A stretch of DNA of 64,000 bases from a virus, in the IMG/VR virus record IMGVR_UViG_3300027861_000010; one strand, written 5' to 3'. This document shows, in pieces, positions 1 to 64,000 of the stretch. Under the pieces are notes generated by a model. That model did not search any database. It worked only from the letters and a program-made list of their open reading frames with translations, and was not told the DNA's origin. The translations under genes were made by a program, and so were the position numbers. The stretch's first letter is position 1, and each line of letters starts with the position of its first letter.

Positions 1-239
1 TCAGCATGGGTAGCTCCCTGTTAGTCTGATTGCGAAACGAACGAGAAATCGAAAAGGAGTAGATCGGATCGTTACAAATTTTGGAGATTTAGCTTTGATG
101 GTCAAAGCGTCCGGCTGAAGACCGGAATCATCACCCTCGGTGAGCTGTATCATAGATTTGATTTTGGACTGGGCTTCTACATGGGTAGTTGGCACAGTAT
201 CGACGTGAACAAGAAGCTCTACGGGTCGGAGGATTAAAC

Positions 240-521
240 ATGGCTGAGAAGTTCGTACTGGGAAAGCAAGACCTGGATCACCTGATACGGGGCGGAGAGC
301 TGCGAACGACCAACGGGACGTGCGTAGTGTTGTCGGATATCGGGAATGATCAGGTGCAGTACCTGGCTGAGCGGTTGGGGCATGTGCCGCCCTTGGTTGG
401 GAAGATAAGAGAAGTTCACAGCATGGTGCTGGAACAGGTACCCAGGGTGCATTTCCTAAAGGACGGGCCACTCAAGGAAGATCCCTTGAAGGGCTTGTCT
501 GTGCCGGGATGGCACGAGTAG
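240..521 (+). CDS. Hypothetical protein (93 aa)
   Basis: ATG at 240 preceded by GGAGG; same frame as track ORF 189..521; no recognisable motif. Confidence 0.6.
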   Translation: MAEKFVLGKQDLDHLIRGGELRTTNGTCVVLSDIGNDQVQYLAERLGHVPPLVGKIREVHSMVLEQVPRVHFLKDGPLKEDPLKGLSVPGWHE

Positions 522-551
522 GTAATTTGGGGCCAAGGAGAGGGCTCAACT

Positions 552-911
552 ATGATGATCCATCGCAGGCCAAAATTGCTCTGGCCCGAGTACTCGATTG
601 CAGGCGGTCGCCGTTCTTTATGTCAGCTGGATACTGTCGAGAATTGCGGGCTTCGTCCACTCAAATGTGCAGGCTGGGATTTGATTCAAAATCCGGAATT
701 TAACTTCCTGACTTTGAAGCTAAAGCCGAACACCGAACGTACTGCCGAACGCTGGTATGAGCAGTTTTGCTACCTCGGCCAGGACAAGGATGTGGTCGTC
801 AAGACTCGTAACTATGATGTGAGATTGCACCGGCCAATCTGCACTGACCTGGACAAGTTCAAGATCTGTTTTCATTACCTGGTCGGACCACATGAGCCTG
901 TTTATTTCTGA
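552..911 (+). CDS. Hypothetical protein
   Basis: Track ORF, co-oriented and closely packed with neighbours. Confidence 0.55.
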   Translation: MMIHRRPKLLWPEYSIAGGRRSLCQLDTVENCGLRPLKCAGWDLIQNPEFNFLTLKLKPNTERTAERWYEQFCYLGQDKDVVVKTRNYDVRLHRPICTDLDKFKICFHYLVGPHEPVYF

Positions 912-919
912 GGGGAACC

Positions 920-1267
920 ATGCACGTAGCTGTGTCGAGCGACGGGGAGATGTCGCAGCAAGAGATGCTGAGGGAGTTAGCCGAAGCCCGTATCTGTCCC
1001 GTCATGGTGTACGAAGAGAATGGGAAGCAGATTGTCCCGCTGTTCAAATCCCCGCAATTGGCTCTCGAGTTCGCCAAGCGGAACACACCGAAGGAGTACA
1101 GCATCGGCACCATGGAAGCTGGTGAAGATGACCTGGCTGCCCTGAAAGCTGATGGTTTCGAGCCCACAGTGTTGGAATGGCCGAACAAGCGGCAATGCAA
1201 TGTCCATGTCTTGCAGCTGACCAAGGAGACTGAAACCCACAAGCGTGGGTACCGGAATACCACTTAG
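920..1267 (+). CDS. Hypothetical protein
   Basis: ATG preceded by GAGGGG; co-oriented packing. Confidence 0.6.
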   Translation: MHVAVSSDGEMSQQEMLRELAEARICPVMVYEENGKQIVPLFKSPQLALEFAKRNTPKEYSIGTMEAGEDDLAALKADGFEPTVLEWPNKRQCNVHVLQLTKETETHKRGYRNTT

Positions 1268-1320
1268 TCTTGAGAGAACACACGGCAACTGCCACAATGG
1301 CTCACGTTGCCGGAGTGAGG

Positions 1321-1419
1321 ATGGTTGCACTATCAGAAGAAGAATCACAAGCAATTGAGCACGATTCGCTGTACGATGGTGAGTTGTATGCCTACTTTGA
1401 CGAGGATGGTGGGGAGTAA
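1321..1419 (+). CDS. Small acidic peptide (32 aa, MVALSEEESQAIEHDSLYDGELYAYFDEDGGE)
   Basis: Read manually; GGAG 5 nt upstream of ATG; fills the gap between genes; below the ORF-track cutoff. Confidence 0.4.
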   Translation: MVALSEEESQAIEHDSLYDGELYAYFDEDGGE

Positions 1420-1446
1420 CTCCCAACTCATTACACAGGGATGTGA

Positions 1447-4278
1447 TTGATGCCGTACAAAAGTGACGCCCAACGCCGGTACTTTAACGCTAATCGAGAG
1501 GAGCTCGAAGCTGAGGGCGTCGACGTGGACGAATGGAATGAGGCTTCTAAGGGCAAAGACATGCCGGAGAAAAAGGCTTACGCTGCGGATACGTCGTTTG
1601 CCGATGACTACGACGATACTCAATTGCGAGAAGCACTGGCAGAGCGTGTGCGTATGATCGCTCAGTTACGGGCACACCGAGATTCTTTGCTAGATGCTCA
1701 GTCTGGTTATATGCCTGAGAAGAGTGCTGTTGCCCGGCTGGCCAAAGCGGCTGCCGACATCTCCCTGGTGACCGTCCTGGATGACGACGACAACATGCTG
1801 TTGATTCGTCGGAGCAAGGAGAACACCCGTTCCGGTATGTGGGAGAACCCACTGGGACACAAAGATCCAGGTGAGACCGACATTCAGGCAGCTCGCCGGG
1901 AACTCAAGGAAGAAACTGGTCTGACGGCCAAACTGCTACCCAAGACTACCGCCGTTATGACTCCAGACGGGAAGAAACAGCTGCGGCTGTACGTTGGGAG
2001 AGTCAAGGGTGTGAAGCCGGACGTGTCGTTGGCTCCTGAGGAGCACGACAAACATCGCTGGGTTAAACCATCCAGCCTGGGTAAGATCAAGAAGACCAAC
2101 AAGGACATCGTCAAGAACACCAAGCGGTTATTCGACAGCAATGGTGTGGAGATCAAGGTAGCCAACTGGCTCAAGCCGCTGATGCAAGGGGCTGGCAACA
2201 TCTTCAAGCGGCAGATCGCCCCACCAGTGGCCGCAGGTGCTGCTGGTTATGTGGCTGCCCCTGCTTTCCAGGACATCGCTGGCATTGAGTCCGACATGGG
2301 TCGTGAAGCTCAACGCCTTGGCACCGCCGCGGGAGCTGCCAGCCTGGCCAGCCCTTGGTTGCGGCAGAAGATGTGGTCCAAGAACACACTGGGCAAAGAT
2401 CTGGCCCGCTTGATGAAGAAGAACCCACAGTACAGTGGATTCGGCCTCAACGAGATCAAGAAGCTCCATCCGGAGATCGGCAAGGGCATTGCTCCCCTTC
2501 GGGGAACGGTCACCACAGGTGCACTGCTGGCTGCTCCGACAGTGCTGGGCGGTTACTCGGACGCAGCCAAGCGGATGACCGAGACCTTTGAACGCAAGCT
2601 CAAGGAAAACCCTGAGATTGTGAATCCCTCGTATCACGTTGGCCAAGCGATCGACAAGACGCTCAACAGCGATCGAGCAAAGAGCACCCAGAAGGGCCTG
2701 ACTGACGTTGCCAAGCACATGGGAGGCTCTTTGGCTGGCAGCCTGGGCGGTTCAGCCTTAGGCTATGGCAGTGGGGCCTTGCTTGGTAGCATGTTGATGC
2801 CCGGCGAGAGTGCTGACTACAAAGAGCTCGACGAGAAGGGTTATCGTGCTCGGCGTAATCGTGAACGCATGAAATCAGTCTTGAAGCTCGTCGGTATGTA
2901 CGGCGGCGGGATTGGAGGAGCCATGCTCGGGCAGAAGTACCTGCCCGGGTTGATGGACAAATTAACCAAACAGAAACAGGGAAGTGACATGGTAACCATG
3001 ATCGAGAAGTTGGCTCGTCAAGCTGCCAGTGAAGCCGAAAAGGAAGAGAAGCCCAAGCGTGACGGCGACGGGGATGGCAAGGTCAATGATGGCACTTCTG
3101 CCGAAAAGAAAGCCCCAAAGAAGAAACCGAATACAGACAAGGCTCTAGGGACTGTCCAAGGGGCCTATGTGGCTGATGCCACTGGAGCAACGTCGGAGGA
3201 AAGGGCTGCCGATAAGATTACTGAGCGATTTGGTGATCGAAACGATCTGGGTGCTTACGATTCCCTGCTGACCGGCCTGGCTCCGTACTCCAAGCAGATC
3301 CACAAGCGTATTCGCCGTGGAGCATCCCGTCAGGCTGAAAGTGGTGCCCTGCGTCATCTCAGCAACCTGGATCCGACGCGTGAAGGAGGAACAGAAGGAC
3401 TTGTTGGGTTGGCTACTGGTCTGGGCAGCAAAGACACATCCGACCAAGAGGCTGTCACGGCTGAGCGGTACAAGAAGAAGATCAAGTCCCACCAAGCCAA
3501 GCTGTCCGACCCTGATGGGGAAACCACGAAGCGTCAAACGCCTTGGCACTTGGGGATGCAGGGTCGATTCGCCAACCTTGATTCGGATGTGGCCGGACAC
3601 GCGTATCACCGCAAAGAGACACCATTGAGTTACTGGCTCAATCCACTTGATAAGACTGGGCCATTTATGGAGCTGGGTAATCGAGCACAGCGTCGGATGA
3701 CGGCTGGTGGAGCTGAGCCTGAGGACACAGTGGGCCGCTTCGCCATGAATGCCATTCCACTGGCCAGTCTGATCATGGGCGGTGAGGGAGCCAAACAGAA
3801 GATTCGACGAACCGCGGACAAGAACGACATTTATGCTCCTGAGGCCAAGCCTGACATCAAAGATTTGGCCAAGGCTGCTGCCCTCTCAATTCCACCTGAG
3901 CTGTTGGCCAAGATGCAGGCAATGGGGCCAAGCTCGACGAACGCCTTGAAAACTCTCGGCGGTGCTCTGGGTGGCGGCACGCTGGGTGGATTAACTGGAG
4001 CTGGTGGTGCTGTCGGTGCAACGGTTGGTGGACTCAAAGGCTTGTTCAGCGATCCAGGTGAAGACGAAGAAGGAAACAAGAAGAGTCGCCTTATGGCTGC
4101 CTTGAAGGGCACACTTGGCGGTGGAGCCTTGGGAGCAGCTGGTGGACTTGCTGTTGGTGCTGGTGGTCTGGCTGGTGTTGGGCTTGGAGGTGCAGGCGGA
4201 TCAAGTCTGGCTGGGTTGTTCCACCAGAAAGCAGGAATTGACCAACTGGCTAAAGTCTCAGCAAGAGCGTGTGCCTAA
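1447..4278 (+). CDS. Putative virion polyprotein: N-terminal MPYKSDAQRR module, Nudix hydrolase domain, Gly-rich/glycine-zipper segments, DGDGDG motif
   Basis: Nudix box GHKDPGETDIQAARRELKEETGL (1855-1923) fits GX5EX7REUXEEXGU; domain bracketed by KAA (1744-1752) and KVA (2155-2163); several GxxxG-rich hydrophobic stretches. Confidence 0.8.
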   Translation: MMPYKSDAQRRYFNANREELEAEGVDVDEWNEASKGKDMPEKKAYAADTSFADDYDDTQLREALAERVRMIAQLRAHRDSLLDAQSGYMPEKSAVARLAKAAADISLVTVLDDDDNMLLIRRSKENTRSGMWENPLGHKDPGETDIQAARRELKEETGLTAKLLPKTTAVMTPDGKKQLRLYVGRVKGVKPDVSLAPEEHDKHRWVKPSSLGKIKKTNKDIVKNTKRLFDSNGVEIKVANWLKPLMQGAGNIFKRQIAPPVAAGAAGYVAAPAFQDIAGIESDMGREAQRLGTAAGAASLASPWLRQKMWSKNTLGKDLARLMKKNPQYSGFGLNEIKKLHPEIGKGIAPLRGTVTTGALLAAPTVLGGYSDAAKRMTETFERKLKENPEIVNPSYHVGQAIDKTLNSDRAKSTQKGLTDVAKHMGGSLAGSLGGSALGYGSGALLGSMLMPGESADYKELDEKGYRARRNRERMKSVLKLVGMYGGGIGGAMLGQKYLPGLMDKLTKQKQGSDMVTMIEKLARQAASEAEKEEKPKRDGDGDGKVNDGTSAEKKAPKKKPNTDKALGTVQGAYVADATGATSEERAADKITERFGDRNDLGAYDSLLTGLAPYSKQIHKRIRRGASRQAESGALRHLSNLDPTREGGTEGLVGLATGLGSKDTSDQEAVTAERYKKKIKSHQAKLSDPDGETTKRQTPWHLGMQGRFANLDSDVAGHAYHRKETPLSYWLNPLDKTGPFMELGNRAQRRMTAGGAEPEDTVGRFAMNAIPLASLIMGGEGAKQKIRRTADKNDIYAPEAKPDIKDLAKAAALSIPPELLAKMQAMGPSSTNALKTLGGALGGGTLGGLTGAGGAVGATVGGLKGLFSDPGEDEEGNKKSRLMAALKGTLGGGALGAAGGLAVGAGGLAGVGLGGAGGSSLAGLFHQKAGIDQLAKVSARACA

Positions 4279-4351
4279 TGTTCATTGTCTTGGCTGATTA
4301 CAGAACAGGGTCACACCTGCTCAAGTCGTTGTTGATTACTTGTAAGTTCCC

Positions 4352-4381
4352 GTGACAGAACTGCACACCAACCTGTATAAA
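4352..4381 (+). promoter_or_regulatory. sigma70-like promoter
   Basis: GTGACA-N18-TATAAA in intergenic DNA upstream of 4431. Confidence 0.45.
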
Positions 4382-4430
4382 ATACTAAAATACGGAAGTT
4401 CGTCAGCCATCCGGCTTAAGGAGAAGCAAA

Positions 4431-7124
4431 ATGTCAATGCAAGAACGTCCATTCCTGCCTCCGCAGTTAATGAATCCCATGATGGGAGGCATGAGCTTTC
4501 CGGCAGTCAACAAGTTACCGCAGAATCCAAACCCTTTGGCCAAGGCTGCCCCTGCTCATACCGTCAGGGCGGATGCCGCGGGGATTCAGGAAGCAATGGC
4601 TAAGCGAGGAGCAAGCTTGGGGCTGGGTAATGTGCCTCAAGGTACTGGCCCTCAGCAGATGTTCAATGCGATGACTCAACTGGGCCAGGCCAAAGCCTTG
4701 GTTGATCCTACGGAGACACTCAAGAAGGAACGTCTCTCTCGTGGCGACTTCGAGGGTAAGCTGGATGAGTTGGCTCAACGCAAGGGCGACAAGTACAACT
4801 TCAGCGAGATGAGGAAGGATCCCAAGACCCATGCAATCCTCAAAGGGCTCCTCGGGGCACTTGCCGGAGGCGGTGTCGGGTATCTTGGTGGCGGCGGTAT
4901 TGGTAGTACTCTCGCTGGTGCGGCCATTGGCGGAGCTGGTGGAGCTGGAATTGGAGCGTTGGGAGCAAAGAACGAGAATCGAAAGCTCCACTCAACAGCC
5001 AAAGTCCTCAAAAACTATGGACTCCTTCAACCTGAGTACCTCCGACAGGCTCTCCCGTTGTTGAAGCAGAGCGATGATAAAGAGGCCGGAGTACTCAGTG
5101 GTGGTCTCGGCGGGGGTATTGCTGGATCGTTGGCTGGGCTGCTGGGTAATCTCGGCTACCAGGCCTATTCGCATTATTCGCCAGGCATCAAGGCCAAACA
5201 GCGGCTGGACAAGTCAGGTTTACCTGACTTCATGAAGAAACGCATCACTTCTGTAGGTACGCAGATGTATCCAGACTTCAAGCCGGATATGGGGCAGGCT
5301 GGTCGTATCGCTTTGATGGGCGGTCTCGGCGGCGGATCACTTGGTGCCTTGGAAGGCCACTTCGATGGTAAGCGTGAGCAGGCCGAGAAAGAGCGTCAGG
5401 CAATGCAGGAAGAGCAATTGCAGTTGTTGCGACAGATGCAGCAGATGCAGCAGGCACAGCTGACCAAAGCCAGTGCTCAGGACAACAACGCTGATCGACT
5501 CTCTGCCTCAGGCGAGAACTCCGGCGTCACGTTCAAGCACGACGATCAAGGTCACCTGACCGGTGCCGACGCGTTCAAGACGCTGGACGGGTACATGAAG
5601 AAGGCCGGGATGAACACGTTCCAGCGTCAATTCTTTGGCCGACTGATTGAGCAAGGCATGGATGAGACCATGATCCATGCCTCTGTGAAGACTGCGGGCG
5701 ATCGCTTCGGTGAGAAAGTGGCTGCTGACCTTAATGAGGGTCTGGAGCTGATGGAGAAGTCCGCAATCTGGTCAGCAGCTGCCAAAGCTTTGCCTTGGCT
5801 TGGGCGACAAGCAGGGAAGCTCATTCCCAGTGGTGTCAAACAAGTGGCCCGCAAGCCTGGTGTAGCAGCTAAGGCTTTCGGTCGTTCTGTAGCACCCACG
5901 GTTAAAGCTGCTCCAGGAGCGATCGGACGCACACTTAAAAGCACAGTGCTGCCTGGTAGCCGCGAAGGAGCCAAGCGAGCCCTTGGTCAAATGGGTACAG
6001 GGGCTGGAGTTGGTGCTTTCAACCCTTACACAGGTCTCGGCAGCGGCAACATCATGACCGAGGACGGGTTCCGCGGCGATCGGTTGCTTCAATCCATGGC
6101 GGGTGGAGCACTGTTGGGTCGTGTTCCTGGGGCTCAGGGCATGATGCGACGAGGTATGGTCGGTTCAAGTGCTGGATGGCTCGGTGGTGGCGGTGCCAAC
6201 GTCTTGGGTGGTTTGACAGGCAACGAGTACCTGAAGAACGTTGACGCAAAGTCATTGGCTCGACTTGGGTTTGGTGCAAGTGCTGCTACTGGTACTCCAG
6301 GGCTGTCTCGAAGCTTGAGCAAGATTCCAGGTGTTCGCAACATACCGGGAATCACGCGACTCGGCGGTAAAAGGCTGACGAACCAGATGCGGCATTACGA
6401 TCCGTACGACATGGCGATGCGTGGAATGGGCAACACCGCGAAGGCGATGTACCGAAACCCAGGCAAGACACTGCAGTATGCAGGCCTTGGTGGCATGGCA
6501 GCGACTCCTGCCGCGGTCTATCACGGCCTTGGCAATATGCAGCAAGGCGTGCAGAAGCAAATGGCTGAAGCTCAGCTCGGCTTGCAGGATCAACTCGCTA
6601 CTCAAGGCGAACAGTACAAGAACGAAGCTCTGGATCAACTCCACGGTTACGCTCAGCATTACGACAAAAAGTTGTCACCGGCTCTCGACCGAGTCAACCA
6701 GTTCCTGGGAACAGGTGAAGGCGGCGAAGGCGGCGGCATAGGTGGGATGTTTGGTGGTCTCAGCAACATGATGGGCGGTGTTGGTGATTACGTGAAGAAG
6801 AATCCTTGGTTGATTCCGCTGTTGCTTGGTGGACTCGGTGCCGGTGGTGGTTATGCCTTGGGTGGCGGAGGTGGTGCAGCCTTGGGCGGTCTCGGTGCTC
6901 CGTTGCTCTACATGCTCGCAACCGGCCAACTCGGCAACATGACGGGCGGAGCTGCCGGAGGCGGACAAGACAATGCAGCCAGTACGGCTGAGGTTCAGCG
7001 ACAGGCTGGTGAGAACGCCAAGGTAACTCAGGATATGCAAGATCCGGTTGCCAGGGTGCAGCAACAGCAGCCGCAGATGAACGAGATTCAACGGCAACAA
7101 CAACAGCAGATGGCGTACGCGTAG
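4431..7124 (+). CDS. Gly/Gln-rich putative virion (internal/ejection) polyprotein with KxA sites
   Basis: AAGGAG RBS; repeated glycine-zipper hydrophobic segments, Gln-rich coiled segments, cluster of KKA/KTA/KVA/KSA around aa 385-445. Confidence 0.7.
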   Translation: MSMQERPFLPPQLMNPMMGGMSFPAVNKLPQNPNPLAKAAPAHTVRADAAGIQEAMAKRGASLGLGNVPQGTGPQQMFNAMTQLGQAKALVDPTETLKKERLSRGDFEGKLDELAQRKGDKYNFSEMRKDPKTHAILKGLLGALAGGGVGYLGGGGIGSTLAGAAIGGAGGAGIGALGAKNENRKLHSTAKVLKNYGLLQPEYLRQALPLLKQSDDKEAGVLSGGLGGGIAGSLAGLLGNLGYQAYSHYSPGIKAKQRLDKSGLPDFMKKRITSVGTQMYPDFKPDMGQAGRIALMGGLGGGSLGALEGHFDGKREQAEKERQAMQEEQLQLLRQMQQMQQAQLTKASAQDNNADRLSASGENSGVTFKHDDQGHLTGADAFKTLDGYMKKAGMNTFQRQFFGRLIEQGMDETMIHASVKTAGDRFGEKVAADLNEGLELMEKSAIWSAAAKALPWLGRQAGKLIPSGVKQVARKPGVAAKAFGRSVAPTVKAAPGAIGRTLKSTVLPGSREGAKRALGQMGTGAGVGAFNPYTGLGSGNIMTEDGFRGDRLLQSMAGGALLGRVPGAQGMMRRGMVGSSAGWLGGGGANVLGGLTGNEYLKNVDAKSLARLGFGASAATGTPGLSRSLSKIPGVRNIPGITRLGGKRLTNQMRHYDPYDMAMRGMGNTAKAMYRNPGKTLQYAGLGGMAATPAAVYHGLGNMQQGVQKQMAEAQLGLQDQLATQGEQYKNEALDQLHGYAQHYDKKLSPALDRVNQFLGTGEGGEGGGIGGMFGGLSNMMGGVGDYVKKNPWLIPLLLGGLGAGGGYALGGGGGAALGGLGAPLLYMLATGQLGNMTGGAAGGGQDNAASTAEVQRQAGENAKVTQDMQDPVARVQQQQPQMNEIQRQQQQQMAYA

Positions 7125-7473
7125 GAAGTATTCGATAACTGCAATGATGAGCGAGTGGCTCAAGGAAGCAGGGTGAGTCGATCGTCTCAGACTTAACCAC
7201 GTCTTTGAGTGGACAGCCATGCGTTTTCGGGGGCTCATGGCTGGATCCCGCTGGAGGGAAATTACCTTGCTAACGGTGTCCCGGGCAACTGGAACGGTGG
7301 AACACGGAAGTTTTGGCTCCTCCAGGTCTCCTTCACTTCCCCACAGTAAAACCTAAGACCGCTGGTGTATGCAGTTCATCAAGTCTTCTCGGGAAGTAAG
7401 TTGTTACGCAGGGCTGTAACAACTGAAACCAGGTGCAGTTGCCCTGCTCATCTTTTTGCAGGTAAGGAAACCC

Positions 7474-8103
7474 ATGCGAGTAAGCAACAAAGGCAGACTG
7501 ATACATATCAATCCACCTAGAACAGGTACGGTGTTGATTGATAGAGCGATGCGTCAGGCCTTTGACGACGTCTGGAAGCCCAGACTGCATGCTGGACACG
7601 ACACTATCTGGAAGAAGGAGTGGGAGCAGTACTTCGTCTTTATCTCTATTCGCCATCCGTTCACTCGAGCCGTTAGTATCTGGCAACGACTGACACAGAA
7701 CATAAAGTCACGTTCCAAATCTTGGAAGCACACCCTGCAAAACGGAGCGATATCGTTCCATGATCTTGTCGCCCATCAAGCAGAAGAGGTCATAGGCTAT
7801 TGGGGTTGGATGCTTTGTTCTTCCTTTCATGATCGTGTGCCGAGGCAGCTCAATCACGTTGTGCGTTTAGAGTGTGTTAAGGGGGACTTGGCTGTCGTCC
7901 CTGGCTTGGGGAAGCAACGCAACCACCGCAGACAGAACGGAAGTCGCTATGCTCGGCCCTGGCACGAAAACTACACAAGCAAAGAGACGATCGAAACTGT
8001 GATGCGGTTATTCGAGAACGACTTTAGTCGGTACAATTACAACACTAACTTCGACGAGGTTGTTCAGGGAAAAATGTTCAATGATAGTGTGCGAGGAACA
8101 TAA
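7474..8103 (+). CDS. Sulfotransferase family 2-like protein
   Basis: 5'-PSB-like PPRTGT, FISIRHPFTRAVS, C-terminal FENDFSRYNY; AAGGA RBS before ATG 7474. Confidence 0.8.
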   Translation: MRVSNKGRLIHINPPRTGTVLIDRAMRQAFDDVWKPRLHAGHDTIWKKEWEQYFVFISIRHPFTRAVSIWQRLTQNIKSRSKSWKHTLQNGAISFHDLVAHQAEEVIGYWGWMLCSSFHDRVPRQLNHVVRLECVKGDLAVVPGLGKQRNHRRQNGSRYARPWHENYTSKETIETVMRLFENDFSRYNYNTNFDEVVQGKMFNDSVRGT

Positions 8104-8719
8104 GCTGCTGTATTTGGCTCCACCGAAGACTGGATCTATTTCTGTACTGACGATGATCGACGGTCAGCCTCCTTTCAACGGCTACCGTCAAGACGAGACC
8201 CAAGCTCATCACAATACGGTGTGGGATGAACGTTTCAGGGATTGGTACATCTTCATCACGGTTCGCCACCCCTACACTCGTATGATCAGCCTGTGGCAAT
8301 TCGCATTGAGCCAAATGAACACCGTTAAGCACGGTTTGCCTCAAAATGAGTACTCGCATTGGTGGTACAATTTACTGAAGAGTCGAGAATTATCGCTCTA
8401 CCGGTTTCTCACTCACCGAAAGATACGCTCCTTACTGCGAGGTGTGTGGTCTTGTCATTGGCATCTCGAGGTGATCCAGCGGCCTGTTGACAAGCTCGTA
8501 CGGCAGGAACGCTTTAACGTAGAAATCAAGCAAGTCCCTGGGCTGGAAAACATGCCAGACAGGCACGCGAACCGAGGTTACCCGTTGGATCGAGAATGGC
8601 ACGAGTATTATGGCCACAGAACTCTGGAGCTAGTGCGTGACCTTTGGGTCAACGACTTCGAGCCGCTCGGGTACAACTCGAACATTACTGAAGTAATCCA
8701 AGGGAAGTACTTCGTGTGA
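8081..8719 (+). CDS. Sulfotransferase family 2-like protein (paralog)
   Basis: LYLAPPKTGS, FITVRHPYTRMIS, WVNDFEPLGY. Confidence 0.85.
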   Translation: MIVCEEHKLLYLAPPKTGSISVLTMIDGQPPFNGYRQDETQAHHNTVWDERFRDWYIFITVRHPYTRMISLWQFALSQMNTVKHGLPQNEYSHWWYNLLKSRELSLYRFLTHRKIRSLLRGVWSCHWHLEVIQRPVDKLVRQERFNVEIKQVPGLENMPDRHANRGYPLDREWHEYYGHRTLELVRDLWVNDFEPLGYNSNITEVIQGKYFV

Positions 8720-9435
8720 AACTATCCATCATCTATCCGTGTTACTGTCAACAACAGACGTTATTGCGGCACATCCAACGGTGGGAAGCTCTACCAGGGG
8801 AGTTGAAGGAACAGCTGGATTTCGTTGTGGTAGACGACCACAGTCGAGAGCCTATCTCTGTGCCGGACGTTGAGCTCAATCTCAGGCTGTTTCGAGTCAA
8901 CACGGATATCATCTGGAACTACGGGGCCAAGAACCTGGGTATCCAGAAAGCTCATGCTCCTTGGATCTTCTTGAGTGAGCTGGATCACTTGCTGAACGAA
9001 CAGGTTGTTCGTGGTATGCTACAGCTACTCAAGCTGAATGACCGCTTTGTAGCAGGGTCGGCTTATTTCATGTTCAATCGAGCAGGGAAAGAACGGCCAC
9101 ATCCGGCTACCTATTTGTTACATTCCAGGGACTTCTGGGCTGTAAATGGATTGGATGAAGACTTCTGCGGAGCTTACGGTCACGACGACACGTACCTTGT
9201 CGCTTGCCTCGAGCAGCAAGGACTCCGTAAGATGGTGCCCGAGGGCATTGAGTTAGAGTGCATCATGAAAGATGCTGACTATGAGGATGCTGAACTGTGG
9301 CGTCTGGATGACGTACCGCGTGATACAACTCGTAACGACGAGCTATTGGCAAGGAAGCTGAAGAACTCACACATCAGCACTGGCCGAGTTCGTTTCGATT
9401 GGGAGTTGATCAATGAATATCGCTTTATTCGGTAG
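8716..9435 (+). CDS. GT-A fold glycosyltransferase (GT2 / galactosyltransferase-C-like)
   Basis: SIIYPCY, VVVDDHS, WNYGAKNLG, GLDEDFCGAYGHDD. Confidence 0.8.
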   Translation: MKLSIIYPCYCQQQTLLRHIQRWEALPGELKEQLDFVVVDDHSREPISVPDVELNLRLFRVNTDIIWNYGAKNLGIQKAHAPWIFLSELDHLLNEQVVRGMLQLLKLNDRFVAGSAYFMFNRAGKERPHPATYLLHSRDFWAVNGLDEDFCGAYGHDDTYLVACLEQQGLRKMVPEGIELECIMKDADYEDAELWRLDDVPRDTTRNDELLARKLKNSHISTGRVRFDWELINEYRFIR

Positions 9436-10141
9436 TTCAGGACAAATGGGCGGTTGGCTGATGCCGTCCCTGGAGGCTTATGGTCACGTCCATCTAAGCC
9501 CTGGCTTTAGCCTGGAAGAGTCAGCTCAGTTCATTGAGTACTGCAAAGATCAGTATGTCGATGCCGTGATTAACGCCGCAGGTTGGAACAACCGCCGTTG
9601 TCACCTTCAGCAGCTGGACATGGATGTGTCGGCTAATCACGTCAACGGTGTGTGGCCAAAAGAGCTGGCCGCGGCTTGCTGGAAGATTGATCTGCCCTTC
9701 TATCACATCAGCACGGAGTACGTCTTCGGTAAAGCCAACGGCCAAGGCCCGTTCAACGAAGATGTGCGTCCGCTGCCTGATACTCGTTATGGCCGCTCCA
9801 AGTACATGGGCGATGTGGGTGTATTGTCCTGCGGCGGTTATGTCATTCGAGCATCAGTGTTGCCGGATCACTTTCCTTACAAGGTGGCTGCGACCAACAT
9901 CATCTCCAGCAAGCTGCGAGCATCTGAGGGTGCTCGGCGGATCATGGAGTTCGTCACTAACGGCATCCCTGGTAAGACGAAACCTGCCTTGATTCATATC
10001 TGCGGCGAACGTCGAAGCATTGCTGAGTTCGTAAAACACGAACTTCAGCGAACTGACGTGGAGTTCAAGCCTCTGCACGACGATGTCGAAAGGCCGTTGG
10101 ATTCCAGCCTTTGTTCCATTTACCCACAGGATAAACTTTGA
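9413..10141 (+). CDS. rmlD: dTDP-4-dehydrorhamnose reductase-like SDR
   Basis: GSSGQMG, VINAAG, HISTEYVF, GPFNED, YGRSK catalytic YxxxK. Confidence 0.75.
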   Translation: MNIALFGSSGQMGGWLMPSLEAYGHVHLSPGFSLEESAQFIEYCKDQYVDAVINAAGWNNRRCHLQQLDMDVSANHVNGVWPKELAAACWKIDLPFYHISTEYVFGKANGQGPFNEDVRPLPDTRYGRSKYMGDVGVLSCGGYVIRASVLPDHFPYKVAATNIISSKLRASEGARRIMEFVTNGIPGKTKPALIHICGERRSIAEFVKHELQRTDVEFKPLHDDVERPLDSSLCSIYPQDKL

Positions 10142-11025
10142 TGGATCGTGTTCTAATTACCGGAGGCAACGGCTTCCTGGGTAAACACCTGCAGGAGAAG
10201 TTCAACAGCGAAGGCATTGCCTACCAGCTCTATGATGTGGATGTGAACGAGAAGTTCGACATTCGCCATCTGGAGACGCTCGATCAGCAGGTGGAACAGT
10301 TCAAACCAACCTGCATTGTCCACTTGGCCGGGGTGCTGGGCACGCATGAGCTGTGGGATCAGGCCAGCACTGCCATTGATGTCAACATCAAGGGAGCGTT
10401 GAACGTGGGCCGTGTGGCTCTGCGTAGGCGTTGCCGTGTGGTTTCGATCGAACAGCCGCACGTTTGGTACAACGTCTACGAGGCGTCCAAGCTGGCAGCC
10501 AGACGCATGCTCACAGGGCTGTCTTTCGATAAAGGGCTGAGAGTGGCGTTCATTACGGCTCACAACGCGTTCGGAGAGTGGCAAGGGTTCGGTGAGGGAC
10601 ATCCACAGAAGATCCTGCCCACATTCGCCATGAATGCCTGGCAAGCCAAGCCATTGCCCGTTTGGGGTGATGGCAGCCAACTTTGCAACCTGGTCTACGC
10701 CGGGCAAGTGGCTGAGGTGTTGTTCGATGCAAGCACTCAGCCTGAGAAGTACGACGACCCAACACAGGAATACAACGCAGCCACCAACACGCTGTGGGCC
10801 GTCGATACGTTGGCTCAGTATGTGTTGGATTATGTTGCTGCTCAGGGCGGACCCAGCGGCAATGATTTCAAGGACGGACAGGTGAAGTTCAACAAGATGC
10901 GGCGAGGAGAGCAGCCTGCAATGAACTACCCAAGCCCAGACCCTCATTGGCCTGATCTTAAGCTGTCAGACCTGCATCGAACCATCCAGTGGTACAAACA
11001 ACATGCTGATCGTTTATCGAACTGA
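10141..11025 (+). CDS. NAD-dependent sugar epimerase/dehydratase
   Basis: VLITGGNGFLG, VHLAG, YEASK, WGDGSQ. Confidence 0.85.
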   Translation: MDRVLITGGNGFLGKHLQEKFNSEGIAYQLYDVDVNEKFDIRHLETLDQQVEQFKPTCIVHLAGVLGTHELWDQASTAIDVNIKGALNVGRVALRRRCRVVSIEQPHVWYNVYEASKLAARRMLTGLSFDKGLRVAFITAHNAFGEWQGFGEGHPQKILPTFAMNAWQAKPLPVWGDGSQLCNLVYAGQVAEVLFDASTQPEKYDDPTQEYNAATNTLWAVDTLAQYVLDYVAAQGGPSGNDFKDGQVKFNKMRRGEQPAMNYPSPDPHWPDLKLSDLHRTIQWYKQHADRLSN

Positions 11026-11752
11026 CTTCGCTGGGCGTGATGAGCACGTCGTTGACACTTATCAGATTCCAGGAGCTCGATACATTTGCTTCACGGACAG
11101 GACCGAGCTGCCTGCTCCCTGGGAGGTTCATCCGCCCAAGGTAATCTTCGAGTGCCCCAGGCTGACGAACATCTACCACAAACTGCATCCCCATAAGGTG
11201 CTGCCGCCTCATTCGCAATCGGTGTATCTCAACGCCAGTGTGGGGCTGACCAAGGACCCAACACCCTGCTTAAAATCTGGATTTATAGCCGCCCATCGTC
11301 ACCGTTTACGCAATTGTCTGTTCGAGGAAGCGAAGTTCTGCCGGGATGCCGGTATTGTGACGGCGGAGGAGACGAAGAAGCAGTTGGATTCTTATGCTGG
11401 CAAAGTCAAAGAACGACCGACAGGGTTGTGGGAGACAGGGGCGTTGGTTCGTTGTGTTAATCACGGGAGTGACTTGATTGGTGAACTGTGGTGGGAGCAC
11501 ATCAAGCTCTATTCTGAGCGAGATCAGATCAGCCTTGCCTACATCAACACGCAGTTCGAGCAGATCGTTGACATCCCCGGCGACTTCAGCAACTCTGAAT
11601 ACTTTCACTTTACGCCCCACGGTGGGCCGCTGCCTGCTGATCCCGAAGAAGCACGGAGGCGATTCCCTAACTACATGAGAAGGAGAGACGAATGGGCCGC
11701 GAACGCAAAACAGTCGTTGCAGGCACAGGAAGATGCGGCACTACTTGTTTGA
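11003..11752 (+). CDS. DUF616/TOD1-MUCI70-like glycosyltransferase
   Basis: YICFTD, KLHPHKVLP, HRHRLRNCLFEEA, LWW, RDQISLAY pattern typical of DUF616. Confidence 0.7.
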   Translation: MLIVYRTDFAGRDEHVVDTYQIPGARYICFTDRTELPAPWEVHPPKVIFECPRLTNIYHKLHPHKVLPPHSQSVYLNASVGLTKDPTPCLKSGFIAAHRHRLRNCLFEEAKFCRDAGIVTAEETKKQLDSYAGKVKERPTGLWETGALVRCVNHGSDLIGELWWEHIKLYSERDQISLAYINTQFEQIVDIPGDFSNSEYFHFTPHGGPLPADPEEARRRFPNYMRRRDEWAANAKQSLQAQEDAALLV

Positions 11753-12378
11753 TCCAGTTGCTGACCCGAGCAGGACTCGACACTGGCTTGCAGCTGTACG
11801 ACAACGGCCACTGGGCTAGTGACGTGCCCGGCCAGGTGACTGAAGTCAACCAGGAAGATGGACGTATCCTGAAGATCGACCGCAATAAGCCAGCTCCGGC
11901 CAACATCTACATGCAGGAGGTGAACGCAGGCTGCGAGACCTTGATTTGTCCTGAAGACGATCCCGACTTCGTCAGTCAGCAGATTCCCGAGGTGATCAAA
12001 GATCCGCGGTTGGCTTGGTGTGGTCATGAGTTGATTGACAAGGACATCCTCAACATCAGGCACATGATCGTCTGCGTGCGTGATCTTAAGAGCGTGGCGG
12101 AGAGTAAAGCCCAGGGAATGCCTAAAGCGGATACCGGTAAGTGGTATCAGCACTCCTTTGAGAAGATCTACGACATTTCGGCTTGGCAGTTGGGTGTGTG
12201 CGTAGCAGAGATGACTGTTCGACGCGTTCCCATGACCTTTCTGGAGTTCCCGCTGTTCGTCACGGACAGTCAGTATTTCCTAACCAAGATGCTGGAGGTC
12301 TTTCCTACTGTCAGGCCGGTGGATCTGCACAAAGCCTGGAAAGCCACTGCGGATCAAAAGTTGGTGCATTATCAATGA
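11692..12378 (+). CDS. Sulfotransferase-like P-loop protein
   Basis: VVAGTGRCGTT, IKDPRL, IVCVRDLKSVAES; AAGGAG RBS. Confidence 0.7.
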   Translation: MGRERKTVVAGTGRCGTTCLIQLLTRAGLDTGLQLYDNGHWASDVPGQVTEVNQEDGRILKIDRNKPAPANIYMQEVNAGCETLICPEDDPDFVSQQIPEVIKDPRLAWCGHELIDKDILNIRHMIVCVRDLKSVAESKAQGMPKADTGKWYQHSFEKIYDISAWQLGVCVAEMTVRRVPMTFLEFPLFVTDSQYFLTKMLEVFPTVRPVDLHKAWKATADQKLVHYQ

Positions 12379-13010
12379 AATCATTCTCCGTCATCCTGAC
12401 TTACTTCAAGAAGCCTGAGCGATTGAGCCAGGCTTTGTACTGCCTGTCGCAGCAGACGTACGATGACTTCGAGGTCATTCCTGTGTTTGACGGGCCAGAT
12501 ACTCAAGCTGAGTTCGTCTACAGCCAGTTCGTGGCCCGATCAGATGACAACCGCTTTCGTCCTGCGGTGATTGTTACGGGTGGGAAGCGGGAGCATTTCG
12601 GTAATGACGCTCGACACGCTGCCATGCAGTACTGTCACAAGGACTACGTGCTCTGGTATGGCCACGACTGCATCATCGATAAGGACTACCTGGAGACGCA
12701 CGCTGAACAGATCCAGGACGATTGGTGCATCTCAGTGGTGGGGCAGGCTCACTTCACATGGCACGATCATCCGTTGAGGTGGCTGACATACCGAGAAGAC
12801 TTGCCCCGCACAGACAATCCGCAGGATCTGGCAATGGAAGGGCTCGACTTGCTCAACTATGCTATTCCAGTGCATGCTGCGGAGAAGTGGGCCTGGGCAG
12901 AGCGGTTACGTAATCGTTACGAGGCCGACTGGTTCACCTTCCGTGATGTTTCCAACAACACCAAGCTGCCAGTGCGTATCAATCCTCGAGTTGTTTGCGG
13001 GCACTTCTAA
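12375..13010 (+). CDS. Glycosyltransferase family 2
   Basis: FSVILTY, LSQQTYDDFEVIPVFDG, GNDARHAAM; ATGA overlap with upstream stop. Confidence 0.8.
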   Translation: MKSFSVILTYFKKPERLSQALYCLSQQTYDDFEVIPVFDGPDTQAEFVYSQFVARSDDNRFRPAVIVTGGKREHFGNDARHAAMQYCHKDYVLWYGHDCIIDKDYLETHAEQIQDDWCISVVGQAHFTWHDHPLRWLTYREDLPRTDNPQDLAMEGLDLLNYAIPVHAAEKWAWAERLRNRYEADWFTFRDVSNNTKLPVRINPRVVCGHF

Positions 13011-13651
13011 TGGCTAAGAAAAAGAGCGTATTGATTATCGGTGCCCATCCGGATGATGTGGAGTTAGGTTGTGGTGGTTTCATTCACAGTACCCAAGAGA
13101 CACACCAGTGTTTCGCTCTCGTCCTGACCCAAACCAATCGAGCAGGCGTCGACCTGAGGGCCAATTGCCTCGCAGCCTTGAGTGTTTGCGGCATTCCAGA
13201 GCAGGATGCTCATATCGTGGACAAGCCGATTGCCGAGTTTCACGATCGTGAGACACTGTGGAAGCTGATTCACAATTACGCTGCTCAGGTTAAGCCCGAT
13301 CTGGTTTTCACTCACGAGAATGACGGTCATCCGCACCATGAGCTGGTCAACCAGGAAACGTTTAATCAGTCGTTGCCGAAGGTGTGTGACGTTGCCACGT
13401 ACTCCTGCAAGCCTTATCTGACAGGAGAGTCGAGGAATTGGTATCACTACATCGGCCCCGAGGCTTTGGAGCACAAGCTCGATGCTCTCGAATGCTATGA
13501 TAACTACGCTGAGGAGTCGTACTTCAACAGGGACCTGATTCGATCGTGGGCAACTGTTTGCGGCTTCAATCATTTAGGTCATGGGTACGCGGAAGCCTTT
13601 AGGCTGGAACGCCATTACACTGGAAGGATACCTTTCAATGCATCTAGGTAG
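13010..13651 (+). CDS. PIG-L/LmbE-family N-acetyl-sugar deacetylase
   Basis: IIGAHPDDVELGCGG, HPHH, YAEAF. Confidence 0.9.
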   Translation: MAKKKSVLIIGAHPDDVELGCGGFIHSTQETHQCFALVLTQTNRAGVDLRANCLAALSVCGIPEQDAHIVDKPIAEFHDRETLWKLIHNYAAQVKPDLVFTHENDGHPHHELVNQETFNQSLPKVCDVATYSCKPYLTGESRNWYHYIGPEALEHKLDALECYDNYAEESYFNRDLIRSWATVCGFNHLGHGYAEAFRLERHYTGRIPFNASR

Positions 13652-14351
13652 AGTCGACACAGATACGGACGCTCTCAGGGAGCGAATCATCCTCAACAAC
13701 AACAGTCGCTACAACTTGGAGGACTGGATCATTGAGCAAGCCATGCTCAATCACGGTGAGAAGATTCTCGACCTCGGTTGTGGCACAGGCAAGCAGTTGA
13801 AGGTTATCACTGAGATGTTCAGTGTTGACGCTATTGGTGTGGATGTGTCGCCAGGCGGGTTGGACTTCGCCAACGACTCGATCACCACGGTCTGTGCCAG
13901 CTTTGACGAGATCCCAGTGCGAGGCGTATTCACCCGCATCTTGGCGACGTACTCAATTTACTACGCCAAGGATATGATGACCACGATTCAGGCTTACCGT
14001 GAAATGTTGACACCGAATGGGTTCATGTTCTTGTGCGGTGCTGCGGATGGCACCAACACAGAGGTGTATTCGATCGTTAATGAATTGCTCGACGAACATC
14101 CTAAGCTGCGAGAGAAGTACGGAGTGCGTTGGACGGGTGATTGGATCAGCAGCACACAACTGGACGAACTGTTGGCAGACACAACTCGGCTGCTGAACTA
14201 CGTGAAGTTTGAGTCAGCGGATCAGGTCATGAACTGGTGGCGGCATCACAACTCCTACATTCCTGAACTGGATGAGGCCGTGAAGGTGCGGCTGCCGGTA
14301 GAAGGGCTCGAGCTTACGAAGAACGTACTGGGCGTGAGAGTGAAAAAATGA
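13638..14351 (+). CDS. Class I SAM-dependent methyltransferase
   Basis: ILDLGCGTG motif I, GVDVS. Confidence 0.85.
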   Translation: MHLGRVDTDTDALRERIILNNNSRYNLEDWIIEQAMLNHGEKILDLGCGTGKQLKVITEMFSVDAIGVDVSPGGLDFANDSITTVCASFDEIPVRGVFTRILATYSIYYAKDMMTTIQAYREMLTPNGFMFLCGAADGTNTEVYSIVNELLDEHPKLREKYGVRWTGDWISSTQLDELLADTTRLLNYVKFESADQVMNWWRHHNSYIPELDEAVKVRLPVEGLELTKNVLGVRVKK

Positions 14352-15088
14352 CTGTGTCGGTTGTTATTCCCACCACGGGAGACTGGGAGCACATTTGGCG
14401 GCTACAGCTGGTGCTTGAGTCTTTGGTACTGCAGAACGAGCAACCATTGGAAGTGCTCGTAGTGGATGCAGATGGTTCAACTATGGAAGTGCAGGAAGTT
14501 GTTCGCTACTTCGCAGATCAACTGCCCGTCCGTTGTATTCGATTGCTTGAGTCAGAGAGGGCCTTCCGAGCCGGTGAAGCTCGCAATACTGGTGTTGCTA
14601 ATCTTAGGTTCAAGCCCGACCGCGTACTTTTCCTTGACGGCGACTGTGTAGCTCAAGACAACCTGGTCCGCAGCCACAGCGGGTATCATCCGAGCTACAT
14701 CGTTGCAGGGGCTCGGTGTCACGTCGAACCGCGGGATATGCCCGACTTGTCGTTGAAGGAAGTGATGCAGGCGACTACGAGACCAGATAAGCGAATGCGT
14801 CATCCGGAAAATTGGGAAACGTACGAGTGTTGTTACACTTGTCACCTGAGCATTGGTTACGATTTGTTCAACAAGGTCGGAGGGTTCTGGACGCGGGTGC
14901 CGTTTGGTGAAGATCGTGAGCTGGCTATGCGAGCCATGCGAGCCGGAGGGCAGGTAATTTTCTTACCTGAACATGCTGTTTACCATTTGGATCATCCTGT
15001 CTGGCGGCCTACATCCAGGGATGAACTGGAAGCGGACGAACTAATGCTTGCAGATTCCTTGAAGTTACCGGGGTATCTGAGAGGATAG
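14348..15088 (+). CDS. Glycosyltransferase family 2
   Basis: VSVVIPT, VVDADGS, ARNTG, VLFLDGD DxD, GGF...GEDRELAMR. Confidence 0.9.
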   Translation: MTVSVVIPTTGDWEHIWRLQLVLESLVLQNEQPLEVLVVDADGSTMEVQEVVRYFADQLPVRCIRLLESERAFRAGEARNTGVANLRFKPDRVLFLDGDCVAQDNLVRSHSGYHPSYIVAGARCHVEPRDMPDLSLKEVMQATTRPDKRMRHPENWETYECCYTCHLSIGYDLFNKVGGFWTRVPFGEDRELAMRAMRAGGQVIFLPEHAVYHLDHPVWRPTSRDELEADELMLADSLKLPGYLRG

Positions 15089-15094
15089 TCGCTC

Positions 15095-15124
15095 TGGACA
15101 AGGAATCTGGCCGTTCTGTACAAT
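15095..15124 (+). promoter_or_regulatory. sigma70-like promoter
   Basis: TGGACA-N18-TACAAT upstream of 15192. Confidence 0.5.
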
Positions 15125-15191
15125 GTATCTCGAAGTGGCAACAACTTCTGTCGCCACAATCTCCTAGTCAAGGAAGAAGGAGGAAGAGCCA

Positions 15192-15584
15192 ATGAAATCG
15201 CTCATTTCTTGTCTTTTGGTTGTTGGTGTTATCGCATGTTTTGCGATAGTTCCCCAGAAGGCGGAAGCACAGCAATGCTTCCAGCAGCAGCGGGTTGTAC
15301 AACGTGTCGTTGTCCCGCAACACGTTCAGCGGGTCCGACAGGTCCAGGTCCAGCAGTTCGTTCAACCTTACGCTGTGCAGCGGTTCGCCGCAGTGCAGCA
15401 GCCCTTCGTTCAACGACAACGGTTCGTTCAGCGTCAACGTTTTGTCCAGCCCCGGCAGCAGGTGTTCATTCAACGCCAGCGGGTAGTAGGCAGCGGCAGT
15501 TCACTTCGCAACTTGAGTTTGCTTGGAGTGTTCGGTCGTGACGCTCAACGGTTTAGTGCATTCAGCACCGGTCTCGGATTCTGA
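15192..15584 (+). CDS. Secreted low-complexity Gln/Val/Arg/Phe-rich protein
   Basis: Signal peptide MKSLISCLLVVGVIACFAIVPQKAEA; QRFVQ repeats; AGGAGG RBS. Confidence 0.75.
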   Translation: MKSLISCLLVVGVIACFAIVPQKAEAQQCFQQQRVVQRVVVPQHVQRVRQVQVQQFVQPYAVQRFAAVQQPFVQRQRFVQRQRFVQPRQQVFIQRQRVVGSGSSLRNLSLLGVFGRDAQRFSAFSTGLGF

Positions 15585-15626
15585 ATGCTACCGTCCTCGT
15601 TGAAAGGAAGGTGATCGTATCTCGGG

Positions 15627-15665
15627 CAGGCCCGGCGTGACAACCCATTACGTCGGGCCTGTTTC
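15627..15665 (+). terminator. Hairpin, probable intrinsic terminator
   Basis: CAGGCCCGGCGT...ACGTCGGGCCTG followed by TTTC. Confidence 0.55.
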
Positions 15666-15677
15666 GTGGAGAATAAC

Positions 15678-16211
15678 ATGGGTGGTGAAAACAAACTCGT
15701 AACGATGCAGCACCAGATGGCGATTGCCTATCGCTTGACGGAGGCCATGCATCAGCAGAATTACCAGCTCAGGGACGTCGCCGGTCCACTGAAGATGGCT
15801 GAAATTGGCGTTTCTCGGGCTTTGACCAGCCGTTGGCTTCTGGAGTTATTTCCTCGGTTGGATATGGTCCTTGTTGACCATACGAATTACCAGGAGATCC
15901 GTGATGTTGCAGAACACTTCAAGCCTCGCGTACAATTTATCTGCGGTGCTTCGCACACCGCTTCGGTTAAGGTCCCAGACAATTCACTGGATCTCGTGTT
16001 CATTGACGCTCAACACACGTATGAGAACGTCAAGGAAGATATCCACGACTGGGCACCGAAGCTAAAAGACAATGGTATTATGGGTGGACACGACCTTTAC
16101 GACGCAGCCTTCCCCGGCGTGAGAAAAGCCGTCGAAGAAACTGGGTTGGAATACGAGGCCGGTCCTGGTCATACTTGGTGGTTCAAAGAATGCCCGAAGG
16201 GGCACGTTTAA
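15678..16211 (+). CDS. Class I SAM methyltransferase (Methyltransf_24-like)
   Basis: AEIGV, LDLVFIDAQHTYENVKEDI, GGHD. Confidence 0.85.
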   Translation: MGGENKLVTMQHQMAIAYRLTEAMHQQNYQLRDVAGPLKMAEIGVSRALTSRWLLELFPRLDMVLVDHTNYQEIRDVAEHFKPRVQFICGASHTASVKVPDNSLDLVFIDAQHTYENVKEDIHDWAPKLKDNGIMGGHDLYDAAFPGVRKAVEETGLEYEAGPGHTWWFKECPKGHV

Positions 16212-16224
16212 CAGGGACGTAACA

Positions 16225-16926
16225 ATGAAACAAAATCCGGATTTTGAGCGTCGATGTCGGATCAAGATGGCCTCAGCTGTCCTGAACATCAAAGCGATCG
16301 ACACAGAGTTGAAGAAGTACGACCGTTATGCTCTACAGAAGTCGGCAGCGATTGGTGCCCACAGGGATGAGCGAATCAAGTACGCCGCACTCATTCGACA
16401 ACGCGAGCTTGAGAAGCAAGCCTTCCTGGAAGCAGCAGGCAAGGTCTTGGGCGGATTGGCTGGCAAAGGTCTGATGGGCGGTGCTAAGGCTGGTCTTCAA
16501 GGAGCAGGCCGAGCAGCTCAAGGCGTCGGTCAGATGGCCGCAGGTGCAGCTAAGGGTGCTGTCGGGGGTGCAGCGAGGCAATCCCTCGGCAACATGTTAG
16601 GGAGTGCAGCTGGAGGTGCAGCTAGAGGCATAGGACAAGGCCTGACACAGGCGGTAAAAGCTAATCCGTTAAATGCTGCTCTCGGGACAGGAGCAGCAGG
16701 AGCCGCAGCCGGAACGCAACTGCCGGGCATGGCTCAGGGAGCCCAGAACACGGGCAACCAGGTGGTGCAACCTATGCAAAACATCGAACAAAAAATTCAA
16801 CAAGATATTCAGACCGCCCAGCAAGGAGCTGCCCAGCAAGGAGCTGGGAACTTTATGAATACACTCGGCCAGGCCGGTGGTGATGTAATGAGTGGCTTCC
16901 AGCAAGCAGGAAACCGATTTCGATAG
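16225..16926 (+). CDS. Gly/Ala/Gln-rich putative virion protein with KxA-rich leader
   Basis: KMA, KSA, KYA, KQA within the first 66 aa, then amphipathic FLEAAGKVLGGLAGKG; 15-nt tandem repeat at 16816-16845. Confidence 0.7.
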   Translation: MKQNPDFERRCRIKMASAVLNIKAIDTELKKYDRYALQKSAAIGAHRDERIKYAALIRQRELEKQAFLEAAGKVLGGLAGKGLMGGAKAGLQGAGRAAQGVGQMAAGAAKGAVGGAARQSLGNMLGSAAGGAARGIGQGLTQAVKANPLNAALGTGAAGAAAGTQLPGMAQGAQNTGNQVVQPMQNIEQKIQQDIQTAQQGAAQQGAGNFMNTLGQAGGDVMSGFQQAGNRFR

Positions 16927-16975
16927 CACCGACAAAAGGCTCGAGGTGCGAAAATAAACGAGCATCAAATATGCA

Positions 16976-17011
16976 AGGGTGAGCCGATGACGATCGGTTC
17001 ACCCTTTTTTT
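16976..17011 (+). terminator. Rho-independent terminator
   Basis: AGGGTGAGCCGAT-gacg-ATCGGTTCACCCT followed by T-run. Confidence 0.85.
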
Positions 17012-17040
17012 AGTCACACCCTGTCAAGGGCAAGGAAGTC

Positions 17041-17388
17041 ATGACAAGGAAAGCATGGATCACATACGAGGTGTTGGTCTTGATCATCGCCTTGGGAACG
17101 GCAATTGACATCTTCTGGAGCATTGTCACGGTCGAGCATTTAATCAAGCAGGAGCTGAACCCAATCGCTCGGTGGGTCATCCGTTTTGGTGACAACTTGA
17201 GAGTGGCCTCGGCACTTCCGTATCAAGGTGTGGCTCTGTTGTGTTGTGCCAAAGTACTGGGTACATGGGCAGTTCTGCGAATTTGCCAGTATGCAACCAA
17301 ACACCATCCTCGATTCGGATGGCCAATTCTGAGCACCGTGGCAGCATTTCAGTTATTGTTGATTTTGTTCTTGTTCCTTGGAGCTTGA
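17041..17388 (+). CDS. Small membrane protein (DUF5658-like)
   Basis: Three hydrophobic helices, D...ELNP motif. Confidence 0.55.
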   Translation: MTRKAWITYEVLVLIIALGTAIDIFWSIVTVEHLIKQELNPIARWVIRFGDNLRVASALPYQGVALLCCAKVLGTWAVLRICQYATKHHPRFGWPILSTVAAFQLLLILFLFLGA

Positions 17389-17449
17389 TTACTTTTGGGG
17401 GACAAGATATACTGCCGACGTGTCGTACGAACTCTCATGGAAGGAAGCA

Positions 17450-18385
17450 ATGGCAGATGTCAACAAAATACCCAAATGGTGGCCCGAATCAAGCCTCACG
17501 TTCAAAGACGTTGTACTCGTGCCTCACGATTTGCCCGCCCCTGCTGGTAGTGCTGGGCCTGTAGGTCCTCAAGGGCCGATCGGCGTTGTCGGCCCCAAGG
17601 GTCCTCCTGGAGTCATGGGCGAGCCAGGCAAGAGTCCACTTCAAATGGCTCATGAAGAGCTGGCCCTGGCTCAGATGAAAGAGCTGGGCTCTGTATTCAA
17701 GATTCCTGCACACCCAGACCCTGAAGTGCAGAAGAAGATGGTCGCCGAAGCTCTCGAAGCTCAGTATGTAGGCACTCCCAAATCAAAGCCGAATCATTTT
17801 GAAAAGCTATGGAAGGCATCAACAACGAAACGTAGCAGTTCAGCGGAGCCCAACATGTCCAACACAGCTAAACCCACTAACCCAAGCGAACAAATACTCA
17901 ACGCTCTTCCTACCAAATGGCCAGCTGAGGCCCAGAAGATTTTGGACGAGGAAGCGAAGCGTAAGGGTCAGCACGTCACGTTGGCTGAGCTTGATACGGT
18001 TCACTTGCTGGCTCCGCAAGAGTACGACGCTCAATTGGTATTCGAGGTTGTACGGCAGGTCATTCAAGAGAAGATCGAAGACAGCAGTACCCACACGCTG
18101 AAGAAGGTCTCGGACACTATCGCTGAAGTCATCGTGGAAGAACGTAAGGCCTGGAAGCAGGCGTACAACGCTGTGACGTCTGACTATCACAGGTTCAAAG
18201 TGGAAGCAGGGAACTGGTCAAAGAGGTTTGCTGTGGAAATGGCTGAGCTGAGTGCTCAGGTCAATGATTTGAATAATCAGATGGTTGTCGCTAAGGCTGA
18301 GGTCAAACGACTGGAGACGGAGAACAGCAAGCTACGAATCAAAGGCACGCTCGGTAAGAGCCCCAGGAAAGTGAAGGTCAGCTGA
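17450..18385 (+). CDS. Protein with short collagen-like repeat and C-terminal coiled coil
   Basis: 10 Gly-X-Y triplets (GSAGPVGPQGPIGVVGPKGPPGVMGEPGKS); heptad-like C-terminus; AAGGAAG RBS. Confidence 0.7.
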   Translation: MADVNKIPKWWPESSLTFKDVVLVPHDLPAPAGSAGPVGPQGPIGVVGPKGPPGVMGEPGKSPLQMAHEELALAQMKELGSVFKIPAHPDPEVQKKMVAEALEAQYVGTPKSKPNHFEKLWKASTTKRSSSAEPNMSNTAKPTNPSEQILNALPTKWPAEAQKILDEEAKRKGQHVTLAELDTVHLLAPQEYDAQLVFEVVRQVIQEKIEDSSTHTLKKVSDTIAEVIVEERKAWKQAYNAVTSDYHRFKVEAGNWSKRFAVEMAELSAQVNDLNNQMVVAKAEVKRLETENSKLRIKGTLGKSPRKVKVS

Positions 18386-18663
18386 TGACAACAAGTAAAG
18401 TTCACCCAAAACGGCAGATAATTGACGATGAAGCTGATCTACGCGAACTTGAGGTGCTATGTGTCGACGGATTCGACGAGGCCATCTTGGGCTTTGTAGA
18501 CATTGGCGAGAGAACTGTGTTGGCGTACAGCAAGACTAAAATTCTGGAACAGCTGGTAGCTGGTGGGTGCTCATGGGAGGACGCCCAGGAACATTTTAGC
18601 TTCAACATTGAAGGATCGTATGTTGGGGCAACTGGTCCCGTTTTTGTGGAGGACGATATTTGA
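18385..18663 (+). CDS. Conserved-looking phage hypothetical protein
   Basis: DGFDEAILG...YS...EDAQEHFSFNIEGSYVG, a pattern I recognise from phage hypotheticals. Confidence 0.65.
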   Translation: MTTSKVHPKRQIIDDEADLRELEVLCVDGFDEAILGFVDIGERTVLAYSKTKILEQLVAGGCSWEDAQEHFSFNIEGSYVGATGPVFVEDDI

Positions 18664-18951
18664 TGTGCGAAAGATTCCCACGCTCAGAAAGAGATCCGAG
18701 ATTACGCTACAATTATTGGGGAGCAGATCGTCAAACCTCTGTTTCCTTTGGTTTGGGAAGCCTTCTCAGATTACCGTCTGGGCGGCATGTTCCTGACTCG
18801 CTTGGATGTAGAGGCCTTGGCCAACTACATTAGCAACCCAGATTCGTCCCTTAATGGAGCGGTCGAGTTTATTGAGAATAGTCGTGAACGCGACGAAGCT
18901 CGTGGAAAGCTCGAACGCATCGTCAGTCAAACCGCCGACAAGGTCTTTTAG
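18664..18951 (+). pseudogene. thyX: C-terminal remnant of flavin-dependent thymidylate synthase
   Basis: Frame directly after TGA reads CAKDSHAQKEIRDYATIIGEQIVKPLFPLVWEAFSDYR, matching the ThyX C-terminal LRxDSHAQxEI..YA..I....P...EAF pattern; no start codon and no N-terminal RHR motif. Confidence 0.7.
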
Positions 18952-19044
18952 GAGATTCGCTATGAGATTCATGTGAATGTAGAGGTCCACCGGTTCCTCT
19001 GAAACACGATGACATTTTTTCAACATCTACTTTCAGAGGTAATC

Positions 19045-19407
19045 ATGAACACTGAACTGAAACACGAAGCTTCGCTTCGCAAACTGCGTATCAACATCAA
19101 GTCTCTGGCCGCTGAAGCTCGCTTCAATCGGCTGGAAAAGCATCGGGCCTCCACGGGCTCGATTAAGCAGCAATTGGACCTGCATCGGACAGGCCCACTC
19201 CGGCAGGAAGCACGGGTCAGCCAGCTGGCCTACGCTTTCCTGCGAGGCGTTCCCTACCGTGTGGTAGAGAGCAGCGTCCGTGACCCGAACAACACGGAGT
19301 ATGTTTGCAGACTGGTTTCCAAAAAGCTGCAACGACTTACTGGTAGTTCTGACACTGACGTCCTTCGGGAGTGGTTCACGGCCAAAGCGGCGAAAGTTGC
19401 AGCGTAA
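19045..19407 (+). CDS. Conserved phage hypothetical protein
   Basis: GAGGT RBS; IKSLAAEAR...HR...R.EAR..QLAYAFLRGVPY. Confidence 0.7.
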   Translation: MNTELKHEASLRKLRINIKSLAAEARFNRLEKHRASTGSIKQQLDLHRTGPLRQEARVSQLAYAFLRGVPYRVVESSVRDPNNTEYVCRLVSKKLQRLTGSSDTDVLREWFTAKAAKVAA

Positions 19408-19416
19408 GTTCAAACG

Positions 19417-19447
19417 ACTCCCTGCGGCTCAGGTCGTAGGGAGTTTT
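19417..19447 (+). terminator. Hairpin plus T-run
   Basis: ACTCCCTGCG-gctcaggt-CGTAGGGAGT-TTT. Confidence 0.6.
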
Positions 19448-19449
19448 AC

Positions 19450-19519
19450 GGCGGTAGAGCATGGGCCTCACTCAGGCTTTCAATCCACGAGCTGGCGGGT
19501 TCGATTCCCGTTGCCGCTT
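19450..19519 (+). tRNA. tRNA-like element / degenerate tRNA (possible Glu-TTC loop)
   Basis: Acceptor GGCGGTA/TGCCGCT; canonical T-arm GCGGG-TTCGATT-CCCGT; CTTTCAA loop, but anticodon and D stems pair poorly; no CCA. Confidence 0.45.
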
Positions 19520-19542
19520 CTCAACACAATAGGAGTAACGAC

Positions 19543-20343
19543 ATGAAGGGAGTCATCCTGGCTGGAGGTCTTGGAACTCGCCTGGCCCCGCTGACGCAGA
19601 TCACCAACAAGCACTTGCTGCCTGTGTGGGATATGCCGATGGTCCACTATCCGCTGGACAACCTCGTAAAATCCGGAATTGAAGAAATCATGATCGTGAC
19701 GGGCGGTCAGCATGCCGGTCACTTCCTCAATGTCCTCAAGAACGGCAAAGGCTACGGACTGAAGAAGCTCGAATACGCCTACCAGGAAGGTGAAGGCGGT
19801 ATTGCCGACGCCCTCAAGCTTGCTCGGAACTTCGTGGGCGATGACAAGTTCTGTGTGATGCTTGGCGATAACATCTATCAGTACAACGCCAAACCATGGG
19901 TCGAAGAGTTCCAATTTGCCTCGAAGACCGTCGGGGCTCTTGTGCTCTCTCAGTCACCGACAGGGTTGGATCCGTCACGCTTCGGCGTGGGCGTCTACCC
20001 TGAGGCCGAGTTAGGTTTGTCTCTGATCGAGCCAGAGGTGATCGTGGAGAAACCAGTCGGCAAACAACTGGAAGCTTGGGCCAAGGGTGGGAAGATCTGC
20101 AACATTCTCACAGGAACGTATTTCTACACGCCGGATGTATTCGACGTGTGTAATAGACTCAAGCCTTCTCAACGAGGTGAGCTTGAGATTTCTGACGTTA
20201 ATCAGCATTACCTGGAGCAAGGACAACTGCAGGTCGCCAGCATTAAAGGTTGGTGGACTGACGCCGGGACATTCCCTAGCCTGCTGCAAGCAAGTAACTG
20301 GGTCAAACAAGATGGAGCGAACAATGACCAGACAGGAAGTTGA
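19543..20343 (+). CDS. rmlA: Glucose-1-phosphate thymidylyltransferase
   Basis: MKGVILAGGLGTRLAPLT...NKHLLPV, GGIADAL, LGDNI, EKP, RGELEISDVN, WWTDAGT. Confidence 0.92.
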   Translation: MKGVILAGGLGTRLAPLTQITNKHLLPVWDMPMVHYPLDNLVKSGIEEIMIVTGGQHAGHFLNVLKNGKGYGLKKLEYAYQEGEGGIADALKLARNFVGDDKFCVMLGDNIYQYNAKPWVEEFQFASKTVGALVLSQSPTGLDPSRFGVGVYPEAELGLSLIEPEVIVEKPVGKQLEAWAKGGKICNILTGTYFYTPDVFDVCNRLKPSQRGELEISDVNQHYLEQGQLQVASIKGWWTDAGTFPSLLQASNWVKQDGANNDQTGS

Positions 20344-20908
20344 CCAGTTCGATACAAAGCCTGGCCCAGTGCCTCAGACGTACATCGAGAAGCTCTACAC
20401 CGATGATCGCGGTCATTTCGCTGAGGTGATCAACCGCGAACGTACTTCTGTTCCTGAGCGGATTGCTCAGATCAATCACAGTCGCTCCAAGCAAAATGTC
20501 TTGAGAGGTATGCACTGGCAAGTCCCGCCCTTTGCCGTAGGCAAGTACGTGACCTGTCTTCGAGGTGCGATTGATGATGTTGTCGTGGACATTCGACGAA
20601 GTAGCACCACTTTCGGTCACAACAAGTCGTATTACTTACTTGGGTGCGATTCCATCCGTACCCGCTATTCTCTCTGGGTTCCACCCGGCTTTGCTCACGG
20701 TTTCTTCGTTATGAGTGAGGAAGCGGAAGTTGTGTACCTGCAGGACGGTCTGTATCGTCCGGAGGCCGAGAGAAGTTTTCGCTATGATGATCCTGACGTA
20801 GGCATCAGCTGGGCCTTCGCAAAAGTCGAACGTCCTTTCATTTTATCTGAGAAGGATGCTCAAGCTCCGTATTTGAAAGATTTGTGCGATGACGACCTCT
20901 TTGCGTGA
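20324..20908 (+). CDS. rmlC: dTDP-4-dehydrorhamnose 3,5-epimerase
   Basis: DDRGHF, QINHSRS..NVLRGMH, KYVTCLRGAIDDVVVDIR, LWVPPGFAHGF, DDPDVGISW, LSEKD. Confidence 0.92.
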   Translation: MTRQEVDQFDTKPGPVPQTYIEKLYTDDRGHFAEVINRERTSVPERIAQINHSRSKQNVLRGMHWQVPPFAVGKYVTCLRGAIDDVVVDIRRSSTTFGHNKSYYLLGCDSIRTRYSLWVPPGFAHGFFVMSEEAEVVYLQDGLYRPEAERSFRYDDPDVGISWAFAKVERPFILSEKDAQAPYLKDLCDDDLFA

Positions 20909-21455
20909 CAAGTTGAAGTGGCTGGTGTTTGGTCAGCCTTGCTTCTTTCCATACAGCAGCCAAGATGTGTTAGACCGCTCTGGTCGGTTCTACATCGGGG
21001 TGTCTTGGACGGAGTATCGCCGTCGTCGTGCTCTGCCTTTGCAGCTTCTGCTAGGGTCGCAACGTAAGGCAGGCTTGCTTGAAGTCGCTATGCATTTCAA
21101 TCCAGGTGTACCCGCTGAGTTGTTCGAGGCCTTCCTGGAGATGGGGGCCATGGATGAGGGCACGGTGATGACATTCATCCCTGCCACTTCCGAGGAAGGG
21201 TTCGAGAGTTTCGAGGATGTCCTGGAGCAACTGGAAGACGGGATACAGAACAATAAAGTGAAGTGGTCTTGCAGTACTGTGCTCCGCAGTGCCGAGGATT
21301 TGATGGAGCTGCACAATTGGATTGATAGCATTTGCGAGCTCACCAAAGACAAGCCTGAAGTAGGTGGAACCCCCAACGAGCAGGAAACTCAAATGACTCG
21401 TCGTATTTTGTCGGATCTAACGGAGAGGTACAGCACATGCCAATTGAACAGCTGA
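20889..21455 (+). CDS. Hypothetical protein
   Basis: Co-oriented overlapping ORF, no motif recognised. Confidence 0.55.
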   Translation: MTTSLRDKLKWLVFGQPCFFPYSSQDVLDRSGRFYIGVSWTEYRRRRALPLQLLLGSQRKAGLLEVAMHFNPGVPAELFEAFLEMGAMDEGTVMTFIPATSEEGFESFEDVLEQLEDGIQNNKVKWSCSTVLRSAEDLMELHNWIDSICELTKDKPEVGGTPNEQETQMTRRILSDLTERYSTCQLNS

Positions 21456-22108
21456 TTGTGGGCTGGAGCCGCGGTGGGCTGGGTTATGTGCATCAGTTAC
21501 TTGAGAAGGCCGATTTCGACGTTGGACGCACCTTCGGCCCTGATATAACTCGTGAAGAGTTCTTAGAGAAACTACCTCAAGCCCATCAGTTTGAGATATC
21601 GCCTTACGTTATCCCGTATCTCGACGATCCGGCCCTGGATCATGTCAGGGTTGCTTTTGTCTTACGTGATCCGATGCGGGTGCTGAACAGTCTGTACTTT
21701 CACGGACTGTTCCACAACGAGAAAGACTCAGCGGTTCAACGAGCTGCGTTTACTCATTTAACAGGGTTCAAACAAAAGTATCGGGGGCGACCGGCTCAAG
21801 CAGCCGCTTCTTACTTGAACCACTGGTATCGGCAAACCAGGAAGCTGCGACCAGGTTCTCAGCAAGTACGGATAGAGGATGGTCCGAGGAACTTGTTGCA
21901 TAAGCTGACAGGTTATCGAGTGGAGCCGCCCTTTGTCACTCCTGACGTGAATTCTTCGTACTGTAAGCAAAGCATCGTACCCTCCGCGTTGCCAAATCAC
22001 TCGAAGTGGGGGATGAACGATCTGCTGAGGCACTTAGGCTACAGAGAATGGGTATGGGCTCCTCGAGGAGGCCATGCTCACTACGTAAACCCAGATTGGC
22101 ACTGTTAA
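21437..22108 (+). CDS. Divergent sulfotransferase-like protein
   Basis: LIVGWSRGGLGYVHQLL (degenerate GxxRSGT), VLRDPMRVLNS. Confidence 0.5.
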   Translation: MPIEQLIVGWSRGGLGYVHQLLEKADFDVGRTFGPDITREEFLEKLPQAHQFEISPYVIPYLDDPALDHVRVAFVLRDPMRVLNSLYFHGLFHNEKDSAVQRAAFTHLTGFKQKYRGRPAQAAASYLNHWYRQTRKLRPGSQQVRIEDGPRNLLHKLTGYRVEPPFVTPDVNSSYCKQSIVPSALPNHSKWGMNDLLRHLGYREWVWAPRGGHAHYVNPDWHC

Positions 22109-23301
22109 TGGAAGAGATCATCGTTAAACGGTTCAAGCCTTATCGCAAGATGAGGTGGTATCGTTCCAACTATCTGTGGACGCCGGATCAGAATTCGTTT
22201 CTGGACAAGTACCGAATTAAGGTCGTGAACGGTCTGACGGATCCGCAGGATGTGTTGGCGATTCCTTGTCCGCATGTGCCTGGACACGAGGCCATGATTC
22301 ATCGGGACGATACACTTTGGATCACCCATGGTCATCGCGGTGAGATGGATTTTCAGGATGCCCCGATGATTTGCGATAGTTCGATCGACTACGCCTACCT
22401 GGACCCGCCAATGCGGCACCTGCTTGGTCATCCTCAGGTGCGTTCTTACATGACGGGCGTCGGTTTTCGCGATAACACCGTTCAACAGCGACGTTGCTGG
22501 GGCGGTGAATACTACGGCATGGTTTACAAAGAGCGGGAGCTTCATAACCGCGGGCCAGATATTCGAGAGGACCGTGACCCTTTGTCCTTGGAGCTCCAGA
22601 AGAAACTGGCACCGATCGACCGTCCGCCGACACCGCCATTCACTGATGCTGTTTTTGAGCACATCAAGCAACATGTCGGGCCGCTGAAAGATCGTCCGAT
22701 TGATCTATTATTCAGCGGACGTACGACCTATTGGCCCCGCAGGTTGCGGAGTCATCCGACAGCTCATCGAAAACATCTGGAGGATATCTGGGATGGTCTG
22801 CCGGGCAATAACAAAGTTCTCAGGGTTTACGACGATTTCAGTGGGACTAAGAAGGGAGGCAGGCCGGTCAAGGTCTTCCAATATCCGTACGAGTACGTCG
22901 ATGCCTTAATGAAAACCAAAGTGGTGATCAGTCCTTGGGGTTGGTCGCCTTGGTGTGTTCGCGATCTTGAGGCTTTGGCTTGCGGCTGCATCGTAATCAA
23001 GCCGGAGTGCAGTAACATGCTGATTTACCCTGACATCTATGACGCGAAAAAGCAGTTCATGGTTTGGGGTGATATCATGTATGAGCATTTGCCGGATCAG
23101 CTCAACTACTGTTACAACAATCTGGAAGAGATGCAGCACCGTGTTGATCGAGGACATAAGTTCGTCTTTGACGCTCTTTACCCGAACGCCAAGATCCATG
23201 AACGCTGGACCCATGGCTTAAGGCAGATCCTTGAGCAAGCCCTGGAAAAGCCAGCGTACACTTTAGCCCGTAATTTCCCTAACGACCACGAAGGTAGATA
23301 A
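22108..23301 (+). CDS. GT-B-like glycosyltransferase (Glyco_trans_1-type C-terminus)
   Basis: DLLFSG, YVDALMKTKVVISPWG, RDLEALACGCIVIKP. Confidence 0.7.
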   Translation: MEEIIVKRFKPYRKMRWYRSNYLWTPDQNSFLDKYRIKVVNGLTDPQDVLAIPCPHVPGHEAMIHRDDTLWITHGHRGEMDFQDAPMICDSSIDYAYLDPPMRHLLGHPQVRSYMTGVGFRDNTVQQRRCWGGEYYGMVYKERELHNRGPDIREDRDPLSLELQKKLAPIDRPPTPPFTDAVFEHIKQHVGPLKDRPIDLLFSGRTTYWPRRLRSHPTAHRKHLEDIWDGLPGNNKVLRVYDDFSGTKKGGRPVKVFQYPYEYVDALMKTKVVISPWGWSPWCVRDLEALACGCIVIKPECSNMLIYPDIYDAKKQFMVWGDIMYEHLPDQLNYCYNNLEEMQHRVDRGHKFVFDALYPNAKIHERWTHGLRQILEQALEKPAYTLARNFPNDHEGR

Positions 23302-24416
23302 TGATTCCTCCACATAGCCAATGGTGTCACCAGATTTGCGTGACCTCAGCTTGCTGGCCTAAACCGGCATGCAGTAACTGTACTCGACTGCTCGGTCATG
23401 AAACCAAGCGGTATTTCATGTCGCCGGAGCAGTTCGAGGAAGTGTTGAAGGTTGCTGTGCCTTTCATCAAGTACAGTCCGGCTGATATCGGCATGAAGGT
23501 CAATCGTAACAATCCAAGGGCTAGTCAACGTAAAAAGGTGTTGGGAATCTTCGGCGGCGAACCGTTGATGCATCCACAGTTTCCTGAACTTGTTGACCTG
23601 ATGGTTAAGTACGTCCCATTGGGTAATCGTGGTTTGTGGACAAGCCTGGACTGGATCAACGGTGAGAGTAAGAAGTGGGGCAAGTACAAGGATCAGGTGG
23701 AGCGATTGCTTGGTCCGACACCGACAGGCGACGTTGTGTCACTGGAAACGGGTTACCTGAACTGGAACATGCACGAGGAAGAGCAGGCTTGTGAGCATTC
23801 GCCGGTTTTGGCTGCTGCTAACGATCTGATTCCTGACGAACAGCGGCGGTGGGACACTATTGCTAAGTGTTGGGTGCAGACTGAGTGGTCTGCGGCTTAC
23901 GCTTTGGACTTCAATGAAGACGTTAAGTTCTATTTTTGCGAGGTAGCTTCGGCGTTCGATCGTGTCTTCAACCTGGGAACAGGGATGCCGCTCGAAGACG
24001 GTGTTTGGTCTCACCATTTGTGGTTTGAGCGAGACGATAAAGGTATCATGCGTCCGCATGGTCCTTACGCTAAGCAGATCCTTTCTACTTGCGGACGTTG
24101 TGGTTCTTCGTTGAAGCTGCCAGGGCGGCGTGACCGCGAGTTCACTGATGACATCAGTGTGTCGAACTTGGTACCTTTAACTGTGCTTGGGAGTCCAATG
24201 GTGCGTAAGGGTCAGTTCAACGAAATTAAATCTGCCGATTACAAGCAGGTCGAAGATATTACCAAGTCGGAAACGCCTTGGGAGTATCAGAAGGACAAGC
24301 GTGTTACGCAAATCAACAACTTCAAGCAAGCCGTCGGTCATGCGGATTGGCTCAGGCCTTTTGAAGAGAACAGAGCCGAAACAAAGAGGATCCCAAATGA
24401 AGAAGAATCAGGTTGA
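23301..24416 (+). CDS. Radical SAM protein with CX5CX2C motif
   Basis: VTSACWPKPACSNC, IFGGEPLMHPQF, extra Cys (FCE, CGRC) suggesting an auxiliary cluster. Confidence 0.75.
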   Translation: MIPPHSQWCHQICVTSACWPKPACSNCTRLLGHETKRYFMSPEQFEEVLKVAVPFIKYSPADIGMKVNRNNPRASQRKKVLGIFGGEPLMHPQFPELVDLMVKYVPLGNRGLWTSLDWINGESKKWGKYKDQVERLLGPTPTGDVVSLETGYLNWNMHEEEQACEHSPVLAAANDLIPDEQRRWDTIAKCWVQTEWSAAYALDFNEDVKFYFCEVASAFDRVFNLGTGMPLEDGVWSHHLWFERDDKGIMRPHGPYAKQILSTCGRCGSSLKLPGRRDREFTDDISVSNLVPLTVLGSPMVRKGQFNEIKSADYKQVEDITKSETPWEYQKDKRVTQINNFKQAVGHADWLRPFEENRAETKRIPNEEESG

Positions 24417-25125
24417 ACTGTTTGATGAAATCAAACGCCATAACGTTCAGTACCCTAAGGCACGATTCCCGCACGGCGTATCCCTGTGTCATTGGTTTCA
24501 GCAGAAGCTGCACAAGCCGTTTACACGCTTGATCTCCAATTTGCCGGACAACTCGATCTATCTTGAGTTGGGTAGCTTTTTAGGGGCGGGCAGTACAACG
24601 TTGGCAATGAAAGCCAACCCGACGGTGCGGGCGTATTGCGTTGATCATTTCCAAATCAAGTGTGAAATGGCACGTAAGTACGCCCATCCAAGTCACGTAA
24701 TGCGGCAACCAGGGAAGCGAACCTCGATGCCGGTGGCTTACATGCGAGGCGAGGGCGGGCCGCTCGAACACTTCCTCAACAATACGTTCGAGTGGCAGGA
24801 TCGTATCGTTCCCATGCAGCGACTGATTGATGTGCATTTTTTACGTCAGATGTTCAAGCAGGGCGTTGAACCAACCGTGATCTTGATTGATGATGACCAT
24901 GATCATCTGCCCGTGTTGGAACGGTTGCGATTCATCAGCAAGTACTGGCCGGACGCCCGAGTACTGTTGGATGATTTCATACCAGCGTGGGATGGAGTCA
25001 GAACTGGAGTTAGAGCGGCCTTCGCCGAGGGGCTGTATTCTGAGGAGAAGTCCAGGTTGTTAGTTGGTCGGCTCATGCTACTTGAAAGGAGTATAAGGTA
25101 TGACACTTCCGAAACAACAACTTAG
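24397..25125 (+). CDS. Class I SAM methyltransferase (Methyltransf_24-like)
   Basis: YLELGSFLGAGS, CVDHF, ILIDDDH, LLDDF. Confidence 0.75.
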   Translation: MKKNQVELFDEIKRHNVQYPKARFPHGVSLCHWFQQKLHKPFTRLISNLPDNSIYLELGSFLGAGSTTLAMKANPTVRAYCVDHFQIKCEMARKYAHPSHVMRQPGKRTSMPVAYMRGEGGPLEHFLNNTFEWQDRIVPMQRLIDVHFLRQMFKQGVEPTVILIDDDHDHLPVLERLRFISKYWPDARVLLDDFIPAWDGVRTGVRAAFAEGLYSEEKSRLLVGRLMLLERSIRYDTSETTT

Positions 25126-25747
25126 CGAACTTCAGAAGATTGCTACGCCGTGGCCTGCAAGCAAGCCGAAGATCCAACCGTCCGCATCTAAGTGGTTCAA
25201 CCGGGACCACGAGGTGATCTTTCGACGACTTTGCAGGAAGAAGCCCAATGGGTTGTACTTGGAGTTAGGCACATGGACCGGCATGGGAAGCACCAAGTAC
25301 ATCGCTGACCGCTATCCCGCCATGACGATGATCTGCGTCGACACGTTCGAGGGCAGCGAAGAGCATCGACGAATCGAGGCGTACAACAAGGTGCGGGTTA
25401 AGTTGTGGGACCATTTCTGTGCGAATCACTGGAAGAACCGCAAACGACTCTACCCCATCCGTTCTACGACAATCGAAGGCATGGAGCAGATAGCCAAAGC
25501 TGGGCTGAGCCCGCATTTGATCTATGTGGATGCTGCTCACGATGAAGACTCGGTTTACAACGATATTCGTACGGCTCTCAAGTGTTTCCCTCGATCTATC
25601 ATCATGGGTGACGATTATTCAAAGGCCGCAACAGGTCATCCTGGGGTCCGCCTCGGCATTGAGCGAGCAATTGACAAGAAGTTGTTTGCCGCGAAGGAAT
25701 TCAAAAATCATCGCCGTGTGTGGTACTTGACCAGGAATACTCAATGA
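25100..25747 (+). CDS. Class I SAM methyltransferase (paralog)
   Basis: YLELGTWTGMGS, CVDTFEGS, IYVDAAHD, GDDY. Confidence 0.85.
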   Translation: MTLPKQQLSELQKIATPWPASKPKIQPSASKWFNRDHEVIFRRLCRKKPNGLYLELGTWTGMGSTKYIADRYPAMTMICVDTFEGSEEHRRIEAYNKVRVKLWDHFCANHWKNRKRLYPIRSTTIEGMEQIAKAGLSPHLIYVDAAHDEDSVYNDIRTALKCFPRSIIMGDDYSKAATGHPGVRLGIERAIDKKLFAAKEFKNHRRVWYLTRNTQ

Positions 25748-26427
25748 TTGAGAAGCTTAAACTGAACAGCGTGTTGAAGCTCATTGCTGATCCGGCTCAG
25801 CCATTCACTTTCAGTCGGTGGGGCGACGGAGAATGGAAGTCTGTGCTCGGTAGGCATAAAAAGGGTGCGAACAACTGCGACGGGCACAAGTTCTTCCCGG
25901 CCATGGGCACTGAGCTGGCAAATGTGCTCAAAAGCAAACCAGACTATTGGCTGGGTATGCAGCACTTCTCTATGCGAGCCTTCGGTCCTGCGATCTCTAC
26001 GTTTCTGTCAACTCATGATCTTGACCATCTGAGATGGCGAGAGTCGGACGTATTTCACTACGGAGCAATCAAAGGGCACTTGCGAGACATTGTTGATGTG
26101 GTCAAAGCCCGTAAGCTGTTGCTTGTTGGTCCGCCGCACTTAAAAGTGATTAAGAACTCAGGATTACCGTATTGGCAGTTCATCGAAGTACCTCCGCGGA
26201 ACTGTTACCTGAATCTGCAGGAGATGTACCGGCAGATCGTAGCAATCGCCGAAGGTCAGAAAGACCCACTGTTAATCAGTATTTCAGCCAGCATGCCCGC
26301 TGAAATCCTGTGTGATAAACTTTACAAGCGGTTTGGTGACAAGCACACCATCGTCGACTTCGGTTCGTTGTGGGATCCGATGGTAGGTAAACTGAGTCGC
26401 AGCTATATGAGGAACAAAAAGAAATGA
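25744..26427 (+). CDS. GT-D fold (DUF1792-like) glycosyltransferase
   Basis: FSRWGDGE motif, LLLVGP, IVDFGSLWD. Confidence 0.65.
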   Translation: MIEKLKLNSVLKLIADPAQPFTFSRWGDGEWKSVLGRHKKGANNCDGHKFFPAMGTELANVLKSKPDYWLGMQHFSMRAFGPAISTFLSTHDLDHLRWRESDVFHYGAIKGHLRDIVDVVKARKLLLVGPPHLKVIKNSGLPYWQFIEVPPRNCYLNLQEMYRQIVAIAEGQKDPLLISISASMPAEILCDKLYKRFGDKHTIVDFGSLWDPMVGKLSRSYMRNKKK

Positions 26428-27122
26428 CCGAGTACTTCAATCTTCGACAGGACCACGCATATCTGCCGCCAGACCCGAAGCAGCTCCCTTTGCCCGCGTT
26501 GTACCAAAAGATGCGAGACAAGTCGCATCATTGGTCGACATGCTACCCTGCCTGGAATCTGCAGTACTATTCTTGCCTGGCCTCACTGAAACGAGATAGG
26601 GCGAACATACTGGTCGAGACGGGTACCAACCATGGGTGCAGTGCGGCCTTGTTGGCTCAAACATTGCGGGAGACCAAACTCAAAGGGCACCTTTTCACTT
26701 TCGAGTTGGACCCGAAGCGAGCAGCGACAGCTCAAAGGTTGTTTCAGCAACTCAAGCTCACACATCTGATCACCGTTGTCGTTGGAGATTCGCGTAAGCT
26801 TGTACCTGAAACGATTGGAGACCGTCCTGTAGATTTTGCCTTCATTGATGCTGACCACCGAAAGGAAGCCTGCATCGCTGAGACGGAGATGTTGATTGAC
26901 AATGTCATCAAAGGCCAAGGCAAGTTTTACTTCGACAACACGGGTTGTGGTCCGGTCGACGAAGCCCTTTGTGCTTTGAAAGCAAAGTACGGTACGTCAG
27001 GTTGGGTTGATTTTCCAAACGTTTCTCGTCAGCCTCCAGGTCAGGCGATTTGGCAGCCCTGGCAGCGAACAGAGCCCATACCTTGGTACGATTCCAACAA
27101 GGAGGCAAAACCAAGTGACTGA
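26424..27122 (+). CDS. Class I SAM O-methyltransferase-like
   Basis: LVETGTNHGCS, FELD, VGDSR, DFAFIDADH. Confidence 0.85.
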   Translation: MTEYFNLRQDHAYLPPDPKQLPLPALYQKMRDKSHHWSTCYPAWNLQYYSCLASLKRDRANILVETGTNHGCSAALLAQTLRETKLKGHLFTFELDPKRAATAQRLFQQLKLTHLITVVVGDSRKLVPETIGDRPVDFAFIDADHRKEACIAETEMLIDNVIKGQGKFYFDNTGCGPVDEALCALKAKYGTSGWVDFPNVSRQPPGQAIWQPWQRTEPIPWYDSNKEAKPSD

Positions 27123-27816
27123 GTTCAAGTTCATGCGGTCGTATCGAGACAGGTTGCCTCCGCGTCCAAGCAGCTTACCGCTGCCCCAGTTGTACACAGC
27201 CCAAAAGTACCGCAGCGATAAACTCTGGTCGCCGTGCTATCCGGCCTGGAATTTAATGTACTACACCTGTTTGACGTCGTTGAAGCCGGATCGACCTAAT
27301 TTGCTCGTCGAGACCGGAGCCGGGCACGGTTGTAGTACAGCTTTGCTCGCTCAGACGTTGAGAGAGACAGGATTGGACGGGCATGTTCACTCCTTCGAGA
27401 TCAATGAAAAGCAGCATACTATCACTCAGTTCGCGGTAGCTAAGATGGGGCTGGCTGATTATGTCACTGTTCACCTGGGCCGTTCGACTGAACGTATTCC
27501 GGAGGTGATCGCAGACCAGCCTGTCGATTTTGCGTTTATCGACAGTCTTCACACTACCGAGAATTGCTTGGCTGAGGTTGATTGTCTGTACTCGAATGTA
27601 CTTGCCGCGGAGGGCAAATTTCTTTTTGACAATGCAGGGTGTGGTCCCGTCGATGTCGCAATCTGTAGACTGAAGGAGAAATACGGTGTTGGCGGGTTTG
27701 CTGATTTTCCGAATGCCGCAGCTGAACCTTCTGGTCAAGTACTGTGGCAGCCCTACCAACGCACGAAACCTCACCCCTACATTGACATGGAAGGAAACAG
27801 ATGCGAGTCCTCTTAA
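27115..27816 (+). CDS. Class I SAM O-methyltransferase-like (tandem paralog)
   Basis: GTG start after GGAGG; LVETGAGHGCS, DFAFIDSLH; colinear with upstream paralog. Confidence 0.85.
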   Translation: MTEFKFMRSYRDRLPPRPSSLPLPQLYTAQKYRSDKLWSPCYPAWNLMYYTCLTSLKPDRPNLLVETGAGHGCSTALLAQTLRETGLDGHVHSFEINEKQHTITQFAVAKMGLADYVTVHLGRSTERIPEVIADQPVDFAFIDSLHTTENCLAEVDCLYSNVLAAEGKFLFDNAGCGPVDVAICRLKEKYGVGGFADFPNAAAEPSGQVLWQPYQRTKPHPYIDMEGNRCESS

Positions 27817-28838
27817 CCGGAGTAGCTGGATTCATTGGTGCCCACACAACACGTTGGATTTTGGAGAATACTGCCTGGGACCTGGTTGGAATTGAAAGCT
27901 GGAGGCCGGAGCATAAGAACAGCTCTGACCGACTACAGGAGGCCCTGAAGGGGCTGAGTGAAGAACAACTCAGTCGGCTAACAGTTCACCGCTGGGATCT
28001 GACCCACGAGTTCACGCCATCCATTTACAATCGGGTTTTCCGTAAAAACGTGGATGTGATTATCAGTATGGCCAGCGACAGTCGGGTGACTCACAGTGTC
28101 AATCATCCCGGGGAAACATGGTTTAACAACTGCCAACTTGCTTACAACATGCTGGAGATGGCACGAAAACATCACCATGCACTTAAGCTGTTTGTGCAAG
28201 TTTCGACCGATGAGGTCTATGGGGATGCAGGTTGGGATAGTCCTGGTCACCCAGAATGGGATACAATACTTCCAAGCAACCCATACTCTGCCAGTAAAGC
28301 GGCCCAGGAAGCCTTGGCCATTTCTTACTGGCGAACTTACAACGTTCCAGTGGTAATCACTAACACCATGAACGTCATCGGGGAGTGGCAGGATCCTGAG
28401 AAGTTCCTTCCGCTTGCTATCAAACGCATTGAGCACGGAGAGCCCATGACGTTGTTTGGCGAACCAGATGGTAAAACCACATCTCGACGTGTCTGGCTTG
28501 ACGCGAAGAACATGGCTGCCGCTATGGTTCACATCTGCGAAAACGTTGTCCCGACCCGGTATCACGAAGCTGAAGCCCGCCCCGACCGGTTCCATGTAAT
28601 CGGTGAAACTGAGTTGAGCGTAGAAGAGCTTGCTCAAGCGGTGGCGAACAAACTTGAAAAGCCTCTCCTCAAGAATATCGTCCAGGGAGATAAGATCCGC
28701 CCTGGTTACGATCGTCGGTACGCACTTGTTGACAACAACTTGAAAGCGACCGGATTCAAACCGCCCTTTACATTTGACGAGACGCTGTCTCGAATAATTG
28801 GATGGGCTCGTGAGAGTCAACATTGGATCTTTGAGTAA
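27801..28838 (+). CDS. rmlB: dTDP-glucose 4,6-dehydratase-like SDR
   Basis: VLLTGVAGFIG, VSTDEVYG, PSNPYSASKAA, QDPEKFLP, RPGYDRRYA. Confidence 0.85.
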   Translation: MRVLLTGVAGFIGAHTTRWILENTAWDLVGIESWRPEHKNSSDRLQEALKGLSEEQLSRLTVHRWDLTHEFTPSIYNRVFRKNVDVIISMASDSRVTHSVNHPGETWFNNCQLAYNMLEMARKHHHALKLFVQVSTDEVYGDAGWDSPGHPEWDTILPSNPYSASKAAQEALAISYWRTYNVPVVITNTMNVIGEWQDPEKFLPLAIKRIEHGEPMTLFGEPDGKTTSRRVWLDAKNMAAAMVHICENVVPTRYHEAEARPDRFHVIGETELSVEELAQAVANKLEKPLLKNIVQGDKIRPGYDRRYALVDNNLKATGFKPPFTFDETLSRIIGWARESQHWIFE

Positions 28839-28860
28839 GTATCACCCCAGGAGTATCGAG

Positions 28861-29118
28861 ATGGCACGAGCCGATCGAAAAACTCGTCGCGAAGAGCGAC
28901 GGCGACGAAGACAGATGCGAGTTGAAGGCCGCAAGCAATTGATGGCCACTGCCGCTGAAGTCTATGAAGAAGGCGACGACTCAGTTGAGTTGATCGAGAA
29001 GATTACCGAACGACTGGAGAGCGACTTCGCTGAAGACCGCCCCTTCCTGGCGTTCCTGCTGGAACTGCTTGAGACCTTTGGTCCCTTGCTTATCAAACTC
29101 CTCATGGGGCTTGCATAG
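28861..29118 (+). CDS. Hypothetical protein with Arg-rich N-terminus and hydrophobic C-terminus
   Basis: AGGAG RBS; RREERRRRRQMR; FLAFLLELLETFGPLLIKLLMGLA. Confidence 0.6.
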   Translation: MARADRKTRREERRRRRQMRVEGRKQLMATAAEVYEEGDDSVELIEKITERLESDFAEDRPFLAFLLELLETFGPLLIKLLMGLA

Positions 29119-29170
29119 ACCAGCATCTTCACATCTGATTTCCCAGTATCACAAGTCAAGGAGGATAGTG

Positions 29171-30496
29171 ATGCCTAAAGTATCTACGGACAAGATTTTT
29201 CAAGCAGCTCTCGAGCATGACGGCAACTTACGGGCAACAGCCGACGCTTTAGGTTTAGCAAGCCGAAGCGTGGCCTGGAGTCGACTCAAATCAGCCGGAT
29301 TGCTCGAAGAGTTGCGGGCGAGGACAGGGACAACCAAGTCTGCCTCACCGAAAGAGAAGATCGAAGTCAGACCCCGCGGTAACTACACCGATGTCGATTA
29401 CTTGGGTACCAAGATCGAGACGGAAGAGGAGTTGCTTCAACATGCGGGCATCGACATGGAGCTCTATGAGATCGACCGTGTCGTTGTCAACAACTGGGAA
29501 GTTGCTGGCAAGAAAGCAAAGAACGACTGGCAGGGCGTCTGGAAGACAGGGCTCCGTCAGATCAAGATTACGCTGAAACGGAAGAAGGAAGATCACCTTT
29601 CTGTTGAACGCATTCTCGCCAAGATCGAAGCGGCCTCTCCGCTGATCCTTCCCATCAAGTATCCCAAGGCTAAAAAGTCGAAGCCGAAGCGGGCTCTTGA
29701 GATCTCGATTATGGATCCACATTACGGGATGCTCTGCTATCAAGGTGAGAGCGACCATTCGTGGGACCTGGAACAGTGCGAGAAGATGTGCATGTGGTCC
29801 ATTGACAATCTGGTAGAGCGAGCAAAGGGCTACGGGCCGTTTGAGGAGATCGTGTTCCCGTTTGGGAATGACTTCCTGCATCACGACAACTTGCAGCACA
29901 CCACAACCAAAGGAACACTGCAACCGGAAGGCTTGCCGTTTCTTTATGTTTACGAGCGAGCAATCGAGTTAGCGATCACGATGGTCGAACGCCTAGCTGA
30001 GCTTGCTCCTGTCAAGGTTATCCAGGTGTCCGGCAATCACGACCAGGTTGCGGCTTTCACCATGGGGCATGTGCTCAAGGCCTATTACCGAAATGACCCC
30101 AACGTGGACGTCGATGTCAGCCCGTCGCCGTACAAGTTCTGGAACTTCGGCACCAATCTGATCGGGTTCGATCACGGCCATCACGTCAAACCCGCACGTT
30201 TGGCTGCCTTGATGGCCCATGAGTGTGTTAACCTTTGGGCTACAACTACTTTCCGAGAATGGCATCTCGGAGATCAGCATCGCAAAGGTAGCGGTAGTCC
30301 GGTTACAATGGAGGAGCAAGGAGTCGGCGTCGAGTATCTGCCTGCCCTTACCCCGCCTAATGCCTGGCACCGACTCAAAGCTTTCAACTGGCAACAGCGA
30401 GGGGCAATGGGTTTTGTATGGGACCACGCAGAAGGCCCATTAGCTCGCGTACAGGTCAATTTGAATAGCTACACGGGGAGGCCAACAGGGAAGTAA
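29171..30496 (+). CDS. N-terminal HTH plus calcineurin-like metallophosphoesterase
   Basis: GNLRATADALG HTH; DPHYG, GNDFLH, GNHD, HGH, GDQH metal motifs. Confidence 0.85.
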   Translation: MPKVSTDKIFQAALEHDGNLRATADALGLASRSVAWSRLKSAGLLEELRARTGTTKSASPKEKIEVRPRGNYTDVDYLGTKIETEEELLQHAGIDMELYEIDRVVVNNWEVAGKKAKNDWQGVWKTGLRQIKITLKRKKEDHLSVERILAKIEAASPLILPIKYPKAKKSKPKRALEISIMDPHYGMLCYQGESDHSWDLEQCEKMCMWSIDNLVERAKGYGPFEEIVFPFGNDFLHHDNLQHTTTKGTLQPEGLPFLYVYERAIELAITMVERLAELAPVKVIQVSGNHDQVAAFTMGHVLKAYYRNDPNVDVDVSPSPYKFWNFGTNLIGFDHGHHVKPARLAALMAHECVNLWATTTFREWHLGDQHRKGSGSPVTMEEQGVGVEYLPALTPPNAWHRLKAFNWQQRGAMGFVWDHAEGPLARVQVNLNSYTGRPTGK

Positions 30497-30537
30497 TCTC
30501 GACGTTCGTAGTTTCCGCCAAAGCCAAGGAGGGTGAA

Positions 30538-30882
30538 ATGGCAAGTCGCTACGGGAAGAAGTTTGATAAGGTACTTCGTGATCTTCGCAAGGAGTGCCCA
30601 ATCGAAGCTCCCATTCGTGTTGTGACCAAGGATTTAGGTAAAGCGAAGCTGTGTGGTTGCTGTATTGCGTACCTGAGGCCCAGCGGCAAAATCGAAAGAT
30701 TTGTGATCGAGATCGACAAGGCAATGTCGATCGCGATGGCTATTGATACGTTGCTGCACGAGTGGGCTCACGCTTTGGATAAAGAGGCCAACGGTATTCC
30801 CATGGAGCCGCACAGAAACAGTTGGGGCGAGTGTTACGCTCGAGTCTGGAGAGTTTACGTAAATACTCCATCAGATGCTTGA
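30538..30882 (+). CDS. HEXXH Zn-metallopeptidase-like protein (SprT/IrrE-like)
   Basis: DTLLHEWAHA, PHRNSWG. Confidence 0.7.
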   Translation: MASRYGKKFDKVLRDLRKECPIEAPIRVVTKDLGKAKLCGCCIAYLRPSGKIERFVIEIDKAMSIAMAIDTLLHEWAHALDKEANGIPMEPHRNSWGECYARVWRVYVNTPSDA

Positions 30883-30907
30883 CACCGGTATTTTCCTGTA
30901 TTAAGTT
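30879..30907 (+). promoter_or_regulatory. sigma70-like promoter
   Basis: TTGACA-N17-TAAGTT. Confidence 0.7.
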
Positions 30908-30912
30908 GGCTG

Positions 30913-31096
30913 CCGAAGGCTGTTCGTTTCGATCTAAGACACTGGCGTGACAGGCCTCAAGGACGGATACTGGAACATTTAACCAGGACACTCACCCCCG
31001 AAACCCGACTAGGGAGAGACAGGCAGGATGTGAGTACAGTCTTCATATTTGGCCACTTAAAGACCATCTGCTCCACGGCAGGTGGTCTTTTTTTTT
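30913..31096 (+). ncRNA. Candidate small RNA (~185 nt; CsrB/RsmZ-like or 6S-like)
   Basis: No ORF; bounded by promoter and terminator; six GGA in 30961-31028 including CAGGATG; ends pair (GAAGGCTGT/ACAGTCTTC). Confidence 0.6.
31059..31096 (+). terminator. Rho-independent terminator
   Basis: AAAGACCATCTGC-tccacg-GCAGGTGGTCTTT plus T6. Confidence 0.9.
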
Positions 31097-31184
31097 AGCC
31101 ATTGGTTGGGTTTGACTTGGTCACCCAAACAGGTTACAAATAGTGCTTCCAAATTCTGGATTTTAACCATCAAGGAAGTCCTTT

Positions 31185-32006
31185 GTGAAACCTCCCCTTG
31201 TTTCAGGCATTCTCCCCTTCGCTGATCCGAAGCGGTTGAATTTAGTTCGGAAGGCCGTCAACAACTTCATCAGGCAGCAATACACGCCCTATGAGCTTGT
31301 TGTTGTCAACGGTACCGACGTCGATGTCCTGACCAATACCGAGATGGACTCAGAGATGTTTCGACAGGCAGGATGCCATGTCATGGAGATTCGCGTTCCG
31401 CCGGGTCTGAATGCCGCAACCATGCGAAATCGCGGCATCCAAGCTGCCCACGGTGATTGGATCTTTCCCATTGACGACGATGATTGGTGCCACCCTCAGC
31501 GTTTGCTGTTCCAGATGGCCCACCGTGTCGGCGACCATCCTTGTCTTCTCCGTTACCAGCTCCGAGTGGATGTTTCACACGTCCTGAAGGCTGCTGCGGA
31601 GGATCATCCTGATGGGGCAGCTAAACCGCTGCTTCATTTACTTCGGGTTGAGGATGGAATCCCATCAACAATCTTGTTCCCGCGTTTGATCAACTCTGAT
31701 GGAGCCCTTTGGCTTTATGACGAGGATCTGAACATTGGCGAGCACGACGAGCTTCTGGCCCGAATGCGGCGAGACGGAGCTGCCCCGGTAGTGTGTGATA
31801 ACATGCACAACACGTTTGTTAACGGAATGCAATGGCCGATCTTGTCTATCGCCATGTACCACACGAATAATGAACTGACTCATGAGCAGTTCTTTTACAA
31901 ACTACCGCAGCCTGTAGACCGCAGCGTTGTTCCTCAGGGTTTGACCCAGAGCGACATGAACCAGCTGAGAGTTGTGCTTCAGTCCTATAACTTCAGGATC
32001 GGATGA
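31185..32006 (+). CDS. Glycosyltransferase family 2-like
   Basis: VSGILP, QQYTPYELVVV, RNRGIQAAHGDWIFPIDDDDW. Confidence 0.8.
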   Translation: MKPPLVSGILPFADPKRLNLVRKAVNNFIRQQYTPYELVVVNGTDVDVLTNTEMDSEMFRQAGCHVMEIRVPPGLNAATMRNRGIQAAHGDWIFPIDDDDWCHPQRLLFQMAHRVGDHPCLLRYQLRVDVSHVLKAAAEDHPDGAAKPLLHLLRVEDGIPSTILFPRLINSDGALWLYDEDLNIGEHDELLARMRRDGAAPVVCDNMHNTFVNGMQWPILSIAMYHTNNELTHEQFFYKLPQPVDRSVVPQGLTQSDMNQLRVVLQSYNFRIG

Positions 32007-32033
32007 TGAGCTCAACTTTAGCAAGGAAGGTCT

Positions 32034-32813
32034 ATGGCTTGGTACAACGAAGATCAACCCGAAACATTGAATTTCATGGTGGTAGGAAACTGCCATTCGG
32101 GACATGATCTGCTGCAAGCTTGCTTGTCAGCACATCCGACGATGGTTTGTCACGGAGATGTTCTGCATCCTGACGAGGCACTTCGCAAGGAAGAGCACGA
32201 AGCCTACTTCGGCGATTCCGGTAAGGTTTCTGATTGGTATCAGCCTAAAGACCTGAGCGTTGAGCAATACCTGAATAACAAAATCTTCGACAATATGTTG
32301 TTCGATGAAAAGGCAGTAGGTGTTCGACTGTCTTATGACAATTTTCTCAAGGCGGACCTGTGGGACTACGCCGAGCAGAAATGCAGACAAGGTGATTTTT
32401 GCATCCTGCATGTGGCTCGAAATCCTGTGGCTTGTTTTGTTGACTACATGGCGGAGAACCGACGGAAAGGGTTGTTGGATTTTCCGGTCACTCCGAGCTT
32501 TGGACATTCAGTATCCCTGGAGCCTGAGGAGCTGACTCATTTTGTAAGAGATCACTTAGCTACTGAGCTTAAGGTTAATCGGCTGTGTGGCGATCGAGCC
32601 GTTATTCCCTATCATGAGCTTCTGTTAGACTCCAAAGGCACGTTGCAGCAGATCTTCAAGTTTTTGGATTTGCCTTACAGTCCGGCGTGTGTGCCCAACA
32701 GGAAGAAGATTCACACAAGGGACATGAAAAGCCGAATCTCAAATTGGCATCATCTTAAAGCGGAACTTCCAATTGACGTACGCGACGTGCTGGAAAGCCC
32801 AACACTGTTCTGA
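32034..32813 (+). CDS. Stf0-like sulfotransferase-fold protein
   Basis: FMVVGNCHSGHDLLQACLSAHP..CHGD (divergent RSGST), ILHVARNP, IPYHELL. Confidence 0.6.
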   Translation: MAWYNEDQPETLNFMVVGNCHSGHDLLQACLSAHPTMVCHGDVLHPDEALRKEEHEAYFGDSGKVSDWYQPKDLSVEQYLNNKIFDNMLFDEKAVGVRLSYDNFLKADLWDYAEQKCRQGDFCILHVARNPVACFVDYMAENRRKGLLDFPVTPSFGHSVSLEPEELTHFVRDHLATELKVNRLCGDRAVIPYHELLLDSKGTLQQIFKFLDLPYSPACVPNRKKIHTRDMKSRISNWHHLKAELPIDVRDVLESPTLF

Positions 32814-32823
32814 GCAGGGAAAC

Positions 32824-33108
32824 ATGGCAAACGAAAAAACAGAACTGACTAAGCGGGAGTTGCAGGTGGTAGCTCTGATCGGTCAGGATAAGAAGTACAA
32901 AGAAATCGCAGAAGAGTTGGAGCTTGGTTATGAAACCGTAAAGACCTACGCTGCTCGAATCCGTAAAAAACTGGGTGTTGGCTCTAAGGTTGCCGTAGCA
33001 CTTTGGGCTCAACAGCACGGCCTGATAACAAACGAGGCCCAGAAAAACATGGACGCAATGTTGAGCGAAAAACCGTGGCTTGCACAAGGTAATAAAGATG
33101 AAGAATAA
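32824..33108 (+). CDS. Stand-alone LuxR/GerE-type HTH regulator
   Basis: LTKRELQVVALI..YKEIAEEL..ETVKTY..RIRKKLGV. Confidence 0.9.
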   Translation: MANEKTELTKRELQVVALIGQDKKYKEIAEELELGYETVKTYAARIRKKLGVGSKVAVALWAQQHGLITNEAQKNMDAMLSEKPWLAQGNKDEE

Positions 33109-33646
33109 ACTTGGAACGTTTGCGGTGATCTACAGTAAGCCCAATTGGGATCAGTACAAGCACGAGACGTCCACGCAGTTAATCGGAGAGCATGTTAACT
33201 TGACTTCCGGTAATGTCAGTTTTCCGAAAGAGCCTGACAATTTTCCTTGCTTAGTTGCATCTATGCTCACACCGGTTGACCCGACCAAGGCTAATGCGTT
33301 CTGTCATTTTCGTGTCAATTGCTGCTTCGTCTATCCTGAGGACGCTAAACGACTACTGGACGCTCAATCTCAATTGGATCACTCGATCGTTTTTGACGAA
33401 CCTGATGAGTCGACTTACCCTGAAGACTATGACGACGAGGGCGGGTACCTGCCCACGCAGACTGGTGTATTGCTCTTGGCTTTAGTTAATGAGCTGGAAG
33501 CGGTTGGAGCCGTCAAACGCGAAAAGCTGCTCAAGGAAGTAGCTGTCGTCGAAGAGTGGTTGATCAATAACCAAGAAGATAATATGGGGGAGCTCTCTCT
33601 GGAGTCAGTCTTGGAACGCATGTGGAGGGACAAAGATGCTCGCTAA
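33098..33646 (+). CDS. Hypothetical protein
   Basis: Co-oriented overlapping ORF. Confidence 0.6.
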   Translation: MKNKLGTFAVIYSKPNWDQYKHETSTQLIGEHVNLTSGNVSFPKEPDNFPCLVASMLTPVDPTKANAFCHFRVNCCFVYPEDAKRLLDAQSQLDHSIVFDEPDESTYPEDYDDEGGYLPTQTGVLLLALVNELEAVGAVKREKLLKEVAVVEEWLINNQEDNMGELSLESVLERMWRDKDAR

Positions 33647-34256
33647 GTTGGATGCTCCAGGTTGGTGGTTTATGGAGTCGCCGCGGACAGGGACGTCAAC
33701 GATTGAGCGAACACTGAAGCATATTTTTCCTGAGGCCAAGGCTGTGTACGCCAAGCATTGGCCCATCCTTCCGCCTGAGGGATTCCTGAAACGATCAGAT
33801 ACGCTCAGTGTTATTTCAGTGCGGAATCCGTACAGCCGAGCAATCAGTTGTTGGCAATACTTCACTCGGCCAGGCGAGTTCACATTCCTTGAATGGACAG
33901 AAAAGCGACTCAAGGAAGGTTGGTTCGATACCCACATTGAAGCTCGGCCTCAGGTTTTTTGGTTCAATCTTTGGAAGTGGGATGTTATCATCGAACAAGA
34001 GAAGCTGGCCGCACATTTCTGGTCGTTTGTCCACAGGATCGACCCCGAAATCGACGCGTTTGAGCTTCACCGGTACAACGACATTAACGGCCAATGGGTG
34101 AATCGAGTGCGAGCCAAGACGCAACGTCATCGCCCTTGGCAGGAGTATTACTGTCCAAAAACGGAAGAAAACATACGAGAATTGTACGCCGCGGACTTCA
34201 TTTGCCTCTCCGATCAGTATCAAAAAGAGTTTCCAGGAATTGTCGCGGCGTCCTAG
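33636..34256 (+). CDS. Sulfotransferase family 2-like protein
   Basis: FMESPRTGTS, SVRNPYSRAISCW, YAADF. Confidence 0.8.
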   Translation: MLAKLDAPGWWFMESPRTGTSTIERTLKHIFPEAKAVYAKHWPILPPEGFLKRSDTLSVISVRNPYSRAISCWQYFTRPGEFTFLEWTEKRLKEGWFDTHIEARPQVFWFNLWKWDVIIEQEKLAAHFWSFVHRIDPEIDAFELHRYNDINGQWVNRVRAKTQRHRPWQEYYCPKTEENIRELYAADFICLSDQYQKEFPGIVAAS

Positions 34257-34367
34257 CTTTGGGTGACACCGCGGCCTATACTTGAGGTGCCGTTAGCTCG
34301 GCGACACACTGAGGGAGCTGGGTGGGAAATGAATTCCTATCCAGCTTCTTTTTTTATGGAGTTTCCG

Positions 34368-34643
34368 ATGCCACCTCTCAGGAAGAAGAGACCACCAAAA
34401 CGAGTTACCGCTACTATCCATTTTCGTCATGCAAAGAACGAAAAGGGTCATCGCCAACTTTGCGTATACGCTGAGTGCGATCTCGGAGGTACGGTTGTTG
34501 GACCTATCTGGGGCCACAGTGAACAGTCAGTCAAGAAAGCAGTCTCTACGTTGACTCGCGAATGTGACTGTCCTGCGAAATTCCACAAAGCTCAGGAATA
34601 CCACGGTAAACGCATCTTGAAGACAACTCGACGAAAGCCCTGA
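34368..34643 (+). CDS. Small basic hypothetical protein
   Basis: GGAG RBS before ATG 34368; C..C/H residues. Confidence 0.55.
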   Translation: MPPLRKKRPPKRVTATIHFRHAKNEKGHRQLCVYAECDLGGTVVGPIWGHSEQSVKKAVSTLTRECDCPAKFHKAQEYHGKRILKTTRRKP

Positions 34644-34663
34644 CAAATCGCTATACTGCCTCA

Positions 34664-34865
34664 GTGGCTTTACCGCAGGTACCGGTAGGTTAGGAGTCGA
34701 GGTGCGGCTAGGAGAGCCAGCGGTTCTCGGCGGGACGGTTGTGTGAGTGAAAAACGAGCAACCGGAGGAGTGTCGGTCGTACCTTCCAGACCGGCATAAG
34801 TTCGGTGGCTTAGCCGCTGCCGGATACTGGGCTCGAGGCAGGGGATCTCGAGAAGTCACTTTTTT
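34664..34865 (+). ncRNA. Candidate structured non-coding RNA or long leader
   Basis: About 200 nt without a plausible ORF, after TCGACG-N18-TATACT (34628-34657); at least five hairpins; ends in a T-run. Confidence 0.35.
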
Positions 34866-34895
34866 ATTCTTCTCTTTCAAACAAGGAAGTTTGTA

Positions 34896-35390
34896 ATGAA
34901 CCAAGAAGGGCGTAGCGAGCGACAACAGTTAGAGGAAGTTCAAGATCGGCTGAAAGTTCTACAGGCTACGCCAGCAGAACAAAAAGAGTCACGAGCAGAT
35001 TGGTGTCATCAGGATGAGATCCTGGGCATCCTCGCAACTGTTACGGACACTTTGAGTGAGTCAGCCACTACTCGAAGCCACGAACTTGGGCGTATGGCTG
35101 AACGCCTCAGCAGCATTGAGCAAGATGTAAAACACATTCAGTCCGATATCCAAGCCCTGTGCAAAGTCGTACGCGACGGGAACGGACAGCCGTCCTTGTT
35201 ACAACGGCTGGCCAACCTGGAGGTGGTTGTGTCTAACAACAAAGGTGACATCGAAGAAGTCAAAGGGCACGCGAATTCGATCATCGCTGCCAAGGCTCTC
35301 AGTAAGTCGCAGGTGGTAGCCGGATTGATTGGTATAATTGTGACGGCCTTGTTATCCACGCTTGCGTTGGTTGCGACCCTATTGAAGTAG
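34896..35390 (+). CDS. Coiled-coil protein with C-terminal transmembrane helix
   Basis: Heptads LSSIEQDVKHIQSDIQAL; TM VVAGLIGIIVTALLSTLALVATLL. Confidence 0.65.
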   Translation: MNQEGRSERQQLEEVQDRLKVLQATPAEQKESRADWCHQDEILGILATVTDTLSESATTRSHELGRMAERLSSIEQDVKHIQSDIQALCKVVRDGNGQPSLLQRLANLEVVVSNNKGDIEEVKGHANSIIAAKALSKSQVVAGLIGIIVTALLSTLALVATLLK

Positions 35391-35399
35391 GAACAAAAA

Positions 35400-35966
35400 A
35401 TGAGCCTGATCTCGACGACAGATATTCCGGACATCAAACAACTTCAGCTCTACACCGCGGTCAAAGACCTGGAAAAGCGATCGGCTGTCCGAATGTCTGG
35501 GTTACTGCAAGCGACAAAATCAGGCCATTTGATTGTGGGAGTTCCGACAGCCCTAGTCCGTGGTGTTTTTGACGCCATGGCTGAGCCAGGTATTTCCCTT
35601 CCCAATTCCGTAGACGGCGGAGCCCTTCGAGCTGGTGTCGTCGTCATGACTCCGGACGAGTTAGAGTCAATCGGCGGCCCAGACAAGGTCACTGAACGCG
35701 GCAAACAATTCCCGTATCACATGGGTGAACTGGAAGAGACTCCAGCACGCAATTGGCCTGGAGTTACCGTTTGCTGGCATTTGCGAATCAAGTCACCCGA
35801 GCTGGGTAAGCTGCGAAGAACCTATGGCCTTCCGACGAAATTATCGGGGAGTAACGATTTTTCGATCGTCGTGGCCTGCCGTAAGTCTGGAGTTTTGGCT
35901 GCTAATTCGACTAGCAAGTCGATTGAGCAGCAGTCGCAGACTCTGCCGGACTGGACTCGTCCTTGA
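35400..35966 (+). CDS. 2H-phosphoesterase-like protein lacking both catalytic His
   Basis: Spacing of AGVVVM...[16 protein letters not shown]...FSIVVA resembles HxT..HxT 2H proteins recalled from phages; His absent. Confidence 0.45.
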
Positions 35967-36132
35967 GCAAAGCGTCGGCTATTGCTCGAGCAACTTCGTC
36001 TCGATGGACAGCGACATCCCGTGGGGCGTCAATGCCCAACCGAACTTTGTCGCCGCGAATCTCGACGACGGTCAAAGTGACGTTGTCGCCGATCGTAATG
36101 CTTTCGCCCTTTTTCCGACTAAGAACCAACAT
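35911..36132 (-). CDS. csrA: Carbon storage regulator CsrA/RsmA
   Basis: [47 protein letters not shown]; GGAG RBS; start at 36132. Confidence 0.95.
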
Positions 36133-36175
36133 GGTTAAATCTCCATCCATGAAATTGAAATACCACACCCGTTTA

Positions 36176-36204
36176 ACGTATACTCTTTTGGGTGACAGGT
36201 CAAT
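36176..36204 (-). promoter_or_regulatory. sigma70-like csrA promoter containing the GTCACCCAAA box
   Basis: Minus strand TTGACC-N17-TACGTT. Confidence 0.55.
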
Positions 36205-36219
36205 AAAGGTTGTACTGGA

Positions 36220-36687
36220 ATGAATTCGCTAACGCAACACCTACCCTGCAAATCTTCAAGCCCCGTACTTGATCAATTTTTGCCCGCTGAGAAGCAGGCA
36301 GAAGAAGACTGGTACATAGGCTCTTCCGACATTGAAGGTCAAGGCGTATTTGCCGGAAAGGATTACGAGGTTGGCGATACAATCGGCTTGGCTATGACGC
36401 CCGGCGACGAGGATGAATGGTCGGCTAAAATCTGGAATTTGACAACCTTGGCTCGTCACTGCAATCATCAAAGCAAGAACAATGTTGAAGTGAAGAAGGT
36501 TGACGGCAAGTTCGATCTGGTTGCATTGCAGCCGATCAGCCAAGATGATGAGCTGGTGTCAGATTACTATCAGGTGTCGCGAACAATGGGTCCACATTCC
36601 CGAATGATGTGGGACGGCAAAGATGTTCCGGTGACTGATCTCGACGGTTACATTGAGAAGGAAAGAGACGAAGATGAAAATACTTGA
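36220..36687 (+). CDS. SET-domain protein-lysine methyltransferase-like
   Basis: [35 protein letters not shown]; EKQA at aa 24-27 precedes the domain. Confidence 0.8.
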
Positions 36688-37246
36688 AATCGGCCCGGGA
36701 ACTGCCGACGGTAAGTCCCTGGTTTTTCCCGACGCAGACACTGCAGATATCCAGGGCTCTGGTCCGACAGCAAAGGTTGAGCTGGGCCAGAGCCCTCTTC
36801 CGTTTGCGGACGAGTCTTACGACCTGGTCTTCATGTCACACATTCTCGAGCACATTCCCTGGTACCGTTCCGTAACAGCCCTACGCGAGGTTCACCGTGT
36901 GTTGAAGCCCGGTGGCGAACTGGAACTCTATGTGCCGGACTTTGCTTTCATTGTGCAGTGCTACCAGGAGCAACGTTGCGGTGATGATTGGCGAATCTTC
37001 AACGACGCTGGCGGGTGGATGACTTGGGTCAATGGTCGTCTTTTCACCTACGGAGAGGATGCAACTGAGTTGCTCAGTAAAGAACGACCGATCCCGCAGA
37101 CACACCACAAAGCCGTGTTCGATGAGCCGTACTTACTGGCTCGACTGGAGGATGCCGGATTCACTAAGGTTCAGGCATTACGCAAGCGGCGTAACGGTAA
37201 AGGACACGGCGTTCGTGAAGCTGGTGCTTTGGGTATCAAGCAATGA
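36674..37246 (+). CDS. Methyltransf_11-like SAM methyltransferase
   Basis: ILEIGPG, DLVFMSHILEH, RVLKPGGEL..VPD. Confidence 0.85.
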   Translation: MKILEIGPGTADGKSLVFPDADTADIQGSGPTAKVELGQSPLPFADESYDLVFMSHILEHIPWYRSVTALREVHRVLKPGGELELYVPDFAFIVQCYQEQRCGDDWRIFNDAGGWMTWVNGRLFTYGEDATELLSKERPIPQTHHKAVFDEPYLLARLEDAGFTKVQALRKRRNGKGHGVREAGALGIKQ

Positions 37247-37821
37247 GAAAACTCGAAATCGGACCACACGAAACACGAAGAACTCCGGACGGTGCACATC
37301 CTTCGTCGTGGGATACCCTTGATGTTGCGTATCAGGCTACCCACAACGCCAAGTGGGGCGACGAACGGTTGCCGATAGCTGATGCAGCGTACGACTGGGT
37401 TCATGCTTCTCACGTTTTGGAGCATTTGACGTGGTGGAAGACGTTGCCTGCCTTGCAGGAGGTTCACCGCATCCTGAAACCTACCGGACGTGTTACCATC
37501 TGGGTGCCGGACGCGATGAAGATCATCCAGATGTACGAGCAAGATCCCGAGCAGTTCTTGAAACTGGAAGCTGATTGGTCTTGTGGCGGCAAGAATCCCG
37601 ACAAGGATCCGTGGGTGTACTTAAACGCTCGCGTTTTTTGGGGGGCTCGTCCTGGCGAGGCCGGACAGGAACAGCATTTCCATCGAGCCATGTTCGGGGA
37701 AGCCTCGTTGCGAGCTGTGTTGGAGAAGGCTGGGTTTAGGAATACCAAACGAATCGAACGCGACTGTCCTAGTGACCCTGGTCACGGTTGGATGGAGGTA
37801 GGGATGGAAGGGTTTCGATGA
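37243..37821 (+). CDS. Methyltransf_11-like SAM methyltransferase (tandem paralog)
   Basis: LEIGP, ASHVLEH, RILKPTG...VPD. Confidence 0.85.
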   Translation: MRKLEIGPHETRRTPDGAHPSSWDTLDVAYQATHNAKWGDERLPIADAAYDWVHASHVLEHLTWWKTLPALQEVHRILKPTGRVTIWVPDAMKIIQMYEQDPEQFLKLEADWSCGGKNPDKDPWVYLNARVFWGARPGEAGQEQHFHRAMFGEASLRAVLEKAGFRNTKRIERDCPSDPGHGWMEVGMEGFR

Positions 37822-38678
37822 ATTTTGTCAGCGTACAGCAACTTTATGACGACATGGCTGCATGGGAGCGGACGTTACCGCACTTTGATGCGGTGTGCGG
37901 CGTACCTCGTAGCGGAATGATCCCTGCGGCATACATCTCTTTGCGGCGGAACATTCGGCTGGTGGAGCTGACCGATCTGCTTCGAGAACCTAAAGGTGCG
38001 ATCGAACGAGCCCCGCTGCGGGAAACCAATCCGATCGTTAAGTACAACAGCCGAGTGGGCAACCGACTGCTGATCGTCGACGATTCATCCAGTGAGAACA
38101 GCGTGACATTCACGGGGCTGCGGGAGCAACTGGCTGAGCAAACTGCCTTGGACGTCAGCTTCGGTGCCGTTTATCGAGCAGCTCCGGCCAGCAAAGTTGA
38201 CTTCTATCATCGAGAGATTACGCTGCCTCGCATGTTCGGTTGGAACTGGTACAGGCACTGGTGGCTGCAACATGCCCTGCTGGACATGGACGGTGTACTT
38301 TGCGAAGACTGGAAGCATCGCCCAGAGAAGAATCACGACGCCGAGTTTGTGCAGCACTTGAAGGAAGTCAAACCGCTGTACATTCCCGACGTACCGATCA
38401 GGGCGATCGTCACCAGTCGGTTGGAACGCTACCGTAAAGAGACTCAAGACTGGCTACGGAGACACGGGGTGACGTATCAGCGATTGATTATGCATCCTGC
38501 TCGGACACCGGAAGAGCGAAGACAACTCAATGATCACGCCGAACGAAAGGCCGCTGCCTATGCTGCACAGAAGGATGCTGTTCTCTTTGTGGAGAGCGAC
38601 ATCAGACAAGCAACGAAAATCAACCAAATTACAAAGAGACCAGTACTATGTATCGACACAATGGAAATGTTGAATTAA
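37818..38678 (+). CDS. Type I phosphoribosyltransferase fused to HAD phosphatase
   Basis: VCGVPRSG, LLIVDDS (PRPP loop), then LLDMDGVL (HAD motif I), IVTSR, FVESD. Confidence 0.75.
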   Translation: MNFVSVQQLYDDMAAWERTLPHFDAVCGVPRSGMIPAAYISLRRNIRLVELTDLLREPKGAIERAPLRETNPIVKYNSRVGNRLLIVDDSSSENSVTFTGLREQLAEQTALDVSFGAVYRAAPASKVDFYHREITLPRMFGWNWYRHWWLQHALLDMDGVLCEDWKHRPEKNHDAEFVQHLKEVKPLYIPDVPIRAIVTSRLERYRKETQDWLRRHGVTYQRLIMHPARTPEERRQLNDHAERKAAAYAAQKDAVLFVESDIRQATKINQITKRPVLCIDTMEMLN

Positions 38679-38695
38679 CTCACTAGGAAATTGTT

Positions 38696-39259
38696 TTGCC
38701 CTTACACTTGGAAGAAGATTTTCGCTTCGCCACACCCGTGGAGGTAGCGAACTACTCGCCTGCTGATCTTGTCTGGAAACCACATCTGGCTGGTTTCGAG
38801 TTCAGCCAATTGCTTGACCAGTTGAACGGTCAAGTGATCGCAAGCAACCAGGCAGGTCGCCTATTTCGTGGGCTTGTGAAAGCCCCAGGAGGAACTGCAC
38901 TATGGTTGGCAAAGCACTTGAGTTCCAATGATTGTGAAAATGAGCTACTGATAACTACTGAGCCTGAATGTTCTGATCCACTGTTACTTTCTGAACTCCG
39001 TACTTTGGAGAATGTTGTTGACGCGACAGAAGACGCCGGTGACTTGCAACGCTTCGAGCATTACGACTCAATTGATTGCAGTGTCTTAGCGTGTCGTGTT
39101 GGACTCCTCGATCAGTTTCGATTGATTGAGACGCACCCTCGGTTACGCCGGAAACCGATCATCGCTTTTGACCCCGACCGTGCTCTAGTTTCTGAGGCTG
39201 AGGGCCGTGGTCGTTACTTTATGAACTCCGCAATATGGGTCTGCGATAATGGGAATTGA
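38696..39259 (+). CDS. Hypothetical protein
   Basis: TTG start after TAGGA; co-oriented. Confidence 0.5.
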   Translation: MPLHLEEDFRFATPVEVANYSPADLVWKPHLAGFEFSQLLDQLNGQVIASNQAGRLFRGLVKAPGGTALWLAKHLSSNDCENELLITTEPECSDPLLLSELRTLENVVDATEDAGDLQRFEHYDSIDCSVLACRVGLLDQFRLIETHPRLRRKPIIAFDPDRALVSEAEGRGRYFMNSAIWVCDNGN

Positions 39260-39698
39260 ATGTCCAGCAGATCACCCCGAGTGGGTGAAAGACTTGATCC
39301 GAGAGGTGTCCGAAGAAATTCGACCGTTGGGTTTCATCGGACAGATTGGCTTTCGGTACCTACCTCCTGACGTACCACAAAACACGTTGAAACACTGGGT
39401 CATTGGTGTTTATCTCGTGCCGCACGAATTGGCCGGAGGGAGTCACGATGGTGCCGCAGCAGTTTCAGGTTTCTGTCTCAACATTTTCAAAGTGATAGCA
39501 CTTTTTTCTGAGCTCTTGACACTGGAATGGAGAGTCCCGAGAGGCTATACTGATGGGCTCGCTGGCCCAGAAGTTTGGTTAGAGGGACTTTATCGAGGAA
39601 AGCAGCAGGTTCAGCTCCATGTTTATGCTGAACCGCCTTCCGATGAAGCTCCCGCTTTGGTCCTGGATGTGACTACAAATACTCTGCGAGCTAAGTGA
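39249..39698 (+). CDS. Hypothetical protein (resembles Planctomycetota hypotheticals)
   Basis: P.EL.GG..DG...GF...W...GP..W.EG...PP.D.AP pattern, recalled from memory and not searched. Confidence 0.6.
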   Translation: MGIECPADHPEWVKDLIREVSEEIRPLGFIGQIGFRYLPPDVPQNTLKHWVIGVYLVPHELAGGSHDGAAAVSGFCLNIFKVIALFSELLTLEWRVPRGYTDGLAGPEVWLEGLYRGKQQVQLHVYAEPPSDEAPALVLDVTTNTLRAK

Positions 39699-39736
39699 TT
39701 CAGTGTGTCAATCTATCGAGCTAACAGGAGAGTCTT

Positions 39737-42031
39737 ATGCTTACAGCAGAAGCCCGTGTGGAGTTGTTGTCTGAAGGCAGTGAAGAACGTCGTAACGGAA
39801 GCCTGACAGTCACGAAACGGAATAGCGATGTTGTTCCGTTCGACGTCCACCGGATTGAGAAGGCCATGCTTGCTTGCATGGTAGATGATCTCAGTTATGA
39901 GTTGGACAAAGCAGAGCCAATTGCGAAGAGTGTTGCCAAGCAGGTTCACAACCTGTTGTGTTTTGAGAAGCAGCCAGTCAGTGTTGAAGTCATTCAGAAT
40001 CTGGTTGAAGCCCAGTTGATGGCTTACGGTTACTATGATGTAGCCAAGCAGTACATTCTCTTCCGCGACGAGAAGCGAAGACTTCGCGAGTCAGCGGAAA
40101 TCCCTGATGAAGTTGTCGAAGCCTTCAAGGCCAATGACAAATACTTCTCTAACGAGATCCAGAAGTTTCAGGCTCTCGACAAGTTTGCTCGGTTCGATCA
40201 TGAACGGGGTCGTCGCGAAACGTGGCCAGAAACTTGTGCCCGTGTCATCAAGTACTTCAAGTGGCACTGCGACAATAAAGGCTACGAAATTACTCCGACA
40301 TATTGGGACCTGTTGGAGCGAAGCCTGCTCGATCTCAAAGCGTCACCCTCGATGCGTTGTGTGCAGATGGCAGGTCCGGCACTGGAGCGGTGCCAGGTCG
40401 GTGTCTACAACTGCTCATTCCAGTTTCTACAAAGCACCCGTGATCTTACCGAAGAGCTTTATGTTCTGATGCAGGGAACGGGTGTTGGCTTTTCAGTGGA
40501 GTACGAGTACGCGACTGAGAAGTTTCCTCGAGTCAAGCGACAGAAGAAGGACGCCGAAGTTGCCACTCACGTCATTGAGGATACGACAGAGGGTTGGTGT
40601 GAGGCATATCGTCTCGGGCTCGATACTTGGTGGGGCGGCCACGATATCAAGTTTGACTTCAGTCAAATTCGTGAAGCCGGTGCTCCGCTCAAGATTAAAG
40701 GCGGCAAGGCATCTGGCCCGGGTCCGTTGAAGGACCTTCTGGAATTTGCCCGTACTCGCATCTTGTTAAAACAAGGTAAGGCCCTTTCCAGTCTCGATCT
40801 CCACGACATCAACTGTTATGCCCACCGCATTGTCCGGATGGGCGGCGTTCGCAGAGCTAGTGGCATATCGTTGACCGATCTTCACGATCGAGAAATGCGG
40901 GATTGCAAGCAGGGCGAGTTTTGGACTCACGACGAGCAGCGAAATCAGGCCAACAATTCTGCCGTCTATAACGAGAAGCCTGATCCGTTGGTTTGGATGG
41001 AAGAGTGGTTAGCGTTGGCTCGAAGCGGGTCGGGAGAGCGAGGCATCTTCAACCGTGGTGCTCTGAAGGCTCAGTTTCCTAAGCGGCGAAAGACACGCGG
41101 TCAACTGTTTGGCACCAACCCTTGTGGTGAGATCATTCTGCGGCACAAGCAGTTCTGTAATCTCTCCATTGCTGTGATTCGTCCGACTGACACGTTGGAG
41201 ACTATTACTGAGAAAGTTATCCTTGCTACGATCTGGGGTACGCTTCAGTCCACAATGACTGATTTCCAGTACATCGGTGACGAATGGAAGAAGAACAGCG
41301 AGGAAGAGCGTTTGCTTGGTGTCGACTTACTCGGCTTCCTTGACCACCCGTTGTTTCAGGATGACGACAAAGCTGGTCCGATCCTGGATGAACTTCGCGA
41401 GGTTGTGAACCGAACCAACCAAGAGTGGGCTGACGCGTTGGGTGTTTCAGCTTCCACAGCTACGACCTGCATCAAACCTTCTGGCGACAGCAGTGTGTTC
41501 TTCGGGACCGCGGCTGGCTTCAAAGGGCACCACGGCGAGCACTATGTTCGTCGTACCCGAGCAAATAACACTAATCCGGTAGCTCAGATGCTGCGGGATG
41601 AAGGTGTTCCTTGCTTTACTGACTATGATGGCAGCGGGTTGGTACTTGAGTTTCCGATGAAGGCACCTAAAGGCGGCGTCTTACTGAAAGATCAAACAGC
41701 TCTGAGTCAGCTGGAGAAGTGGAAAACCTTCAAGCTTCATTGGACAGAGCACAATCCGAGCGTCACGATTTACGTGCGACCGGAAGAATGGCTGGACGTC
41801 GGCAAATGGGTTTACGACAATTGGAATATCGTTGGCGGACTCAGCTTTCTGCCGTATGATGGTGGTGTGTATCACTTGGCTCCGTACGAGGCGATTACTA
41901 AGGAAGACTTCGATAAACGCGTTTCGTTGTTTCCTGAAGTGAACTGGGCCAAGCTTGTTCGTTACGAAAAGTCGGACATGACTGATCTACACCAGCAGGT
42001 TGCGTGTACCGGGGGTGCCTGTGAGATCTGA
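39737..42031 (+). CDS. nrdJ: Class II (AdoCbl) ribonucleotide reductase with ATP cone
   Basis: VTKRNSDVVPFD ATP cone; RRETW, PSMR, YNCSF, GTNPCGEI, TCIKPSG, EHNPSVT, C-terminal ACTGGACEI. Confidence 0.92.
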   Translation: MLTAEARVELLSEGSEERRNGSLTVTKRNSDVVPFDVHRIEKAMLACMVDDLSYELDKAEPIAKSVAKQVHNLLCFEKQPVSVEVIQNLVEAQLMAYGYYDVAKQYILFRDEKRRLRESAEIPDEVVEAFKANDKYFSNEIQKFQALDKFARFDHERGRRETWPETCARVIKYFKWHCDNKGYEITPTYWDLLERSLLDLKASPSMRCVQMAGPALERCQVGVYNCSFQFLQSTRDLTEELYVLMQGTGVGFSVEYEYATEKFPRVKRQKKDAEVATHVIEDTTEGWCEAYRLGLDTWWGGHDIKFDFSQIREAGAPLKIKGGKASGPGPLKDLLEFARTRILLKQGKALSSLDLHDINCYAHRIVRMGGVRRASGISLTDLHDREMRDCKQGEFWTHDEQRNQANNSAVYNEKPDPLVWMEEWLALARSGSGERGIFNRGALKAQFPKRRKTRGQLFGTNPCGEIILRHKQFCNLSIAVIRPTDTLETITEKVILATIWGTLQSTMTDFQYIGDEWKKNSEEERLLGVDLLGFLDHPLFQDDDKAGPILDELREVVNRTNQEWADALGVSASTATTCIKPSGDSSVFFGTAAGFKGHHGEHYVRRTRANNTNPVAQMLRDEGVPCFTDYDGSGLVLEFPMKAPKGGVLLKDQTALSQLEKWKTFKLHWTEHNPSVTIYVRPEEWLDVGKWVYDNWNIVGGLSFLPYDGGVYHLAPYEAITKEDFDKRVSLFPEVNWAKLVRYEKSDMTDLHQQVACTGGACEI

Positions 42032-42057
42032 CATTGCAAGGGAATGCAGGTCGATAG

Positions 42058-42086
42058 AGGTCACGCTCCGGCGTGGCCTTTTTTTT
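42058..42086 (+). terminator. Rho-independent terminator
   Basis: AGGTCACGC-tccg-GCGTGGCCT plus T-run. Confidence 0.85.
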
Positions 42087-42161
42087 GTTAATCTAGCGGC
42101 TTTGTCAGTCAATACGTTAAGCTGATACCGTCCCTGAAGCCGTTGGCCGGAGGAAAATAGA

Positions 42162-43271
42162 GTGACCACGGACGAGATCCACCTGAATCCGGAACAAGCC
42201 CTGGATGTTGGCCTTTGGGCTGATTTCCCAGGCACGATTGACCATTTGGTCGAGAAGTGTGCAGCACCTGCCCGGGATCTGCGTCAGGCCGTGTCGTCGA
42301 TTTATACCAAATCTGACATAGGTGTTTACTGGAATCCGACGTACGAGAAGGCCGGTTTGTACGTTCGACCTGAGTTGAACGAGGAGGAATTCGATTGGTG
42401 CCTAAACGCAATAATCGAAAAGGTCGGAGCCGACCATGTCAAGACTGAGCCGCTGACAAGCGACGACTTGCAGGATTGGTGGGTCAAAGTTGCTTACTCA
42501 CCAACGCTTCGACGGATAGCTGAAGCTCTTCAGTTCTTACCTTCCAAAGACATTCCAGGTTTCGGTGGCCGACCCATTGCGTCCTCCATTGCTTCTGGAC
42601 TGTTGGGAGCCGGATTGGGTTACGGCGGCGGCTACCTGATGGACAAGATGACGCCGAAAGGACTTGGCGACGGTCGAATGCGATACTGGGGTGCAGCTTT
42701 AGGCGGGCTGGGCGGAGCAGGATTGGGAGCGACACCGGGGCTCGTCAACTGGCACGACGGACGTAAGTTCAACGACAACACACTTTGGTCTGGATTTCCC
42801 GAAGACGGTTGGGAACCCGATCTACCGCAGTCCGAACAGTACAAGAAAGCAGTTGACGCCTTTGTTACGAAGAATGCATTCCAGGTTCATCCGACAGGGC
42901 ATGCGTCTACAATAGGTGGACCTTCGTTTGCAGAAGCTCCGCTGATCCGAACAAATGAACTCGGTAATGTCCTTTGGGGCACCCGAGCAAACCCACAGAC
43001 AACTGCCATGACTATGGGAGCTGTTTATGGTGCGAACCAGATGCCTGATCCCCGATCACGCCCTGGAGTTGTGACTCCCCACCAGACTGGTTTACTCGGT
43101 ATGGCTATGGGAGCAGCCGGTGGCGGCATCAAAGGGTACGCCACAGGCTACGTTGTTGGGAAAGGTCTCGGTATACTGACAGGCATGCCTGAAGGTACAC
43201 AACAAAAACTGAGGCAAACTGGTGCCACATTGGGTATCATCAATTCGCTGGTACCCCGCTTGTTCAATTAA
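42162..43271 (+). CDS. Gly-rich putative virion protein with KxA sites
   Basis: KCA, KVA, KNA at module borders; glycine-zipper TM-like segments. Confidence 0.65.
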   Translation: MTTDEIHLNPEQALDVGLWADFPGTIDHLVEKCAAPARDLRQAVSSIYTKSDIGVYWNPTYEKAGLYVRPELNEEEFDWCLNAIIEKVGADHVKTEPLTSDDLQDWWVKVAYSPTLRRIAEALQFLPSKDIPGFGGRPIASSIASGLLGAGLGYGGGYLMDKMTPKGLGDGRMRYWGAALGGLGGAGLGATPGLVNWHDGRKFNDNTLWSGFPEDGWEPDLPQSEQYKKAVDAFVTKNAFQVHPTGHASTIGGPSFAEAPLIRTNELGNVLWGTRANPQTTAMTMGAVYGANQMPDPRSRPGVVTPHQTGLLGMAMGAAGGGIKGYATGYVVGKGLGILTGMPEGTQQKLRQTGATLGIINSLVPRLFN

Positions 43272-43284
43272 GAGGAACACTTAG

Positions 43285-43734
43285 ATGACAATTTACGACG
43301 ACTTGAAGGCCGGGATCGACAAGATCATCGCCGACTACAAAGCTGCCAATGCCGATGGTAAGCTTTCGTTCTCTGAAATCTTTACGCTGGTCGGCAATGC
43401 GATTGCAACTTTCGTCCAGCTGATTGAAAATTTCGGAAGCGGCACTGGAGCCGAAAAGAAAGCTGCTGTGTTGGCGGCGATTGACCAGTTGTTCGACGAA
43501 GTGATCATTCCGATCGACATCAAAGGGATTCCGAACATGCTGGAGGGTATCGTTGATAAGGCCCTCAAGCAGTTGGTCCTGACGTTGGCCGATGGTTGGG
43601 TCGATTCGATCGTTAACATTTTCAACAAGACCGGTTGGGGATCGCCAGGTGGCCAACCTGCCGGAGACCCAGAAAACCCACAAGGTGCCAGCCCTGGCAT
43701 TCCAGGCTCGCCCCCAGGATTTGAAGCCTACTAA
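43285..43734 (+). CDS. Hypothetical amphipathic protein (possibly holin-like or structural)
   Basis: NADGKLSFSEI, GAEKKAAVL; Pro/Gly tail. Confidence 0.55.
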   Translation: MTIYDDLKAGIDKIIADYKAANADGKLSFSEIFTLVGNAIATFVQLIENFGSGTGAEKKAAVLAAIDQLFDEVIIPIDIKGIPNMLEGIVDKALKQLVLTLADGWVDSIVNIFNKTGWGSPGGQPAGDPENPQGASPGIPGSPPGFEAY

Positions 43735-43769
43735 GGTTAGGTTCAAAATCCGGATTTTAGGAGACTCTC

Positions 43770-44168
43770 ATGGCGATGCTACTTGGTAATCAACACGGTG
43801 TGGTGTTCTTTGGACCATCAAAGAATCCAAAAGCGGTTCGTTGGTGGGCTGAACGAGGCCAGTTACACTGGGAAGACTCTCGGGATAATGGTTACGGCAC
43901 AGTAGGCATCAGAGAGTTTCTGCTTCGGCTTCAGGGGATCAACGACATGATCTCTAACGGCAAACGCAAGGACAATGAAGGGTTCATGCATGCCGATGAA
44001 ATCGAAAGACATCAACGGTTTATCGAGGAAGCCCTGGAACTGGTCAAAAAGGCCAAAGAACAGGGCGACCCCGATGACGTTCGCGTACGTAAACACAAGG
44101 CCCAAGATCGGCCTATGACTATGGTGATGCCCTCCAGTCTGTCGGCTGGCAAGGGTGTGGAATTTTAG
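43770..44168 (+). CDS. Hypothetical protein
   Basis: AGGAG RBS. Confidence 0.65.
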   Translation: MAMLLGNQHGVVFFGPSKNPKAVRWWAERGQLHWEDSRDNGYGTVGIREFLLRLQGINDMISNGKRKDNEGFMHADEIERHQRFIEEALELVKKAKEQGDPDDVRVRKHKAQDRPMTMVMPSSLSAGKGVEF

Positions 44169-44178
44169 GAGAGCAGGG

Positions 44179-44565
44179 ATGCATCCACGAGAAGCGTTCA
44201 AAATTGGTTTTTTGGCCAGATGTGTCGAGCAGGGTCTCTCTCCTGAGGATACTCGTGCTTTGGCTAAGTCCGCTTCGGACTGTTTTGAGAAGGCGGGATT
44301 CTCCGGCTTCAAAGATGTACTCGACACCGCTAAAGGTATCGGGTACCCAGCATTAGCTGCGGCAGCGGCTGCTCCGATCGCTCTCGGCGGCGGGGCGGCA
44401 TACTTTGCCAATAAAGCAACAGACACCGATGCGACGGATATTGAGGAGATCAAGCAGAAAGAGCTGGTCGATACTTACCGTCGCATGGCTGATCAGTTGC
44501 GTCGACAACGCAAAATGCGAGATTACAAAGCAGAACGAAAGCGGACAGGCCAAGTGTTCCTGTAA
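44179..44565 (+). CDS. Small KxA pro-protein with amphipathic/TM segment
   Basis: FKIGFLARCVEQG..AKSA..EKA leader, then GFSGFKDVL..PALAAAAAAPIALGGGAAY. Confidence 0.7.
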   Translation: MHPREAFKIGFLARCVEQGLSPEDTRALAKSASDCFEKAGFSGFKDVLDTAKGIGYPALAAAAAAPIALGGGAAYFANKATDTDATDIEEIKQKELVDTYRRMADQLRRQRKMRDYKAERKRTGQVFL

Positions 44566-44574
44566 GGAAAAGGC

Positions 44575-44955
44575 ATGTCAAATAGCTTGGTGAAGTTCAC
44601 CAGCCGGAAGGATGGAAATGGTCGTGGCGAATTATTCTGGGGAAGGGCGGACATTGATGGTCTACCGTTTCGTGGCCACAACCCTCCGTCCATGCGGCAG
44701 GATGAGTTTGAAGAACGAGTCGTTCGAGTCGCGGACCCTAAGAACGGGACGTTCTACACGGGTGACGACGAGGAGAATGCAGCTTTTCTGAAAGTCATGG
44801 ATGGTATCACCAACAGCTGGTACCACATGATCTTCATTGAGCGTTGGCGAGAAGAAGGCGACAAACATCATTACGTTTATGTGGAGTGGGTAGAGTTCTT
44901 CCTTGAGGATGGGAAGCCGACACCTTACGCCCCACCAAGTTCAACAGGGATGTGA
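44575..44955 (+). CDS. Hypothetical protein
   Basis: AAGGA RBS. Confidence 0.65.
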   Translation: MSNSLVKFTSRKDGNGRGELFWGRADIDGLPFRGHNPPSMRQDEFEERVVRVADPKNGTFYTGDDEENAAFLKVMDGITNSWYHMIFIERWREEGDKHHYVYVEWVEFFLEDGKPTPYAPPSSTGM

Positions 44956-44957
44956 TC

Positions 44958-45848
44958 ATGGATCAGAAAACAGCTGAAGAGTTGCTCCAACAAGTGCGAG
45001 CAGCCGCGGAAGAGAAACAGGCCGAGACTGGTTACTCCGGCCTGACCGGTATGTTGTCTAGCATTGGCAAAAGCCAGCCGGACTACGATAACCTGGCTAC
45101 GGCTGTTCGATCCCAGGCAAACTCGAAGATGCAGCAAGGAGCCATGAGCAACGTCATCAAGGCGATGCTTTTGGCTGGCGGAGCTGGTGCTGGCCTTCGA
45201 GGGCTGACAGGTCTTCAACGCATGTTTTCTGGCCAATCTAAGCCGGTATCCAGTCGGACAGTGGACATGCCTGTGGCGTATCCGGTTTCTCCTGAAGAAG
45301 AAGAAGAGAAGACTGCGGAGATCGGTAACTCGAAAGCCACTGCAAACTACGGGTTGAACTGGTACATCCCGTCCATGGTGTTGGGAGCACCGCTGGCTGC
45401 TTACGGGGGCTGGAAAGGCGTCGATGCTATTCTGGATACACAGCGTCGAAAGAAGACCGAATCCGACCTTGATGATGCGAAGAAAAAGTACCAACAAGCT
45501 TTGTTGGGCTCCTACAAGATGTCGGCGGATGAGCAGTCACCAGAAGACGTGCTCGACGCTGTGTTCGACGAACATTACAGCAAGTCCGCTGAAGAAGAAG
45601 GATTCATCGGCGGACTCATCAATCGTTACGCTCCCAATCTTCCCGGCATCAGTCAAGGCTTGGCAGCAGCCTACGCCATTCCGGCCACGGTAGGTGGCTA
45701 CGCTGTTGTTAATTCAATCATGAAGAAGAAGAGCAAGCGAGCTTTGCTTCAGAAAGCCATGCGTGAACGGGCTCGACGACAAGCTCAATCGCAACCTGCA
45801 GAGCTGTATGCAATTCCGCATCCTAAGGAAGAAGAGCAAGAGGTTTAA
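44958..45848 (+). CDS. Putative virion protein with three KxA-delimited hydrophobic modules
   Basis: EKQA, EKTA, SKSA each followed by an amphipathic helix-TM-basic unit. Confidence 0.65.
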   Translation: MDQKTAEELLQQVRAAAEEKQAETGYSGLTGMLSSIGKSQPDYDNLATAVRSQANSKMQQGAMSNVIKAMLLAGGAGAGLRGLTGLQRMFSGQSKPVSSRTVDMPVAYPVSPEEEEEKTAEIGNSKATANYGLNWYIPSMVLGAPLAAYGGWKGVDAILDTQRRKKTESDLDDAKKKYQQALLGSYKMSADEQSPEDVLDAVFDEHYSKSAEEEGFIGGLINRYAPNLPGISQGLAAAYAIPATVGGYAVVNSIMKKKSKRALLQKAMRERARRQAQSQPAELYAIPHPKEEEQEV

Positions 45849-45854
45849 CAAAGC

Positions 45855-48800
45855 ATGGAACCGCTCACGCCAAATCTGCTTGAGCCTTCGACTCCATCTT
45901 TGCTGTCCTCGGCTCCTATCTCTCCACCAAGTCCTCTGCCTGCTCAGCAGCCAGAGGATGATTTTCGTGAATTCGGTGATACCGACAAGACGCGGTCGAG
46001 CATTTACCAACGAGTGCTCCAGGCGGCTCAGTCAATTGAGCCAATTACCAATGAGCGTCACACTCTGCGATTGACCGGGGTCGACTATCAAGACCCCGAT
46101 CGCGTCAGTAAGCGAGATCAGAAAGCCGCTATCCTGGGCGGGTTAAGTCGAGGCCGGAGGCTCCGAGGAACTTGGGAGCTGATGGATAACGCCACAGGTC
46201 AGGTGCTGGATCAGAAGAAGTCCGTATTGATGACCGTGCCTCACATGACGGAACGAGGTACCTTTATCAACAAAGGGACTGAGTACACGTTGAAGAACCA
46301 GCAACGATTGCTTCCAGGAGTGTATACGCGAGTCCGTGACAACGGTGAGATTGAGTCCCACGCCAATATCATGCCCGGCAAGGGAGTTTCGCACCGTTAT
46401 TTCCTTGACCCAGAGAAGGGTGTATTCAAGATCCGATTGGGTCAAGGCACCGTCGGACTAATGCCACTGCTCAAGGCAATGGGAGCTAAACCGGGGCAGC
46501 TTAAAGAAGCCTGGGGCCGGGACCTTTTTGCGTCAAACTACAACGCAGACGACGCCACAGAGTATAAGAAACTCAAGCAGAAGTTTCTTACAAAGAAGGA
46601 ACTCGAAGGCGAAGAGAACGAACAACGGGAAGCGTTGGTCAACAAGTTTGCCAGCATGGAGATGGATCCGCAGGTCACCAGCCGGACGCTGGGCAAGCCT
46701 CATCAAGGGCTGACACTGGACGCTGTCCTGGATATTACGAAGAAGTTGGTTGCGGTCTCTAAGAATGAGGCCGAGCCAGATGATCGAGACTCACTGACGT
46801 TCCAACAGTTTGTCGGGCCGGAAGATTTGTTCGCTGAGCGAATCAAGCGGGACAAGGGTGGCCTGCGTCGAAATCTGTTGTGGAAGATGTCTGGTAAAGG
46901 CAATCTAAAAGGGATGCCGTCCTCGGCTCTCAATAAACAACTGATGGCCGCGTTGATGACTTCAGGTCTGGGTCAGGCGATCGAAGAGATCAATCCTGCT
47001 GAACTTTATGACAAGTCGACGGCAGTTAGTCGTTTAGGGGAGGGCGGCATTCCTTCAACAGATGCGATCCCGAAAGAAGCTCGGAGTGTCCAACCAAGCA
47101 TGCTGGGCTACATCGACCCAGTGCGAACGCCAGAGTCCGGCAAGGTGGGTGTAGACACTTACTTGGCTCGAGGTGCTCGTAAGGGAAAGGACGGAAAACT
47201 CTACTCACAGTTCCGCGACGTAAAGACAGGGAAACTGCTTTACAAGTCGCCGCAGGATGTGGCGGATATGACCATTGCCTTCCCAGGCAGTATGGATCAA
47301 CGCAGCAAACGAGTTGCAGCCATGCGTAACGGGAAGATGACGTACGTGCCGAAGGATGAAGTTGATCTGGTGTTGCCTTCAATGGAGGAGGCATTTAATC
47401 CGTTGTCCAACATCATTCCTATGAAGAGTCAGGTGAAAGGGCAACGGTTGGTGATGGCGTCTCGAATGACGACGCAAGCCTTGCCGATCGTGGACGCCGA
47501 AGCTCCGTTGGTACAGTCAGCAATTCCGGACACAGATGGCAACCAAAGTTACGAAGAACTGTACTCAAACAATATGGGAGCGTTGCGGGCTCCCCAGGGT
47601 GGTGTTGTCAAAAGTGTTGATGACGACGGGATCACAGTTCGATACGAAGACGGCACCGAGGAAACTCACGATCTGTATCAGAACTTCCCGTTCAACCGAA
47701 AGACGTTCATTCACCAAACTGCAAACGTAAAGCCCGGTGATCAGTTTAAGCCAGATCAGTTGCTGGCCTATTCCAATTACACAGACAAAGGTGGAGCAAC
47801 AGCTCTCGGTAGGAACGCCAGAACCGCTTACATTGCCTGGCAGGGAAAGAACTTTGAAGACGCTGTGGTTGTCTCAGAAAGCTTTGCTCGGAAAATGTCT
47901 TCTGAGCACATGTATCAACACGACTTGGAGGTCGATGATAAGACGAAGGTTGGAAAGAAGCAGTTCATCCAACAGTTCCCAGGTAAGTTCGACAAAGCGA
48001 CACTCGCTAAGCTCGACGAGAACGGAGTCATCAAACCTGGAACTGTCGTGAACTATGGTGATCCTTTGATTCTCGGGGTTACACAGCGAGAAGCGGCCCA
48101 CAACAAGGTTCACAAGAAAGGTCAATCGGGGTTTAACGATGCAACAGTCACTTGGAATCATCACGACGCTGGCACCATTACCGATGTGGTTATGGGCAAA
48201 AAAGGGCCGACTGTCGTTGTTAAAGCATCCTCCCCAACCCAGACCGGCGACAAGCTATCAGGCCGTTACGGTGACAAAGGAGTCATTGCTGACATCATCC
48301 CAGACGGTGAAATGCCGCATAACGGTGATGGTCAGCCCTTTGAAGTGTTACTCAATCCGCTCGGAGTAATCACTCGAACCAATCCGGCTCAGATGGCTGA
48401 GTTACTTCTTGGCAAGATTGCGGCCAAACGCGGCAAGCCGATCAAAGTGCAGGACTTTGACTCCCAGAAGGACATGGCTGCCTGGGTCATGGAGGAACTG
48501 GGCCGGGAAGGCCTATCCGATCTCGAAGATGTCCTCGATCCGTCCAAGGATCAGAAGGTCAAAGGAATCGCTACGGGCAACCGGTTCTTTATGAAGCTGC
48601 ACCACACAGCTGAGTCCAAGGGACAAAGCCGCGGCGGCGGGTCTTACACGATGGAGGACACACCGGCTAAGGGAGGGTCAGAGGGTTCCAAGCGTGTCGG
48701 CATGTTGGATACCAACGCACTGTTGTCTCACGGAGCTACGGCGACTCTGCAAGACGTCAGCTCTGTACGTGGACAGAAGAATGACGAGTACTGGATGCAG

Positions 48801-50309
48801 TTCATGGCCGGGTACAACCCGAAGGCTGCGAAAGTTCCGTTGGTGTACCGGAAGTTTGTCGATCAGTTGAGGGCCGCAGGTGTCAATGTGACCAAACAGG
48901 GTACCCAGACCAACATCATGGCCCTGACGGACAAAGATATCGACGAAATGGCTGGAGATCGTAAGCTGACCTCCGCCGAAGGTGTTGATTGGGGTGAGTC
49001 TCTTAAGGAGATTCCAGGTGGTTTGTTCGATAAGGCCAAGACTGGAGGTCATGGCGGCAACAAATGGTCGTACATGCAGCTGCATGAGCCCTTGCCTAAC
49101 CCTGTAATGGAGGAACCGCTTCGGCGACTCCTCGGACTCACGAAAAAGGACTTCAATGCCGTCATTTCAGGCGAAAAGCCGTTGGGATCGCACGGAGCAG
49201 GTCCTGGAGCCCTGAAAAAGGCTCTGGAGTCGATGAATGTTGATGCAGAGATCAAGAAAACCCGAAATATCATCCAAGCTGGGCGAGCATCGGAGCGGGA
49301 TGCCGCAGTAAAGAAGCTGGGCTACCTAAAATCAGCCAAAAAGCTCGGATTGAAGCCTGAAGACTATGTTTTGAGTAAAGTTCCTGTCCTGCCGCCGATG
49401 TTTCGGCCTGTCAGCATGATGAGCAACGATATGCCGCTCATCAATGACGCGAACTTTCTTTACAAAGAGCTTTTCGAGGCTAATTCCAACCTGAAAGCAA
49501 TACAGAAGGAGCTCGGCAACGACGCGTCGGGGCAAGAGCGACTCGCAACGTACAATGCCTTCAAGGCAGTGACAGGTTTGGGCGATCCGATCCATCAGAA
49601 GACCCGAGACAAGAACGTCAAAGGTATTTTGAAGACAGTGTTCGGCTCGAGCCCCAAGTTTGGCACGCTGCAACGTAAATTGATCTCCACAACGGTCGAT
49701 AATGTCGGTCGAGCGGTGATCACACCAAATCCTGATCTCGATATGGATTCTGTTGGCCTGCCAGAGGACAAAGCGTTCAAGGCGTACGACAAGTTCATCA
49801 CCAGGCGACTGGTGCGACAAGGAATGTCACTTCGAGCAGCTCGTAACGAAGTTGCAAATAAATCGAAGCTGGCTCGGAAACTTCTGTTGGAGGAAATGGA
49901 TGAACGACCGGTCTATATCAGTCGGGCTCCAGTTCTTCACAAGTTCGGTATCATGGCTATGAAGCCTCGATTAACCAAAGGTAGCACCTTGCAGGTGAGC
50001 CCTTTGATTGTGAAAGGTTTCAACGCTGACTTCGACGGCGATGCCATGAATTACAACGTCCCAAGTACGGAGAAGGCTCGTAAGGAAGCGATCGAGCGAC
50101 TTTTGCCTTCCCGTAACTTGTTCAGTCTGTCAGACTTCAAGTCTGTGATGCATGCTCCAGCTAACGAGTATGTTGGTGGTTTGTTTCATGCAACGAAGTC
50201 AAAAAGTGACCGTCCCAAGAAGATTTTCCGAACAGCCGCGGACGCGAGGAAAGCGTACGAGCGAGGTGATATCTCTATCGACGATCGCGTTCAAATCTTA
50301 GAATCGTAA
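45855..50309 (+). CDS. rpoB/rpoC: Multisubunit RNA polymerase: beta fused to N-terminal half of beta'
   Basis: beta motifs PHMTERGTF, TPESGKVG, NFEDAVVVS, GDKLSGRYGDKG, LNPLG, MKLHH; beta' motifs PVLPP, GRAVI, RAPVLH, catalytic NADFDGD at 50022-50042. Confidence 0.95.
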   Translation: MEPLTPNLLEPSTPSLLSSAPISPPSPLPAQQPEDDFREFGDTDKTRSSIYQRVLQAAQSIEPITNERHTLRLTGVDYQDPDRVSKRDQKAAILGGLSRGRRLRGTWELMDNATGQVLDQKKSVLMTVPHMTERGTFINKGTEYTLKNQQRLLPGVYTRVRDNGEIESHANIMPGKGVSHRYFLDPEKGVFKIRLGQGTVGLMPLLKAMGAKPGQLKEAWGRDLFASNYNADDATEYKKLKQKFLTKKELEGEENEQREALVNKFASMEMDPQVTSRTLGKPHQGLTLDAVLDITKKLVAVSKNEAEPDDRDSLTFQQFVGPEDLFAERIKRDKGGLRRNLLWKMSGKGNLKGMPSSALNKQLMAALMTSGLGQAIEEINPAELYDKSTAVSRLGEGGIPSTDAIPKEARSVQPSMLGYIDPVRTPESGKVGVDTYLARGARKGKDGKLYSQFRDVKTGKLLYKSPQDVADMTIAFPGSMDQRSKRVAAMRNGKMTYVPKDEVDLVLPSMEEAFNPLSNIIPMKSQVKGQRLVMASRMTTQALPIVDAEAPLVQSAIPDTDGNQSYEELYSNNMGALRAPQGGVVKSVDDDGITVRYEDGTEETHDLYQNFPFNRKTFIHQTANVKPGDQFKPDQLLAYSNYTDKGGATALGRNARTAYIAWQGKNFEDAVVVSESFARKMSSEHMYQHDLEVDDKTKVGKKQFIQQFPGKFDKATLAKLDENGVIKPGTVVNYGDPLILGVTQREAAHNKVHKKGQSGFNDATVTWNHHDAGTITDVVMGKKGPTVVVKASSPTQTGDKLSGRYGDKGVIADIIPDGEMPHNGDGQPFEVLLNPLGVITRTNPAQMAELLLGKIAAKRGKPIKVQDFDSQKDMAAWVMEELGREGLSDLEDVLDPSKDQKVKGIATGNRFFMKLHHTAESKGQSRGGGSYTMEDTPAKGGSEGSKRVGMLDTNALLSHGATATLQDVSSVRGQKNDEYWMQFMAGYNPKAAKVPLVYRKFVDQLRAAGVNVTKQGTQTNIMALTDKDIDEMAGDRKLTSAEGVDWGESLKEIPGGLFDKAKTGGHGGNKWSYMQLHEPLPNPVMEEPLRRLLGLTKKDFNAVISGEKPLGSHGAGPGALKKALESMNVDAEIKKTRNIIQAGRASERDAAVKKLGYLKSAKKLGLKPEDYVLSKVPVLPPMFRPVSMMSNDMPLINDANFLYKELFEANSNLKAIQKELGNDASGQERLATYNAFKAVTGLGDPIHQKTRDKNVKGILKTVFGSSPKFGTLQRKLISTTVDNVGRAVITPNPDLDMDSVGLPEDKAFKAYDKFITRRLVRQGMSLRAARNEVANKSKLARKLLLEEMDERPVYISRAPVLHKFGIMAMKPRLTKGSTLQVSPLIVKGFNADFDGDAMNYNVPSTEKARKEAIERLLPSRNLFSLSDFKSVMHAPANEYVGGLFHATKSKSDRPKKIFRTAADARKAYERGDISIDDRVQILES

Positions 50310-50339
50310 CTGCTTGACGCAGATAAGGAGATCAAACAA

Positions 50340-51029
50340 ATGGGCATCAACCCAGAATTGCTGAAGCTGGCTCGCCATAATGTCGGTCAGCAAAAAGTTG
50401 CTTTCGTTCCCGCTGGTGATCCTACAATGGGTGGGGATCCTGCTGCTGGGGGTGCTCCAATGGACCCTGCCGCAGCTGGCGGTGCTCCGCCGATGGATCC
50501 AATGGCCGCAGGCGGAGCTCCACCGATGGACCCGGCTGCTGGCGGCGGTGATCCGCTTGCCGGACTTCAACCGATGATCCAACAAGCTGTTCAGCAGGCT
50601 ATGGCCGCTGGCGGCGGCGGTGGCGGCGGTGCTCCCGGCGAGGCAGCCATCAAGCCAAAGATCGACATCAACGTCGAAGTCATGCAGATGAAGAAACTGT
50701 TGGCCAAGCTGTGCGATGCGATGGGTGTTCAGATTCCAGCCGCTGAAATGGTTGCGACACCTGAAGACCTTAATCAAATGGCAGCAGGCGGTCCCGGGGC
50801 CGCGGCAGCCACTCCGGACGGCGGTGGCGGCATGCCTGGTGGAGATCCGGCAGCTGGCGGCGGAGCCATTCCGCCGATCGAACCGATGAAGGCTGCGGAA
50901 GACTGGGAAGCAGGCGTAGCGTTCACTCCGCCTGCGGCTTACGACTTCCAGAATTCACACTCGACCACAAAGAATACCGCTAACATGGCTGCGGCTATGC
51001 TCCTGCGGAATCGCACAAAGGTCTCTTAA
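50340..51029 (+). CDS. Pro/Gly/Met-rich protein with GGAPPMDP repeats
   Basis: QKVA leader; MDPAAAGGAPP repeats; one folded-looking segment KPKIDINVEVMQMKKLLAKL. Confidence 0.7.
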   Translation: MGINPELLKLARHNVGQQKVAFVPAGDPTMGGDPAAGGAPMDPAAAGGAPPMDPMAAGGAPPMDPAAGGGDPLAGLQPMIQQAVQQAMAAGGGGGGGAPGEAAIKPKIDINVEVMQMKKLLAKLCDAMGVQIPAAEMVATPEDLNQMAAGGPGAAAATPDGGGGMPGGDPAAGGGAIPPIEPMKAAEDWEAGVAFTPPAAYDFQNSHSTTKNTANMAAAMLLRNRTKVS

Positions 51030-51256
51030 TGTTCATTGTTGAGATAGTTGAAGCCATCGGGAAGCCTCCATTACGTGTGGAGGCTTCCCAAGTTGTGGTC
51101 CGTATGCCTGACGGAACGCCCGTTAGTTTGGCCGCACTTTATGGAAGCTCCGAAAGTGTCCTGGTATCGCACTGTGAGGACGAGACTTTTAATGACAACC
51201 TCCGAAAACTAGGACTGAACGATACCGTAATCTCTGAAACCCTGAAGGTGAAATAA
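51029..51256 (+). CDS. Small hypothetical protein
   Basis: TAATG overlap. Confidence 0.6.
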   Translation: MFIVEIVEAIGKPPLRVEASQVVVRMPDGTPVSLAALYGSSESVLVSHCEDETFNDNLRKLGLNDTVISETLKVK

Positions 51257-51257
51257 C

Positions 51258-51986
51258 ATGGCCGGACCACTCCGATCAGCTGACAAGGCGTACTACGCTT
51301 CAAAGCAACCCCTATTTCTTCGCGGCACTCGCGAAGGTCGAAAGAACCCTGCACCCAACCCGTCGTACAAGCAGAAAGCGAACGACGTGACCGCGTCGTC
51401 GAACAAGTATTACGCCGCAATGGAGCCAGTGGCTACTTCGGTTCAGCCTGCCGCAGGTCAGAAACTGCAGACGACGTTCGCTCCAGAAAAGGTCGCTACG
51501 CTTCAGGCAAAGGCACAGGTCTTGCCGGACGTAGTTGCTGCCTTTCAAGGTGGAGCCACAACCGTACGTATCGAAGGTGAGTCCGCAGACATCAACAAGT
51601 CACGAGCCGCGGTTGAAATGGCTGTTGGACGTAAGACGCTGACACGGGAGCAGTCTGACCGTGTTGTTTTTGTCCCGGTACAAAAGCCCGCCACTTCTAA
51701 CGAGGTGGAGGTAGTAAGTACCGAAGAAGCCCCAGCCGTTCCTGTTGAAGCGGAAGCCATTTTGAATCCACCTGCGGAAGTCACGAAAACGCCAAAGAAG
51801 AAGACGACACGTAAGAAGACGACCAGGAAGAAGAAGACCAACACTGCTGCGGATGTTCCTGCAAGTGTTCCTGCAGAAGTGCAGGAACCGGCAGCGGAAG
51901 ATGATTCAGTGACTGAAGCTGACATTGCAAGTGCATTCGGAGTCGCGGACGACTCGGATGATTTCGATGCTGACAGTGACGATTAA
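51258..51986 (+). CDS. Hypothetical protein with histone-H1-like KKTTRKK tract and acidic tail
   Basis: PKKKTTRKKTTRKKKTN; C-terminal DDSDDFDADSDD. Confidence 0.7.
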   Translation: MAGPLRSADKAYYASKQPLFLRGTREGRKNPAPNPSYKQKANDVTASSNKYYAAMEPVATSVQPAAGQKLQTTFAPEKVATLQAKAQVLPDVVAAFQGGATTVRIEGESADINKSRAAVEMAVGRKTLTREQSDRVVFVPVQKPATSNEVEVVSTEEAPAVPVEAEAILNPPAEVTKTPKKKTTRKKTTRKKKTNTAADVPASVPAEVQEPAAEDDSVTEADIASAFGVADDSDDFDADSDD

Positions 51987-51998
51987 GTGAGTTTGTGA

Positions 51999-54900
51999 AT
52001 GCTCAACACTACAGTTGGACAACTGCTGGTCAACGAGGCCCTTCCTGACGAGCTTCGCGATTACAATCGCGTGCTCGACAATAAGGGTATGCATGCACTG
52101 CTCCAACAAGTGGCTCGAGAGCATCCAGACAAGTACCGTGAAGTTTCATTCAAGTTGAATCAGGTTGGTCAACGTTCCGCCCAAGACCAGGGCGGAATGT
52201 CGTTTAGTGCTCGACACCTGAAGCGTTCGCCGTATGCGAATGAAACTCGATCACGCATTCAGGCTCAACTGGGTAAGGTACTTGACGACGATTCCTTAAC
52301 TGACGAGCAGCGAGCGGCCAAAGTTGTTCGTATTGTTGGCAAAGAGATGGAACCTCAACAGAAGGCAATTCTGGAGGAGGCCATCAAAGACAAAAATCCC
52401 CTAGCGATGCAGGTGCTATCAGGTAGCCGCGGGAAGCCAATGAACTTGGCCAGCCTGTTGGGTGCTGACATGTTGTACTCAGATCATCGCGACGAGGTAA
52501 TTCCGATTCCGGTACTTCGCAGTTACAGCGAAGGGCTGACACCTGAAGAATACTGGGCCGGAACGTACGGAGCTCGTCGCGGCATTATCGCAACGAAGTT
52601 CGCCACTCAGGAAGCTGGTTTCTTATCTAAGCAGCTCAACCAGGCTGGACACCGGCTGGTGGTGATGGATGAAGAGGGCGAGGATGACGATCGCCGCGGT
52701 ATGGTTGTCGATACGGACGACATGGATAACGAAGGGTCATTACTGGCCCGCGACATGGGACCGTACAAGCGAAATACTCCGCTGACACCGAAGATTCTCA
52801 AGCACTTAAAGCGTCTCGGTAAAAACCGGATTTTAATCCGATCACCGCTGGTTGGCGGCTCGCCGGAAGGTGGAGTCTATGCTCGGGATGTCGGTATTCG
52901 AGAGACTGGTAAGTTGCCTGGCCGCGGCGAACAGGTCGGCTTGCAAGCAGCACAGGCATTAAGTGAACCGATCAGCCAAGGCCAATTGTCGGCTAAACAC
53001 TCGGGCGGCGTTGCTGGCCAAGAGAAAGCTGTCGGCGGTTTCCAGGCAATCAACCAGCTGATCCAGGTACCCAAGAAGATGCAAGGCGGAGCCGCTCACT
53101 CAGAAAAGGACGGCATCGTCCAACGAGTGGAGAAAGCTCCGGCTGGCGGACACTACGTCACGATCAACGATAAGCAACATTACGTTGGAGAAGGTTTTGA
53201 CGTCAAAGTCAAAAAGGGCGACGAAATCGAAGCGGGCGATCTGCTGAGTAACGGCATTCCTAATCCGGCCCTGATCGTGAAGTACAAGGGCGTAGGCGAA
53301 GGTCGTCGTTACTTTGTTAATGAGTTCCGCAAGGCGATGGCCGGAGGCGGAATGCAAGGGCATCGTCGTAACATCGAGCTGCTGGCTCGCGGACTCATCA
53401 ATCACGTCAAGATGACCGACGAGACTGACGAGCATGCTCCGGACGATATTATTCCTTACTCAACATTGGAGCACACCTATAAGCCGAGAGGAGACTCTCA
53501 GTTGTTGGCTCCAAAGAAAGCCGTCGGACAATACTTAGAGCGTCCGGTATTGCACTACACCATCGGCACCAAGATCCGCCCTTCGATGTTGAAAGACTTC
53601 GAGGAGTTCGGCATCACCGACTTGCCAGTCCATAAAGAACCACCTCCGTTCCAGCCGCACATGGTTCGAGGGATGTATACACTTCAACATGACCCAGACT
53701 GGATGACCCAGATGTACGGGTCTGGACTGAAGAAGAGTCTGTTGAATTCCACTGCTCGTGGTGCAACCAGCGATGCTCGAGGAACCAGTTTTGTTTCCAG
53801 TCTGGCTGAAGGCTCTGATTTCGGTGAGGTTGCAGATCGTGCTGTGATTCAGCCGAAGCCTTCGTACGAGTTGCCTAAGATTGAGCCACCTGCTCCTGAG
53901 GAAGAAAAGCTTCCGGCTCCTGCCGCTCCGCCTACACCGTCGTTCTTCGGTGGTCGGTTCAAGACTGGTATGCATAAACAGGCTGAGGAACCCAAAGTTC
54001 CGACAGCACCAAAAACGCCAGCAACGCAATCGCTTGCTGCACCATTGGCACCGACACCTGCTCCGACTGGGGCAGGTAATATGTCGTCGAATATCATGCC
54101 TTCGTCAGGACCTACAGCTCAGGATTTCATGCCAGCACCGGGTCAGTTGGGTTCACAAGAGAATCCCAACGGCATTATGCCTCCGGATCAGTTGCAGCAG
54201 TATGCTCAGAATGCTCAACAGCAGAATGACCGCGGGATGCGGATGGTGGGTGTAGACCCGATGTCTGATCCGTTCAGAACGCAGACAACTGCGGCAACGC
54301 CTCCGCCGTCAACTCCAGCTCAAGCCCGAGCCGACCAGGTACAGCAACAACGTAGCTACGGTAGTGGCAACACTCAAACGGATATGCGGACTTTGTTCGC
54401 TCAGGCACCTTCGAGAACCTTAGCTGGTAACTCCCTGGCACGGAAGATGCGTCGAGGGGATGCTCGTACAATGGGGATCCAGGCAGCTCGACAACGTGCT
54501 CAACAGATACAGAACGAGCAAGCTGCTCGCCGGAATCTGTACCAACAGGCCCACCCACAGCGAGCTTATGACCCTATACCGGGGCCGTCAGTCGCGGGAC
54601 CATTACCTGCAGAGCAGTCACAAAGTCCCGTACCGGCAACTGGCGAGATGGGTTATGGTGACGTGGCTGGCACTTTACTTGCCGGACAACATGCCTGGAC
54701 GCAAGGCGGTAGAGTTTGGAATGCGGCGGCTAAAGGTGAAATGCTTACGCACGGTTCACAGCTAGGCAAGTCACTCAATCCTGGAGCACAGAAAGGCGTT
54801 CAGACGGTAAATCAGTTGGCCCGTACCGCAGCACACAAGACCCCAGGACTCGGACGCTTTGTTGCTGCCACAAGTGATGATGCCGCCCGGGCTGCTGGAG

Positions 54901-55886
54901 CAAGCAGCAAAGGACTCTCAAAGGCCCTTGGTCCTGCTGCTTTTGTGTTGGAAGGTGGGCTTATCGGGAAAGACATTTACGATAAGACACAAGAAGGGCA
55001 ATCGTTTGGTCGGGCCTGGAAAGAGCAGGCGGATGAGCACGGAGCTAATACTCGAGGCCTGTTTACTGACTGGGATGGCGGTGCTCACGAGATATATCAG
55101 AAACCTATTGATGTGGCGATGCATGTGCTGAGCCCGGTAGCTACTGTGCAGGAAGGAACACAATTGGCCGCCGAAGTCGGCGGCGGTCTCGGAGATATGG
55201 CCACAGGTGCGTGGAACTTCGCGTCGGATGCTGAGGGACGTAACCGGGCAGCAGCAAAAGCCGAAACCGAACAAATGATGGCTGATCGCCAGGAGGCTCT
55301 ATCAGGAGAGCAGGACCAGATCCGGTCAACGCTGGAAAATAATAAAACAATCTCGCCGATGCAGAAAGAAGAGTTACGCCAACGCTCTGCCGAGTTAGAC
55401 TTACGGAAGCAGGAAGCCCAGTTGAAAGCTGACGCGGCCACGGACGAAACAGAAGGCTGGCAGCTCGGTAAGCAACACACATTTGGTACTGGTGGACATT
55501 ACTTTCGTGACGCAATGGCCGGGACAGGGAACCGGCTTTCAGCGAAAATCGAAAAATTACAGGCTAACCAGGATAGTCTGACACCAGAACAACAGTTCGA
55601 TTTGAAGAATATGATTCGCAGGCGTGACGAGATGAAGAGGCTGGGAGACTTTTACAGTCGCGAAGTTGGCTATTTTGGTGAAGGAGATTTCACTAAAATT
55701 ATGCGAATCCGTGTGCGAAACATAAAAGTCCAGTCAGTGGAACTCGCCCGGCGACTACGCGAGCCTGCTGTAAAAGGGAACCCTCAGCTTACAATGGAGT
55801 TGGAAGCTGAGATGCGACATCAACAAACCCGCCTTGCAAACATGAAAAGCTGGGCTAGACAGGCCAAGAATCAGAAGGTCAAGTAG
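51999..55886 (+). CDS. rpoC: RNA polymerase beta' C-terminal half (aa 1-~610) fused to a ~630-aa Pro/Gln/Gly-rich extension
   Basis: TTVGQLL, SGSRG, bridge helix EGLTPEEY..GARRG..T..AGFL, trigger loop GLQAAQALSEP..Q..KHSGG; HKQA at aa 659-662 precedes the non-RNAP tail. Confidence 0.9.
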   Translation: MLNTTVGQLLVNEALPDELRDYNRVLDNKGMHALLQQVAREHPDKYREVSFKLNQVGQRSAQDQGGMSFSARHLKRSPYANETRSRIQAQLGKVLDDDSLTDEQRAAKVVRIVGKEMEPQQKAILEEAIKDKNPLAMQVLSGSRGKPMNLASLLGADMLYSDHRDEVIPIPVLRSYSEGLTPEEYWAGTYGARRGIIATKFATQEAGFLSKQLNQAGHRLVVMDEEGEDDDRRGMVVDTDDMDNEGSLLARDMGPYKRNTPLTPKILKHLKRLGKNRILIRSPLVGGSPEGGVYARDVGIRETGKLPGRGEQVGLQAAQALSEPISQGQLSAKHSGGVAGQEKAVGGFQAINQLIQVPKKMQGGAAHSEKDGIVQRVEKAPAGGHYVTINDKQHYVGEGFDVKVKKGDEIEAGDLLSNGIPNPALIVKYKGVGEGRRYFVNEFRKAMAGGGMQGHRRNIELLARGLINHVKMTDETDEHAPDDIIPYSTLEHTYKPRGDSQLLAPKKAVGQYLERPVLHYTIGTKIRPSMLKDFEEFGITDLPVHKEPPPFQPHMVRGMYTLQHDPDWMTQMYGSGLKKSLLNSTARGATSDARGTSFVSSLAEGSDFGEVADRAVIQPKPSYELPKIEPPAPEEEKLPAPAAPPTPSFFGGRFKTGMHKQAEEPKVPTAPKTPATQSLAAPLAPTPAPTGAGNMSSNIMPSSGPTAQDFMPAPGQLGSQENPNGIMPPDQLQQYAQNAQQQNDRGMRMVGVDPMSDPFRTQTTAATPPPSTPAQARADQVQQQRSYGSGNTQTDMRTLFAQAPSRTLAGNSLARKMRRGDARTMGIQAARQRAQQIQNEQAARRNLYQQAHPQRAYDPIPGPSVAGPLPAEQSQSPVPATGEMGYGDVAGTLLAGQHAWTQGGRVWNAAAKGEMLTHGSQLGKSLNPGAQKGVQTVNQLARTAAHKTPGLGRFVAATSDDAARAAGASSKGLSKALGPAAFVLEGGLIGKDIYDKTQEGQSFGRAWKEQADEHGANTRGLFTDWDGGAHEIYQKPIDVAMHVLSPVATVQEGTQLAAEVGGGLGDMATGAWNFASDAEGRNRAAAKAETEQMMADRQEALSGEQDQIRSTLENNKTISPMQKEELRQRSAELDLRKQEAQLKADAATDETEGWQLGKQHTFGTGGHYFRDAMAGTGNRLSAKIEKLQANQDSLTPEQQFDLKNMIRRRDEMKRLGDFYSREVGYFGEGDFTKIMRIRVRNIKVQSVELARRLREPAVKGNPQLTMELEAEMRHQQTRLANMKSWARQAKNQKVK

Positions 55887-55896
55887 GGTGCTTGTA

Positions 55897-55926
55897 TTGC
55901 GACATTCACACAGAACCGGCTACACT
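55897..55926 (+). promoter_or_regulatory. Possible sigma70-like promoter
   Basis: TTGCGA-N18-TACACT in intergenic DNA. Confidence 0.4.
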
Positions 55927-55971
55927 GAGTAGGCAATCAGCCCTTTTTTTGTAAGAATTTGGACGGCCACG

Positions 55972-56229
55972 ATGACAGCTATGCCAACTCTAGGAGGTCT
56001 TGACGAGAAGTACGCGGGAGCGTACCTCATTCGACCGACCGCCAAACCGAAGAAAAAGAAGAAGAAGAAGTCCAAGCGTCCTACATTAAAGGGCCTTGAT
56101 AAGGCGGCTGCTGATGCGGCGGTGCAAGCGATTTCTGCTCAACAGATTGCAATGCGGCAGCGTTTACAGTCTGGCGACTTGGGTGGCGGTTGGAATCCAT
56201 TCGATCAACTGACTGACAACAATTCATAG
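55972..56229 (+). CDS. Small basic protein with poly-Lys tract
   Basis: KPKKKKKKKSKR flanked by EKYA and DKAA. Confidence 0.55.
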   Translation: MTAMPTLGGLDEKYAGAYLIRPTAKPKKKKKKKSKRPTLKGLDKAAADAAVQAISAQQIAMRQRLQSGDLGGGWNPFDQLTDNNS

Positions 56230-56258
56230 GCCGGGAGCTGCTGCTCATGGAAGGAACC

Positions 56259-58772
56259 ATGCATACTTCAATTATTACAAAATCTGCCAACCTTGGCGGC
56301 AGTGGTGGCGAGACGGAATTTGAACAAGCATTTTCCAGCCTCGCATACGCTTACCTGCGGGACAAAGCTCCTCGATTGCTCGACCACATGGTCGGCTTTC
56401 AGCTTGTCGACCGCAACGAAGACAACACCAAAGCCATGGGGATCTTCGGATTCCAGATCGATAAGCAGTGGCTTTATGCTCCCGTCTTCTTCCTGAACGG
56501 TGACCTCAAGGGTCATGAGTTGTTGTACATGAAGAACAACGACTCCTTCGTTCCGATGAAGGAGAACTGGATCAACTACATCATGAGCCGCAAGCCTCAT
56601 GTATTGGGCGAGTCCTCTTCAGATCAACTGCGGGATCTTGGAGGCATCTACCCTGATATCCGGTCGCTTTCGATACCGCCTTCGGTTGGCGGCGGTAAGC
56701 GAGCATCGGATCAGGAGTGGCTGAAAGACGCTATGCCGATGCTGGCTGCGTTCAAAGTCAAAGCTGCCAGCTCGCTTTTCCCTGGAGCTGGAAACCGCAA
56801 ACTTAACCAGGCAGCTGTCGTCGAAGCTCCGCTTACTGCGGCATTGACCAAGCACGCTCAAAATCTGGATTTTAACCAGATCATGCCGACCAGCTTGGAA
56901 TTGATGAAGCAGGCACACGACATCGCTGAGATGTATCCGACCATTAAGCAGGCGATGCAGAAGTTCTACGGCGTCGATTGTTTCAGCCGATGGGGCCGAG
57001 AGTATCGCGATAACACGGCCAAAGAGGCTGGCAACATCATGCCAGAGAAGCGGGCTGCCGCTCGGCCATACATGCCTGGCAATTTGCTGATTCCTACGGA
57101 GCGACCGGCTGGTCCCGTCGACCACGAAAAATCCGGCAAGCTCCGGATGTATGTTTACGAAGAAGTCATTGTCAGCAAGGCTCCGGAGTTGGACGAGGAC
57201 GAGCGTGAGCGTCTACAGAAAGACACCGTCCTGATTAAGGATCACCGCGAAGGGGAAGAAGTCAGCAAGGCCTACAATACTCAGGTCGAAGCCAAACTGA
57301 CGAATCCCTCAGAGACCGCCCTCTACCGTGTGTTGGTTAAGCCGGGCGAGTTCAAAAAGATGCTGATCGCCATGAACGGCTCCAGCAATCGAGGTCGTGA
57401 AGCCATGGCGACAGTTGTCCGCCTGGAAGATAACGGCGACGGATCGAACAAGGCCTGGTTGAATACGCACCCGACCAATGTTTTCGCTGATCAGATCAGT
57501 GAACGTGATGAGTGGGAAGAGTGGTTCAACGGATTGGGCGATTCAAGTTCGCTGACTGAAGGTGCTGAGTACATCGCAGTCGCAGAGAACGGTTCAACCT
57601 CGGTGCCATTTACCGTGCAGTCCAGTTACGGCGATGATCGTTATCGTGTTGATTTCCGTACCGACATTAACTGGAACGAGACTCGACCAGCCACGATGCC
57701 TCGTGTTGCTGCTAACCGTTTCGATCAGTACGGTGACGACCAGGACCGGGCTCCGTCGCCGTACGGGGCAATGCTTTACATCAACAAGGAAGGCAAGAAG
57801 GGCACCAAGATTCGAGCGATCGGTGGCGAACTTCGCATTCCAGAGGACTTCAAGTTCCTTAAACTCAAAAGCCCACAGAAGTCGAAACCTGGCGAGCTCA
57901 TGTGTTGTAGCGATTACGAGACTCGTAGCGACATGCCGCCTATCAATCTCGGAAAGATCGACGACATCCAGTTGCTCTTCCACGAGAAGACAGCTCGATT
58001 GAAGGTTTTCAACAACGGCACTGACGTGTATATCTCGTCGCCGTTGGGTGAGCAGTGTCTATCTAAGAAGTCTGCTCTACTGAACCTGGTCGGTACGCAT
58101 GGCTTTCGTGAAAAGGTTGCCCGGGAGATTCTGACTTACGCCGAACAGAAAGGTAACGCGGTTTACCGTGCGTCTTATGCTCCCGGCTATGGGCCTGAAA
58201 AACAAGCTGCTCCGAACAGAAGTATGCTGGCTGGCGGGCCAAGTGCTCCGATGTACGATGACTTTGCCAACGAGCAGAGTGTGGAAGAATACGGTCCTCG
58301 AACGGCTGTACCAACTCAGTACGGTAGCGAGCAGGCTTACCGTGTCGACAGCATGACAGCAGATCAGACCGATCCGGCAGTATGGGACAATTGGCAGAAC
58401 TATTCTGCTGAGGATTTCCAAAGCAGCATGCAGGTTGCTCAGCAGGCCGGTGCCGAAGGTCAGAAAGAGGTTTTCGACACTTCGATGATCTCTGGAATGC
58501 TCAAGTCCGTTCGACAGGATTCGCTTGTTGAGCGACATCTTGGTAGTCTGGTCGAAGCGTTGGACGCTCTTGGGCGTTTGATCATGAACTTCTACTGGCA
58601 CCAGGAGGAGTTTGAAGATCGTTACGGTAAGAGCGATTTACCTGAACTGGAAGACAGCTTGCGGAATGCATTCGAGTCCCTGGGTGACATCACTCTGTTC
58701 CTCAAAGAGAAAACTATCGAATCGCCGTTCGACGAAGGCGATGTCGATCTCGAAGAAACTGCAAGGAATTAA
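56259..58772 (+). CDS. Large KxA-rich putative structural protein of unknown function
   Basis: AAGGA RBS; about 12 KxA; folded-looking N-terminus (VGFQLVD..GIFGF..PVFFLNG) and helical C-terminus. Confidence 0.75.
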   Translation: MHTSIITKSANLGGSGGETEFEQAFSSLAYAYLRDKAPRLLDHMVGFQLVDRNEDNTKAMGIFGFQIDKQWLYAPVFFLNGDLKGHELLYMKNNDSFVPMKENWINYIMSRKPHVLGESSSDQLRDLGGIYPDIRSLSIPPSVGGGKRASDQEWLKDAMPMLAAFKVKAASSLFPGAGNRKLNQAAVVEAPLTAALTKHAQNLDFNQIMPTSLELMKQAHDIAEMYPTIKQAMQKFYGVDCFSRWGREYRDNTAKEAGNIMPEKRAAARPYMPGNLLIPTERPAGPVDHEKSGKLRMYVYEEVIVSKAPELDEDERERLQKDTVLIKDHREGEEVSKAYNTQVEAKLTNPSETALYRVLVKPGEFKKMLIAMNGSSNRGREAMATVVRLEDNGDGSNKAWLNTHPTNVFADQISERDEWEEWFNGLGDSSSLTEGAEYIAVAENGSTSVPFTVQSSYGDDRYRVDFRTDINWNETRPATMPRVAANRFDQYGDDQDRAPSPYGAMLYINKEGKKGTKIRAIGGELRIPEDFKFLKLKSPQKSKPGELMCCSDYETRSDMPPINLGKIDDIQLLFHEKTARLKVFNNGTDVYISSPLGEQCLSKKSALLNLVGTHGFREKVAREILTYAEQKGNAVYRASYAPGYGPEKQAAPNRSMLAGGPSAPMYDDFANEQSVEEYGPRTAVPTQYGSEQAYRVDSMTADQTDPAVWDNWQNYSAEDFQSSMQVAQQAGAEGQKEVFDTSMISGMLKSVRQDSLVERHLGSLVEALDALGRLIMNFYWHQEEFEDRYGKSDLPELEDSLRNAFESLGDITLFLKEKTIESPFDEGDVDLEETARN

Positions 58773-58775
58773 ACT

Positions 58776-59417
58776 ATGGCTGGTGGATACTCTCGAACAG
58801 TTGCCTTCACGGGCGTGGCAGCAACTCCTATTTGCGTGGAGTTGCCGCTGCCTCCTCGCGGTATTCTGGAGCGGCTGATTGTTACTCAGGTGTCAGGCAC
58901 ACCAGGCGGCGGTACGCTTTCGGTCTATAATCGGAAAGGGGCTTGTGTTGGCGAAGTTGACTTGAATGTCGACGAGTCCGGCTCAGTAACCGCCTCGGCT
59001 GGAAGCCCTGGAAATGTTCTTATCTTCTTCGCTGCGGACCACAATCTAAAGGTTGGTGATTCGTTCGAGGTCAAAGGGCACACTGAGGCAAGTGTCAATG
59101 TAACGCACGAGGTTGTCACAGTTATCAATTCTACTACTGTTATAACTGACATTGCGTTCGTAGGAGTAGGCACTGGCGGCGTTTGGCAGACTTCACCATT
59201 CTTTCCAACCCAACACCCAGACTCCCACCTTGTTTACGAGGGCACCGTAGCCGCTGGATCGCTGAAGGCTTTCGATATTGGCCGAGGCTATGAGAATCGA
59301 GACAACCAGAGTGAAACGATGCGAGCTCGGCACCAAGCCCTGTGGATGGAGTTTACCCCGGCGAACCCCGGCGACTACGAAGTCGCAGTTACTGCTGAAG
59401 CCGACACTGTGATCTAG
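58776..59417 (+). CDS. Beta-rich putative structural protein
   Basis: HNLKVGDSFEVKG small beta-barrel pattern seen in phage structural proteins; location in the virion module. Confidence 0.55.
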   Translation: MAGGYSRTVAFTGVAATPICVELPLPPRGILERLIVTQVSGTPGGGTLSVYNRKGACVGEVDLNVDESGSVTASAGSPGNVLIFFAADHNLKVGDSFEVKGHTEASVNVTHEVVTVINSTTVITDIAFVGVGTGGVWQTSPFFPTQHPDSHLVYEGTVAAGSLKAFDIGRGYENRDNQSETMRARHQALWMEFTPANPGDYEVAVTAEADTVI

Positions 59418-59426
59418 GAGAGACCC

Positions 59427-60452
59427 TTGAAGGTTTACAGGGACGTAAAATTAGCTGATCCTTTCTTAAGGCCAAACTGGCGACACGAGCGTGTTGTCAA
59501 GATGCTTGATAGTGTGCCGCCGGAACGTGTCAAGCGAACTGACGACGAGTGGATTGCTGGTTACAAGAAGTTCTTGCAGCAGTGGAGCAAAAGCGAAGCT
59601 AACCGGGACAAGCTCCTGTACGACAACCCTGGGTTGTACTTCGCTTACGTCATGTTCGATCGAATGTTCACGGAGCCTGAGCTTCGACTTATGATCGAAG
59701 CTCGGCTACTATCTGGCCTGACATACGCGGATATCGCAGAAGAATGTAAGACGATTCCGGAAACCATACAGTGGTATGAGCGGCTGTTCTTCAATGTGAT
59801 TGAGTTTTTACCCAACCACGATTGGATAATGAAGCACGTTCTCTTGCCATCCTCCGACCGTTTCGTGCAAGATGATACCGCGGATGATGACGAAGAAGTC
59901 GCCTTTGCCCCTAAACCTTCCAATGAAGTCGTCCGACCTCATCTTGATATGACGTTGAAGTTCTTCGCTTATTATGGTGGTCCAATGGTTTGCGACCAGA
60001 TGATCAGCGGATTCCGGCGAGATAAGCGAGTCACCTCGCATGAAGATCTTCCAGAGTATTTCCACGAACAATTCATGTCTCAAGTAACGCGTCGAAGTGC
60101 TCAGTCGTCAGGGCAATTCGAGATCAACAAGTACAACGTGATGGAGTTGTTCGCGACTCACACTAGAATTATCGAGATTCAACGATCGGCTGAGAGTGCG
60201 GAAGATCGTCACAACGAGTTTGAGAAACACGTCAATGCGATGTTGACTGAACTGCCATGGACTGTCGGCCTCGAAAGCAAGAAACTGTATGAAGGTTCTG
60301 AAATCGGGAAGTTCGACGCAGGTGCGTCTGAGCTGAACGAGGAAGAACTGATGCTATTCGGGTCGGGCAGAGAGCCGGAGTCGTTGGATGATGTTGCCGG
60401 TCTGACCATATCCAGCCGGAAGGAGCCGGAGAATAATGCAAAGTCTAAGTAA
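59427..60452 (+). CDS. Hypothetical helical protein
   Basis: TTG start after AGGAG; long ORF. Confidence 0.7.
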   Translation: MKVYRDVKLADPFLRPNWRHERVVKMLDSVPPERVKRTDDEWIAGYKKFLQQWSKSEANRDKLLYDNPGLYFAYVMFDRMFTEPELRLMIEARLLSGLTYADIAEECKTIPETIQWYERLFFNVIEFLPNHDWIMKHVLLPSSDRFVQDDTADDDEEVAFAPKPSNEVVRPHLDMTLKFFAYYGGPMVCDQMISGFRRDKRVTSHEDLPEYFHEQFMSQVTRRSAQSSGQFEINKYNVMELFATHTRIIEIQRSAESAEDRHNEFEKHVNAMLTELPWTVGLESKKLYEGSEIGKFDAGASELNEEELMLFGSGREPESLDDVAGLTISSRKEPENNAKSK

Positions 60453-61827
60453 ATCTGATGAGCAGTTGCTGCTCGATGGCGTCAAGCAGGCGGTGGCCTT
60501 GGTGGATAACCAAGATCTATCGCCAAATGCTGCGATGCATAAGGTGGCTGAGGAGTTACAGTACTCCCCAGGCTTCCTCAAGGCAGCATGCAACGCGTTC
60601 AACAACGGGCGACAACTTGCCCAGTGGAACGCCAATGACTCCGTGTTGGATAAGTTGGCCAGCTTCCCGCTCGCCAATTACGACGAGATCCACGATACGA
60701 TGTGGGGTACGACACAGGAGAAGGTCGCATCTGTTTCATCGTTCGGCCCTAAGTTCGACACGTACGAAGAGCAATCTCGGCGGGAACTGTTGAACATGGA
60801 CCTGTCGAGCTTTGAGAAAGCCGCATCAGATGCTCCTGAAGTGCATCCGTTGGTGGCGGACGAACACGCTGATATGCGGTCCAAGCGAGCCTACTCTGAT
60901 TTTGAGTTCGCTCGGAGGGAGCTGGAAGAAGCTCGCCGCGAGAAGTCGTCCAATGACGACCGACTCAACCTGAAGATGCACTTGCTGGAGAATTACTTCC
61001 GCAAGTTTGCTTATGATCGTTTGCCGTTTGCCCAAGTAGAGCACGGCGTAGCGACTTATTTCGGGGAGCCCGGTAAAGCTCTGATGGGCTACATCGCCGA
61101 GCGATTTCCTCGAGAGAAGCGAGCTTCGGACCACCAATCAACTTGGGATGGTTTTCAGCAGCCGGTGAATCGACGACAAGAACCCTACGCTCTGATCGCT
61201 GATTGCATCAAGCAAGCCAAGGATCTGTATGCGGCCACAGTTCAACTCGCTGCCGCTGAGGAAAAGTTCGCCAAAGCAAAGGAAGGTGTTGCCCCTTTTT
61301 CACAACCCCGATCCCCAGAGTCGAATGGGAGCCAGCCTACCCTGACTCCATCGTTGATTGCTGATGGATCGGGGGAAAAGCAGGCCAACATTTTTGGAGG
61401 CATCGCTGGAGGCATGGGGCTTGGAGCTGCTAGGTCCATGACCGAAGGACTGGGCAGCGACCCGGAAGCTCGGATCGAGAAGCAGATTTCTGAACTGGAA
61501 AGCCCCGACCATCTGAACGAGATGCGAAAGATTCGAGCTCAGACCGTATTGACTCAGCTGATGAGCGATCCTGACAGCCCGCTCAGCGGCTACGATCCGG
61601 AAGAAGTGCTGACCGCATACAATGAAATGGTGCAACTGTCGCCCCGATTAGCAGATCAACCTGCGGCCATTGCTCCGCTCCTCAACAAGCGGTTGATGGG
61701 TAACACTGAGCCTTTCGAGGTTGGCGAGCAAGTCAAACTCGAGAAGGGACTCAAGGACGTACAGGCCCCACAGTCAGCACCCAAACCAGTGGACTTGATG
61801 AAAAATGAAGCCAGTATCATTAGCTGA
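60436..61827 (+). CDS. Putative scaffold-like pro-protein, KxA-rich N-terminal two-thirds
   Basis: 12 of the first 20 Lys are in KxA; helical/coiled-coil character; lies upstream of the protease. Confidence 0.65.
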   Translation: MQSLSKSDEQLLLDGVKQAVALVDNQDLSPNAAMHKVAEELQYSPGFLKAACNAFNNGRQLAQWNANDSVLDKLASFPLANYDEIHDTMWGTTQEKVASVSSFGPKFDTYEEQSRRELLNMDLSSFEKAASDAPEVHPLVADEHADMRSKRAYSDFEFARRELEEARREKSSNDDRLNLKMHLLENYFRKFAYDRLPFAQVEHGVATYFGEPGKALMGYIAERFPREKRASDHQSTWDGFQQPVNRRQEPYALIADCIKQAKDLYAATVQLAAAEEKFAKAKEGVAPFSQPRSPESNGSQPTLTPSLIADGSGEKQANIFGGIAGGMGLGAARSMTEGLGSDPEARIEKQISELESPDHLNEMRKIRAQTVLTQLMSDPDSPLSGYDPEEVLTAYNEMVQLSPRLADQPAAIAPLLNKRLMGNTEPFEVGEQVKLEKGLKDVQAPQSAPKPVDLMKNEASIIS

Positions 61828-63052
61828 TATCACGTACGAGCAAGGACTCCAGTTGATTGTTCTGCGAAAGCAGGCTCTGGATTCTGGCAAAGTACGTCGC
61901 ATGCCCAAAGAGGCTCTGGACAGCAATTACCCGCTGCACGCTATCGGTACGCAAGTGCTGGAGAAGGTTGCAGAGGGTGGTTTTATGGACGGCATCGGTA
62001 AGTCGTTATCGAGCGGACTCAGCGGAGCCAAGGACTGGTTCGGTAAGTTGGATCCGACTGTGAAGTCCACGCTGATCGGCGGCGGACTTGGAGCAGGCAC
62101 CGGCTTGGCAGCATCCGCCATGAATCGGGATCGGCATTGGCTCCGTAACGCCTTGATGGGCGGTGTAGCCGGTAGTGCAATCGGTGGCGGTATTGGTGTT
62201 GCCCGTAACCCGGGTGCTGCTGACAAGATTCGAGACAAGCTCACTGGCTTCGCTGAGAGCTTCAATAACAAGGACGCCCCGAAACCAACAGCCGAAGCAG
62301 CACCTGGCGGCGGATCACCAACACCTGCCCCACTTGAAGACAAATCCGTTGCAGGTCGAGCTCGGCAACTGGTCGATGCAGATCCTGAAACTTCTGCCAG
62401 CCAGATTGATTCCCTGCGAACTGACGCTGAGAGTTGGGCTCCGGAAATTGTTCACGGAACTGGAGCGGCTGGAACGGTCGGAGCCACAGGTTACGCCCTG
62501 CGTAAGTTGCAGCAGATGAAAGGGTATGACCCTGACGCGATGCTGACTCACCTGGGTCAAATGGCTGACGATACTCCAAACCTTCCTCGTAAGTTGGATT
62601 CGATTGGTATTCGTACCATGGATCAAACTGACGAGGCGTTGAGAGGGCTGGGTCCAATCGCTACTCAGCCGGGTCGAGATGCAGCATTGTGGCGGCAATT
62701 TCGAGCCAACCCGCAAGACCCAGCTCTGCGGAAGCAGATTGAAAAACTGTTGGCTGCTCGGGGAATCAAACGTAATTTGATGGGTGGTGTCGCGGCAAAG
62801 GGTTCACCTGCACTGAAGAATTTCCTTGCAGGCAGCGGTGATGATGCCCTTGAAACCGTCCTGAGCAAAGGCTTCAGCGGCAGACGACCTGTTCGAGGCG
62901 GAGCTGCTGGTCTACTTGTCGGAGCTAGCGGGTTAGGGCTCAAGGGGCTATGGGACAGCTACAAATCACAGCAAGCTCACCGCACGGACGCTAAGAATGT
63001 TCTTGACGCCGTGCGAGCTGAACTAGCAAAACGAAATGCCGCAGGCGGGTAA
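61805..63052 (+). CDS. Gly-rich putative virion protein
   Basis: RKQA and EKVA leader, then amphipathic GFMDGIGKSL and glycine-zipper TM segments. Confidence 0.7.
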   Translation: MKPVSLADITYEQGLQLIVLRKQALDSGKVRRMPKEALDSNYPLHAIGTQVLEKVAEGGFMDGIGKSLSSGLSGAKDWFGKLDPTVKSTLIGGGLGAGTGLAASAMNRDRHWLRNALMGGVAGSAIGGGIGVARNPGAADKIRDKLTGFAESFNNKDAPKPTAEAAPGGGSPTPAPLEDKSVAGRARQLVDADPETSASQIDSLRTDAESWAPEIVHGTGAAGTVGATGYALRKLQQMKGYDPDAMLTHLGQMADDTPNLPRKLDSIGIRTMDQTDEALRGLGPIATQPGRDAALWRQFRANPQDPALRKQIEKLLAARGIKRNLMGGVAAKGSPALKNFLAGSGDDALETVLSKGFSGRRPVRGGAAGLLVGASGLGLKGLWDSYKSQQAHRTDAKNVLDAVRAELAKRNAAGG

Positions 63053-63056
63053 CGAT

Positions 63057-64000
63057 ATGGGAATGGTCAAATTTGTCTCGCCTCTGGGTTGGGACTTTCA
63101 ACAACGGATTGTCACTCCAGTCAAGGTTAGCAGCCGGGGCTTAACGGGATCGGATCGTACCGAATTCCTGAAGTCAGCCAGTCATGCTTTTCTTCCTCAG
63201 CTGGACAACGTCAAATTCGCTAAAGACGAGATCCCGGTTCATTTGATCGCCCTGGGCTCGAGCGAAGCTTACGGTCCCAACCGAAATGGTGACGGATTTA
63301 AGGAAGCAGCTTGCCGACAGTTCCACGATACGTTCGTGAAGTTTGCCAAGTTCTACCGCAACCACAAAAACAAAGCGGAAAGGGGAGACCCTTTCTACGG
63401 CATCGTCAAAGCTTCAGCGTACAACGAAGACATGCGGCGGGTGGAATTACTTTGTGCCTTGAACGCCGAGAAGTCAGCAGCGTCCCGTAATGGCGGGTTC
63501 GTTGCTGATGCTGAGATTGAGAAGATTGCTCGCGGCGAGGACATTCCTGTCAGCATGGCTTGCCGTGTTCCGAACGATGTTTGCTCGTTCTGCAAACATG
63601 CAGCCCGTAATCGGGACGAGTATTGTACCGGCGAGAAGTGTGCAGCTGGCGGTTGTCGGTCCAACCTGACACGGTTGGTAAAAGTTGCAGGCGACCTACA
63701 TCATCTACATGTCGACAATCCTAATCCAACCTGGTTCGACATCAGCCGAGTGTTCCGTCCTGCAGATCGAATTGCTTACGGAGCCAAAGCTGACTACCTG
63801 ACTAAGTCTGCATCTGATGCGGCTTGGTTCGACTTGCAGGACTACATCAAGATGGCGGAGCACTCGACTGCTCCGTTGGATGTTATCCTTTATCAGACAG
63901 GAAATCACGGTCTTTGGTCAGAGAAGTATGCATCCCAGGTCCGACTTGGTTATGCTTTAGCGGCTCTGGAAGGCGAGCGGGGCTCTACAAATGAGTATCG
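63057..64000 (+). CDS. Prohead/maturation serine protease-like protein (HK97/assemblin fold), truncated by window end
   Basis: Open frame from ATG 63057 to the end (translated manually; absent from ORF track): GPNRNGDGF, FYRNH (His), VSMAC (Ser) with CSFC Cys insert, WFDISRVFRPAD. Confidence 0.75.
   Translation, partial: MGMVKFVSPLGWDFQQRIVTPVKVSSRGLTGSDRTEFLKSASHAFLPQLDNVKFAKDEIPVHLIALGSSEAYGPNRNGDGFKEAACRQFHDTFVKFAKFYRNHKNKAERGDPFYGIVKASAYNEDMRRVELLCALNAEKSAASRNGGFVADAEIEKIARGEDIPVSMACRVPNDVCSFCKHAARNRDEYCTGEKCAAGGCRSNLTRLVKVAGDLHHLHVDNPNPTWFDISRVFRPADRIAYGAKADYLTKSASDAAWFDLQDYIKMAEHSTAPLDVILYQTGNHGLWSEKYASQVRLGYALAALEGERGSTNEY

Follow-up and report, generated by a model that had tools for sequence, protein, structure and literature searches.

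Lys-x-Ala as a Probable Cleavage Signal of a Diverged Prohead Protease in a Large Clade of Almost Wholly Uncultured Phages

In a 64,000-nt stretch of viral DNA (IMGVR_UViG_3300027861_000010; hereafter the window, on whose + strand the features given with coordinates below lie), the tripeptide Lys-x-Ala (KxA) recurs densely near the 3' end, and the question that this locus raises is what, if anything, reads the motif and in which proteins. An initial annotation had proposed from hand counts that a protease uses KxA to process many pro-proteins encoded along positions 1447-64000. We examined this by comparing the KxA count of each ORF with residue-shuffled controls, with the ORFs followed 9 kb further through identical contigs. 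The hand counts were all reproduced (12 of 20 Lys in the frame from 63057, 12 of the first 20 Lys in 60436, 4 sites in the leader of 16225, and 2 of 50 Lys in nrdJ), and the frame from 56259, put at about 12 sites, held 13. The signal did not extend across the stretch, since shuffling left a significant excess in only three window ORFs (56247-58772, 60436-61827 and 63036-end; each p <= 2e-4), which are adjacent at the window's 3' end, with three more enriched genes just past it. Pooled, these six genes held 71 KxA against 19.3 expected (z = 11.8), and no other of the 1,600 gapped residue pairs deviated as strongly. The remaining ~73 genes, which include both RNA polymerase (RNAP) genes, nrdJ and a NUDIX protein, held 105 against 106.6 expected. 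The RNAP genes were near background, as the annotation had it (10 versus 10.4 expected and 3 versus 8.0), with a pooled ratio of 0.84 over 16 orthologs.

The residues around the motif were likewise distinctive. The flanking pattern first described as E-K-x-A-(S/A) was confirmed in the enriched genes as a logo, E-K-x-A-(A/S)-(D). Compared with background KxA, the six-gene sites carried E at -1 in 37% versus 19%, A or S at +3 in 51% versus 19%, and D at +4 in 24% versus 10%, while a hydrophobic preference at P5 was moderate (34% versus 18%). A leave-one-protein-out flank PWM separated the six-gene sites from background KxA (Mann-Whitney p = 8e-5). RxA, KxS and KxG were at or below expectation, and these other P1/P3 choices were thereby ruled out.

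The enriched genes sit in a head block with unenriched genes interleaved. The first encodes an 841-aa protein (56247..58772; 13 KxA versus 4.4 expected, p = 2e-4) that is a homolog of the structural protein gp218 of Salmonella phage Arash, with matches at the N- and C-termini. Its sites cluster at residues ~150-270 and ~580-655, two hot regions with site-free domains between, and these hot and cold regions are kept in 24-25 orthologs. An AF2 model of this protein (pLDDT 64.7) gave no portal or other convincing fold match, a PDB sequence profile search gave no match, and a portal gene was looked for within the window and not identified. The two genes that follow (213 and 341 aa; 58776..60452) hold one KxA each and served as internal negative controls, with pooled ortholog ratios of 0.94 and 0.76, respectively. 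Next is an acidic 463-aa protein (60436..61827; 12 KxA versus 3.2 expected, p = 2e-4), in which all 12 sites lie in residues 17-317, 12 of the first 20 of its 28 Lys are within KxA, and the last ~146 residues are without sites; across 25 orthologs the last three length deciles are site-free. A basic 415-aa protein directly upstream of the protease (61805..63052) was unenriched overall (4 KxA versus 3.7 expected; pooled ortholog ratio 0.82), although three of its four sites fall in the first 56 residues and the site at residue 54 has a high flank score. Beyond the window are an acidic scaffold-like gene (433-438 aa, pI 4.2; 15 of 30 Lys within KxA), a 146-aa gene (8 of 12-13 Lys) and a 145-aa gene (5 of 9 Lys). 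Pfam and PHROGs returned no family for any KxA-rich protein.

The gene at the 3' end of the window encodes the candidate reader of the motif. Its 5' two-thirds occupy 63036..64000, translation may begin at the Met at 63057, and the gene ends ~530 bases beyond the window, giving a full protein of 498 aa. The window part holds 12 KxA versus 2.4 expected, and in the full-length protein 18 of 29 Lys are within KxA. The protein has an assemblin/gp21 beta-barrel fold followed by a 250-aa helical C-terminal domain. The candidate catalytic serine, Ser173 (VSMAC; codon at 63552..63554), is invariant in 113/113 mutually diverged family members, and the candidate catalytic histidine, His110 (FYRNH; codon at 63363..63365), is kept in 112/113 (99%); with the Ser-His-His triad of herpesvirus assemblin in view, H69 is 94% and H222 70% conserved. 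Inteins in homologs are inserted between Ala175 and Cys176, two residues past Ser173, and a second intein class lies at profile positions ~102-110, at the His110 motif. The order of the two residues and their spacing of 63 residues are as expected for assemblin-fold proteases, and the spacing is similar to that of the T4 gp21 catalytic pair, His85/Ser140. Just after the catalytic-serine strand, four cysteines (C183, C186, C197 and C202; 63582..63641), all present in 113/113 members, probably form a metal site. A Pfam/PHROGs scan (Peptidase_S77, S21, S78) gave no protease family match at E <= 0.1, and a PDB sequence search with the family profile found nothing; the enzyme is therefore a fold-level relative rather than a sequence member of S77 or S21. 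Downstream of the protease come the acidic 433-aa scaffold-like protein, the 146-aa protein, a 180-aa protein and then the major capsid protein (MCP), an order that is the same in Arash, Vibrio phage D69 and phage G. Fold, gene position and the invariant Ser and His thus support the assignment of this ORF as a capsid-maturation protease.

The excess was replicated in 31 non-redundant IMG/VR contigs with protease identities of 27-78%. Six orthogroups were enriched in every member contig tested: the protease in 31/31 (pooled 454 KxA versus 141 expected), the 463-aa protein in 29/29 (348 versus 122), the 841-aa protein in 27/27 (310 versus 119), the 433-aa protein in 27/27 (316 versus 123), the 146-aa protein in 23/23 (128 versus 35) and the 145-aa protein in 20/20 (82 versus 21). 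The interleaved head-block genes had pooled ortholog ratios of 0.76-1.19. Among 112 protease representatives sharing less than 50% mutual identity, KxA was the top pair in 95 and was 2.2-5.5-fold enriched in all. The clade comprises 2,765 protease clusters at 50% identity, almost wholly from uncultured phages of 170-240 kb, and the cultured members found were only Arash, three Vibrio phages and, distantly, phage G. The same orthologs were enriched in cultured Arash and D69; in Arash, the ORFs ranking 1, 2, 3 and 6 of 253 for KxA adjoin the protease homolog. In phage G the enrichment lies around the protease, with gp19 (the protease) and gp21 enriched, and the MCP is without KxA. No clade using a different motif turned up among the loci compared. 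In the most distant loci, L045 and L046, KxA was still enriched around the protease, and QxL, considered there as a motif switch, was rejected, being confined to one or two repeat-like ORFs.

N-terminal sites also occur in proteins outside the six enriched genes. The capsid protein, homologous to the Arash MCP (E = 4e-38), has a single KxA at residues 32-34, invariant in 124/124 close homologs; nearly every contig ortholog has this site within residues 25-37, and it aligns with K-E-A in Arash and D69. Its flank score is second among the 105 KxA sites outside the six genes. At the other end of the window, residues 1-44 of the 943-aa NUDIX protein (1447..1578) form a tentative cleavable leader that ends at P-E-K-K-A. 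Residues 2-44 share 74-81% identity with two relatives (three sequences in all), similarity ends precisely at the KxA alanine, beyond which the sequences diverge, and in one relative the leader and the NUDIX match belong to separate ORFs. This site scores in the top five of the same 105, and two further high-scoring KxA lie just before the NUDIX domain, although the protein overall was unenriched (7 versus 10.9 expected). This segment may be a cargo leader; its use as a tag shared by several cargoes was ruled out, with one copy per genome and occurrence in 2/5 relatives. A possible leader of a 233-aa protein (16225..16422) holds 4 KxA in 66 residues (p ~0.04 uncorrected for the cluster, p = 0.12 for the whole protein), and no orthologs of this ORF were found in viral contigs.

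From the enrichment, its gene-specific and clade-wide conservation, and a protease fold with invariant Ser and His, we infer cleavage at KxA; by analogy with related enzymes the scissile bond would follow the Ala. The motif is dense in the protease, its acidic scaffold-like neighbour and the small core proteins, and it occurs once near the capsid N-terminus, a distribution in keeping with a P3-x-P1 recognition signal of this enzyme. Overall, KxA is probably the substrate-recognition and cleavage signal of the phage's own prohead protease, a diverged enzyme of the T4 gp21/herpesvirus assemblin fold. The protease would act inside the assembled procapsid and bind its substrate as an extended strand, with Lys at P3 and Ala at P1, cutting after the Ala; P1' would be small (Ala or Ser) and often followed by an acidic residue, with Glu frequent at P4 and a moderate preference for hydrophobic residues at P5. 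The acidic scaffold-like protein, the two ~145-aa core proteins and the protease itself would be reduced to pieces mostly below 50 residues, of a size that can exit or be compacted. The 463-aa protein, a predicted substrate, would lose its N-terminal two-thirds as pieces of 40 residues or less, the 841-aa protein would be cut in its linkers, and the major capsid protein would lose ~34 N-terminal residues. The initial proposal is supported as to the identity of the protease and the behaviour of the motif; its claim that the motif alone predicts the virion proteome is not supported.

The likeliest alternative, though an unlikely one, is that KxA is a non-proteolytic short linear motif, either for multivalent docking among the capsid interior, core proteins and protease, or as the site of a lysine-modifying enzyme. 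The statistics show selection on KxA and not its reader, and about half of the protease's own KxA lie within the folded catalytic domain, on helices and strands modelled with confidence, where cuts would need unfolding or slow self-destruction. In addition, the KxA-rich gp220, gp222 and gp223 of Arash are annotated as structural proteins, so that at least fragments remain in the virion and they are not simply expelled. Against docking or modification, however, T4 cuts the same gene classes that carry KxA here (protease, scaffold, small core proteins and capsid N-terminus), the A-(A/S) in a P3-x-P1 layout fits assemblin-type sites, conservation of the NUDIX leader ends exactly at a KxA, and a Pfam scan of 19 window proteins gave no lysine methyltransferase or comparable enzyme.

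It is very unlikely that no reader exists and that the excess is a structural or compositional by-product of helix starts, internal repeats or a few inherited KxA. The enriched proteins are Ala-rich (11-17%), many protease sites are at or near helix starts in the model, and some are kept only because the catalytic domain is conserved. However, shuffling controls for composition, and the neighbouring 415-aa (13.7% Ala) and 180-aa (13.3% Ala) proteins are equally Ala-rich with KxA at background. The motif is shared by a domain rich in beta strands, a helical one and an acidic protein that is disordered; no tandem repeat accounts for it; and RxA is unenriched although Arg should suit helices equally. 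Many KxA are lineage-specific, and the number per protein is kept even where only 15-19% of columns are identical. Conservation of K and A is ~80% across the protease's variable C-terminal half, compared to 20-40% for the flanks.

Slightly less probable still is the wide version in the initial annotation, that KxA tags most virion proteins and packaged cargo (RNA polymerase, NUDIX and SET proteins) and so predicts the virion proteome: the NUDIX leader and the four sites of ORF 16225 speak for it, as do the two sites before the NUDIX domain, but the beta'C HKQA site has an unremarkable flank score, KxA counts in the ~73 genes outside the block exactly match expectation with both RNAP genes at or below it, most of the ~70 annotated structural proteins of Arash are at background, tail and baseplate genes of Arash and D69 have almost zero KxA, Arash RNAP subunits are not annotated as structural, and Pfam found no SET domain at E <= 0.01 in the proteins scanned from 19 of the ~70 window ORFs.

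It is also fairly likely, if somewhat less so than the cleavage itself, that a very large clade uses a Lys-P3/Ala-P1 specificity undescribed for any virus, and that sequence alone reveals which head proteins are processed, their propeptides, and a cleavable N-terminal leader for targeting on at least one protein, the NUDIX enzyme. If KxA is the cut site, the head maturation map of a large uncultured phage group would be readable from its genomes, including which proteins act as scaffold or core and are broken down, where the capsid protein begins after processing, and which domains are left as internal or ejected proteins. Only about six head-core genes are marked by the motif, which is unsuited as a predictor of virion proteins; virion and metaproteomic spectra could be searched again with cleavage set after K-x-A. 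In the literature searched, which left most subscription journals out of reach, there was no precedent for a Lys/Ala prohead-protease rule, and searches found nothing on Arash or on processing sites of phage G, nor proteomic, N-terminal sequencing or biochemical evidence of a cut in this phage or any relative.

The rule is best read as a new specificity of a known mechanism. T4 gp21 follows the rule L/I-x-E, phiKZ-type prohead proteases S/A/G-x-E, and assemblins cut Ala|Ser. KxA shares the P3-x-P1 format with all three and its A-(A/S) matches Ala|Ser, which supports its reading as a cleavage site; if true, Lys-x-Ala| would be the fourth specificity of assemblin-fold proteases, intermediate between the Glu-P1 of phages and the Ala-P1 of herpesviruses, and would bear on pocket change in an ancient family. 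As a positive control, the same blind scan on T4 gp67, gp68, gp21 and gp22 ranked IxE first and LxE third, recovering the gp21 rule; the enrichment there, as in this phage, falls in the protease and scaffold. The phiKZ gp175 and SPN3US gp245 systems resemble this one: their phages are large, have a multisubunit RNAP and cut many of their head proteins at a short motif; they differ in the Glu at P1 and in lineage, the cultured relatives here being Arash, D69 and phage G. The SPN3US gp245 motif favours Ser at P1', and SPN3US propeptides hold several motif copies (PMC10052503); those sites were mapped by mass spectrometry, whereas the KxA sites are known from the sequence only. Compared to herpesvirus assemblin (MEROPS S21; R and M sites (V/L/I/Y)-x-A|S), P3 is Lys here and hydrophobic there, as in the pseudorabies virus (PrV) sites YLQA-T and VQA-S, and a particle's protein set is predicted to have dozens of sites where assemblin has two or three; the HCMV and KSHV proteases also have internal cleavage sites (PMC4498786). 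Compared to T4 gp21 (MEROPS S77), with sites in gp22, gp21, gp67, gp68, gp23, gp24 and internal proteins, the site has Ala where T4 has Glu (P1) and Lys where T4 has Leu/Ile (P3), the protease, at 498 aa, includes a 250-aa helical C-terminal domain as well as an invariant Cys4 cluster, and the motif is enriched 3-4-fold, against about 2.7-fold in T4 gp21 and gp22.

Seventy non-overlapping ORFs were called on the + strand, which carries all long ORFs of the window (GC 50-55%), and the number of Lys-any-Ala (KxA) motifs in each was compared with residue shuffles. The counts made by hand in the initial annotation were all reproduced on recount, and the enrichment stood against shuffling in three ORFs (each p = 2e-4): 56247-58772, encoding an 841-aa protein (13 KxA observed, 4.4 expected), 60436-61827, encoding a 463-aa protein (12 observed, 3.2 expected), and 63036-end, the portion of the prohead protease gene that lies in the window (12 observed, 2.4 expected). 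No other ORF in the window was significant, the best remaining p of 0.03 being meaningless among 70 tests; ORF 16225, which has four sites within 66 residues, gave a whole-protein shuffle p of 0.12 and, before correction, a p of about 0.04 for local clustering. Completed beyond the window end, the protease is 498 aa long and has 18 of its 29 Lys in KxA. Three further genes beyond the window were rich in the motif: the gene after the protease (433-438 aa; 15 KxA, 30 Lys) and those for a 146-aa protein (8 KxA, 12-13 Lys) and a 145-aa protein (5 KxA, 9 Lys). A 315-aa capsid protein contained exactly one KxA, and a glycosyltransferase and a 660-aa protein, also beyond the window, contained none. 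In an unbiased scan of 1,600 residue pairs (gaps 0-3), KxA ranked first in the six enriched genes (71 observed, 19.3 expected, z = 11.8), followed by EK (z = 5.5), and 71/161 Lys of the six proteins had Ala at +2. RxA, KxS and KxG were at or below expectation in the same proteins, and KxA itself was at expectation in the remaining ~73 genes (105 vs 106.6). The signal that had been ascribed to positions 1447-64000 is thus real, and it is limited to a block of about six genes rather than a 62-kb span.

The same enrichment was found in relatives. At 50% identity, the protease family fell into 2,765 clusters (E <= 1e-3), or 1,142 under a stricter limit of E <= 1e-30. In 95 of the 112 full-length representatives no other pair was as enriched as KxA, and all 112 carried 8-21 sites each, 2.2-5.5-fold over expectation. 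When 36 IMG/VR loci (protease identity 27-78%, flanks of ±10 kb) were taken and the ORFs from -5 to +7 kb were scanned blindly, KxA came first in 31 and second in three more. ORFs from 31 non-redundant loci were then grouped by homology to the window lineage, and all six orthogroups were enriched in every member: the protease (31/31; pooled KxA 454 vs 141 expected), the 463-aa protein (29/29; 348 vs 122), the 841-aa protein (27/27; 310 vs 119), the 433-aa protein (27/27; 316 vs 123), the 146-aa protein (23/23; 128 vs 35) and the 145-aa protein (20/20; 82 vs 21). Orthologs of the interleaved genes (RNA polymerase [RNAP] beta'C, the 213-, 341-, 415-, 180- and 125-aa proteins, the capsid protein and the glycosyltransferase) were not enriched, with KxA at 0.76-1.19 times expectation. 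The count per protein was kept despite turnover of the positions, even at 15-19% identical columns, and in the variable C-terminal half of the protease the K and A were ~80% conserved, vs 20-40% for the flanks. In the 841-aa and 463-aa families, KxA fell in the same hot regions across 24-25 orthologs, and the domains between these regions, as well as the last 30% of the 463-aa protein, were almost free of sites. Among cultured phages, Salmonella phage Arash had 254 KxA genome-wide (266 expected), and ranks 1, 2, 3 and 6 among its 253 ORFs were held by gp220, gp225, gp223 and gp222, all around the protease homolog. The same four genes were enriched in Vibrio phage D69, whose tail genes were nearly free of sites, and in phage G the enriched genes were gp19 and gp21. 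In the most distant relatives, two adjacent ORFs (L045 8566-10440; L046 13492-15108) were strongly enriched in Q-x-L (13-16 vs ~3 expected); this is unrelated to KxA, and the product is probably a repeat protein.

The source of the window is a large tailed phage. The last 12,196 bases are identical or nearly so in three metagenomic contigs that reach 9 kb beyond the window end, and related contigs measure 170-236 kb. The + strand encodes a split multisubunit RNAP, with a beta-beta'N fusion (45855-50309) and a separate beta'C gene (51999-55886), a B12-type ribonucleotide reductase (39737), a 943-aa NUDIX protein (1447) and an epimerase, along with many ORFs without any family. The RNAP layout (45855-55886) is syntenic with Arash gp206 and gp216 (31% and 25% identity), and the Arash gene order of RNAP, 841-aa protein, protease and capsid protein is matched. 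One relative, L007, has Hint/intein domains inside its beta'C gene, and a 335-aa protein of the window (17378-18385) gave a weak match to the collagen triple-helix repeat (E = 3e-4, below the Pfam cut-off). The 841-aa protein sits where phage G has its portal gene, and it showed no similarity to portals by sequence or by predicted fold; in Arash the annotated portal is another gene, gp204, which precedes the RNAP, and the window yielded no portal homolog.

The cultured-phage tblastn matches of the 63036 protein were Arash gp222 (a structural protein), hypothetical proteins of three Vibrio phages, and phage G gp19; in both phage G and Arash, the homolog lies upstream of the capsid gene. A multi-omics study of phage G identified gp19 as the head maturation protease and gave no cleavage rule (PMC12484599). 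Since no protease-family model from Pfam, PHROG or PDB sequences matched the 63036 protein, it is a fold-level relative of S77 or S21 rather than a sequence member of either. Across 113 mutually diverged members, Ser173 was invariant and His110 was 99% conserved. Many homologs are ~870 aa and a few ~1,240-1,300 aa long owing to homing inteins (e.g. P0005, P0021 and P0363); one class lies between Ala175 and Cys176, two residues past Ser173, and others lie near profile positions 72-74 and 102-110, the latter beside His110. Inteins favour active-site motifs, and their placement therefore supports Ser173 and His110 as the candidate catalytic pair. The window's own gene (63036-64000 within the window) is intein-free. 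Cys 183, 186, 197 and 202 (window 63582-63641) were also invariant among the 113 members; this four-Cys cluster, inserted just after the strand of the catalytic serine, is probably a metal site, and nothing comparable is known to us from T4 gp21 or from assemblins.

The sites in the six genes shared flanking residues that were absent from background KxA of other proteins. Glu directly preceded Lys in 37%, Ala/Ser directly followed Ala in 51%, Asp stood at the next position in 24%, and a moderate hydrophobic preference was present at P5, two residues N-terminal of Lys (Leu/Ile/Phe/Met in 34% vs 18% background). A leave-one-protein-out flank matrix separated the enriched-gene sites from background KxA (Mann-Whitney p = 8e-5). 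By this matrix, the only KxA of the 315-aa capsid protein, at residues 32-34, scored second among the 105 KxA outside the six enriched genes. Its homolog in Arash is the annotated major capsid protein (E = 4e-38). The KxA of the 315-aa protein was invariant in 124/124 close homologs, fell between residues 25 and 37 in almost every contig ortholog, and aligned with K-E-A of Arash (residues ~26-28) and D69 at an overall identity of about 29%. Removal of a short propeptide would call for just such a lone conserved site, ~30 residues into the protein. At residues 22-24, close homologs of the capsid protein (L005 15218-16165, beyond the window) divide about equally between a second site, K22-L-A24, and K-L-S, Ser and Ala alternating at this one position.

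The initial annotation had proposed that KxA marks virion proteins and packaged cargo throughout the genome. As a wide cargo code this was not supported: the RNAP genes were at or below expectation, and the HKQA site of beta'C had an ordinary flank score. Nor did the motif mark virion proteins in general, most Arash structural proteins being without enrichment, and the SET domain around which sites had been placed was not detected at E <= 0.01 (Pfam) among the 19 window proteins scanned. Residues 1-44 of the NUDIX protein (1447-1578) are 74-81% identical in two relatives, with the pattern MPYKSDAQRRYFNAN...GVDVDEWN...PEK-x-A (L054/L056 and L055/L057); the match breaks off precisely at the P-E-K-x-A Ala, beyond which the proteins diverge, and in one relative the leader and the NUDIX match are on different ORFs. 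High flank scores were also obtained for two more sites N-terminal of the NUDIX domain (107-220), at residues 92 and 100. From these three sequences, the first 44 residues look like a cleavable N-terminal leader.

Because KxA is under selection beside a maturation protease, we infer that the motif is cut after Ala, the prohead protease reading Lys at P3 and Ala at P1. If all sites were cut, no piece longer than 48 residues would remain of the protease, and none longer than 38 residues of the 146-aa and 145-aa proteins; the 463-aa protein would yield one C-terminal product of 146 residues, the 841-aa protein three domains of 139, 313 and 187 residues, and the 433-aa protein (pI 4.2, Asp+Glu 21.5%) would retain one 133-residue piece. 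This predicted pattern mirrors the fate of T4 head proteins, of which gp22 and gp21 are degraded and the internal proteins lose N-terminal pieces. The cleavage reading calls for caution, as about half of the protease's own KxA sites fall in confidently folded elements, Arash gp220, gp222 and gp223 are annotated as structural, which would mean that fragments persist in virions, and the phage G capsid protein has zero KxA.

As a control, the same blind pair scan was applied to gp67, gp68, gp21 and gp22 from the annotated T4 record, for which the cleavage rule, (L/I)-x-E, is experimentally known. IxE came first (15 vs 5.9) and LxE third (16 vs 7.0), indicating that the method recovers a known rule; KxA was at background in the four proteins. 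The T4 motifs were concentrated in the same gene classes as carry KxA in the window phage, namely protease (7 vs 2.6) and scaffold (16 vs 5.8). No description of a Lys/Ala rule for a prohead protease was found in the searchable literature, outside which most subscription journals lie. The rule of phiKZ-type phages is (S/A/G)-x-E, and to our knowledge every assemblin-fold protease characterised so far recognises a P3-x-P1 signal. Herpesvirus sites are (V/L/I/Y)-x-A|S; in pseudorabies virus, for instance, they read YLQA-T and VQA-S (PMC4498786). K-x-A with A/S after it conforms to this P3-x-P1 format; the proposed mechanism is of a known kind, and what is new is the specificity and the breadth of the clade.

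Follow-up and report, generated by a model that had tools for sequence, protein, structure and literature searches.

The closest described counterparts of the RNA reported here are RsmZ/RsmY/RsmX and CsrB/CsrC (Rfam RF00166, RF00195, RF02144, RF00018 and RF00084), sponges that are transcribed from independent non-coding genes with a promoter and an intrinsic terminator, in genomes that also encode a CsrA-family protein. They have 4–22 GGA sites, mostly located in loops or single-stranded linkers. GacA/UvrY-dependent sponge promoters possess an upstream TGTAAG-N6-CTTACA box. CsrA may also be bound by base-pairing sRNAs, McaS for example; the interplay between CsrA and sRNAs has been described (PMC10729762). 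The consensus site of RsmE and CsrA is (A/U)CANGGANG(U/A) (PMC6849547), and SL2, the highest-affinity stem-loop of RsmZ, has the loop sequence CAUCAAGGACGAUG (PMC13287468). A single consensus site on a short hairpin is also found in mRNA leaders, such as the hcnA Shine–Dalgarno hairpin and the fliC/hag leader CAAGGAUG (PMC6849547; PMC13287468; bioRxiv 10.1101/2025.07.22.666180). On the viral side, csrA genes in phages have been catalogued (PMC7366521), and our literature search found no report of a phage-encoded CsrA-binding RNA.

The window analysed here, a stretch of 64,000 nt, comes from a large uncultured phage whose genes are nearly all on the plus strand. This phage is of an uncultured marine type of about 200 kb that carries csrA, and relatives of the protein flanking the RNA locus are found on 150–200-kb viral and marine metagenome contigs. 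The locus lies in a neighbourhood of sugar-modifying enzymes and an exonuclease (Table 1); a tRNA/tmRNA scan returned none. The gene immediately upstream, used below as an anchor, encodes a 114-aa protein of an uncharacterized family, seen here on phage or marine-metagenome contigs only. In the alignment of this family Cys20, Cys39, Cys42, the HEWAH motif and His92 are invariant. The SprT-like match is sub-threshold. The protein is likely to be a small zinc metallopeptidase-like protein.

Table 1. Coordinates of the RNA gene, of its neighbours and of the csrA-related features in the window (L007 is the nearest diverged relative of the window RNA)
Feature	Position	Strand	Remark
Upstream anchor gene, 114-aa HExxH (HEWAH) protein	30538..30882	+	weak SprT-like match
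P1 promoter, TTGACA-N17-TAAGTT	30879..30907	+	-35 30879-30884, 17-nt spacer, -10 30902-30907
Predicted non-coding transcript, ~183 nt	30914..31096	+	presumed start ~7 nt past the -10 box; end at the U-tract
Closing stem P1, 5' strand GAAGGCTGT (GAAGGCUGU)	30915..30923	+	pairs with 31036-31044
Invariant 5' stretch UUCGUUUCGAUCUAAGACACUGG, 23 nt	30923..30945	+	identical in L007
Core motif UCAAGGACGGA, CsrA/RsmE consensus site	30957..30967	+	sole element in common with the B-clade RNAs
Hairpin CUGG(AACAUUUAA)CCAG	30970..30986	+	68-nt structured insertion at the tip in L007
Helix P5 (ACUCAC/GUGAGU) around the conserved CUAGGGAGAGA	30990..31035	+	two compensatory pairs in L007
Closing stem P1, 3' strand ACAGTCTTC (ACAGUCUUC)	31036..31044	+	
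Intrinsic terminator, 14 pairs, 4-nt loop, U9 tail	31059..31096	+	paired part 31059-31090
P2 promoter of the downstream GT2 gene, TTGACT-N17-TACAAA with GTCACCCAAACAGGTTAC dyad	31112..31140	+	
WCANGGANGW at ribosome-binding sites	1435, 16211, 29156, 31170, 34881, 44944 (and 15168)		
Phage csrA, 73 aa, PF02599 E 1.3e-25, intact	35911..36132	-	4.8 kb downstream of the RNA

A first-pass annotation of this DNA had described a promoter, about 185 nt without an ORF and a 13-bp terminator. The promoter is present, with the TGA stop codon of the anchor gene (30880–30882) lying within its −35 hexamer. The pattern TTGACA-N17-TAnnnT occurs once in the 64-kb window, compared with 0.28 occurrences expected. 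It is conserved throughout the 15 loci that have the RNA, and relatives lacking the RNA do not have it. Its −10 box, TAAGTT, agrees with TATAAT at just three of six positions, which explains why a consensus promoter scan does not list it. The terminator also stands, with a stem of 14 pairs instead of 13. As predicted from these signals, P1 is a sigma-70-type promoter and the segment that follows is an independent, terminated non-coding RNA gene, whose RNA would be made from its own promoter and end at a strong intrinsic terminator. No match to the TGTAAG-N6-CTTACA box was found within two mismatches near 30879, and the phage RNA need not use such a box.

The non-coding nature of the unit is supported by L007, the nearest diverged relative (flanking protein 75% identical), which retains the promoter, the closing stem, helix P5 and the terminator. 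The two RNAs differ by indels of 68, 2, 2 and 1 nt, which disrupt every frame, so that no ORF is conserved. Pairing in the closing stem, helix P5 and the terminator reaches 97.6% in the window type and L007, versus 29–49% in slid controls, with four compensatory pairs, two of which are in the closing stem. Together with the 68-nt insertion at a hairpin tip and the other indels, these covarying helices indicate the behaviour of a structured RNA, not of a coding one. The paired ends that the first-pass annotation had reported are present. In the fold of the window RNA the G residues of most GGAs are paired. It should be noted that 31010–31035 and its L007 equivalent share a conserved Shine–Dalgarno-like CUA(G/A)GGAGAGA, followed by a start–stop pair in the 3' strand of P5 (AUG-UGA in the window, AUG-UAG in L007), which is either a coincidence or a minimal start–stop ORF. 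A small ORF after AAGGA was also considered and rejected, being not conserved, with an AUG there only where the Y of the core motif is U.

The length of about 185 nt and the paired ends had also suggested a 6S-like decoy of RNA polymerase. 6S RNA (RF00013) is indeed similar in length and in its paired termini, but no 6S-family match was obtained at E ≤ 10 in the window, nor in 13 related loci; the window RNA folds into a multi-branched structure, and the family has either this or an apical-loop hairpin, without the rod and conserved central bubble; and RNA length varies across the family from 126 to 319 nt. We reject this alternative, which we consider very improbable.

The unit was then followed in about 100 related loci, gathered with the upstream HExxH protein as anchor. 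Fifteen distinct phage contigs, all from marine metagenomes, have it behind the HExxH gene; they form two sister clades, and the order is always the same: the P1 promoter over the anchor stop codon, approximately 7 nt, the closing stem, a body of 95–280 nt, the terminator and the P2 box. More than 25 further related loci lack the unit, and there the anchor gene is followed directly by P2, sometimes after a bare terminator (L008, L014, L026 and L028). All loci with the RNA fall, in the flanking-protein tree, into two clades of good support that belong to a single group, and the ‘no RNA’ label needs one change only, so that a single gain is compatible with the distribution. In L014–L017, where the RNA is missing, an ORF of about 75 codons lies between P2 and the GT2 gene, approximately 100–370 nt past the anchor gene, and this intergenic spot therefore appears to be a hotspot for the gain and loss of small genes.

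Two further explanations bear on this arrangement. The RNA could be no more than the untranslated 3' end of the upstream operon with its terminator, functionless in itself, since the unit starts at the anchor gene's stop codon and a bare terminator occupies the spot in the four loci named above. The persistence of the full promoter, of the covarying helices and of the motif described below through otherwise complete sequence turnover argues against this, and we find it an improbable explanation. Alternatively, the order promoter, structured RNA, terminator and gene is that of a leader or attenuator, in which transcripts from the P1 promoter would bypass the terminator, perhaps controlled by CsrA, and run on into the operon of the GT2 glycosyltransferase. 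By inspection, GGCAGGAUG (31022–31030) could pair with the 5' half of the terminator (31066–73), and the ribosome-binding site of GT2 is UCAAGGAAGU. L007, however, does not retain this pairing, the terminator (14 pairs and U9) is very strong, and a separate conserved P2 promoter lies between it and GT2, which it serves in all RNA-less relatives; a box of the type TTGAC-N17/18-TACAA with an internal dyad precedes GT2 in more than 40 related loci, whether the RNA is present or absent. The attenuator thus also seems improbable, if marginally less so than the untranslated tail. The phage RNA differs from the mRNA-leader sites of CsrA/RsmE, to which it is similar in having one consensus site on a short hairpin, in that it terminates with no ORF following and the gene that comes next is served by a promoter of its own. 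As a side remark, the P2 box may be an operator of a small GerE/LuxR-type HTH protein encoded at 32773–33108 (PF00196, E 8e-15).

We interpret the unit as an independent RNA gene, and it belongs to no described family. The Rfam search proposed with the first-pass annotation gave no family at gathering score in the window, and nothing relevant at E ≤ 10 in 30700–31300 or at E ≤ 1 in the 13 related loci. Blastn against phage GenBank records found no match, and exact-pattern scans for two window-type stretches found none in IMG/VR and a metagenome collection. The divergence is also large within the family: neither an nhmmer profile nor a covariance model (R1) built from the B clade picks up more of the window RNA than an 11-nt loop (E of about 0.1 in 301 nt), and the putative homology between the window-type and B-type RNAs therefore rests on synteny, the promoter, the position of the motif and the tree. 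A copy of the B-type hairpin was found neither in G001 nor in G002, two phages without the RNA. The RNA belongs to an undescribed, fast-diverging family at one locus, in one subclade of uncultured marine ~200-kb phages. In some relatives we also observed an extra structured insert of about 95 nt between the promoter and the CsrA-site hairpin (module A; L019:1884-1984, L030:566-655 and L033:1585-1683, and also in L021 and L035). Its closing stem covaries, it contains a UAGNAGGUACGNCUA hairpin and the motifs GGGAUAAAC and GAUAAG, and in L033 and L035 it terminates in its own U-tract. Module A has no Rfam match.

What do these RNAs share? In a de novo k-mer count over 13 distinct RNA bodies, the most widely shared 8-mer is TCAAGGAC, which is found with at most one mismatch in 11 of the 13, versus a maximum of eight in shuffled sequences. 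It belongs to a core motif that reads U-C-A-(A/G/C)-G-G-A-(C/U)-G, that is UCA-N-GGA-Y-G, and that is 42–60 nt past the −10 box wherever the RNA has a single module. In the window, UCAAGGACG at 30957–30965 fits the RsmE/CsrA consensus and is conserved in 11/13 RNA bodies. The variation falls mostly on the two degenerate positions of the consensus, and more rarely on consensus positions past the GGA; L007 has an A for the closing G, and the window RNA and L034 have a G at the final position. In L005, whose flanking protein is 99% identical, GGC is read at 30961–30963 with CGGAUAC kept, on a low-coverage contig where an error is possible. The loop of RsmZ SL2 and its closing pairs have exactly the sequence of the motif (GGGCCAUCAAGGACGAUGGUCC; loop UCAAGGACGA; PMC13287468), and the motif variant UUCACGGACGAA is one base off the hcnA ligand UUCACGGAUGAA.

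B-clade RNAs carry the motif at the tip of a hairpin, GAnUU-UC[AAGGAY]GA-c-AAUC, whose stem differs among lineages. In this hairpin 76% of cells are paired, compared with 32–47% in slid controls, eight pairs are changed on both sides and none of 500 shuffles reaches the covariation score; these numbers are indicative, the alignment being fitted to the model and including two spurious rows. A scan of IMG/VR for the B-type loop TTCAAGGAYGACAATC returned 55 matches, all due to chance and inside coding sequence (FKDDN). Across the family, selection has kept the promoter, the closing stem, the terminator and UCA-N-GGA-Y-G, the last being a predicted high-affinity site for CsrA-family proteins.

The first-pass annotation had seen the RNA as GGA-rich, and this holds in part. 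Six GGA triplets are present (30961, 30965, 30972, 30986, 31013 and 31026), together with CAGGATG at 31024–31030. Six GGAs in 68 nt is the maximum of the window, reached by 0.036% of 68-nt windows. Nevertheless, dinucleotide shuffles of the RNA body contain 4.9 GGAs on average and 32% of them reach six, so that the clustering is largely a matter of base composition, and GGA is not enriched in the family (47 observed versus 48.4 expected from the local plus-strand rate). L007 keeps three of the six (30961, 30986 and 31013). CAGGATG, in which the first-pass annotation had seen the CsrB repeat consensus, is not kept there. Three members, L018, L024 and L025, have a single GGA, that of the motif. 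In the absence of enrichment, and with several members having one GGA, the sponge capacity would be low. The RNA is probably a small RNA that binds CsrA through one or a few sites, and not a multi-site sponge in the manner of CsrB.

The phage RNA resembles the Rsm/Csr RNAs in several respects and departs from them in others. Like theirs, its gene stands by itself between a promoter and an intrinsic terminator, and its genome codes for a CsrA-family protein as well. It also has at least one high-affinity-type (A/U)CANGGANG(U/A) site, at a hairpin apex in the B clade. In contrast, it has one conserved site instead of many, it has no covariance-model match, it is phage-borne and its body turns over very quickly. 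Because it fails the model match and has not the many conserved GGA sites, we do not file it as a member of the Rsm/Csr families; by analogy, these are nonetheless the RNAs that it would work most like. Our preferred explanation, to which we give an even chance, is that of a low-valency CsrA-binding small RNA, acting as a decoy or antagonist or having its own activity switched by CsrA. It would bind a CsrA dimer, of the phage or of the host, through the core site, and the window copy may add one to three auxiliary GGAs (30965, 30986 and 31013); the outcome would be either a low-valency decoy/antagonist or a CsrA-responsive riboregulator.

The predicted fold of the window RNA introduces a complication. 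In the energy model with the covarying helices enforced, 30961–30967 pairs with 30928–30935 and has an unpaired probability of 0.05–0.24, and the core CsrA-type site may thus be masked in this modelled fold. The three sequences at hand agree equally well with another fold, the small hairpin CAG..UC[AAGGACG]GA..CUG. The partner segment belongs to the invariant 5' stretch, part of which (AUCUAAG-CAC) is also found in L011. That this stretch is identical in L007 and able to pair with the GGA core suggests the switched version of the proposal, in which CsrA bound to UCAAGGACGGA would free the 5' stretch otherwise paired with it.

The same stretch also speaks for another class of mechanism. The RNA could be an sRNA acting by base-pairing or through another protein (Hfq, ProQ, the ribosome or a phage factor), with the AAGGA loop as a seed or Shine–Dalgarno mimic and the 23-nt 5' stretch as a functional seed. 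This stretch is conserved far above its surroundings, the B-clade block GAnUUUUCAAGGAYGACAAUC exceeds a CsrA footprint, the motif is similar to the phage's own ribosome-binding sites, and a U-rich tract and a terminator are features that the RNA has in common with Hfq-type sRNAs. On the other hand, we found no convincing complement in the window (three 11-mers, all intragenic and none at a translation start), hence no target for the invariant stretch there, and in an RNAduplex target search with whole RNAs the shuffled controls scored better. Moreover, conservation outside GGA falls mainly on the C and G by which the hexaloop is closed in complexes with RsmE, and not on the positions of a Shine–Dalgarno sequence. 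We hold this explanation to be possible but rather doubtful. The two mechanisms might also be combined: the phage RNA shares with the CsrA-binding base-pairing sRNAs its few GGA sites and a separately conserved single-stranded stretch, and could be dual-function.

We now return to the preferred reading, the low-valency CsrA-binding RNA, and to its putative partner. The phage CsrA that had been located about 5 kb away is confirmed as an intact gene (Table 1). An 86-aa ORF on the opposite strand (35963–36223, +) matches no family and most likely just shadows csrA, which accounts for the open frame. Two RNA-less phages also have csrA, in two copies each, one of which is syntenic, and the RNA is therefore no obligate csrA partner but an accessory that one subclade has. 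The ‘complete Csr switch’ of the first-pass annotation goes beyond what co-occurrence shows: the RNA gene, csrA and a canonical CsrA/RsmE site are all there, but csrA is also carried where the RNA is missing, and the presence of the one does not follow that of the other.

A second structured RNA of the same genome, adjacent to csrA (34663–34865), is like the present one non-coding, GGA-containing and csrA-linked. The 10-mer CGGATACTGG is found in the window at 30964–30973 and 34821–34830 only (0.12 expected); it is not conserved in the homologues of the csrA-adjacent RNA in L001 and L003. The csrA-adjacent RNA differs in being kept in phages without the present RNA, and the two have no other detectable homology. 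Module A gives no link between them either, as its covariance model (R2) has no match in the window.

The motif WCANGGANGW is found 24 times in the window, compared with 10.5 ± 3.4 expected. About seven copies are at phage ribosome-binding sites (for example ACAGGGAUGU and ACAGGGACGU), among them those of GT2 (31170) and of genes starting at 1450, 16225, 29171, 34896 and 44958, and the region of the csrA translation start (about 36133–36160, −) contains UCAUGGAUGG. This suggests a phage-internal CsrA regulon with autoregulation of csrA. Since WCANGGANGW occurs at phage ribosome-binding sites, the resemblance of the motif to the phage Shine–Dalgarno context is the main confounder. A more ambitious proposal, which we regard as unlikely, is a self-contained Csr circuit in which the phage CsrA, the CsrA-site-like ribosome-binding sites and an RNA made from an early promoter would time phage translation in infection, with the RNA soaking up CsrA or being switched by it.

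This RNA family is a clean case in which the turnover of the body is almost complete while a 9-nt protein-docking site and the expression signals are kept. If the RNA binds CsrA, the virus would carry both halves of a global post-transcriptional switch. For the regulation of defence there is a precedent in Serratia, where Rsm controls CRISPR-Cas (PMC8450108). If the proposal is true, it would become testable how phages time their own translation or rewire the carbon, motility and defence regulons of the host.

Follow-up and report, generated by a model that had tools for sequence, protein, structure and literature searches.

A bacterial-type RNA polymerase that combines a beta/beta-prime fusion with a beta-prime split in a large marine phage

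The window, a stretch of 64,000 nucleotides (IMGVR_UViG_3300027861_000010) that was analysed as a whole, comes from an uncultured marine large phage, and the only bacterial-type RNA polymerase that is encoded is made up of two proteins. The first is specified by a fused gene (45855..50309, + strand) whose ORF of 1484 aa, here called ORF1, harbors a complete beta and the N-terminal, catalytic half of beta-prime (beta-prime-N), as recognized from Pfam and PDB matches. The second is specified by a gene for the C-terminal part of beta-prime (beta-prime-C) together with a tail (51999..55886, + strand), an ORF of 1295 aa called ORF2. The beta domains Rpb2_3 and Rpb2_6 (aa 374-933) and the beta-prime domains Rpb1_1 and Rpb1_2 (aa 1157-1414) lie in one frame in ORF1, and Rpb1_5 is found in ORF2 (aa 179-478). 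When compared with the PDB by phmmer, ORF1 aa 55-1039 correspond to bacterial beta over nearly its whole length, while those at 1087-1481 belong to beta-prime, with ORF2 aa 1-491 providing the next part of beta-prime. The two ORFs represent the whole catalytic core as two polypeptides, with every catalytic motif intact. The original prediction had described these two ORFs, with beta running without a stop into the N-half of beta-prime and the C-half on a separate gene 1.7 kb downstream. Both exist exactly as described, the gap between them being 1.69 kb with three ORFs, and ORF2 starts with MLNTTVGQ.

The beta module (aa 1-~1015; 45855..48899, + strand) was delimited by comparison of a family HMM with E. 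coli beta and by motif alignment. The HMM covers residues 54-229, 420-932, 1050-1130, and 1177-1338 of the 1342 residues of E. coli beta. The module is compact in that two insertions of the E. coli lineage, at about residues 230-420 and 933-1050 of beta, are missing, and its flap tip is 8 aa shorter than that of E. coli. The beta double-psi barrel is present with its conserved active-site lysines (Pfam Rpb2_6, E 5e-49), and the active-site motifs LKLxH and GDK...GdKG are kept, the latter aligning with E. coli GDKMAGRHGNKG.

At the fusion junction (48894..48911, + strand), the end of beta (...AAGVNVTKQG) passes directly into the start of beta-prime (TQTNIMALTDKDI...) with neither a linker nor a stop. 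In the family HMM, residue 1338 of 1342 in E. coli beta falls on position 1013, and family positions 1019-1064 align with residues 15-58 of Streptomyces beta-prime. The beta-prime-N part was also aligned with beta-prime N-halves as an AlphaFold model, for which VIA-align returned Z 22-23 and placed model residues 157-160 (ORF1 1016-1019) on beta-prime residues 5-9. In the structural alignment, ORF1 aa 1016-1019 are equivalent to E. coli beta-prime 16-18. This puts the start of beta-prime at nt ~48900, and the earlier estimate of a junction near 48890 was therefore right. In the model, pLDDT values around the junction are 81-95, and the very last residues of beta continue covalently into beta-prime from about its fifth residue.

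The beta-prime-N module (aa ~1016-1484; 48900..50306, + strand) encompasses the clamp, the lid/rudder region and the catalytic double-psi barrel. The barrel is recognized by Pfam (Rpb1_2, E 6e-24), and aa 1116-1481 correspond to E. coli beta-prime 181-550 in the PDB phmmer comparison. The Mg-binding motif NADFDGD, which had already been noted in the fused ORF, is found at aa 1390-1396 (50022..50042, + strand), where it aligns with the E. coli NADFDGD; its D, D, G, and D are invariant across 49 aligned sequences. About 90 aa past this motif, ORF1 ends at a point corresponding to E. coli beta-prime ~550. In Foldseek, the beta-prime-N part is best matched by gamma subunits of cyanobacteria and plastids (E 7e-31).

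ORF2 begins some 20 residues beyond the point at which ORF1 ends, at a position that matches E. coli beta-prime ~571 (NTTVGQ as against DTTVGR). Its beta-prime-C core (aa 1-~610; 51999..53828, + strand) was defined from Pfam Rpb1_5, PDB matches, alignment with gp216 of Salmonella phage Arash, the HMM and motifs. The HMM comparison covers E. coli beta-prime 571-952 and 1187-1286, and the E. coli SI3 insertion is missing. The bridge helix (aa ~186-214) and trigger loop (aa ~316-339) are found within regions aligned with E. coli beta-prime 765-830 and 880-945, and the His equivalent of H936 is kept. The assignment of ORF2 to the beta-prime C-half thus needs amending: the bridge helix and trigger loop bear it out, but only aa 1-610 are polymerase, and the rest is a large unrelated tail. 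This C-terminal extension (aa ~611-1295, ~690 aa; 53829..55886, + strand) is variable, and no function was assigned to it by matches: beyond aa ~490-610 of ORF2, no PDB, Pfam or PHROG match was found, and Atlas scores are 0.84 or less. It consists of a Pro/Gln/Ala-rich linker and then a domain of ~330 aa (aa ~955-1290), for which some relatives show 28-31% identity, with matches only in L003, L005, L007, and L008; in other relatives the extension is absent or different. Among relatives, the beta-prime-C ORFs vary from 654 aa (no extension) through 1060 to 1206-1369 aa, and are 606-609 aa in Arash and Vibrio phage D69.

The two polymerase proteins contain no cysteine in 2779 aa, and both zinc sites of beta-prime are therefore gone. 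Cysteine makes up 1.28% of the other window ORFs, from which the Poisson probability of zero in the two proteins is about 4e-16, and the ribonucleotide reductase of the same window has 16 cysteines. The fused proteins of relatives have 0-2. Bacterial beta-prime carries a four-Cys zinc ribbon at the equivalent of 49044..49070 (+ strand), and this N-terminal zinc-binding domain is deleted in ORF1, where the sequence runs GGLFDKAKTG, then GHGGNKW, then SYMQLHEP; the family uses 50 positions here (1065-1114) as against ~200 in Streptomyces beta-prime (59-260). At the second zinc site, C814, C888, C895, and C898 are all replaced in the motif alignment. Further large cysteine-free ORFs exist in the window, among them a tail-fibre-like protein.

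Three genes lie between the two polymerase ORFs. The first (50340..51029, + strand; 229 aa) is translated into Gly/Pro/Ala/Met-rich repeats, and its product is probably disordered. It is kept in close relatives only, at 48-65% identity in L003-L009; no counterpart was found in Arash or D69 by BLASTP, there is no Pfam or PHROG match, and it is no recognisable polymerase subunit. The second (51029..51256, + strand) specifies a small protein of 75 aa with 63-76% identity among close relatives. The third (51258..51986, + strand; 242 aa) is of low complexity and weakly conserved (31-36%); its product combines a basic patch rich in Lys/Thr with an acidic C-terminus. Neither the second nor the third has a Pfam or PHROG match.

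The window represents only about a third of the genome, estimated at roughly 190-200 kb, of a marine tailed phage that is uncultured. The phage context is reflected in the one-strand arrangement of the genes, in tail-fibre and phage-type nucleotide-metabolism genes, and in IMG/VR relatives with terminal repeats. No RNA runs carrying the stretch were listed. No alpha, omega or sigma gene had been recognized in the window, and this holds for the ORFs neighbouring the polymerase genes, which have no Pfam or PHROG match, and, as regards alpha and omega (PF01000, PF01193, PF01192), for the genomes of five relatives, in which there was no match at E 0.1 while controls were found in 14/14 genomes. 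The sole sigma-related item found is a 75-aa GerE/sigma-region-4-type HTH (32797-33021), 13 kb upstream of the polymerase. In each of the five relatives examined, three of them at least 94% complete, there is, at Pfam sensitivity, one PF00562 and one PF00623 region in a single frame of ~1480-1525 aa; the complete relatives, of 181-205 kb, have one such polymerase with no alpha or omega match.

The same layout is found in cultured phages that are already in GenBank, namely Salmonella phage Arash (OQ632216.1), with gp206 (1525 aa) and, a few kb downstream, the beta-prime-C protein gp216 (606 aa), and Vibrio phages D69/D148/D181. ORF1 is 31% identical to gp206 over its full length, and ORF2 aa 5-609 are 25% identical to gp216. 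Like the marine clade, Arash and D69 have one polymerase set per genome and almost no cysteine in the fused protein. Unlike ORF2, however, their beta-prime-C proteins are without the 690-aa extension and keep 4 cysteines. The three intervening genes also differ between the window and Arash/D69, and sigma-like genes that match region 2 occur in Arash but were not found in the marine relatives. By tblastn, only 3 window ORFs match Arash, namely those of the polymerase pair and the one at 63036-64000, and they occur in the same order; in Arash, these three genes adjoin portal, structural and major capsid genes.

The Arash records and the accompanying paper label the two proteins 'beta' and 'beta-prime', with the fusion unmentioned (PMC10585845). 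Mass spectrometry of Arash virions gave gp206 as the most detected protein, with 3516 spectra, 128 unique peptides and 100% coverage, as compared with 1210 spectra for gp216 and 1333 for the major capsid protein, and the sigma-like gp10 was also present (PMC10585845). As both polymerase proteins are among the most abundant virion proteins of Arash, we infer that a packaged and injected polymerase would be the likeliest role here too, an analogy that draws on a single study of a single distant relative (31% identity).

The same architecture could instead belong to an unpackaged enzyme, made from early genes that the host polymerase transcribes and itself transcribing middle and late genes, as do T7-type or phiKZ non-virion polymerases. 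With one polymerase set per genome, something must transcribe the late genes, and the close relative L004 is without the C-terminal extension that might be a packaging handle. The Arash authors moreover allow that enzymes abundant during infection might be no more than contaminants of the virion preparations (PMC10585845). Against this, the fused protein of Arash surpasses even the major capsid protein in virion detection, the polymerase genes lie in the morphogenesis region of both phages, and cysteine is completely avoided in the two proteins but not in the ribonucleotide reductase of the window. An unpackaged enzyme is on this evidence a minority prospect, unlikely but worth keeping in view, and the packaged and unpackaged roles are not mutually exclusive.

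Much less probable is a cellular origin of the genes, either as bacterial contamination or by recent capture from a lineage that already had the fused-and-split layout. Bacterial beta and beta-prime are indeed the nearest sequences outside the family, scoring 320-400 and 230-255 bits, respectively, against the family HMM and thereby outscoring the polymerases of phages YerA41 and Carin-5, and the order of beta then beta-prime is that of the bacterial rpoBC operon. However, in the comparison with 185,579 species genomes, the closest cellular matches listed have 28-32% identity and are ordinary rpoB/rpoC genes, always separate, and beta and beta-prime were on separate ORFs in 80/80 of the cellular loci inspected among these matches. 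The gene context, too, is that of a phage. In quick LG+G4 trees, which are unrooted, carry long-branch warnings and have Helicobacter and Wolbachia outside the sample, the fused proteins group together as one clade, and 57 bacteria from 10 phyla, including cyanobacteria, are separated from it by a branch of ~1.5 changes/site (SH-aLRT 100). The enzyme is hence not nested in a cellular clade, and all phage rows fall on one side of the bacteria/phage split. Within the phages, the fused family, which includes Arash gp206 and Vibrio phage D69, is a clade of its own apart from other phage polymerases (SH-aLRT 97).

Family members share an ORF of about 1450-1530 aa in which beta and beta-prime-N are in one frame, which stops shortly past the catalytic barrel, and have beta-prime-C as a gene of its own further downstream on that strand. 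Upon clustering at 90% identity, more than 120 clusters, of ~1470-1500 aa, have both PF00562 and PF00623, and among the best matches upon clustering at 50% identity, at least 150 clusters show a long protein that contains beta and closes with beta-prime-N. Although a single metagenomic contig could in principle carry a missed stop, a frameshift or a chimeric assembly joining rpoB-like and rpoC-like genes, such an artefact found no support and can be practically dismissed, as contigs of three independent seawater runs (2016, 2018, 2024) span 48295-49612 without a single difference or indel, hundreds of relatives that have diverged to as little as 31% identity, complete genomes of isolates among them, keep the frame open, peptides cover Arash gp206 completely (PMC10585845), and the junction is predicted to fold with the pLDDT given above. 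The layout is confirmed as real, and it occurs in a few isolates as well as in hundreds of phages that are uncultured. A fusion and a split combined in one enzyme, as originally proposed, are thus supported, with no missed stop in the independent contigs or in those at least 150 clusters. What did not stand is the enzyme as a unique case, given a large family with cultured members and virion proteomics for Arash. We found no published description of the fused-and-split layout in the literature.

Each half of this layout has parallels elsewhere. In Helicobacter and Wolbachia, which are cellular and have alpha and omega, the end of beta is fused head-to-tail to the start of a whole beta-prime; such a fusion is possible because both ends lie together in the clamp. 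There, full-length beta-prime is attached, whereas in the phage enzyme it is cut at ~550, after the catalytic barrel. The gamma subunit (RpoC1) and RpoC2 of cyanobacteria and plastids likewise result from division of beta-prime shortly after the catalytic barrel. The cyanobacterial split is ~20 aligned positions later, however, leaving the TTVG segment in gamma rather than in ORF2, and the two splits are therefore similar, as had been suggested, but not identical. Cyanobacteria also have beta as a separate gene and retain zinc sites, alpha and omega, and in the tree the phage clade was placed away from the cyanobacterium.

Among phages, one polymerase set of phiKZ is packaged and injected. The phiKZ/AR9 type shares with the present enzyme a phage-encoded, bacterial-type two-barrel polymerase without alpha or omega and, going by the published description of its position, a split of beta-prime just after the catalytic barrel (PMC7598289). 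It had been noted that these polymerases are split differently, and indeed their beta is in 2-3 pieces and never fused to beta-prime, whereas here it is whole (aa ~55 to ~1015) and fused; they also have two paralogous sets and a gp68-type fifth subunit (PMC7598289), as against one set here (Pfam, five relatives). PHROG matches to phiKZ-type families reach 1e-25 as compared with 1e-72 for cell-like beta/beta-prime, and no phiKZ-type polymerase was among the top structural matches. The mReC polymerases (Weinheimer & Aylward 2020, PMC7481178) are similar in occurring in large tailed phages, in their alignable compact beta and beta-prime and in branching outside bacteria, but are set apart, by table description, in having separate genes for beta (920-1563 aa) and beta-prime (907-1370 aa). 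By the mReC criterion, beta and beta-prime are separate genes of no fewer than 800 aa apiece and NADxDGD is a feature of the one for beta-prime, whereas in the present phage NADFDGD is located in the gene that contains beta; the IMG sample numbers of the relatives are absent from the mReC supplementary tables (PMC7481178). Beta and beta-prime are also separate genes, with cysteines kept unlike in the fused family, in cultured large tailed phages with cell-like polymerases, namely Cobetia phage Carin-5 (gene order sigma, beta-prime [1083 aa], beta [927 aa]), Yersinia phage YerA41 (beta-prime-N of 556 aa and beta-prime-C of 518 aa, split elsewhere, then beta of 924 aa) and Rhizobium phage RHph_Y65 (unsplit beta-prime of 1127 aa).

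The explanation that best accounts for the findings as a whole, and which we hold to be probable, is that a single catalytic core, encoded as a fused-and-split pair, would be packaged, injected and used for early transcription, with the fusion replacing alpha. Reasoning from bacterial assembly, the covalent link between beta and beta-prime would take over the job of the alpha dimer in holding the two large subunits together, and beta-prime-C would dock onto the fused protein as RpoC2 does onto gamma in cyanobacteria. By analogy with Arash, the enzyme may then be packed into the capsid, and its cysteine- and zinc-free state would fit a protein that survives outside the cell and refolds after ejection. 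Promoter specificity might involve a sigma-like protein such as that packaged by Arash, although the window offers only the small sigma-region-4-type HTH. Once injected with the DNA, the polymerase would transcribe at least the early genes of the phage without the host polymerase and, given the one polymerase set, may also, or only, be active later in infection.

The polymerase is encoded by two ORFs on the plus strand, at 45855-50309 (ORF1, 1484 aa) and 51999-55886 (ORF2, 1295 aa), which is where the original prediction had placed them, and nearly all of the long ORFs in the window run in this same direction. ORF1 contains the beta domains Rpb2_3 and Rpb2_6 (Pfam, aa 374-933) followed by the beta-prime domains Rpb1_1 and Rpb1_2 (aa 1157-1414). 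When compared with solved structures, aa 55-1039 match bacterial beta over near its full span, and aa 1087-1481 match the first half of beta-prime. E. coli beta is aligned through residue 1338 of 1342, at position 1013 of the family HMM, and HMM positions 1019-1064 (lnimaltdkdid...GGLFDkaltG) correspond to residues 15-58 in the frame of Streptomyces beta-prime (LRIGLATADDIRQWS...DGLFCEKIFG). An AlphaFold model of aa 860-1484, made with 49 sequences, has a mean pLDDT of 78.8, with values of 81-95 at the junction. VIA-align superposes this model on around 405 beta-prime residues (Z 22-23), such that model residues 157-160 (ORF1 1016-1019) fall on beta-prime residues 5-9 in Thermus, Mycobacterium and the cyanobacterial gamma subunit, and on residues 16-18 in E. 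coli. As the HMM and structural alignments meet there, the join between beta and beta-prime is placed at nt ~48900, where it is seamless and close to the predicted position near 48890. Global pairwise alignment of the junction with E. coli beta-prime 1-190 scored poorly and was unconvincing, and the HMM and structural alignments were used instead.

The next part of beta-prime is found in ORF2, which harbors Rpb1_5 (Pfam, aa 179-478) and, over aa 1-491, matches the portion of the solved structures that directly follows the one in ORF1. ORF1 extends to the position of E. coli beta-prime ~550 and ORF2 begins at ~571 (NTTVGQ versus DTTVGR), with about 20 beta-prime residues absent between them. 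On sequence alignment the split site is similar, but not identical, to that of cyanobacteria, since in a cyanobacterium the TTVG segment belongs to gamma and RpoC2 starts some 20 aligned positions later, whereas in the phage TTVG lies in ORF2. The beta-prime of the Yersinia phage YerA41 is split further along than either.

The original prediction named a missed stop at the junction as a refutation, and contigs from independent runs cross the junction unchanged. The interval 48295-49612 is covered by contigs of three runs (2016, 2018 and 2024) that show no differences and no indels, and zero indels are reported by independent-run contigs across 45800-56000. At least 20 metagenome runs from seawater or marine samples contain the junction stretch, and no RNA run is listed among them. 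In a database clustered at 90%, more than 120 relatives are found (54-95% identity), mostly of 1470-1500 aa and all with PF00562 and PF00623. When the beta-prime-N segment was searched against 1.84 billion representatives of 50% clusters, the best 150 matches all had E < 1e-123, and in the long proteins among them it is the C-terminal end that matches. A stand-alone beta-prime-N among the short matches was considered and rejected for the one protein checked, P0249 (500 aa), whose gene is truncated where its 1589-bp contig ends.

The family is thus real and widespread, is not unique to the window, and is experimentally approachable, as it has cultured members in Salmonella phage Arash (OQ632216.1) and the Vibrio phages D69, D148 and D181. 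Arash gp206 (1525 aa) is 31% identical to ORF1 over its full length, and gp216 (606 aa) is the counterpart of ORF2. Inteins or LAGLIDADG homing endonucleases are found within the fused gene of many members (P0043, P0060, P0102 and P0116, among others); such members are 1800-3350 aa long, match in two to three stretches and contain PF14528, PF14890 and PF03161. In D181 and D148 the fused gene is likewise interrupted by an annotated homing endonuclease. A description of the layout was not found in the literature, in a search that was thin for subscription journals, and the fused protein is simply called 'beta' in GenBank as well as in the Arash paper (PMC10585845).

None of the other systems compared carries beta and beta-prime-N in one chain. 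The enzymes of phiKZ and AR9 come as two sets with a split beta, and a single chain of this type is absent. In cyanobacteria it is beta-prime that is split, and beta remains a separate protein. Helicobacter and Wolbachia have whole beta and beta-prime fused, as opposed to the beta plus beta-prime-N of ORF1. The multisubunit-RNAP-encoding Caudovirales (mReC phages), Carin-5, YerA41 and RHph_Y65 all keep beta as a separate protein, unlike ORF1. The last three are cultured phages of 145-207 kb that display further layouts: YerA41 has a beta-prime-N of 556 aa, a beta-prime-C of 518 aa and a beta of 924 aa; the Cobetia phage Carin-5 has sigma, a beta-prime of 1083 aa and a beta of 927 aa; and the Rhizobium phage RHph_Y65 has an unsplit beta-prime of 1127 aa. 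In YerA41 and Carin-5 beta-prime precedes beta, whereas bacteria have the opposite order. The mReC tables, from which the IMG sample numbers of the IMG/VR relatives are absent, list beta and beta-prime as separate genes (PMC7481178). Some mReC phages may possess two polymerases, of which one has its beta-prime split, because the contig 3300000243_SA_S2_NOR18_50m_1000001 lists two gene sets in Supplementary Data 1, one composed of _40 (beta), _47 (beta-prime-C) and _50 (beta-prime-N) and the other of _76 (beta) and _78 (beta-prime) (PMC7481178).

A phylogeny, which the original prediction had proposed as a check, does not nest the fused family within the sampled bacteria. The trees were built from beta and beta-prime-N columns aligned to the family HMM, and are quick, unrooted LG+G4 trees that drew long-branch warnings from the tool. 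The 37 fused proteins, those of Arash and D69 among them, group in a single clade (SH-aLRT 100), which a branch of around 1.5 changes per site separates from 57 bacteria representing 10 phyla, with cyanobacteria in the sample. With YerA41, Carin-5 and RHph_Y65 added, the bacteria fall to one side of one branch (100) and the fused family to one side of another (97). The trees show that the family is not nested in any bacterial group sampled and are compatible with a single origin of the fusion, which they neither date nor root. When 185,579 species genomes were scanned by pattern, the matches listed were all ordinary rpoB and rpoC, at 28-32% identity and always in separate ORFs.

The catalytic elements are retained. 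ORF1 keeps the beta lysine motifs and NADFDGD, which is invariant in 49 sequences, and ORF2 keeps the bridge helix as well as a trigger loop in which the histidine is present. Relative to E. coli, the flap tip is short by 8 residues. Of the two zinc sites, the N-terminal ribbon is deleted, with 50 family positions in place of ~200 in Streptomyces, and the second has all four cysteines replaced. Indeed, the 2779 residues of ORF1 and ORF2 contain no cysteine at all, against an expectation of ~35 from the other ORFs of the window (1.28% Cys; Poisson P ~4e-16), and the fused protein of relatives has 0-2.

Between the two genes lie three ORFs that match no Pfam or PHROG family. They are low-complexity or tiny and conserved among close relatives only, and are not counted as polymerase subunits, although the well conserved 75-aa protein may be one. 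The C-terminal extension of ORF2 (53829-55886) is highly variable, being missing in Arash, D69 and a 76%-identical relative, whose ORF2 counterpart has 654 aa. Counterparts of ORF2 elsewhere are 1060-1369 aa long; a C-terminal domain of ~330 aa is common to four relatives at 28-31% identity, and the tail in L006, another relative, differs. The extension has no Pfam, PHROGs or PDB match, and an Atlas feature search with aa 940-1295 gave only unnamed viral clusters with scores of up to 0.84, within the range of chance. It is not a fused copy of gp217, the helicase that adjoins gp216 in Arash, as there is no similarity (E 0.24).

Each of five relatives' genomes (181-205 kb, two rated 100% complete) encodes a single beta barrel and a single beta-prime catalytic region within one frame, and none gives a match to alpha or omega, with positive controls. 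A close relative of the window's phage lies on a contig of 198 kb. Sigma region-2 matches occur in Arash only, and region-4 matches are patchy. In the window and its nearest relative, the region-4 match is a GerE/LuxR-type HTH of 75 aa (32797-33021, plus strand; Pfam GerE 3.5e-15, Sigma70_r4_2 3.8e-08), kept in the 80%-identical relative G003, which from its sequence is possibly a minimal sigma-region-4-like polymerase factor or a mere regulator. The window also encodes a nucleotide-sugar epimerase (27801-28838, PHROG 540), an SbcD-type repair exonuclease (29069-30496, PHROG 704) and a ribonucleotide reductase (39737-42031, PHROG 367); most of its other ORFs have no family assignment.

By analogy with Arash, the enzyme is most likely, with fair confidence, a packaged and injected polymerase, a role favored by the virion proteomics of Arash, gene order and cysteine avoidance. 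In purified Arash virions gp206 is the most detected protein (3516 spectra, 100% coverage) and gp216 (1210 spectra) and the sigma-like gp10 are also present; the authors suggested a role in early transcription and allowed for contamination (PMC10585845). The main rival is an enzyme that acts post-infection, which is compatible with packaging. The covalent link between beta and beta-prime-N would stand in for the alpha platform, as we infer from how the bacterial polymerase assembles. As to gene order, only three ORFs of the window match Arash by tblastn, namely the two polymerase genes and a plus-strand ORF at 63036-64000 (39% over 181 aa) that runs off the window. All three are in the same order in both phages and adjoin structural genes in Arash, where the counterpart of the third (146893-147366) is in the head-gene region. 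This third ORF has 8 Cys and no Pfam or PHROG family, and an earlier sequence-only reading took it for a prohead protease. Cysteine avoidance is common to the polymerase, a tail-fibre-like protein and a handful of further large ORFs, but not to the metabolic enzymes, whose Cys content is normal, and may be a mark of virion proteins in this phage. The large ORFs at 1447-4278 (1 Cys in 943 aa), 4431-7124, 17378-18385, 44952-45848 and 61805-63052 (none in 897, 335, 298 and 415 aa) resemble the polymerase in this respect; one is tail-fibre-like and one has a NUDIX domain at its start.

A bolder extension of the packaged role, which we regard as rather unlikely, is a minimal, self-sufficient two-chain polymerase that travels with the virion and runs the whole of phage transcription independently of the host. 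In this reading, too, the covalent link would replace the alpha-dimer assembly platform. Without omega, both zinc sites or any cysteine, the two chains could be packed in the capsid, cross the tail unfolded and refold in the host without cofactors. A small phage factor would choose promoters for this single enzyme, and the variable tail of beta-prime-C would act as a capsid-targeting or ejection module.

Multisubunit RNA polymerases belong to the best conserved of life's machines, and the boundaries between their subunits serve as evolutionary markers. The family represents a third phage re-cutting of the polymerase, one that the 'beta' label in public annotations conceals from database users. 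A predicted enzyme that lacks alpha and omega, zinc and cysteine provides a natural experiment on the roles of the alpha platform and the zinc sites, and its two chains may make it simpler to study structurally and biochemically than the enzymes of phiKZ and AR9, with their four to five chains. With Arash and the Vibrio phages in culture, the family, which abounds in samples from the sea, lakes and sewage, is testable now. Such phages would escape defences directed at the host polymerase, as well as drugs such as rifampicin.

Follow-up and report, generated by a model that had tools for sequence, protein, structure and literature searches.

The 64,000-nt stretch of viral DNA analyzed here (IMG/VR virus record IMGVR_UViG_3300027861_000010), referred to below as the window, contains an open reading frame in which the C-terminal half of an RNA polymerase (RNAP) β' subunit (β'C) is continued by a long additional segment, the tail. 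The locus raises the question why a polymerase subunit should carry such a passenger and whether the two parts stay joined. The virion-borne RNAPs of the multisubunit type known so far come mostly from phiKZ-like phages. How large RNAPs are targeted into proheads and pass through the phage tail is an unsolved problem on which this locus bears. An earlier note on this DNA had read the ORF as a pro-protein that is cut at a KQA motif between polymerase and passenger.

Architecture of the fused ORF

The frame at 51999..55886 on the plus strand is uninterrupted over 1295 aa; its parts and the neighboring genes discussed here are collected in Table 1. Pfam family RNA_pol_Rpb1_5 matches residues 179-478 with 71.4 bits (gathering cut-off 28.5). 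When the fused ORF was compared by tblastn with gp216 of Salmonella phage Arash (606 aa) and 0264 of Vibrio phage D69 (609 aa), the alignments stopped at query residues 609-610, in agreement with the earlier note, which had the RNAP homology end near residue 610. Close relatives are about 80% identical in this core part. The partner ORF has matches to Rpb2_3, Rpb2_6, Rpb1_1 and Rpb1_2, which identify it as β plus the N-terminal half of β' with the catalytic domains, and it is 31% identical to Arash gp206 and D69 0261. No second RNAP was found among the ORFs of the window. In tblastn searches with the RNAP (E ≤ 1e-5) matches were obtained in Arash, D69, Rhizobium, Ralstonia and other phages, with no phiKZ-like phage among them, and the PHROG matches were to generic 'RNA polymerase beta subunit' families.

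The RNAP block contains no cysteine over its full 2779 aa, tail included, the β-β'N ORF having a Cys count of 0. The same holds for L005, L010 and P0156, whereas the enzymes of the window contain 1-3% Cys. Full-length fused homologues occur in at least six other samples. Since the fusion recurs in these independent samples, it is genuine, and an assembly artefact is excluded as its source.

Table 1. Positions of the RNAP, tail and head-module features in the window.
Feature	Position	Strand	Remarks
RNAP β fused to β' N-terminal half	45855..50309	+	1484 aa, partner subunit of β'C-tail ORF
RNAP β' C-terminal half, catalytic-core part, aa 1-610	51999..53828	+	Pfam, tblastn
Pro-rich linker, aa 611-657	53829..53969	+	composition; ends in FFGGRFK
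Seam M-H-K-Q-A, aa 658-662	53970..53984	+	alignment; KQA = candidate protease site
Tail N-region, aa 663-1076	53985..55226	+	P/Q/A/T low-complexity linker, then A/Q/R-rich and A/G-rich segments
Tail C-terminal domain, aa 1077-1295 and stop	55227..55886	+	helical bundle/hairpin, tail-family hallmark
841-aa head-module protein, portal candidate	56247..58772	+	KxA clusters at aa 12-268 and 581-652
463-aa head-module protein	60436..61827	+	12 KxA in aa 17-318, none beyond
N-terminal 321 aa of 491-aa prohead-protease candidate	63036..64000	+	homologue of Arash gp222 and D69 0270

Behind the polymerase core, residues 611-662 are 21% Pro. The Pro-rich linker followed by HKQA that had been described earlier is found at the same place: HKQA occupies residues 659-662, and the codon of K660 begins at nt 53976, the start that the earlier note had given. 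The FFGGRFK motif at residues 649-655 (nt 53943-53963) belongs to an FFGG(R/K)F signature that is invariant in the fused forms and in the four split contigs, and M658 aligns with the start Met of a free-standing tail gene in relatives. A KxA at the seam (KQA, KKA or KLA) is retained in eight of nine fused forms. The linker around it is rich in indels, and the fused lineages are 0.5-1.8 substitutions per site apart in the conserved domain. The idea that homologues keep both the tail and the KxA junction therefore holds for these eight, but P0156 (L014) is fused and lacks KxA both at the seam and in its vicinity (FFGGRFKLGSSDSQQAAYK), which means that an uncut fusion may be viable. The seam motif is the same short motif as in the head-module proteins described below, and it partly matches their flanking consensus; its flanks differ from the commonest ones (E/V at −1, S/A at +3). 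Two flank-scoring matrices with different training sets gave contradictory ranks for the seam, the 99th and the 61st percentile. Judged from the alignments, the two-module build of the ORF is secure, as are the location and the conservation of the seam.

The tail

The tail comprises 633 aa, in line with the partner of about 630 aa that had been placed behind KQA. The earlier note had described it as Gln/Pro-rich, Gly/Ala-amphipathic and coiled-coil. By composition its successive segments are P/Q/A/T-rich (663-800), A/Q/R-rich (801-900), A/G-rich (901-1076), and helical and R/E/K/Q-rich (1077-1295). The N-region of about 410 residues has AF2 pLDDT values mostly below 50 and is predicted to be mainly disordered. 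It shows many indels in the alignment and contains neither KxA nor Cys; an NIMP motif (aa 698-701, nt 54090-54101) is present in most tail homologues. The C-terminal domain of about 220 aa is modeled as helical throughout with pLDDT mostly above 90, and it is the region matched in all 30 of the 30 library homologues. Conserved motifs in this domain are DET..W.LGKQH.FGGGHYFRDA, REVGYFG.GDF and REPAV.

Searches with the tail in Pfam (E ≤ 1) and PHROGs gave no family, and no DNA-binding or sigma-like family was detected by family and fold searches. Tblastn against 50,697 phage records including Arash gave no match, nor did a tail profile against the Arash and D69 genomes, a search that is in itself uninformative. 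An IMG/VR scan for tail relatives found none; the metagenome scan contributed one further locus, L014. Fold searches with the tail model (Foldseek against PDB and BFVD, VIA-align wide, Atlas) returned only generic helical hairpins and bundles. The best match had a Z of 10.3, which is below the meaningful level for helical folds, with TM at most 0.35, and the scores in an ESM-Atlas feature search did not exceed 0.85. Two earlier suggestions about the tail were not borne out. It had been said to resemble the neighboring virion-like proteins, and because the tail-family HMM detects no paralogue among all window proteins, that resemblance is at most one of composition. A role as membrane tether or ejection conduit had also been considered, but the tail has no hydrophobic segment of transmembrane grade: the highest 19-residue Kyte-Doolittle mean is 1.07, at residues 972-990, a segment that includes Glu.

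Split and three-module relatives

In a sister clade the tail is encoded by its own gene directly after β'C. In L005/L006, L012 and L013, and in the first bases of L007, the C-terminus of β'C reads ..FFGGKF(E/Q)VGN(SG/NK/K), so that the stop codon lies 5-6 residues past the FFGG motif. The tail gene begins 2-5 nt after this stop, as MDDITKIA, MDKQAL or MDQTQAPKPA, the MDKQA opening being that of L012; the short gap suggests translational coupling. In three of the six tail proteins of the split clade KxA is gone. The separable partner that the earlier note had proposed thus exists in relatives as a separate gene whose start matches the seam, and by this comparison of gene structures the tail is an independent module.

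A further arrangement is found in P0026/L008, where an inorganic pyrophosphatase domain (Pfam E = 5e-56) is inserted between β'C and tail. It is preceded by KLA and followed by KKA, which in sequence is the layout of a three-module polyprotein. The tail follows β'C in L008 although the head module is not downstream there.

KxA in head-module proteins

Lys at position i with Ala at i+2 is the top over-represented residue pair at its spacing in the head-module proteins of the window, Arash and D69. The window proteins contain 45 KxA against 16.9 expected (z 6.9), and the observed and expected numbers are 64 and 20.1 for L003, 60 and 22.6 for L005, 44 and 19.7 for Arash, and 50 and 20.7 for D69. 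Other spacings, the reversed order, R.A, K.S and K.G were not enriched in head-module proteins. The remainder of the window has 74 KxA against 68 expected, and the β-β'N ORF has 10 against 10.4. The motif alone must be insufficient for cutting, because the RNAP core contains it at chance frequency (12 against 13.4 expected).

The positions of the head-module sites are conserved and their middle residue is variable, with a consensus of (L/M/F)-(E/V)-K-x-A-(S/A). The sites cluster in three places, namely the N-region of the portal candidate, the protease candidate and an acidic protein that resembles a scaffold, and the major capsid protein of Arash has one, at residues 27-29 (LVKEA followed by G). 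The portal candidate of 841 aa, which is weakly similar to the Arash structural protein gp218, has 13 KxA against 4.4 expected, the majority of them conserved in L003 and L004. For the 463-aa protein 3.2 would be expected; at an overall identity of about 40% its sites are conserved, and here too the middle residue varies. By these counts and alignments, K-x-A is a specific and conserved motif of head-morphogenesis proteins in the lineage.

The tail is the reverse case. The earlier statement that it contains no KxA was correct, with 0 found and 4.0 expected from composition (P = 0.012 in shuffles). The tail family as a whole has about 10 against about 80 expected, a depletion of about eightfold, and no Cys. 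This scarcity fits selection to survive a KxA-specific protease.

A candidate prohead protease

Capsid-maturation serine proteases (herpesvirus assemblin; T4 gp21, S77/S78/S80) recognize short motifs that are found repeatedly across the scaffold, the portal, the capsid and their own sequence. Assemblin cleaves between Ala and Ser in (V/L/I)-x-A-S, which gives a precedent for Ala at P1 and Ser at P1'; a phage protease with Lys at P3 is not known to have been described. The candidate in the window, a protein of 491 aa, lies in the head module and is 36-39% identical to its homologues in Arash and D69, with invariant residues that include H62, NRNGD, H103 and S166. It contains 12 KxA against 2.4 expected. 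The nearest named ESM-Atlas clusters are Peptidase_S77/S80 with scores of 0.90-0.91, which are to be read at lead level only. The AF2 model was unusable (pLDDT 33), alignment with T4 gp21 by hhalign was not significant and covered stretches of 7-14 residues only, and a PDB sequence search gave no match. The family of this protein has more than 1000 members, on contigs of up to about 236 kb.

Discussion

In the reading that best accounts for these sequence data, a head protease cuts at KQA and the RNAP is packaged in the virion; our confidence in it is evenly balanced. The ORF would encode a two-module precursor, with the β'C half from residue 1 to about 657 and the conserved tail protein from about 663 to 1295, and the head-maturation protease would recognize K-x-A. 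The precursor would enter the prohead along with the rest of the RNAP, where a cut between KQA and the following E would give mature β'C and a free, protease-resistant internal head protein. The freed tail protein may stay with the polymerase and is a candidate encapsidation or ejection helper. If the precursor is packaged and cut in the prohead, the RNAP would be a virion enzyme that is delivered with the DNA. In mass spectrometry of Arash virions, gp206 was the most detected protein and gp216 was within the top five (PMC10585845). The same preparation contained 116 proteins including metabolic enzymes (PMC10585845), so contamination is possible. BLAST also detects no homologue of the tail in Arash.

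Processing of a virion RNAP subunit has a precedent. In the phiKZ-like phages SPN3US and 201phi2-1 a multisubunit RNAP with split β and β' resides in the head and is ejected (PMC5694885, PMC10052503), as we infer for the polymerase here. The vRNAP of SPN3US is a head ejection protein (PMC10052503), and a 275-aa propeptide is removed from a vRNAP β subunit of 201phi2-1 by the prohead protease (PMC5694885). Portal, scaffold and the protease itself bear one short cleavage motif in these phages (PMC5694885, PMC10052503), in parallel to K-x-A. Their propeptides, however, lie at the N-terminus, with (A/S/G)-x-E as the motif, whereas here a C-terminal part of 633 aa is appended and the motif is K-x-A. 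The RNAP is also split differently, into β fused to β'N and a β'C. Because the appended part is C-terminal, 633 aa long, conserved and free-standing in relatives, it resembles a second mature product and not a discarded propeptide.

The closest cultured homologues, Arash gp206/gp216 and D69 0261/0264 (25-31% identity), share the β-β'N fusion with separate β'C, the adjoining head module and the K-x-A enrichment in head proteins. In contrast to the window ORF, their β'C ends at about 606-609 aa and lacks the Pro linker, the FFGG motif and the tail, and their RNAP subunits have 1-4 Cys where the block described here has none. In N4 gp50 the polymerase core likewise lies between large non-catalytic regions, which are assigned to encapsidation and genome injection, and the ejected enzyme transcribes early genes (PMC4496689). 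The N4 vRNAP is a single-subunit, T7-like protein of 3500 aa with unrelated sequence, and PMC4496689 describes no cleavage; the polymerase of the window is of the multisubunit β/β' type and so not N4-type, the likeness being functional only.

It is possible, though we put it forward tentatively, that the tail is never removed and serves as a permanent C-terminal extension of β'C, for instance as an encapsidation or ejection anchor. The N4 enzyme offers a model, its N- and C-terminal domains serving injection and encapsidation (PMC4496689, citing unpublished data), and P0156 and the departure of the seam flanks from the head-site consensus point the same way. The seam KxA would then have another purpose or be left over from the ancestral N-terminus of the tail (MDKQA), and shared ancestry could explain the motif, as the separate gene of L012 begins with a match to M658-K-Q-A. 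A relic is difficult to reconcile with the retention of KxA across the fused forms despite indels and a changing middle residue, with its persistence in P0016 and P0030 where the start Met is gone, and with its decay in the split clade. A permanent link also fits poorly with relatives that work with two separate proteins and with the three-module form, which has KxA at both joints.

We consider it improbable that the tail is a cytoplasmic accessory factor, i.e. a transcription factor or extra RNAP subunit for promoter specificity or regulation that was fused to its partner, with the polymerase remaining unpackaged and the seam motif irrelevant to head maturation. Genes that become fused usually code for products that are physically or functionally associated, the tail gene is found behind β'C in every case, even in L008, and the C-terminal domain forms a helical bundle that is conserved, all of which would suit such a factor. 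The eightfold KxA depletion of the tail family would be unexplained if it never met the head protease, however, and a P/Q-rich region of about 410 residues that is predicted to be disordered, the lack of a detected DNA-binding or sigma-like family, the Cys-free RNAP block and the abundance of the RNAP subunits in Arash virions (PMC10585845) argue against it. Internal initiation at M658, an ancestral start codon homologous to the split-gene start Met and conserved in five fused forms, could yield free tail protein without proteolysis but is very improbable, since no Shine-Dalgarno-like sequence is evident upstream of this ATG in the window, where the GTAGGGAAT-type purine-rich stretch that precedes split-gene starts is missing (AAGACTGGT-ATG), and since P0016 and P0030 have lost the Met and kept KxA.

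The reading with a packaged and cleaved precursor can be extended to one that we regard as rather doubtful, in which the tail is an adaptor that loads and ejects the enzymes attached to it, and a head protease, whose Lys-x-Ala specificity would not have been described before, frees them in the prohead. The cargo would be β'C and, in one lineage, also inorganic pyrophosphatase. If true, this would be a natural 'cargo polyprotein' delivery of the early-transcription machine in a widespread uncultured jumbo-phage lineage. The locus provides a natural fusion/fission pair that ties an RNAP subunit to a conserved, largely disordered and putatively protease-resistant partner, and the candidate cleavage code K-x-A extends to the cultured phages Arash and D69. 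In metagenomes the lineage is common, and if the reading is true, many dark-matter head genes would be annotated at once.

Organization of the beta'C-tail gene

The phage genes of the window all lie on one strand, with a GC content of ~52% and few family matches. In the 1295-aa protein under study the Pfam family RNA_pol_Rpb1_5 matched aa 179-478, and the best cultured relatives were the beta'C subunits of Salmonella phage Arash (gp216, 606 aa) and Vibrio phage D69 (609 aa). Both align with the query from aa 5/125 to aa 610 and then stop, where the earlier note had placed the end of the RNA polymerase (RNAP) homology. Its Pro-rich linker and subsequent HKQA were also found, and the reported lack of Lys-x-Ala (KxA) in the tail was confirmed, with 0 sites against 4.0 expected (shuffle P = 0.012); all its descriptive statements hold, coordinates included. 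Past the MHKQA seam, P/Q/A/T-rich, A/Q/R-rich and A/G-rich segments precede a charged helical C-terminus.

Coordinates of the features discussed (nucleotides, or residues where marked aa)
Feature	Source	Position	Remarks
beta'C-tail protein, 1295 aa	window	51999-55886 (+)	uninterrupted reading frame
Pro linker	beta'C-tail protein	after aa 610	21% Pro; composition
FFGGRFK	beta'C-tail protein	aa 649-655	
MHKQA seam	beta'C-tail protein	aa 658-662	
beta fused to beta' N-half (beta-beta'N), 1484 aa	window	45855-50309	upstream of beta'C ORF; Pfam
Small ORFs, 229, 75 and 242 aa	window	50340-51029, 51029-51256, 51258-51986	between beta-beta'N and beta'C
NIMP sites	window	54090-54101, 57033-57044, 46365-46376	
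NIMP sites	L005	10061, 12855	
NIMP site	L008	8687	
Protease candidate, 491 aa	window; L003	63036-64000; 21341-22816	invariant His and Ser, fitting position
Very acidic low-complexity protein, 409-439 aa	L005; L010	20513-21832; 13716-14945	gene after protease candidate
P0026, inorganic pyrophosphatase domain (PF18823) between beta'C and tail	L008	8459-10912	Pfam E = 5e-56
P0156, fused beta'C-tail homologue	L014	1272-4766	seam without KxA (FFGGRFKLGSSDSQ..)
Ribonucleotide reductase, 764 aa	window	39737-42031	ATP-cone and B12-dependent class II insertion domain; upstream of virion/RNAP block
Large proteins, 943 and 897 aa	window	1447-4278 and 4431-7124	one and zero Cys
Paralogue set 7456/8060	window	within 7456-8719	28% identity; weaker link to 33636 (33636-34256)
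Paralogue set 36653/37243	window	within 36653-37821	35% identity

Fused and split forms of the tail

A word-indexed search with the tail gave 3 full-length fused homologues with tail identities of 36-45%. By exhaustive profile search 30 cluster representatives of the tail family were obtained, several of which are stand-alone proteins of 616-748 aa without a Pfam domain. On the contigs with such a split form (L005/L006, L012 and L013) beta'C has 658-665 aa where complete and ends with ..FFGGKF(E/Q)VGN.. and a stop codon; the tail gene starts 2-5 nt further on, encoding MDDITKIA.., MDKQAL.. or MDQTQAPKPA... The first bases of contig L007 encode a matching beta'C end, ..NVGNK plus stop. M658 of the window protein is thus the counterpart of the Met with which the split tail gene starts, and what sets the fused form apart is the loss of a few codons, the stop among them. 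In a maximum-likelihood tree built from the conserved C-domain the known split forms all fall in one group (support 80-85 / 85-91) and the fused forms are spread over several deep branches, a topology that, with the root not established, fits an old fusion and one fission. The tail is always linked to beta'C, either fused or 2-5 nt apart, even in L008, where no head module follows, which argues that it functions together with the polymerase.

The sequence FFGG(R/K)FKxGM(H/D)KQA is invariant in four close fused proteins, with abundant indels on both flanks. More distant fused forms have GMHKKA (P0029), FFGGRYKLAEEP (P0016, where four residues are deleted and the Met is missing), and FFDLKYKQAQ (P0030). 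The homologue P0026 is a three-module chain in which the beta'C end is followed by NIMPEGVKLA, the pyrophosphatase domain, MAKKAD, a linker and the tail, with a KxA at both joints (KLA before and KKA after the pyrophosphatase). The RNAP genes of its contig are interrupted by frameshifts, probably assembly errors. Three of six stand-alone tails have a KxA among residues 1-10; the other three lack one. The fused form P0156 has FFGGRFKLGSSDSQQAAYK without KxA near the seam, no KxA in its tail and no Cys in the whole protein. The KxA junction, whose conservation the earlier note proposed to check, is thus kept in eight of nine fused forms, P0156 being the exception.

K-x-A as a motif of the head module

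Each of the 400 possible residue pairs at spacing i/i+2 was counted and compared with the expectation from each protein's own composition. K..A was the top-ranked pair in the head module (genes from 55972 on; 45 vs 16.9 expected, z = 6.9); it did not stand out in the 56 remaining proteins of the window (74 vs 68) or in the RNAP core (12 vs 13.4). It was also the leading pair in the head modules of L003 (64 observed/20.1 expected), Arash (44/19.7) and D69 (50/20.7) and was similarly enriched in L005 (60/22.6); Arash and D69 share only 25-38% identity with the window, in the few alignable proteins. No enrichment over expectation was seen at spacings 1 and 3-6, for the reverse order, or for R.A, K.S and K.G. 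Across the window, L003, L004, L005 and L010 the KxA positions are kept and the middle residue varies, for example in the 463-aa protein (60436) at about 40% overall identity. The sites cluster in four places: the protease candidate (17-20 sites), the acidic scaffold-like protein encoded after it, the N-terminal ~270 residues of the portal candidate (841 aa, 56247) and the N-terminal two thirds of the 463-aa protein. The major capsid protein of Arash has LVKEA↓G at aa 25-30, its sole other KxA lying five residues from the end, and the pooled context reads (L/M/F)-(E/V)-K-x-A-(S/A). K-x-A is a real motif. Prohead-protease motifs are described as distributed in this way in T4, phiKZ and SPN3US, where the portal has a long propeptide and the protease cleaves itself (PMC10052503, PMC5694885). 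We infer that K-x-A is the head protease site.

The protease candidate was placed near Peptidase_S77/S80 by Atlas neighbourhood alone, at lead level; fold and profile tests gave no significant match. Its family has >1000 metagenome members, 0 of them annotated, on contigs of up to about 236 kb. The invariant SMAC serine is followed at once by a Cys cluster (C176, C179 and C190 invariant; C195 and C200 kept in most homologues and absent in Arash and D69), which suggests a metal-binding insert. The acidic protein has 9-11 KxA sites, a conserved basic C-terminus (..YIQEVLERSRR) and the profile of a scaffolding protein.

Properties of the tail and neighbouring proteins

The tail family contains about 10 internal KxA against about 80 expected, a depletion that holds in branches at 25-48% identity among homologues that are not independent. 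Cys is absent from the tail and both RNAP subunits in the window (2779 residues, two large subunits) and from the RNAP block including the tail in L005, L010 and L014; window enzymes have 1-3% Cys and the RNAP subunits of Arash and D69 1-4 Cys. In an AlphaFold2 model (31 sequences) aa 663-1076 were mostly disordered and aa 1077-1295 formed a confident helical domain, for which structure libraries searched with the tail model gave generic helical matches and nothing beyond. The tail has no transmembrane-grade segment. Its resemblance to neighbouring proteins, claimed earlier, was not borne out by homology, no tail paralogue being found in the window. The protease-avoidance signal and the disorder argue that the tail protein shares the prohead with the protease and has to withstand it.

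In most tail homologues the disordered N-region contains the tetrapeptide N-I-M-P (in some N-L-M-P). Further copies lie in the portal candidate (GNIMPEKRA, within its KxA-rich N-region) and in beta-beta'N (aa 171). The chance expectation for the window is about 0.05 occurrences, and the tetrapeptide may be a docking motif.

The three small ORFs keep their order in all relatives and encode one (229 aa) or zero Cys (75 and 242 aa). KxA occurs at aa 9 and 19 of the 229-aa protein. The three products may be additional RNAP subunits, or proteins packaged alongside that carry short N-terminal propeptides. The 943-aa protein, which has a NUDIX domain at aa ~100-235, and the 897-aa protein may be further packaged proteins.

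Proposed packaging and processing

Direct evidence for a virion RNAP comes only from a relative: in mass spectrometry of Arash virions the beta-beta'N subunit gp206 ranked first in detection and gp216 fifth, but the 116 proteins found in all include metabolic enzymes (PMC10585845). The absent Cys, the place beside head genes and the KxA avoidance of the tail are compatible with RNAP packaging, not proof of it. The best supported reading, to which we give an even chance, is that the precursor would be packaged and that the head protease would then cut it at KQA. Its main rival, possible but less probable, is that no cut occurs and the tail remains as a permanent encapsidation/ejection extension, as in N4 (PMC4496689); P0156, fused without a seam KxA, and the imperfect seam flanks favor this. 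A purely cytoplasmic accessory factor is improbable and leaves the KxA depletion unexplained. Internal translation initiation at M658 is very improbable, having no ribosome-binding site and not accounting for the persistence of KxA in forms that have lost the Met. The role of the tail as an ejection conduit or membrane tether, suggested in the earlier note, is speculation.

Head-packaged multisubunit RNAPs are already known, as is prohead-protease trimming of a vRNAP subunit: in 201phi2-1 vRNAP beta is trimmed of an N-terminal 275-aa propeptide. The appended part here is C-terminal and, instead of a discarded propeptide, a conserved second protein. Further differences from known vRNAPs are the Arash-like RNAP lineage (beta-beta'N plus beta'C), the fusion/fission polymorphism, which reveals the seam, and the predicted K-x-A specificity. 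For the question whether cleavage is dispensable, P0156 is a natural test case.
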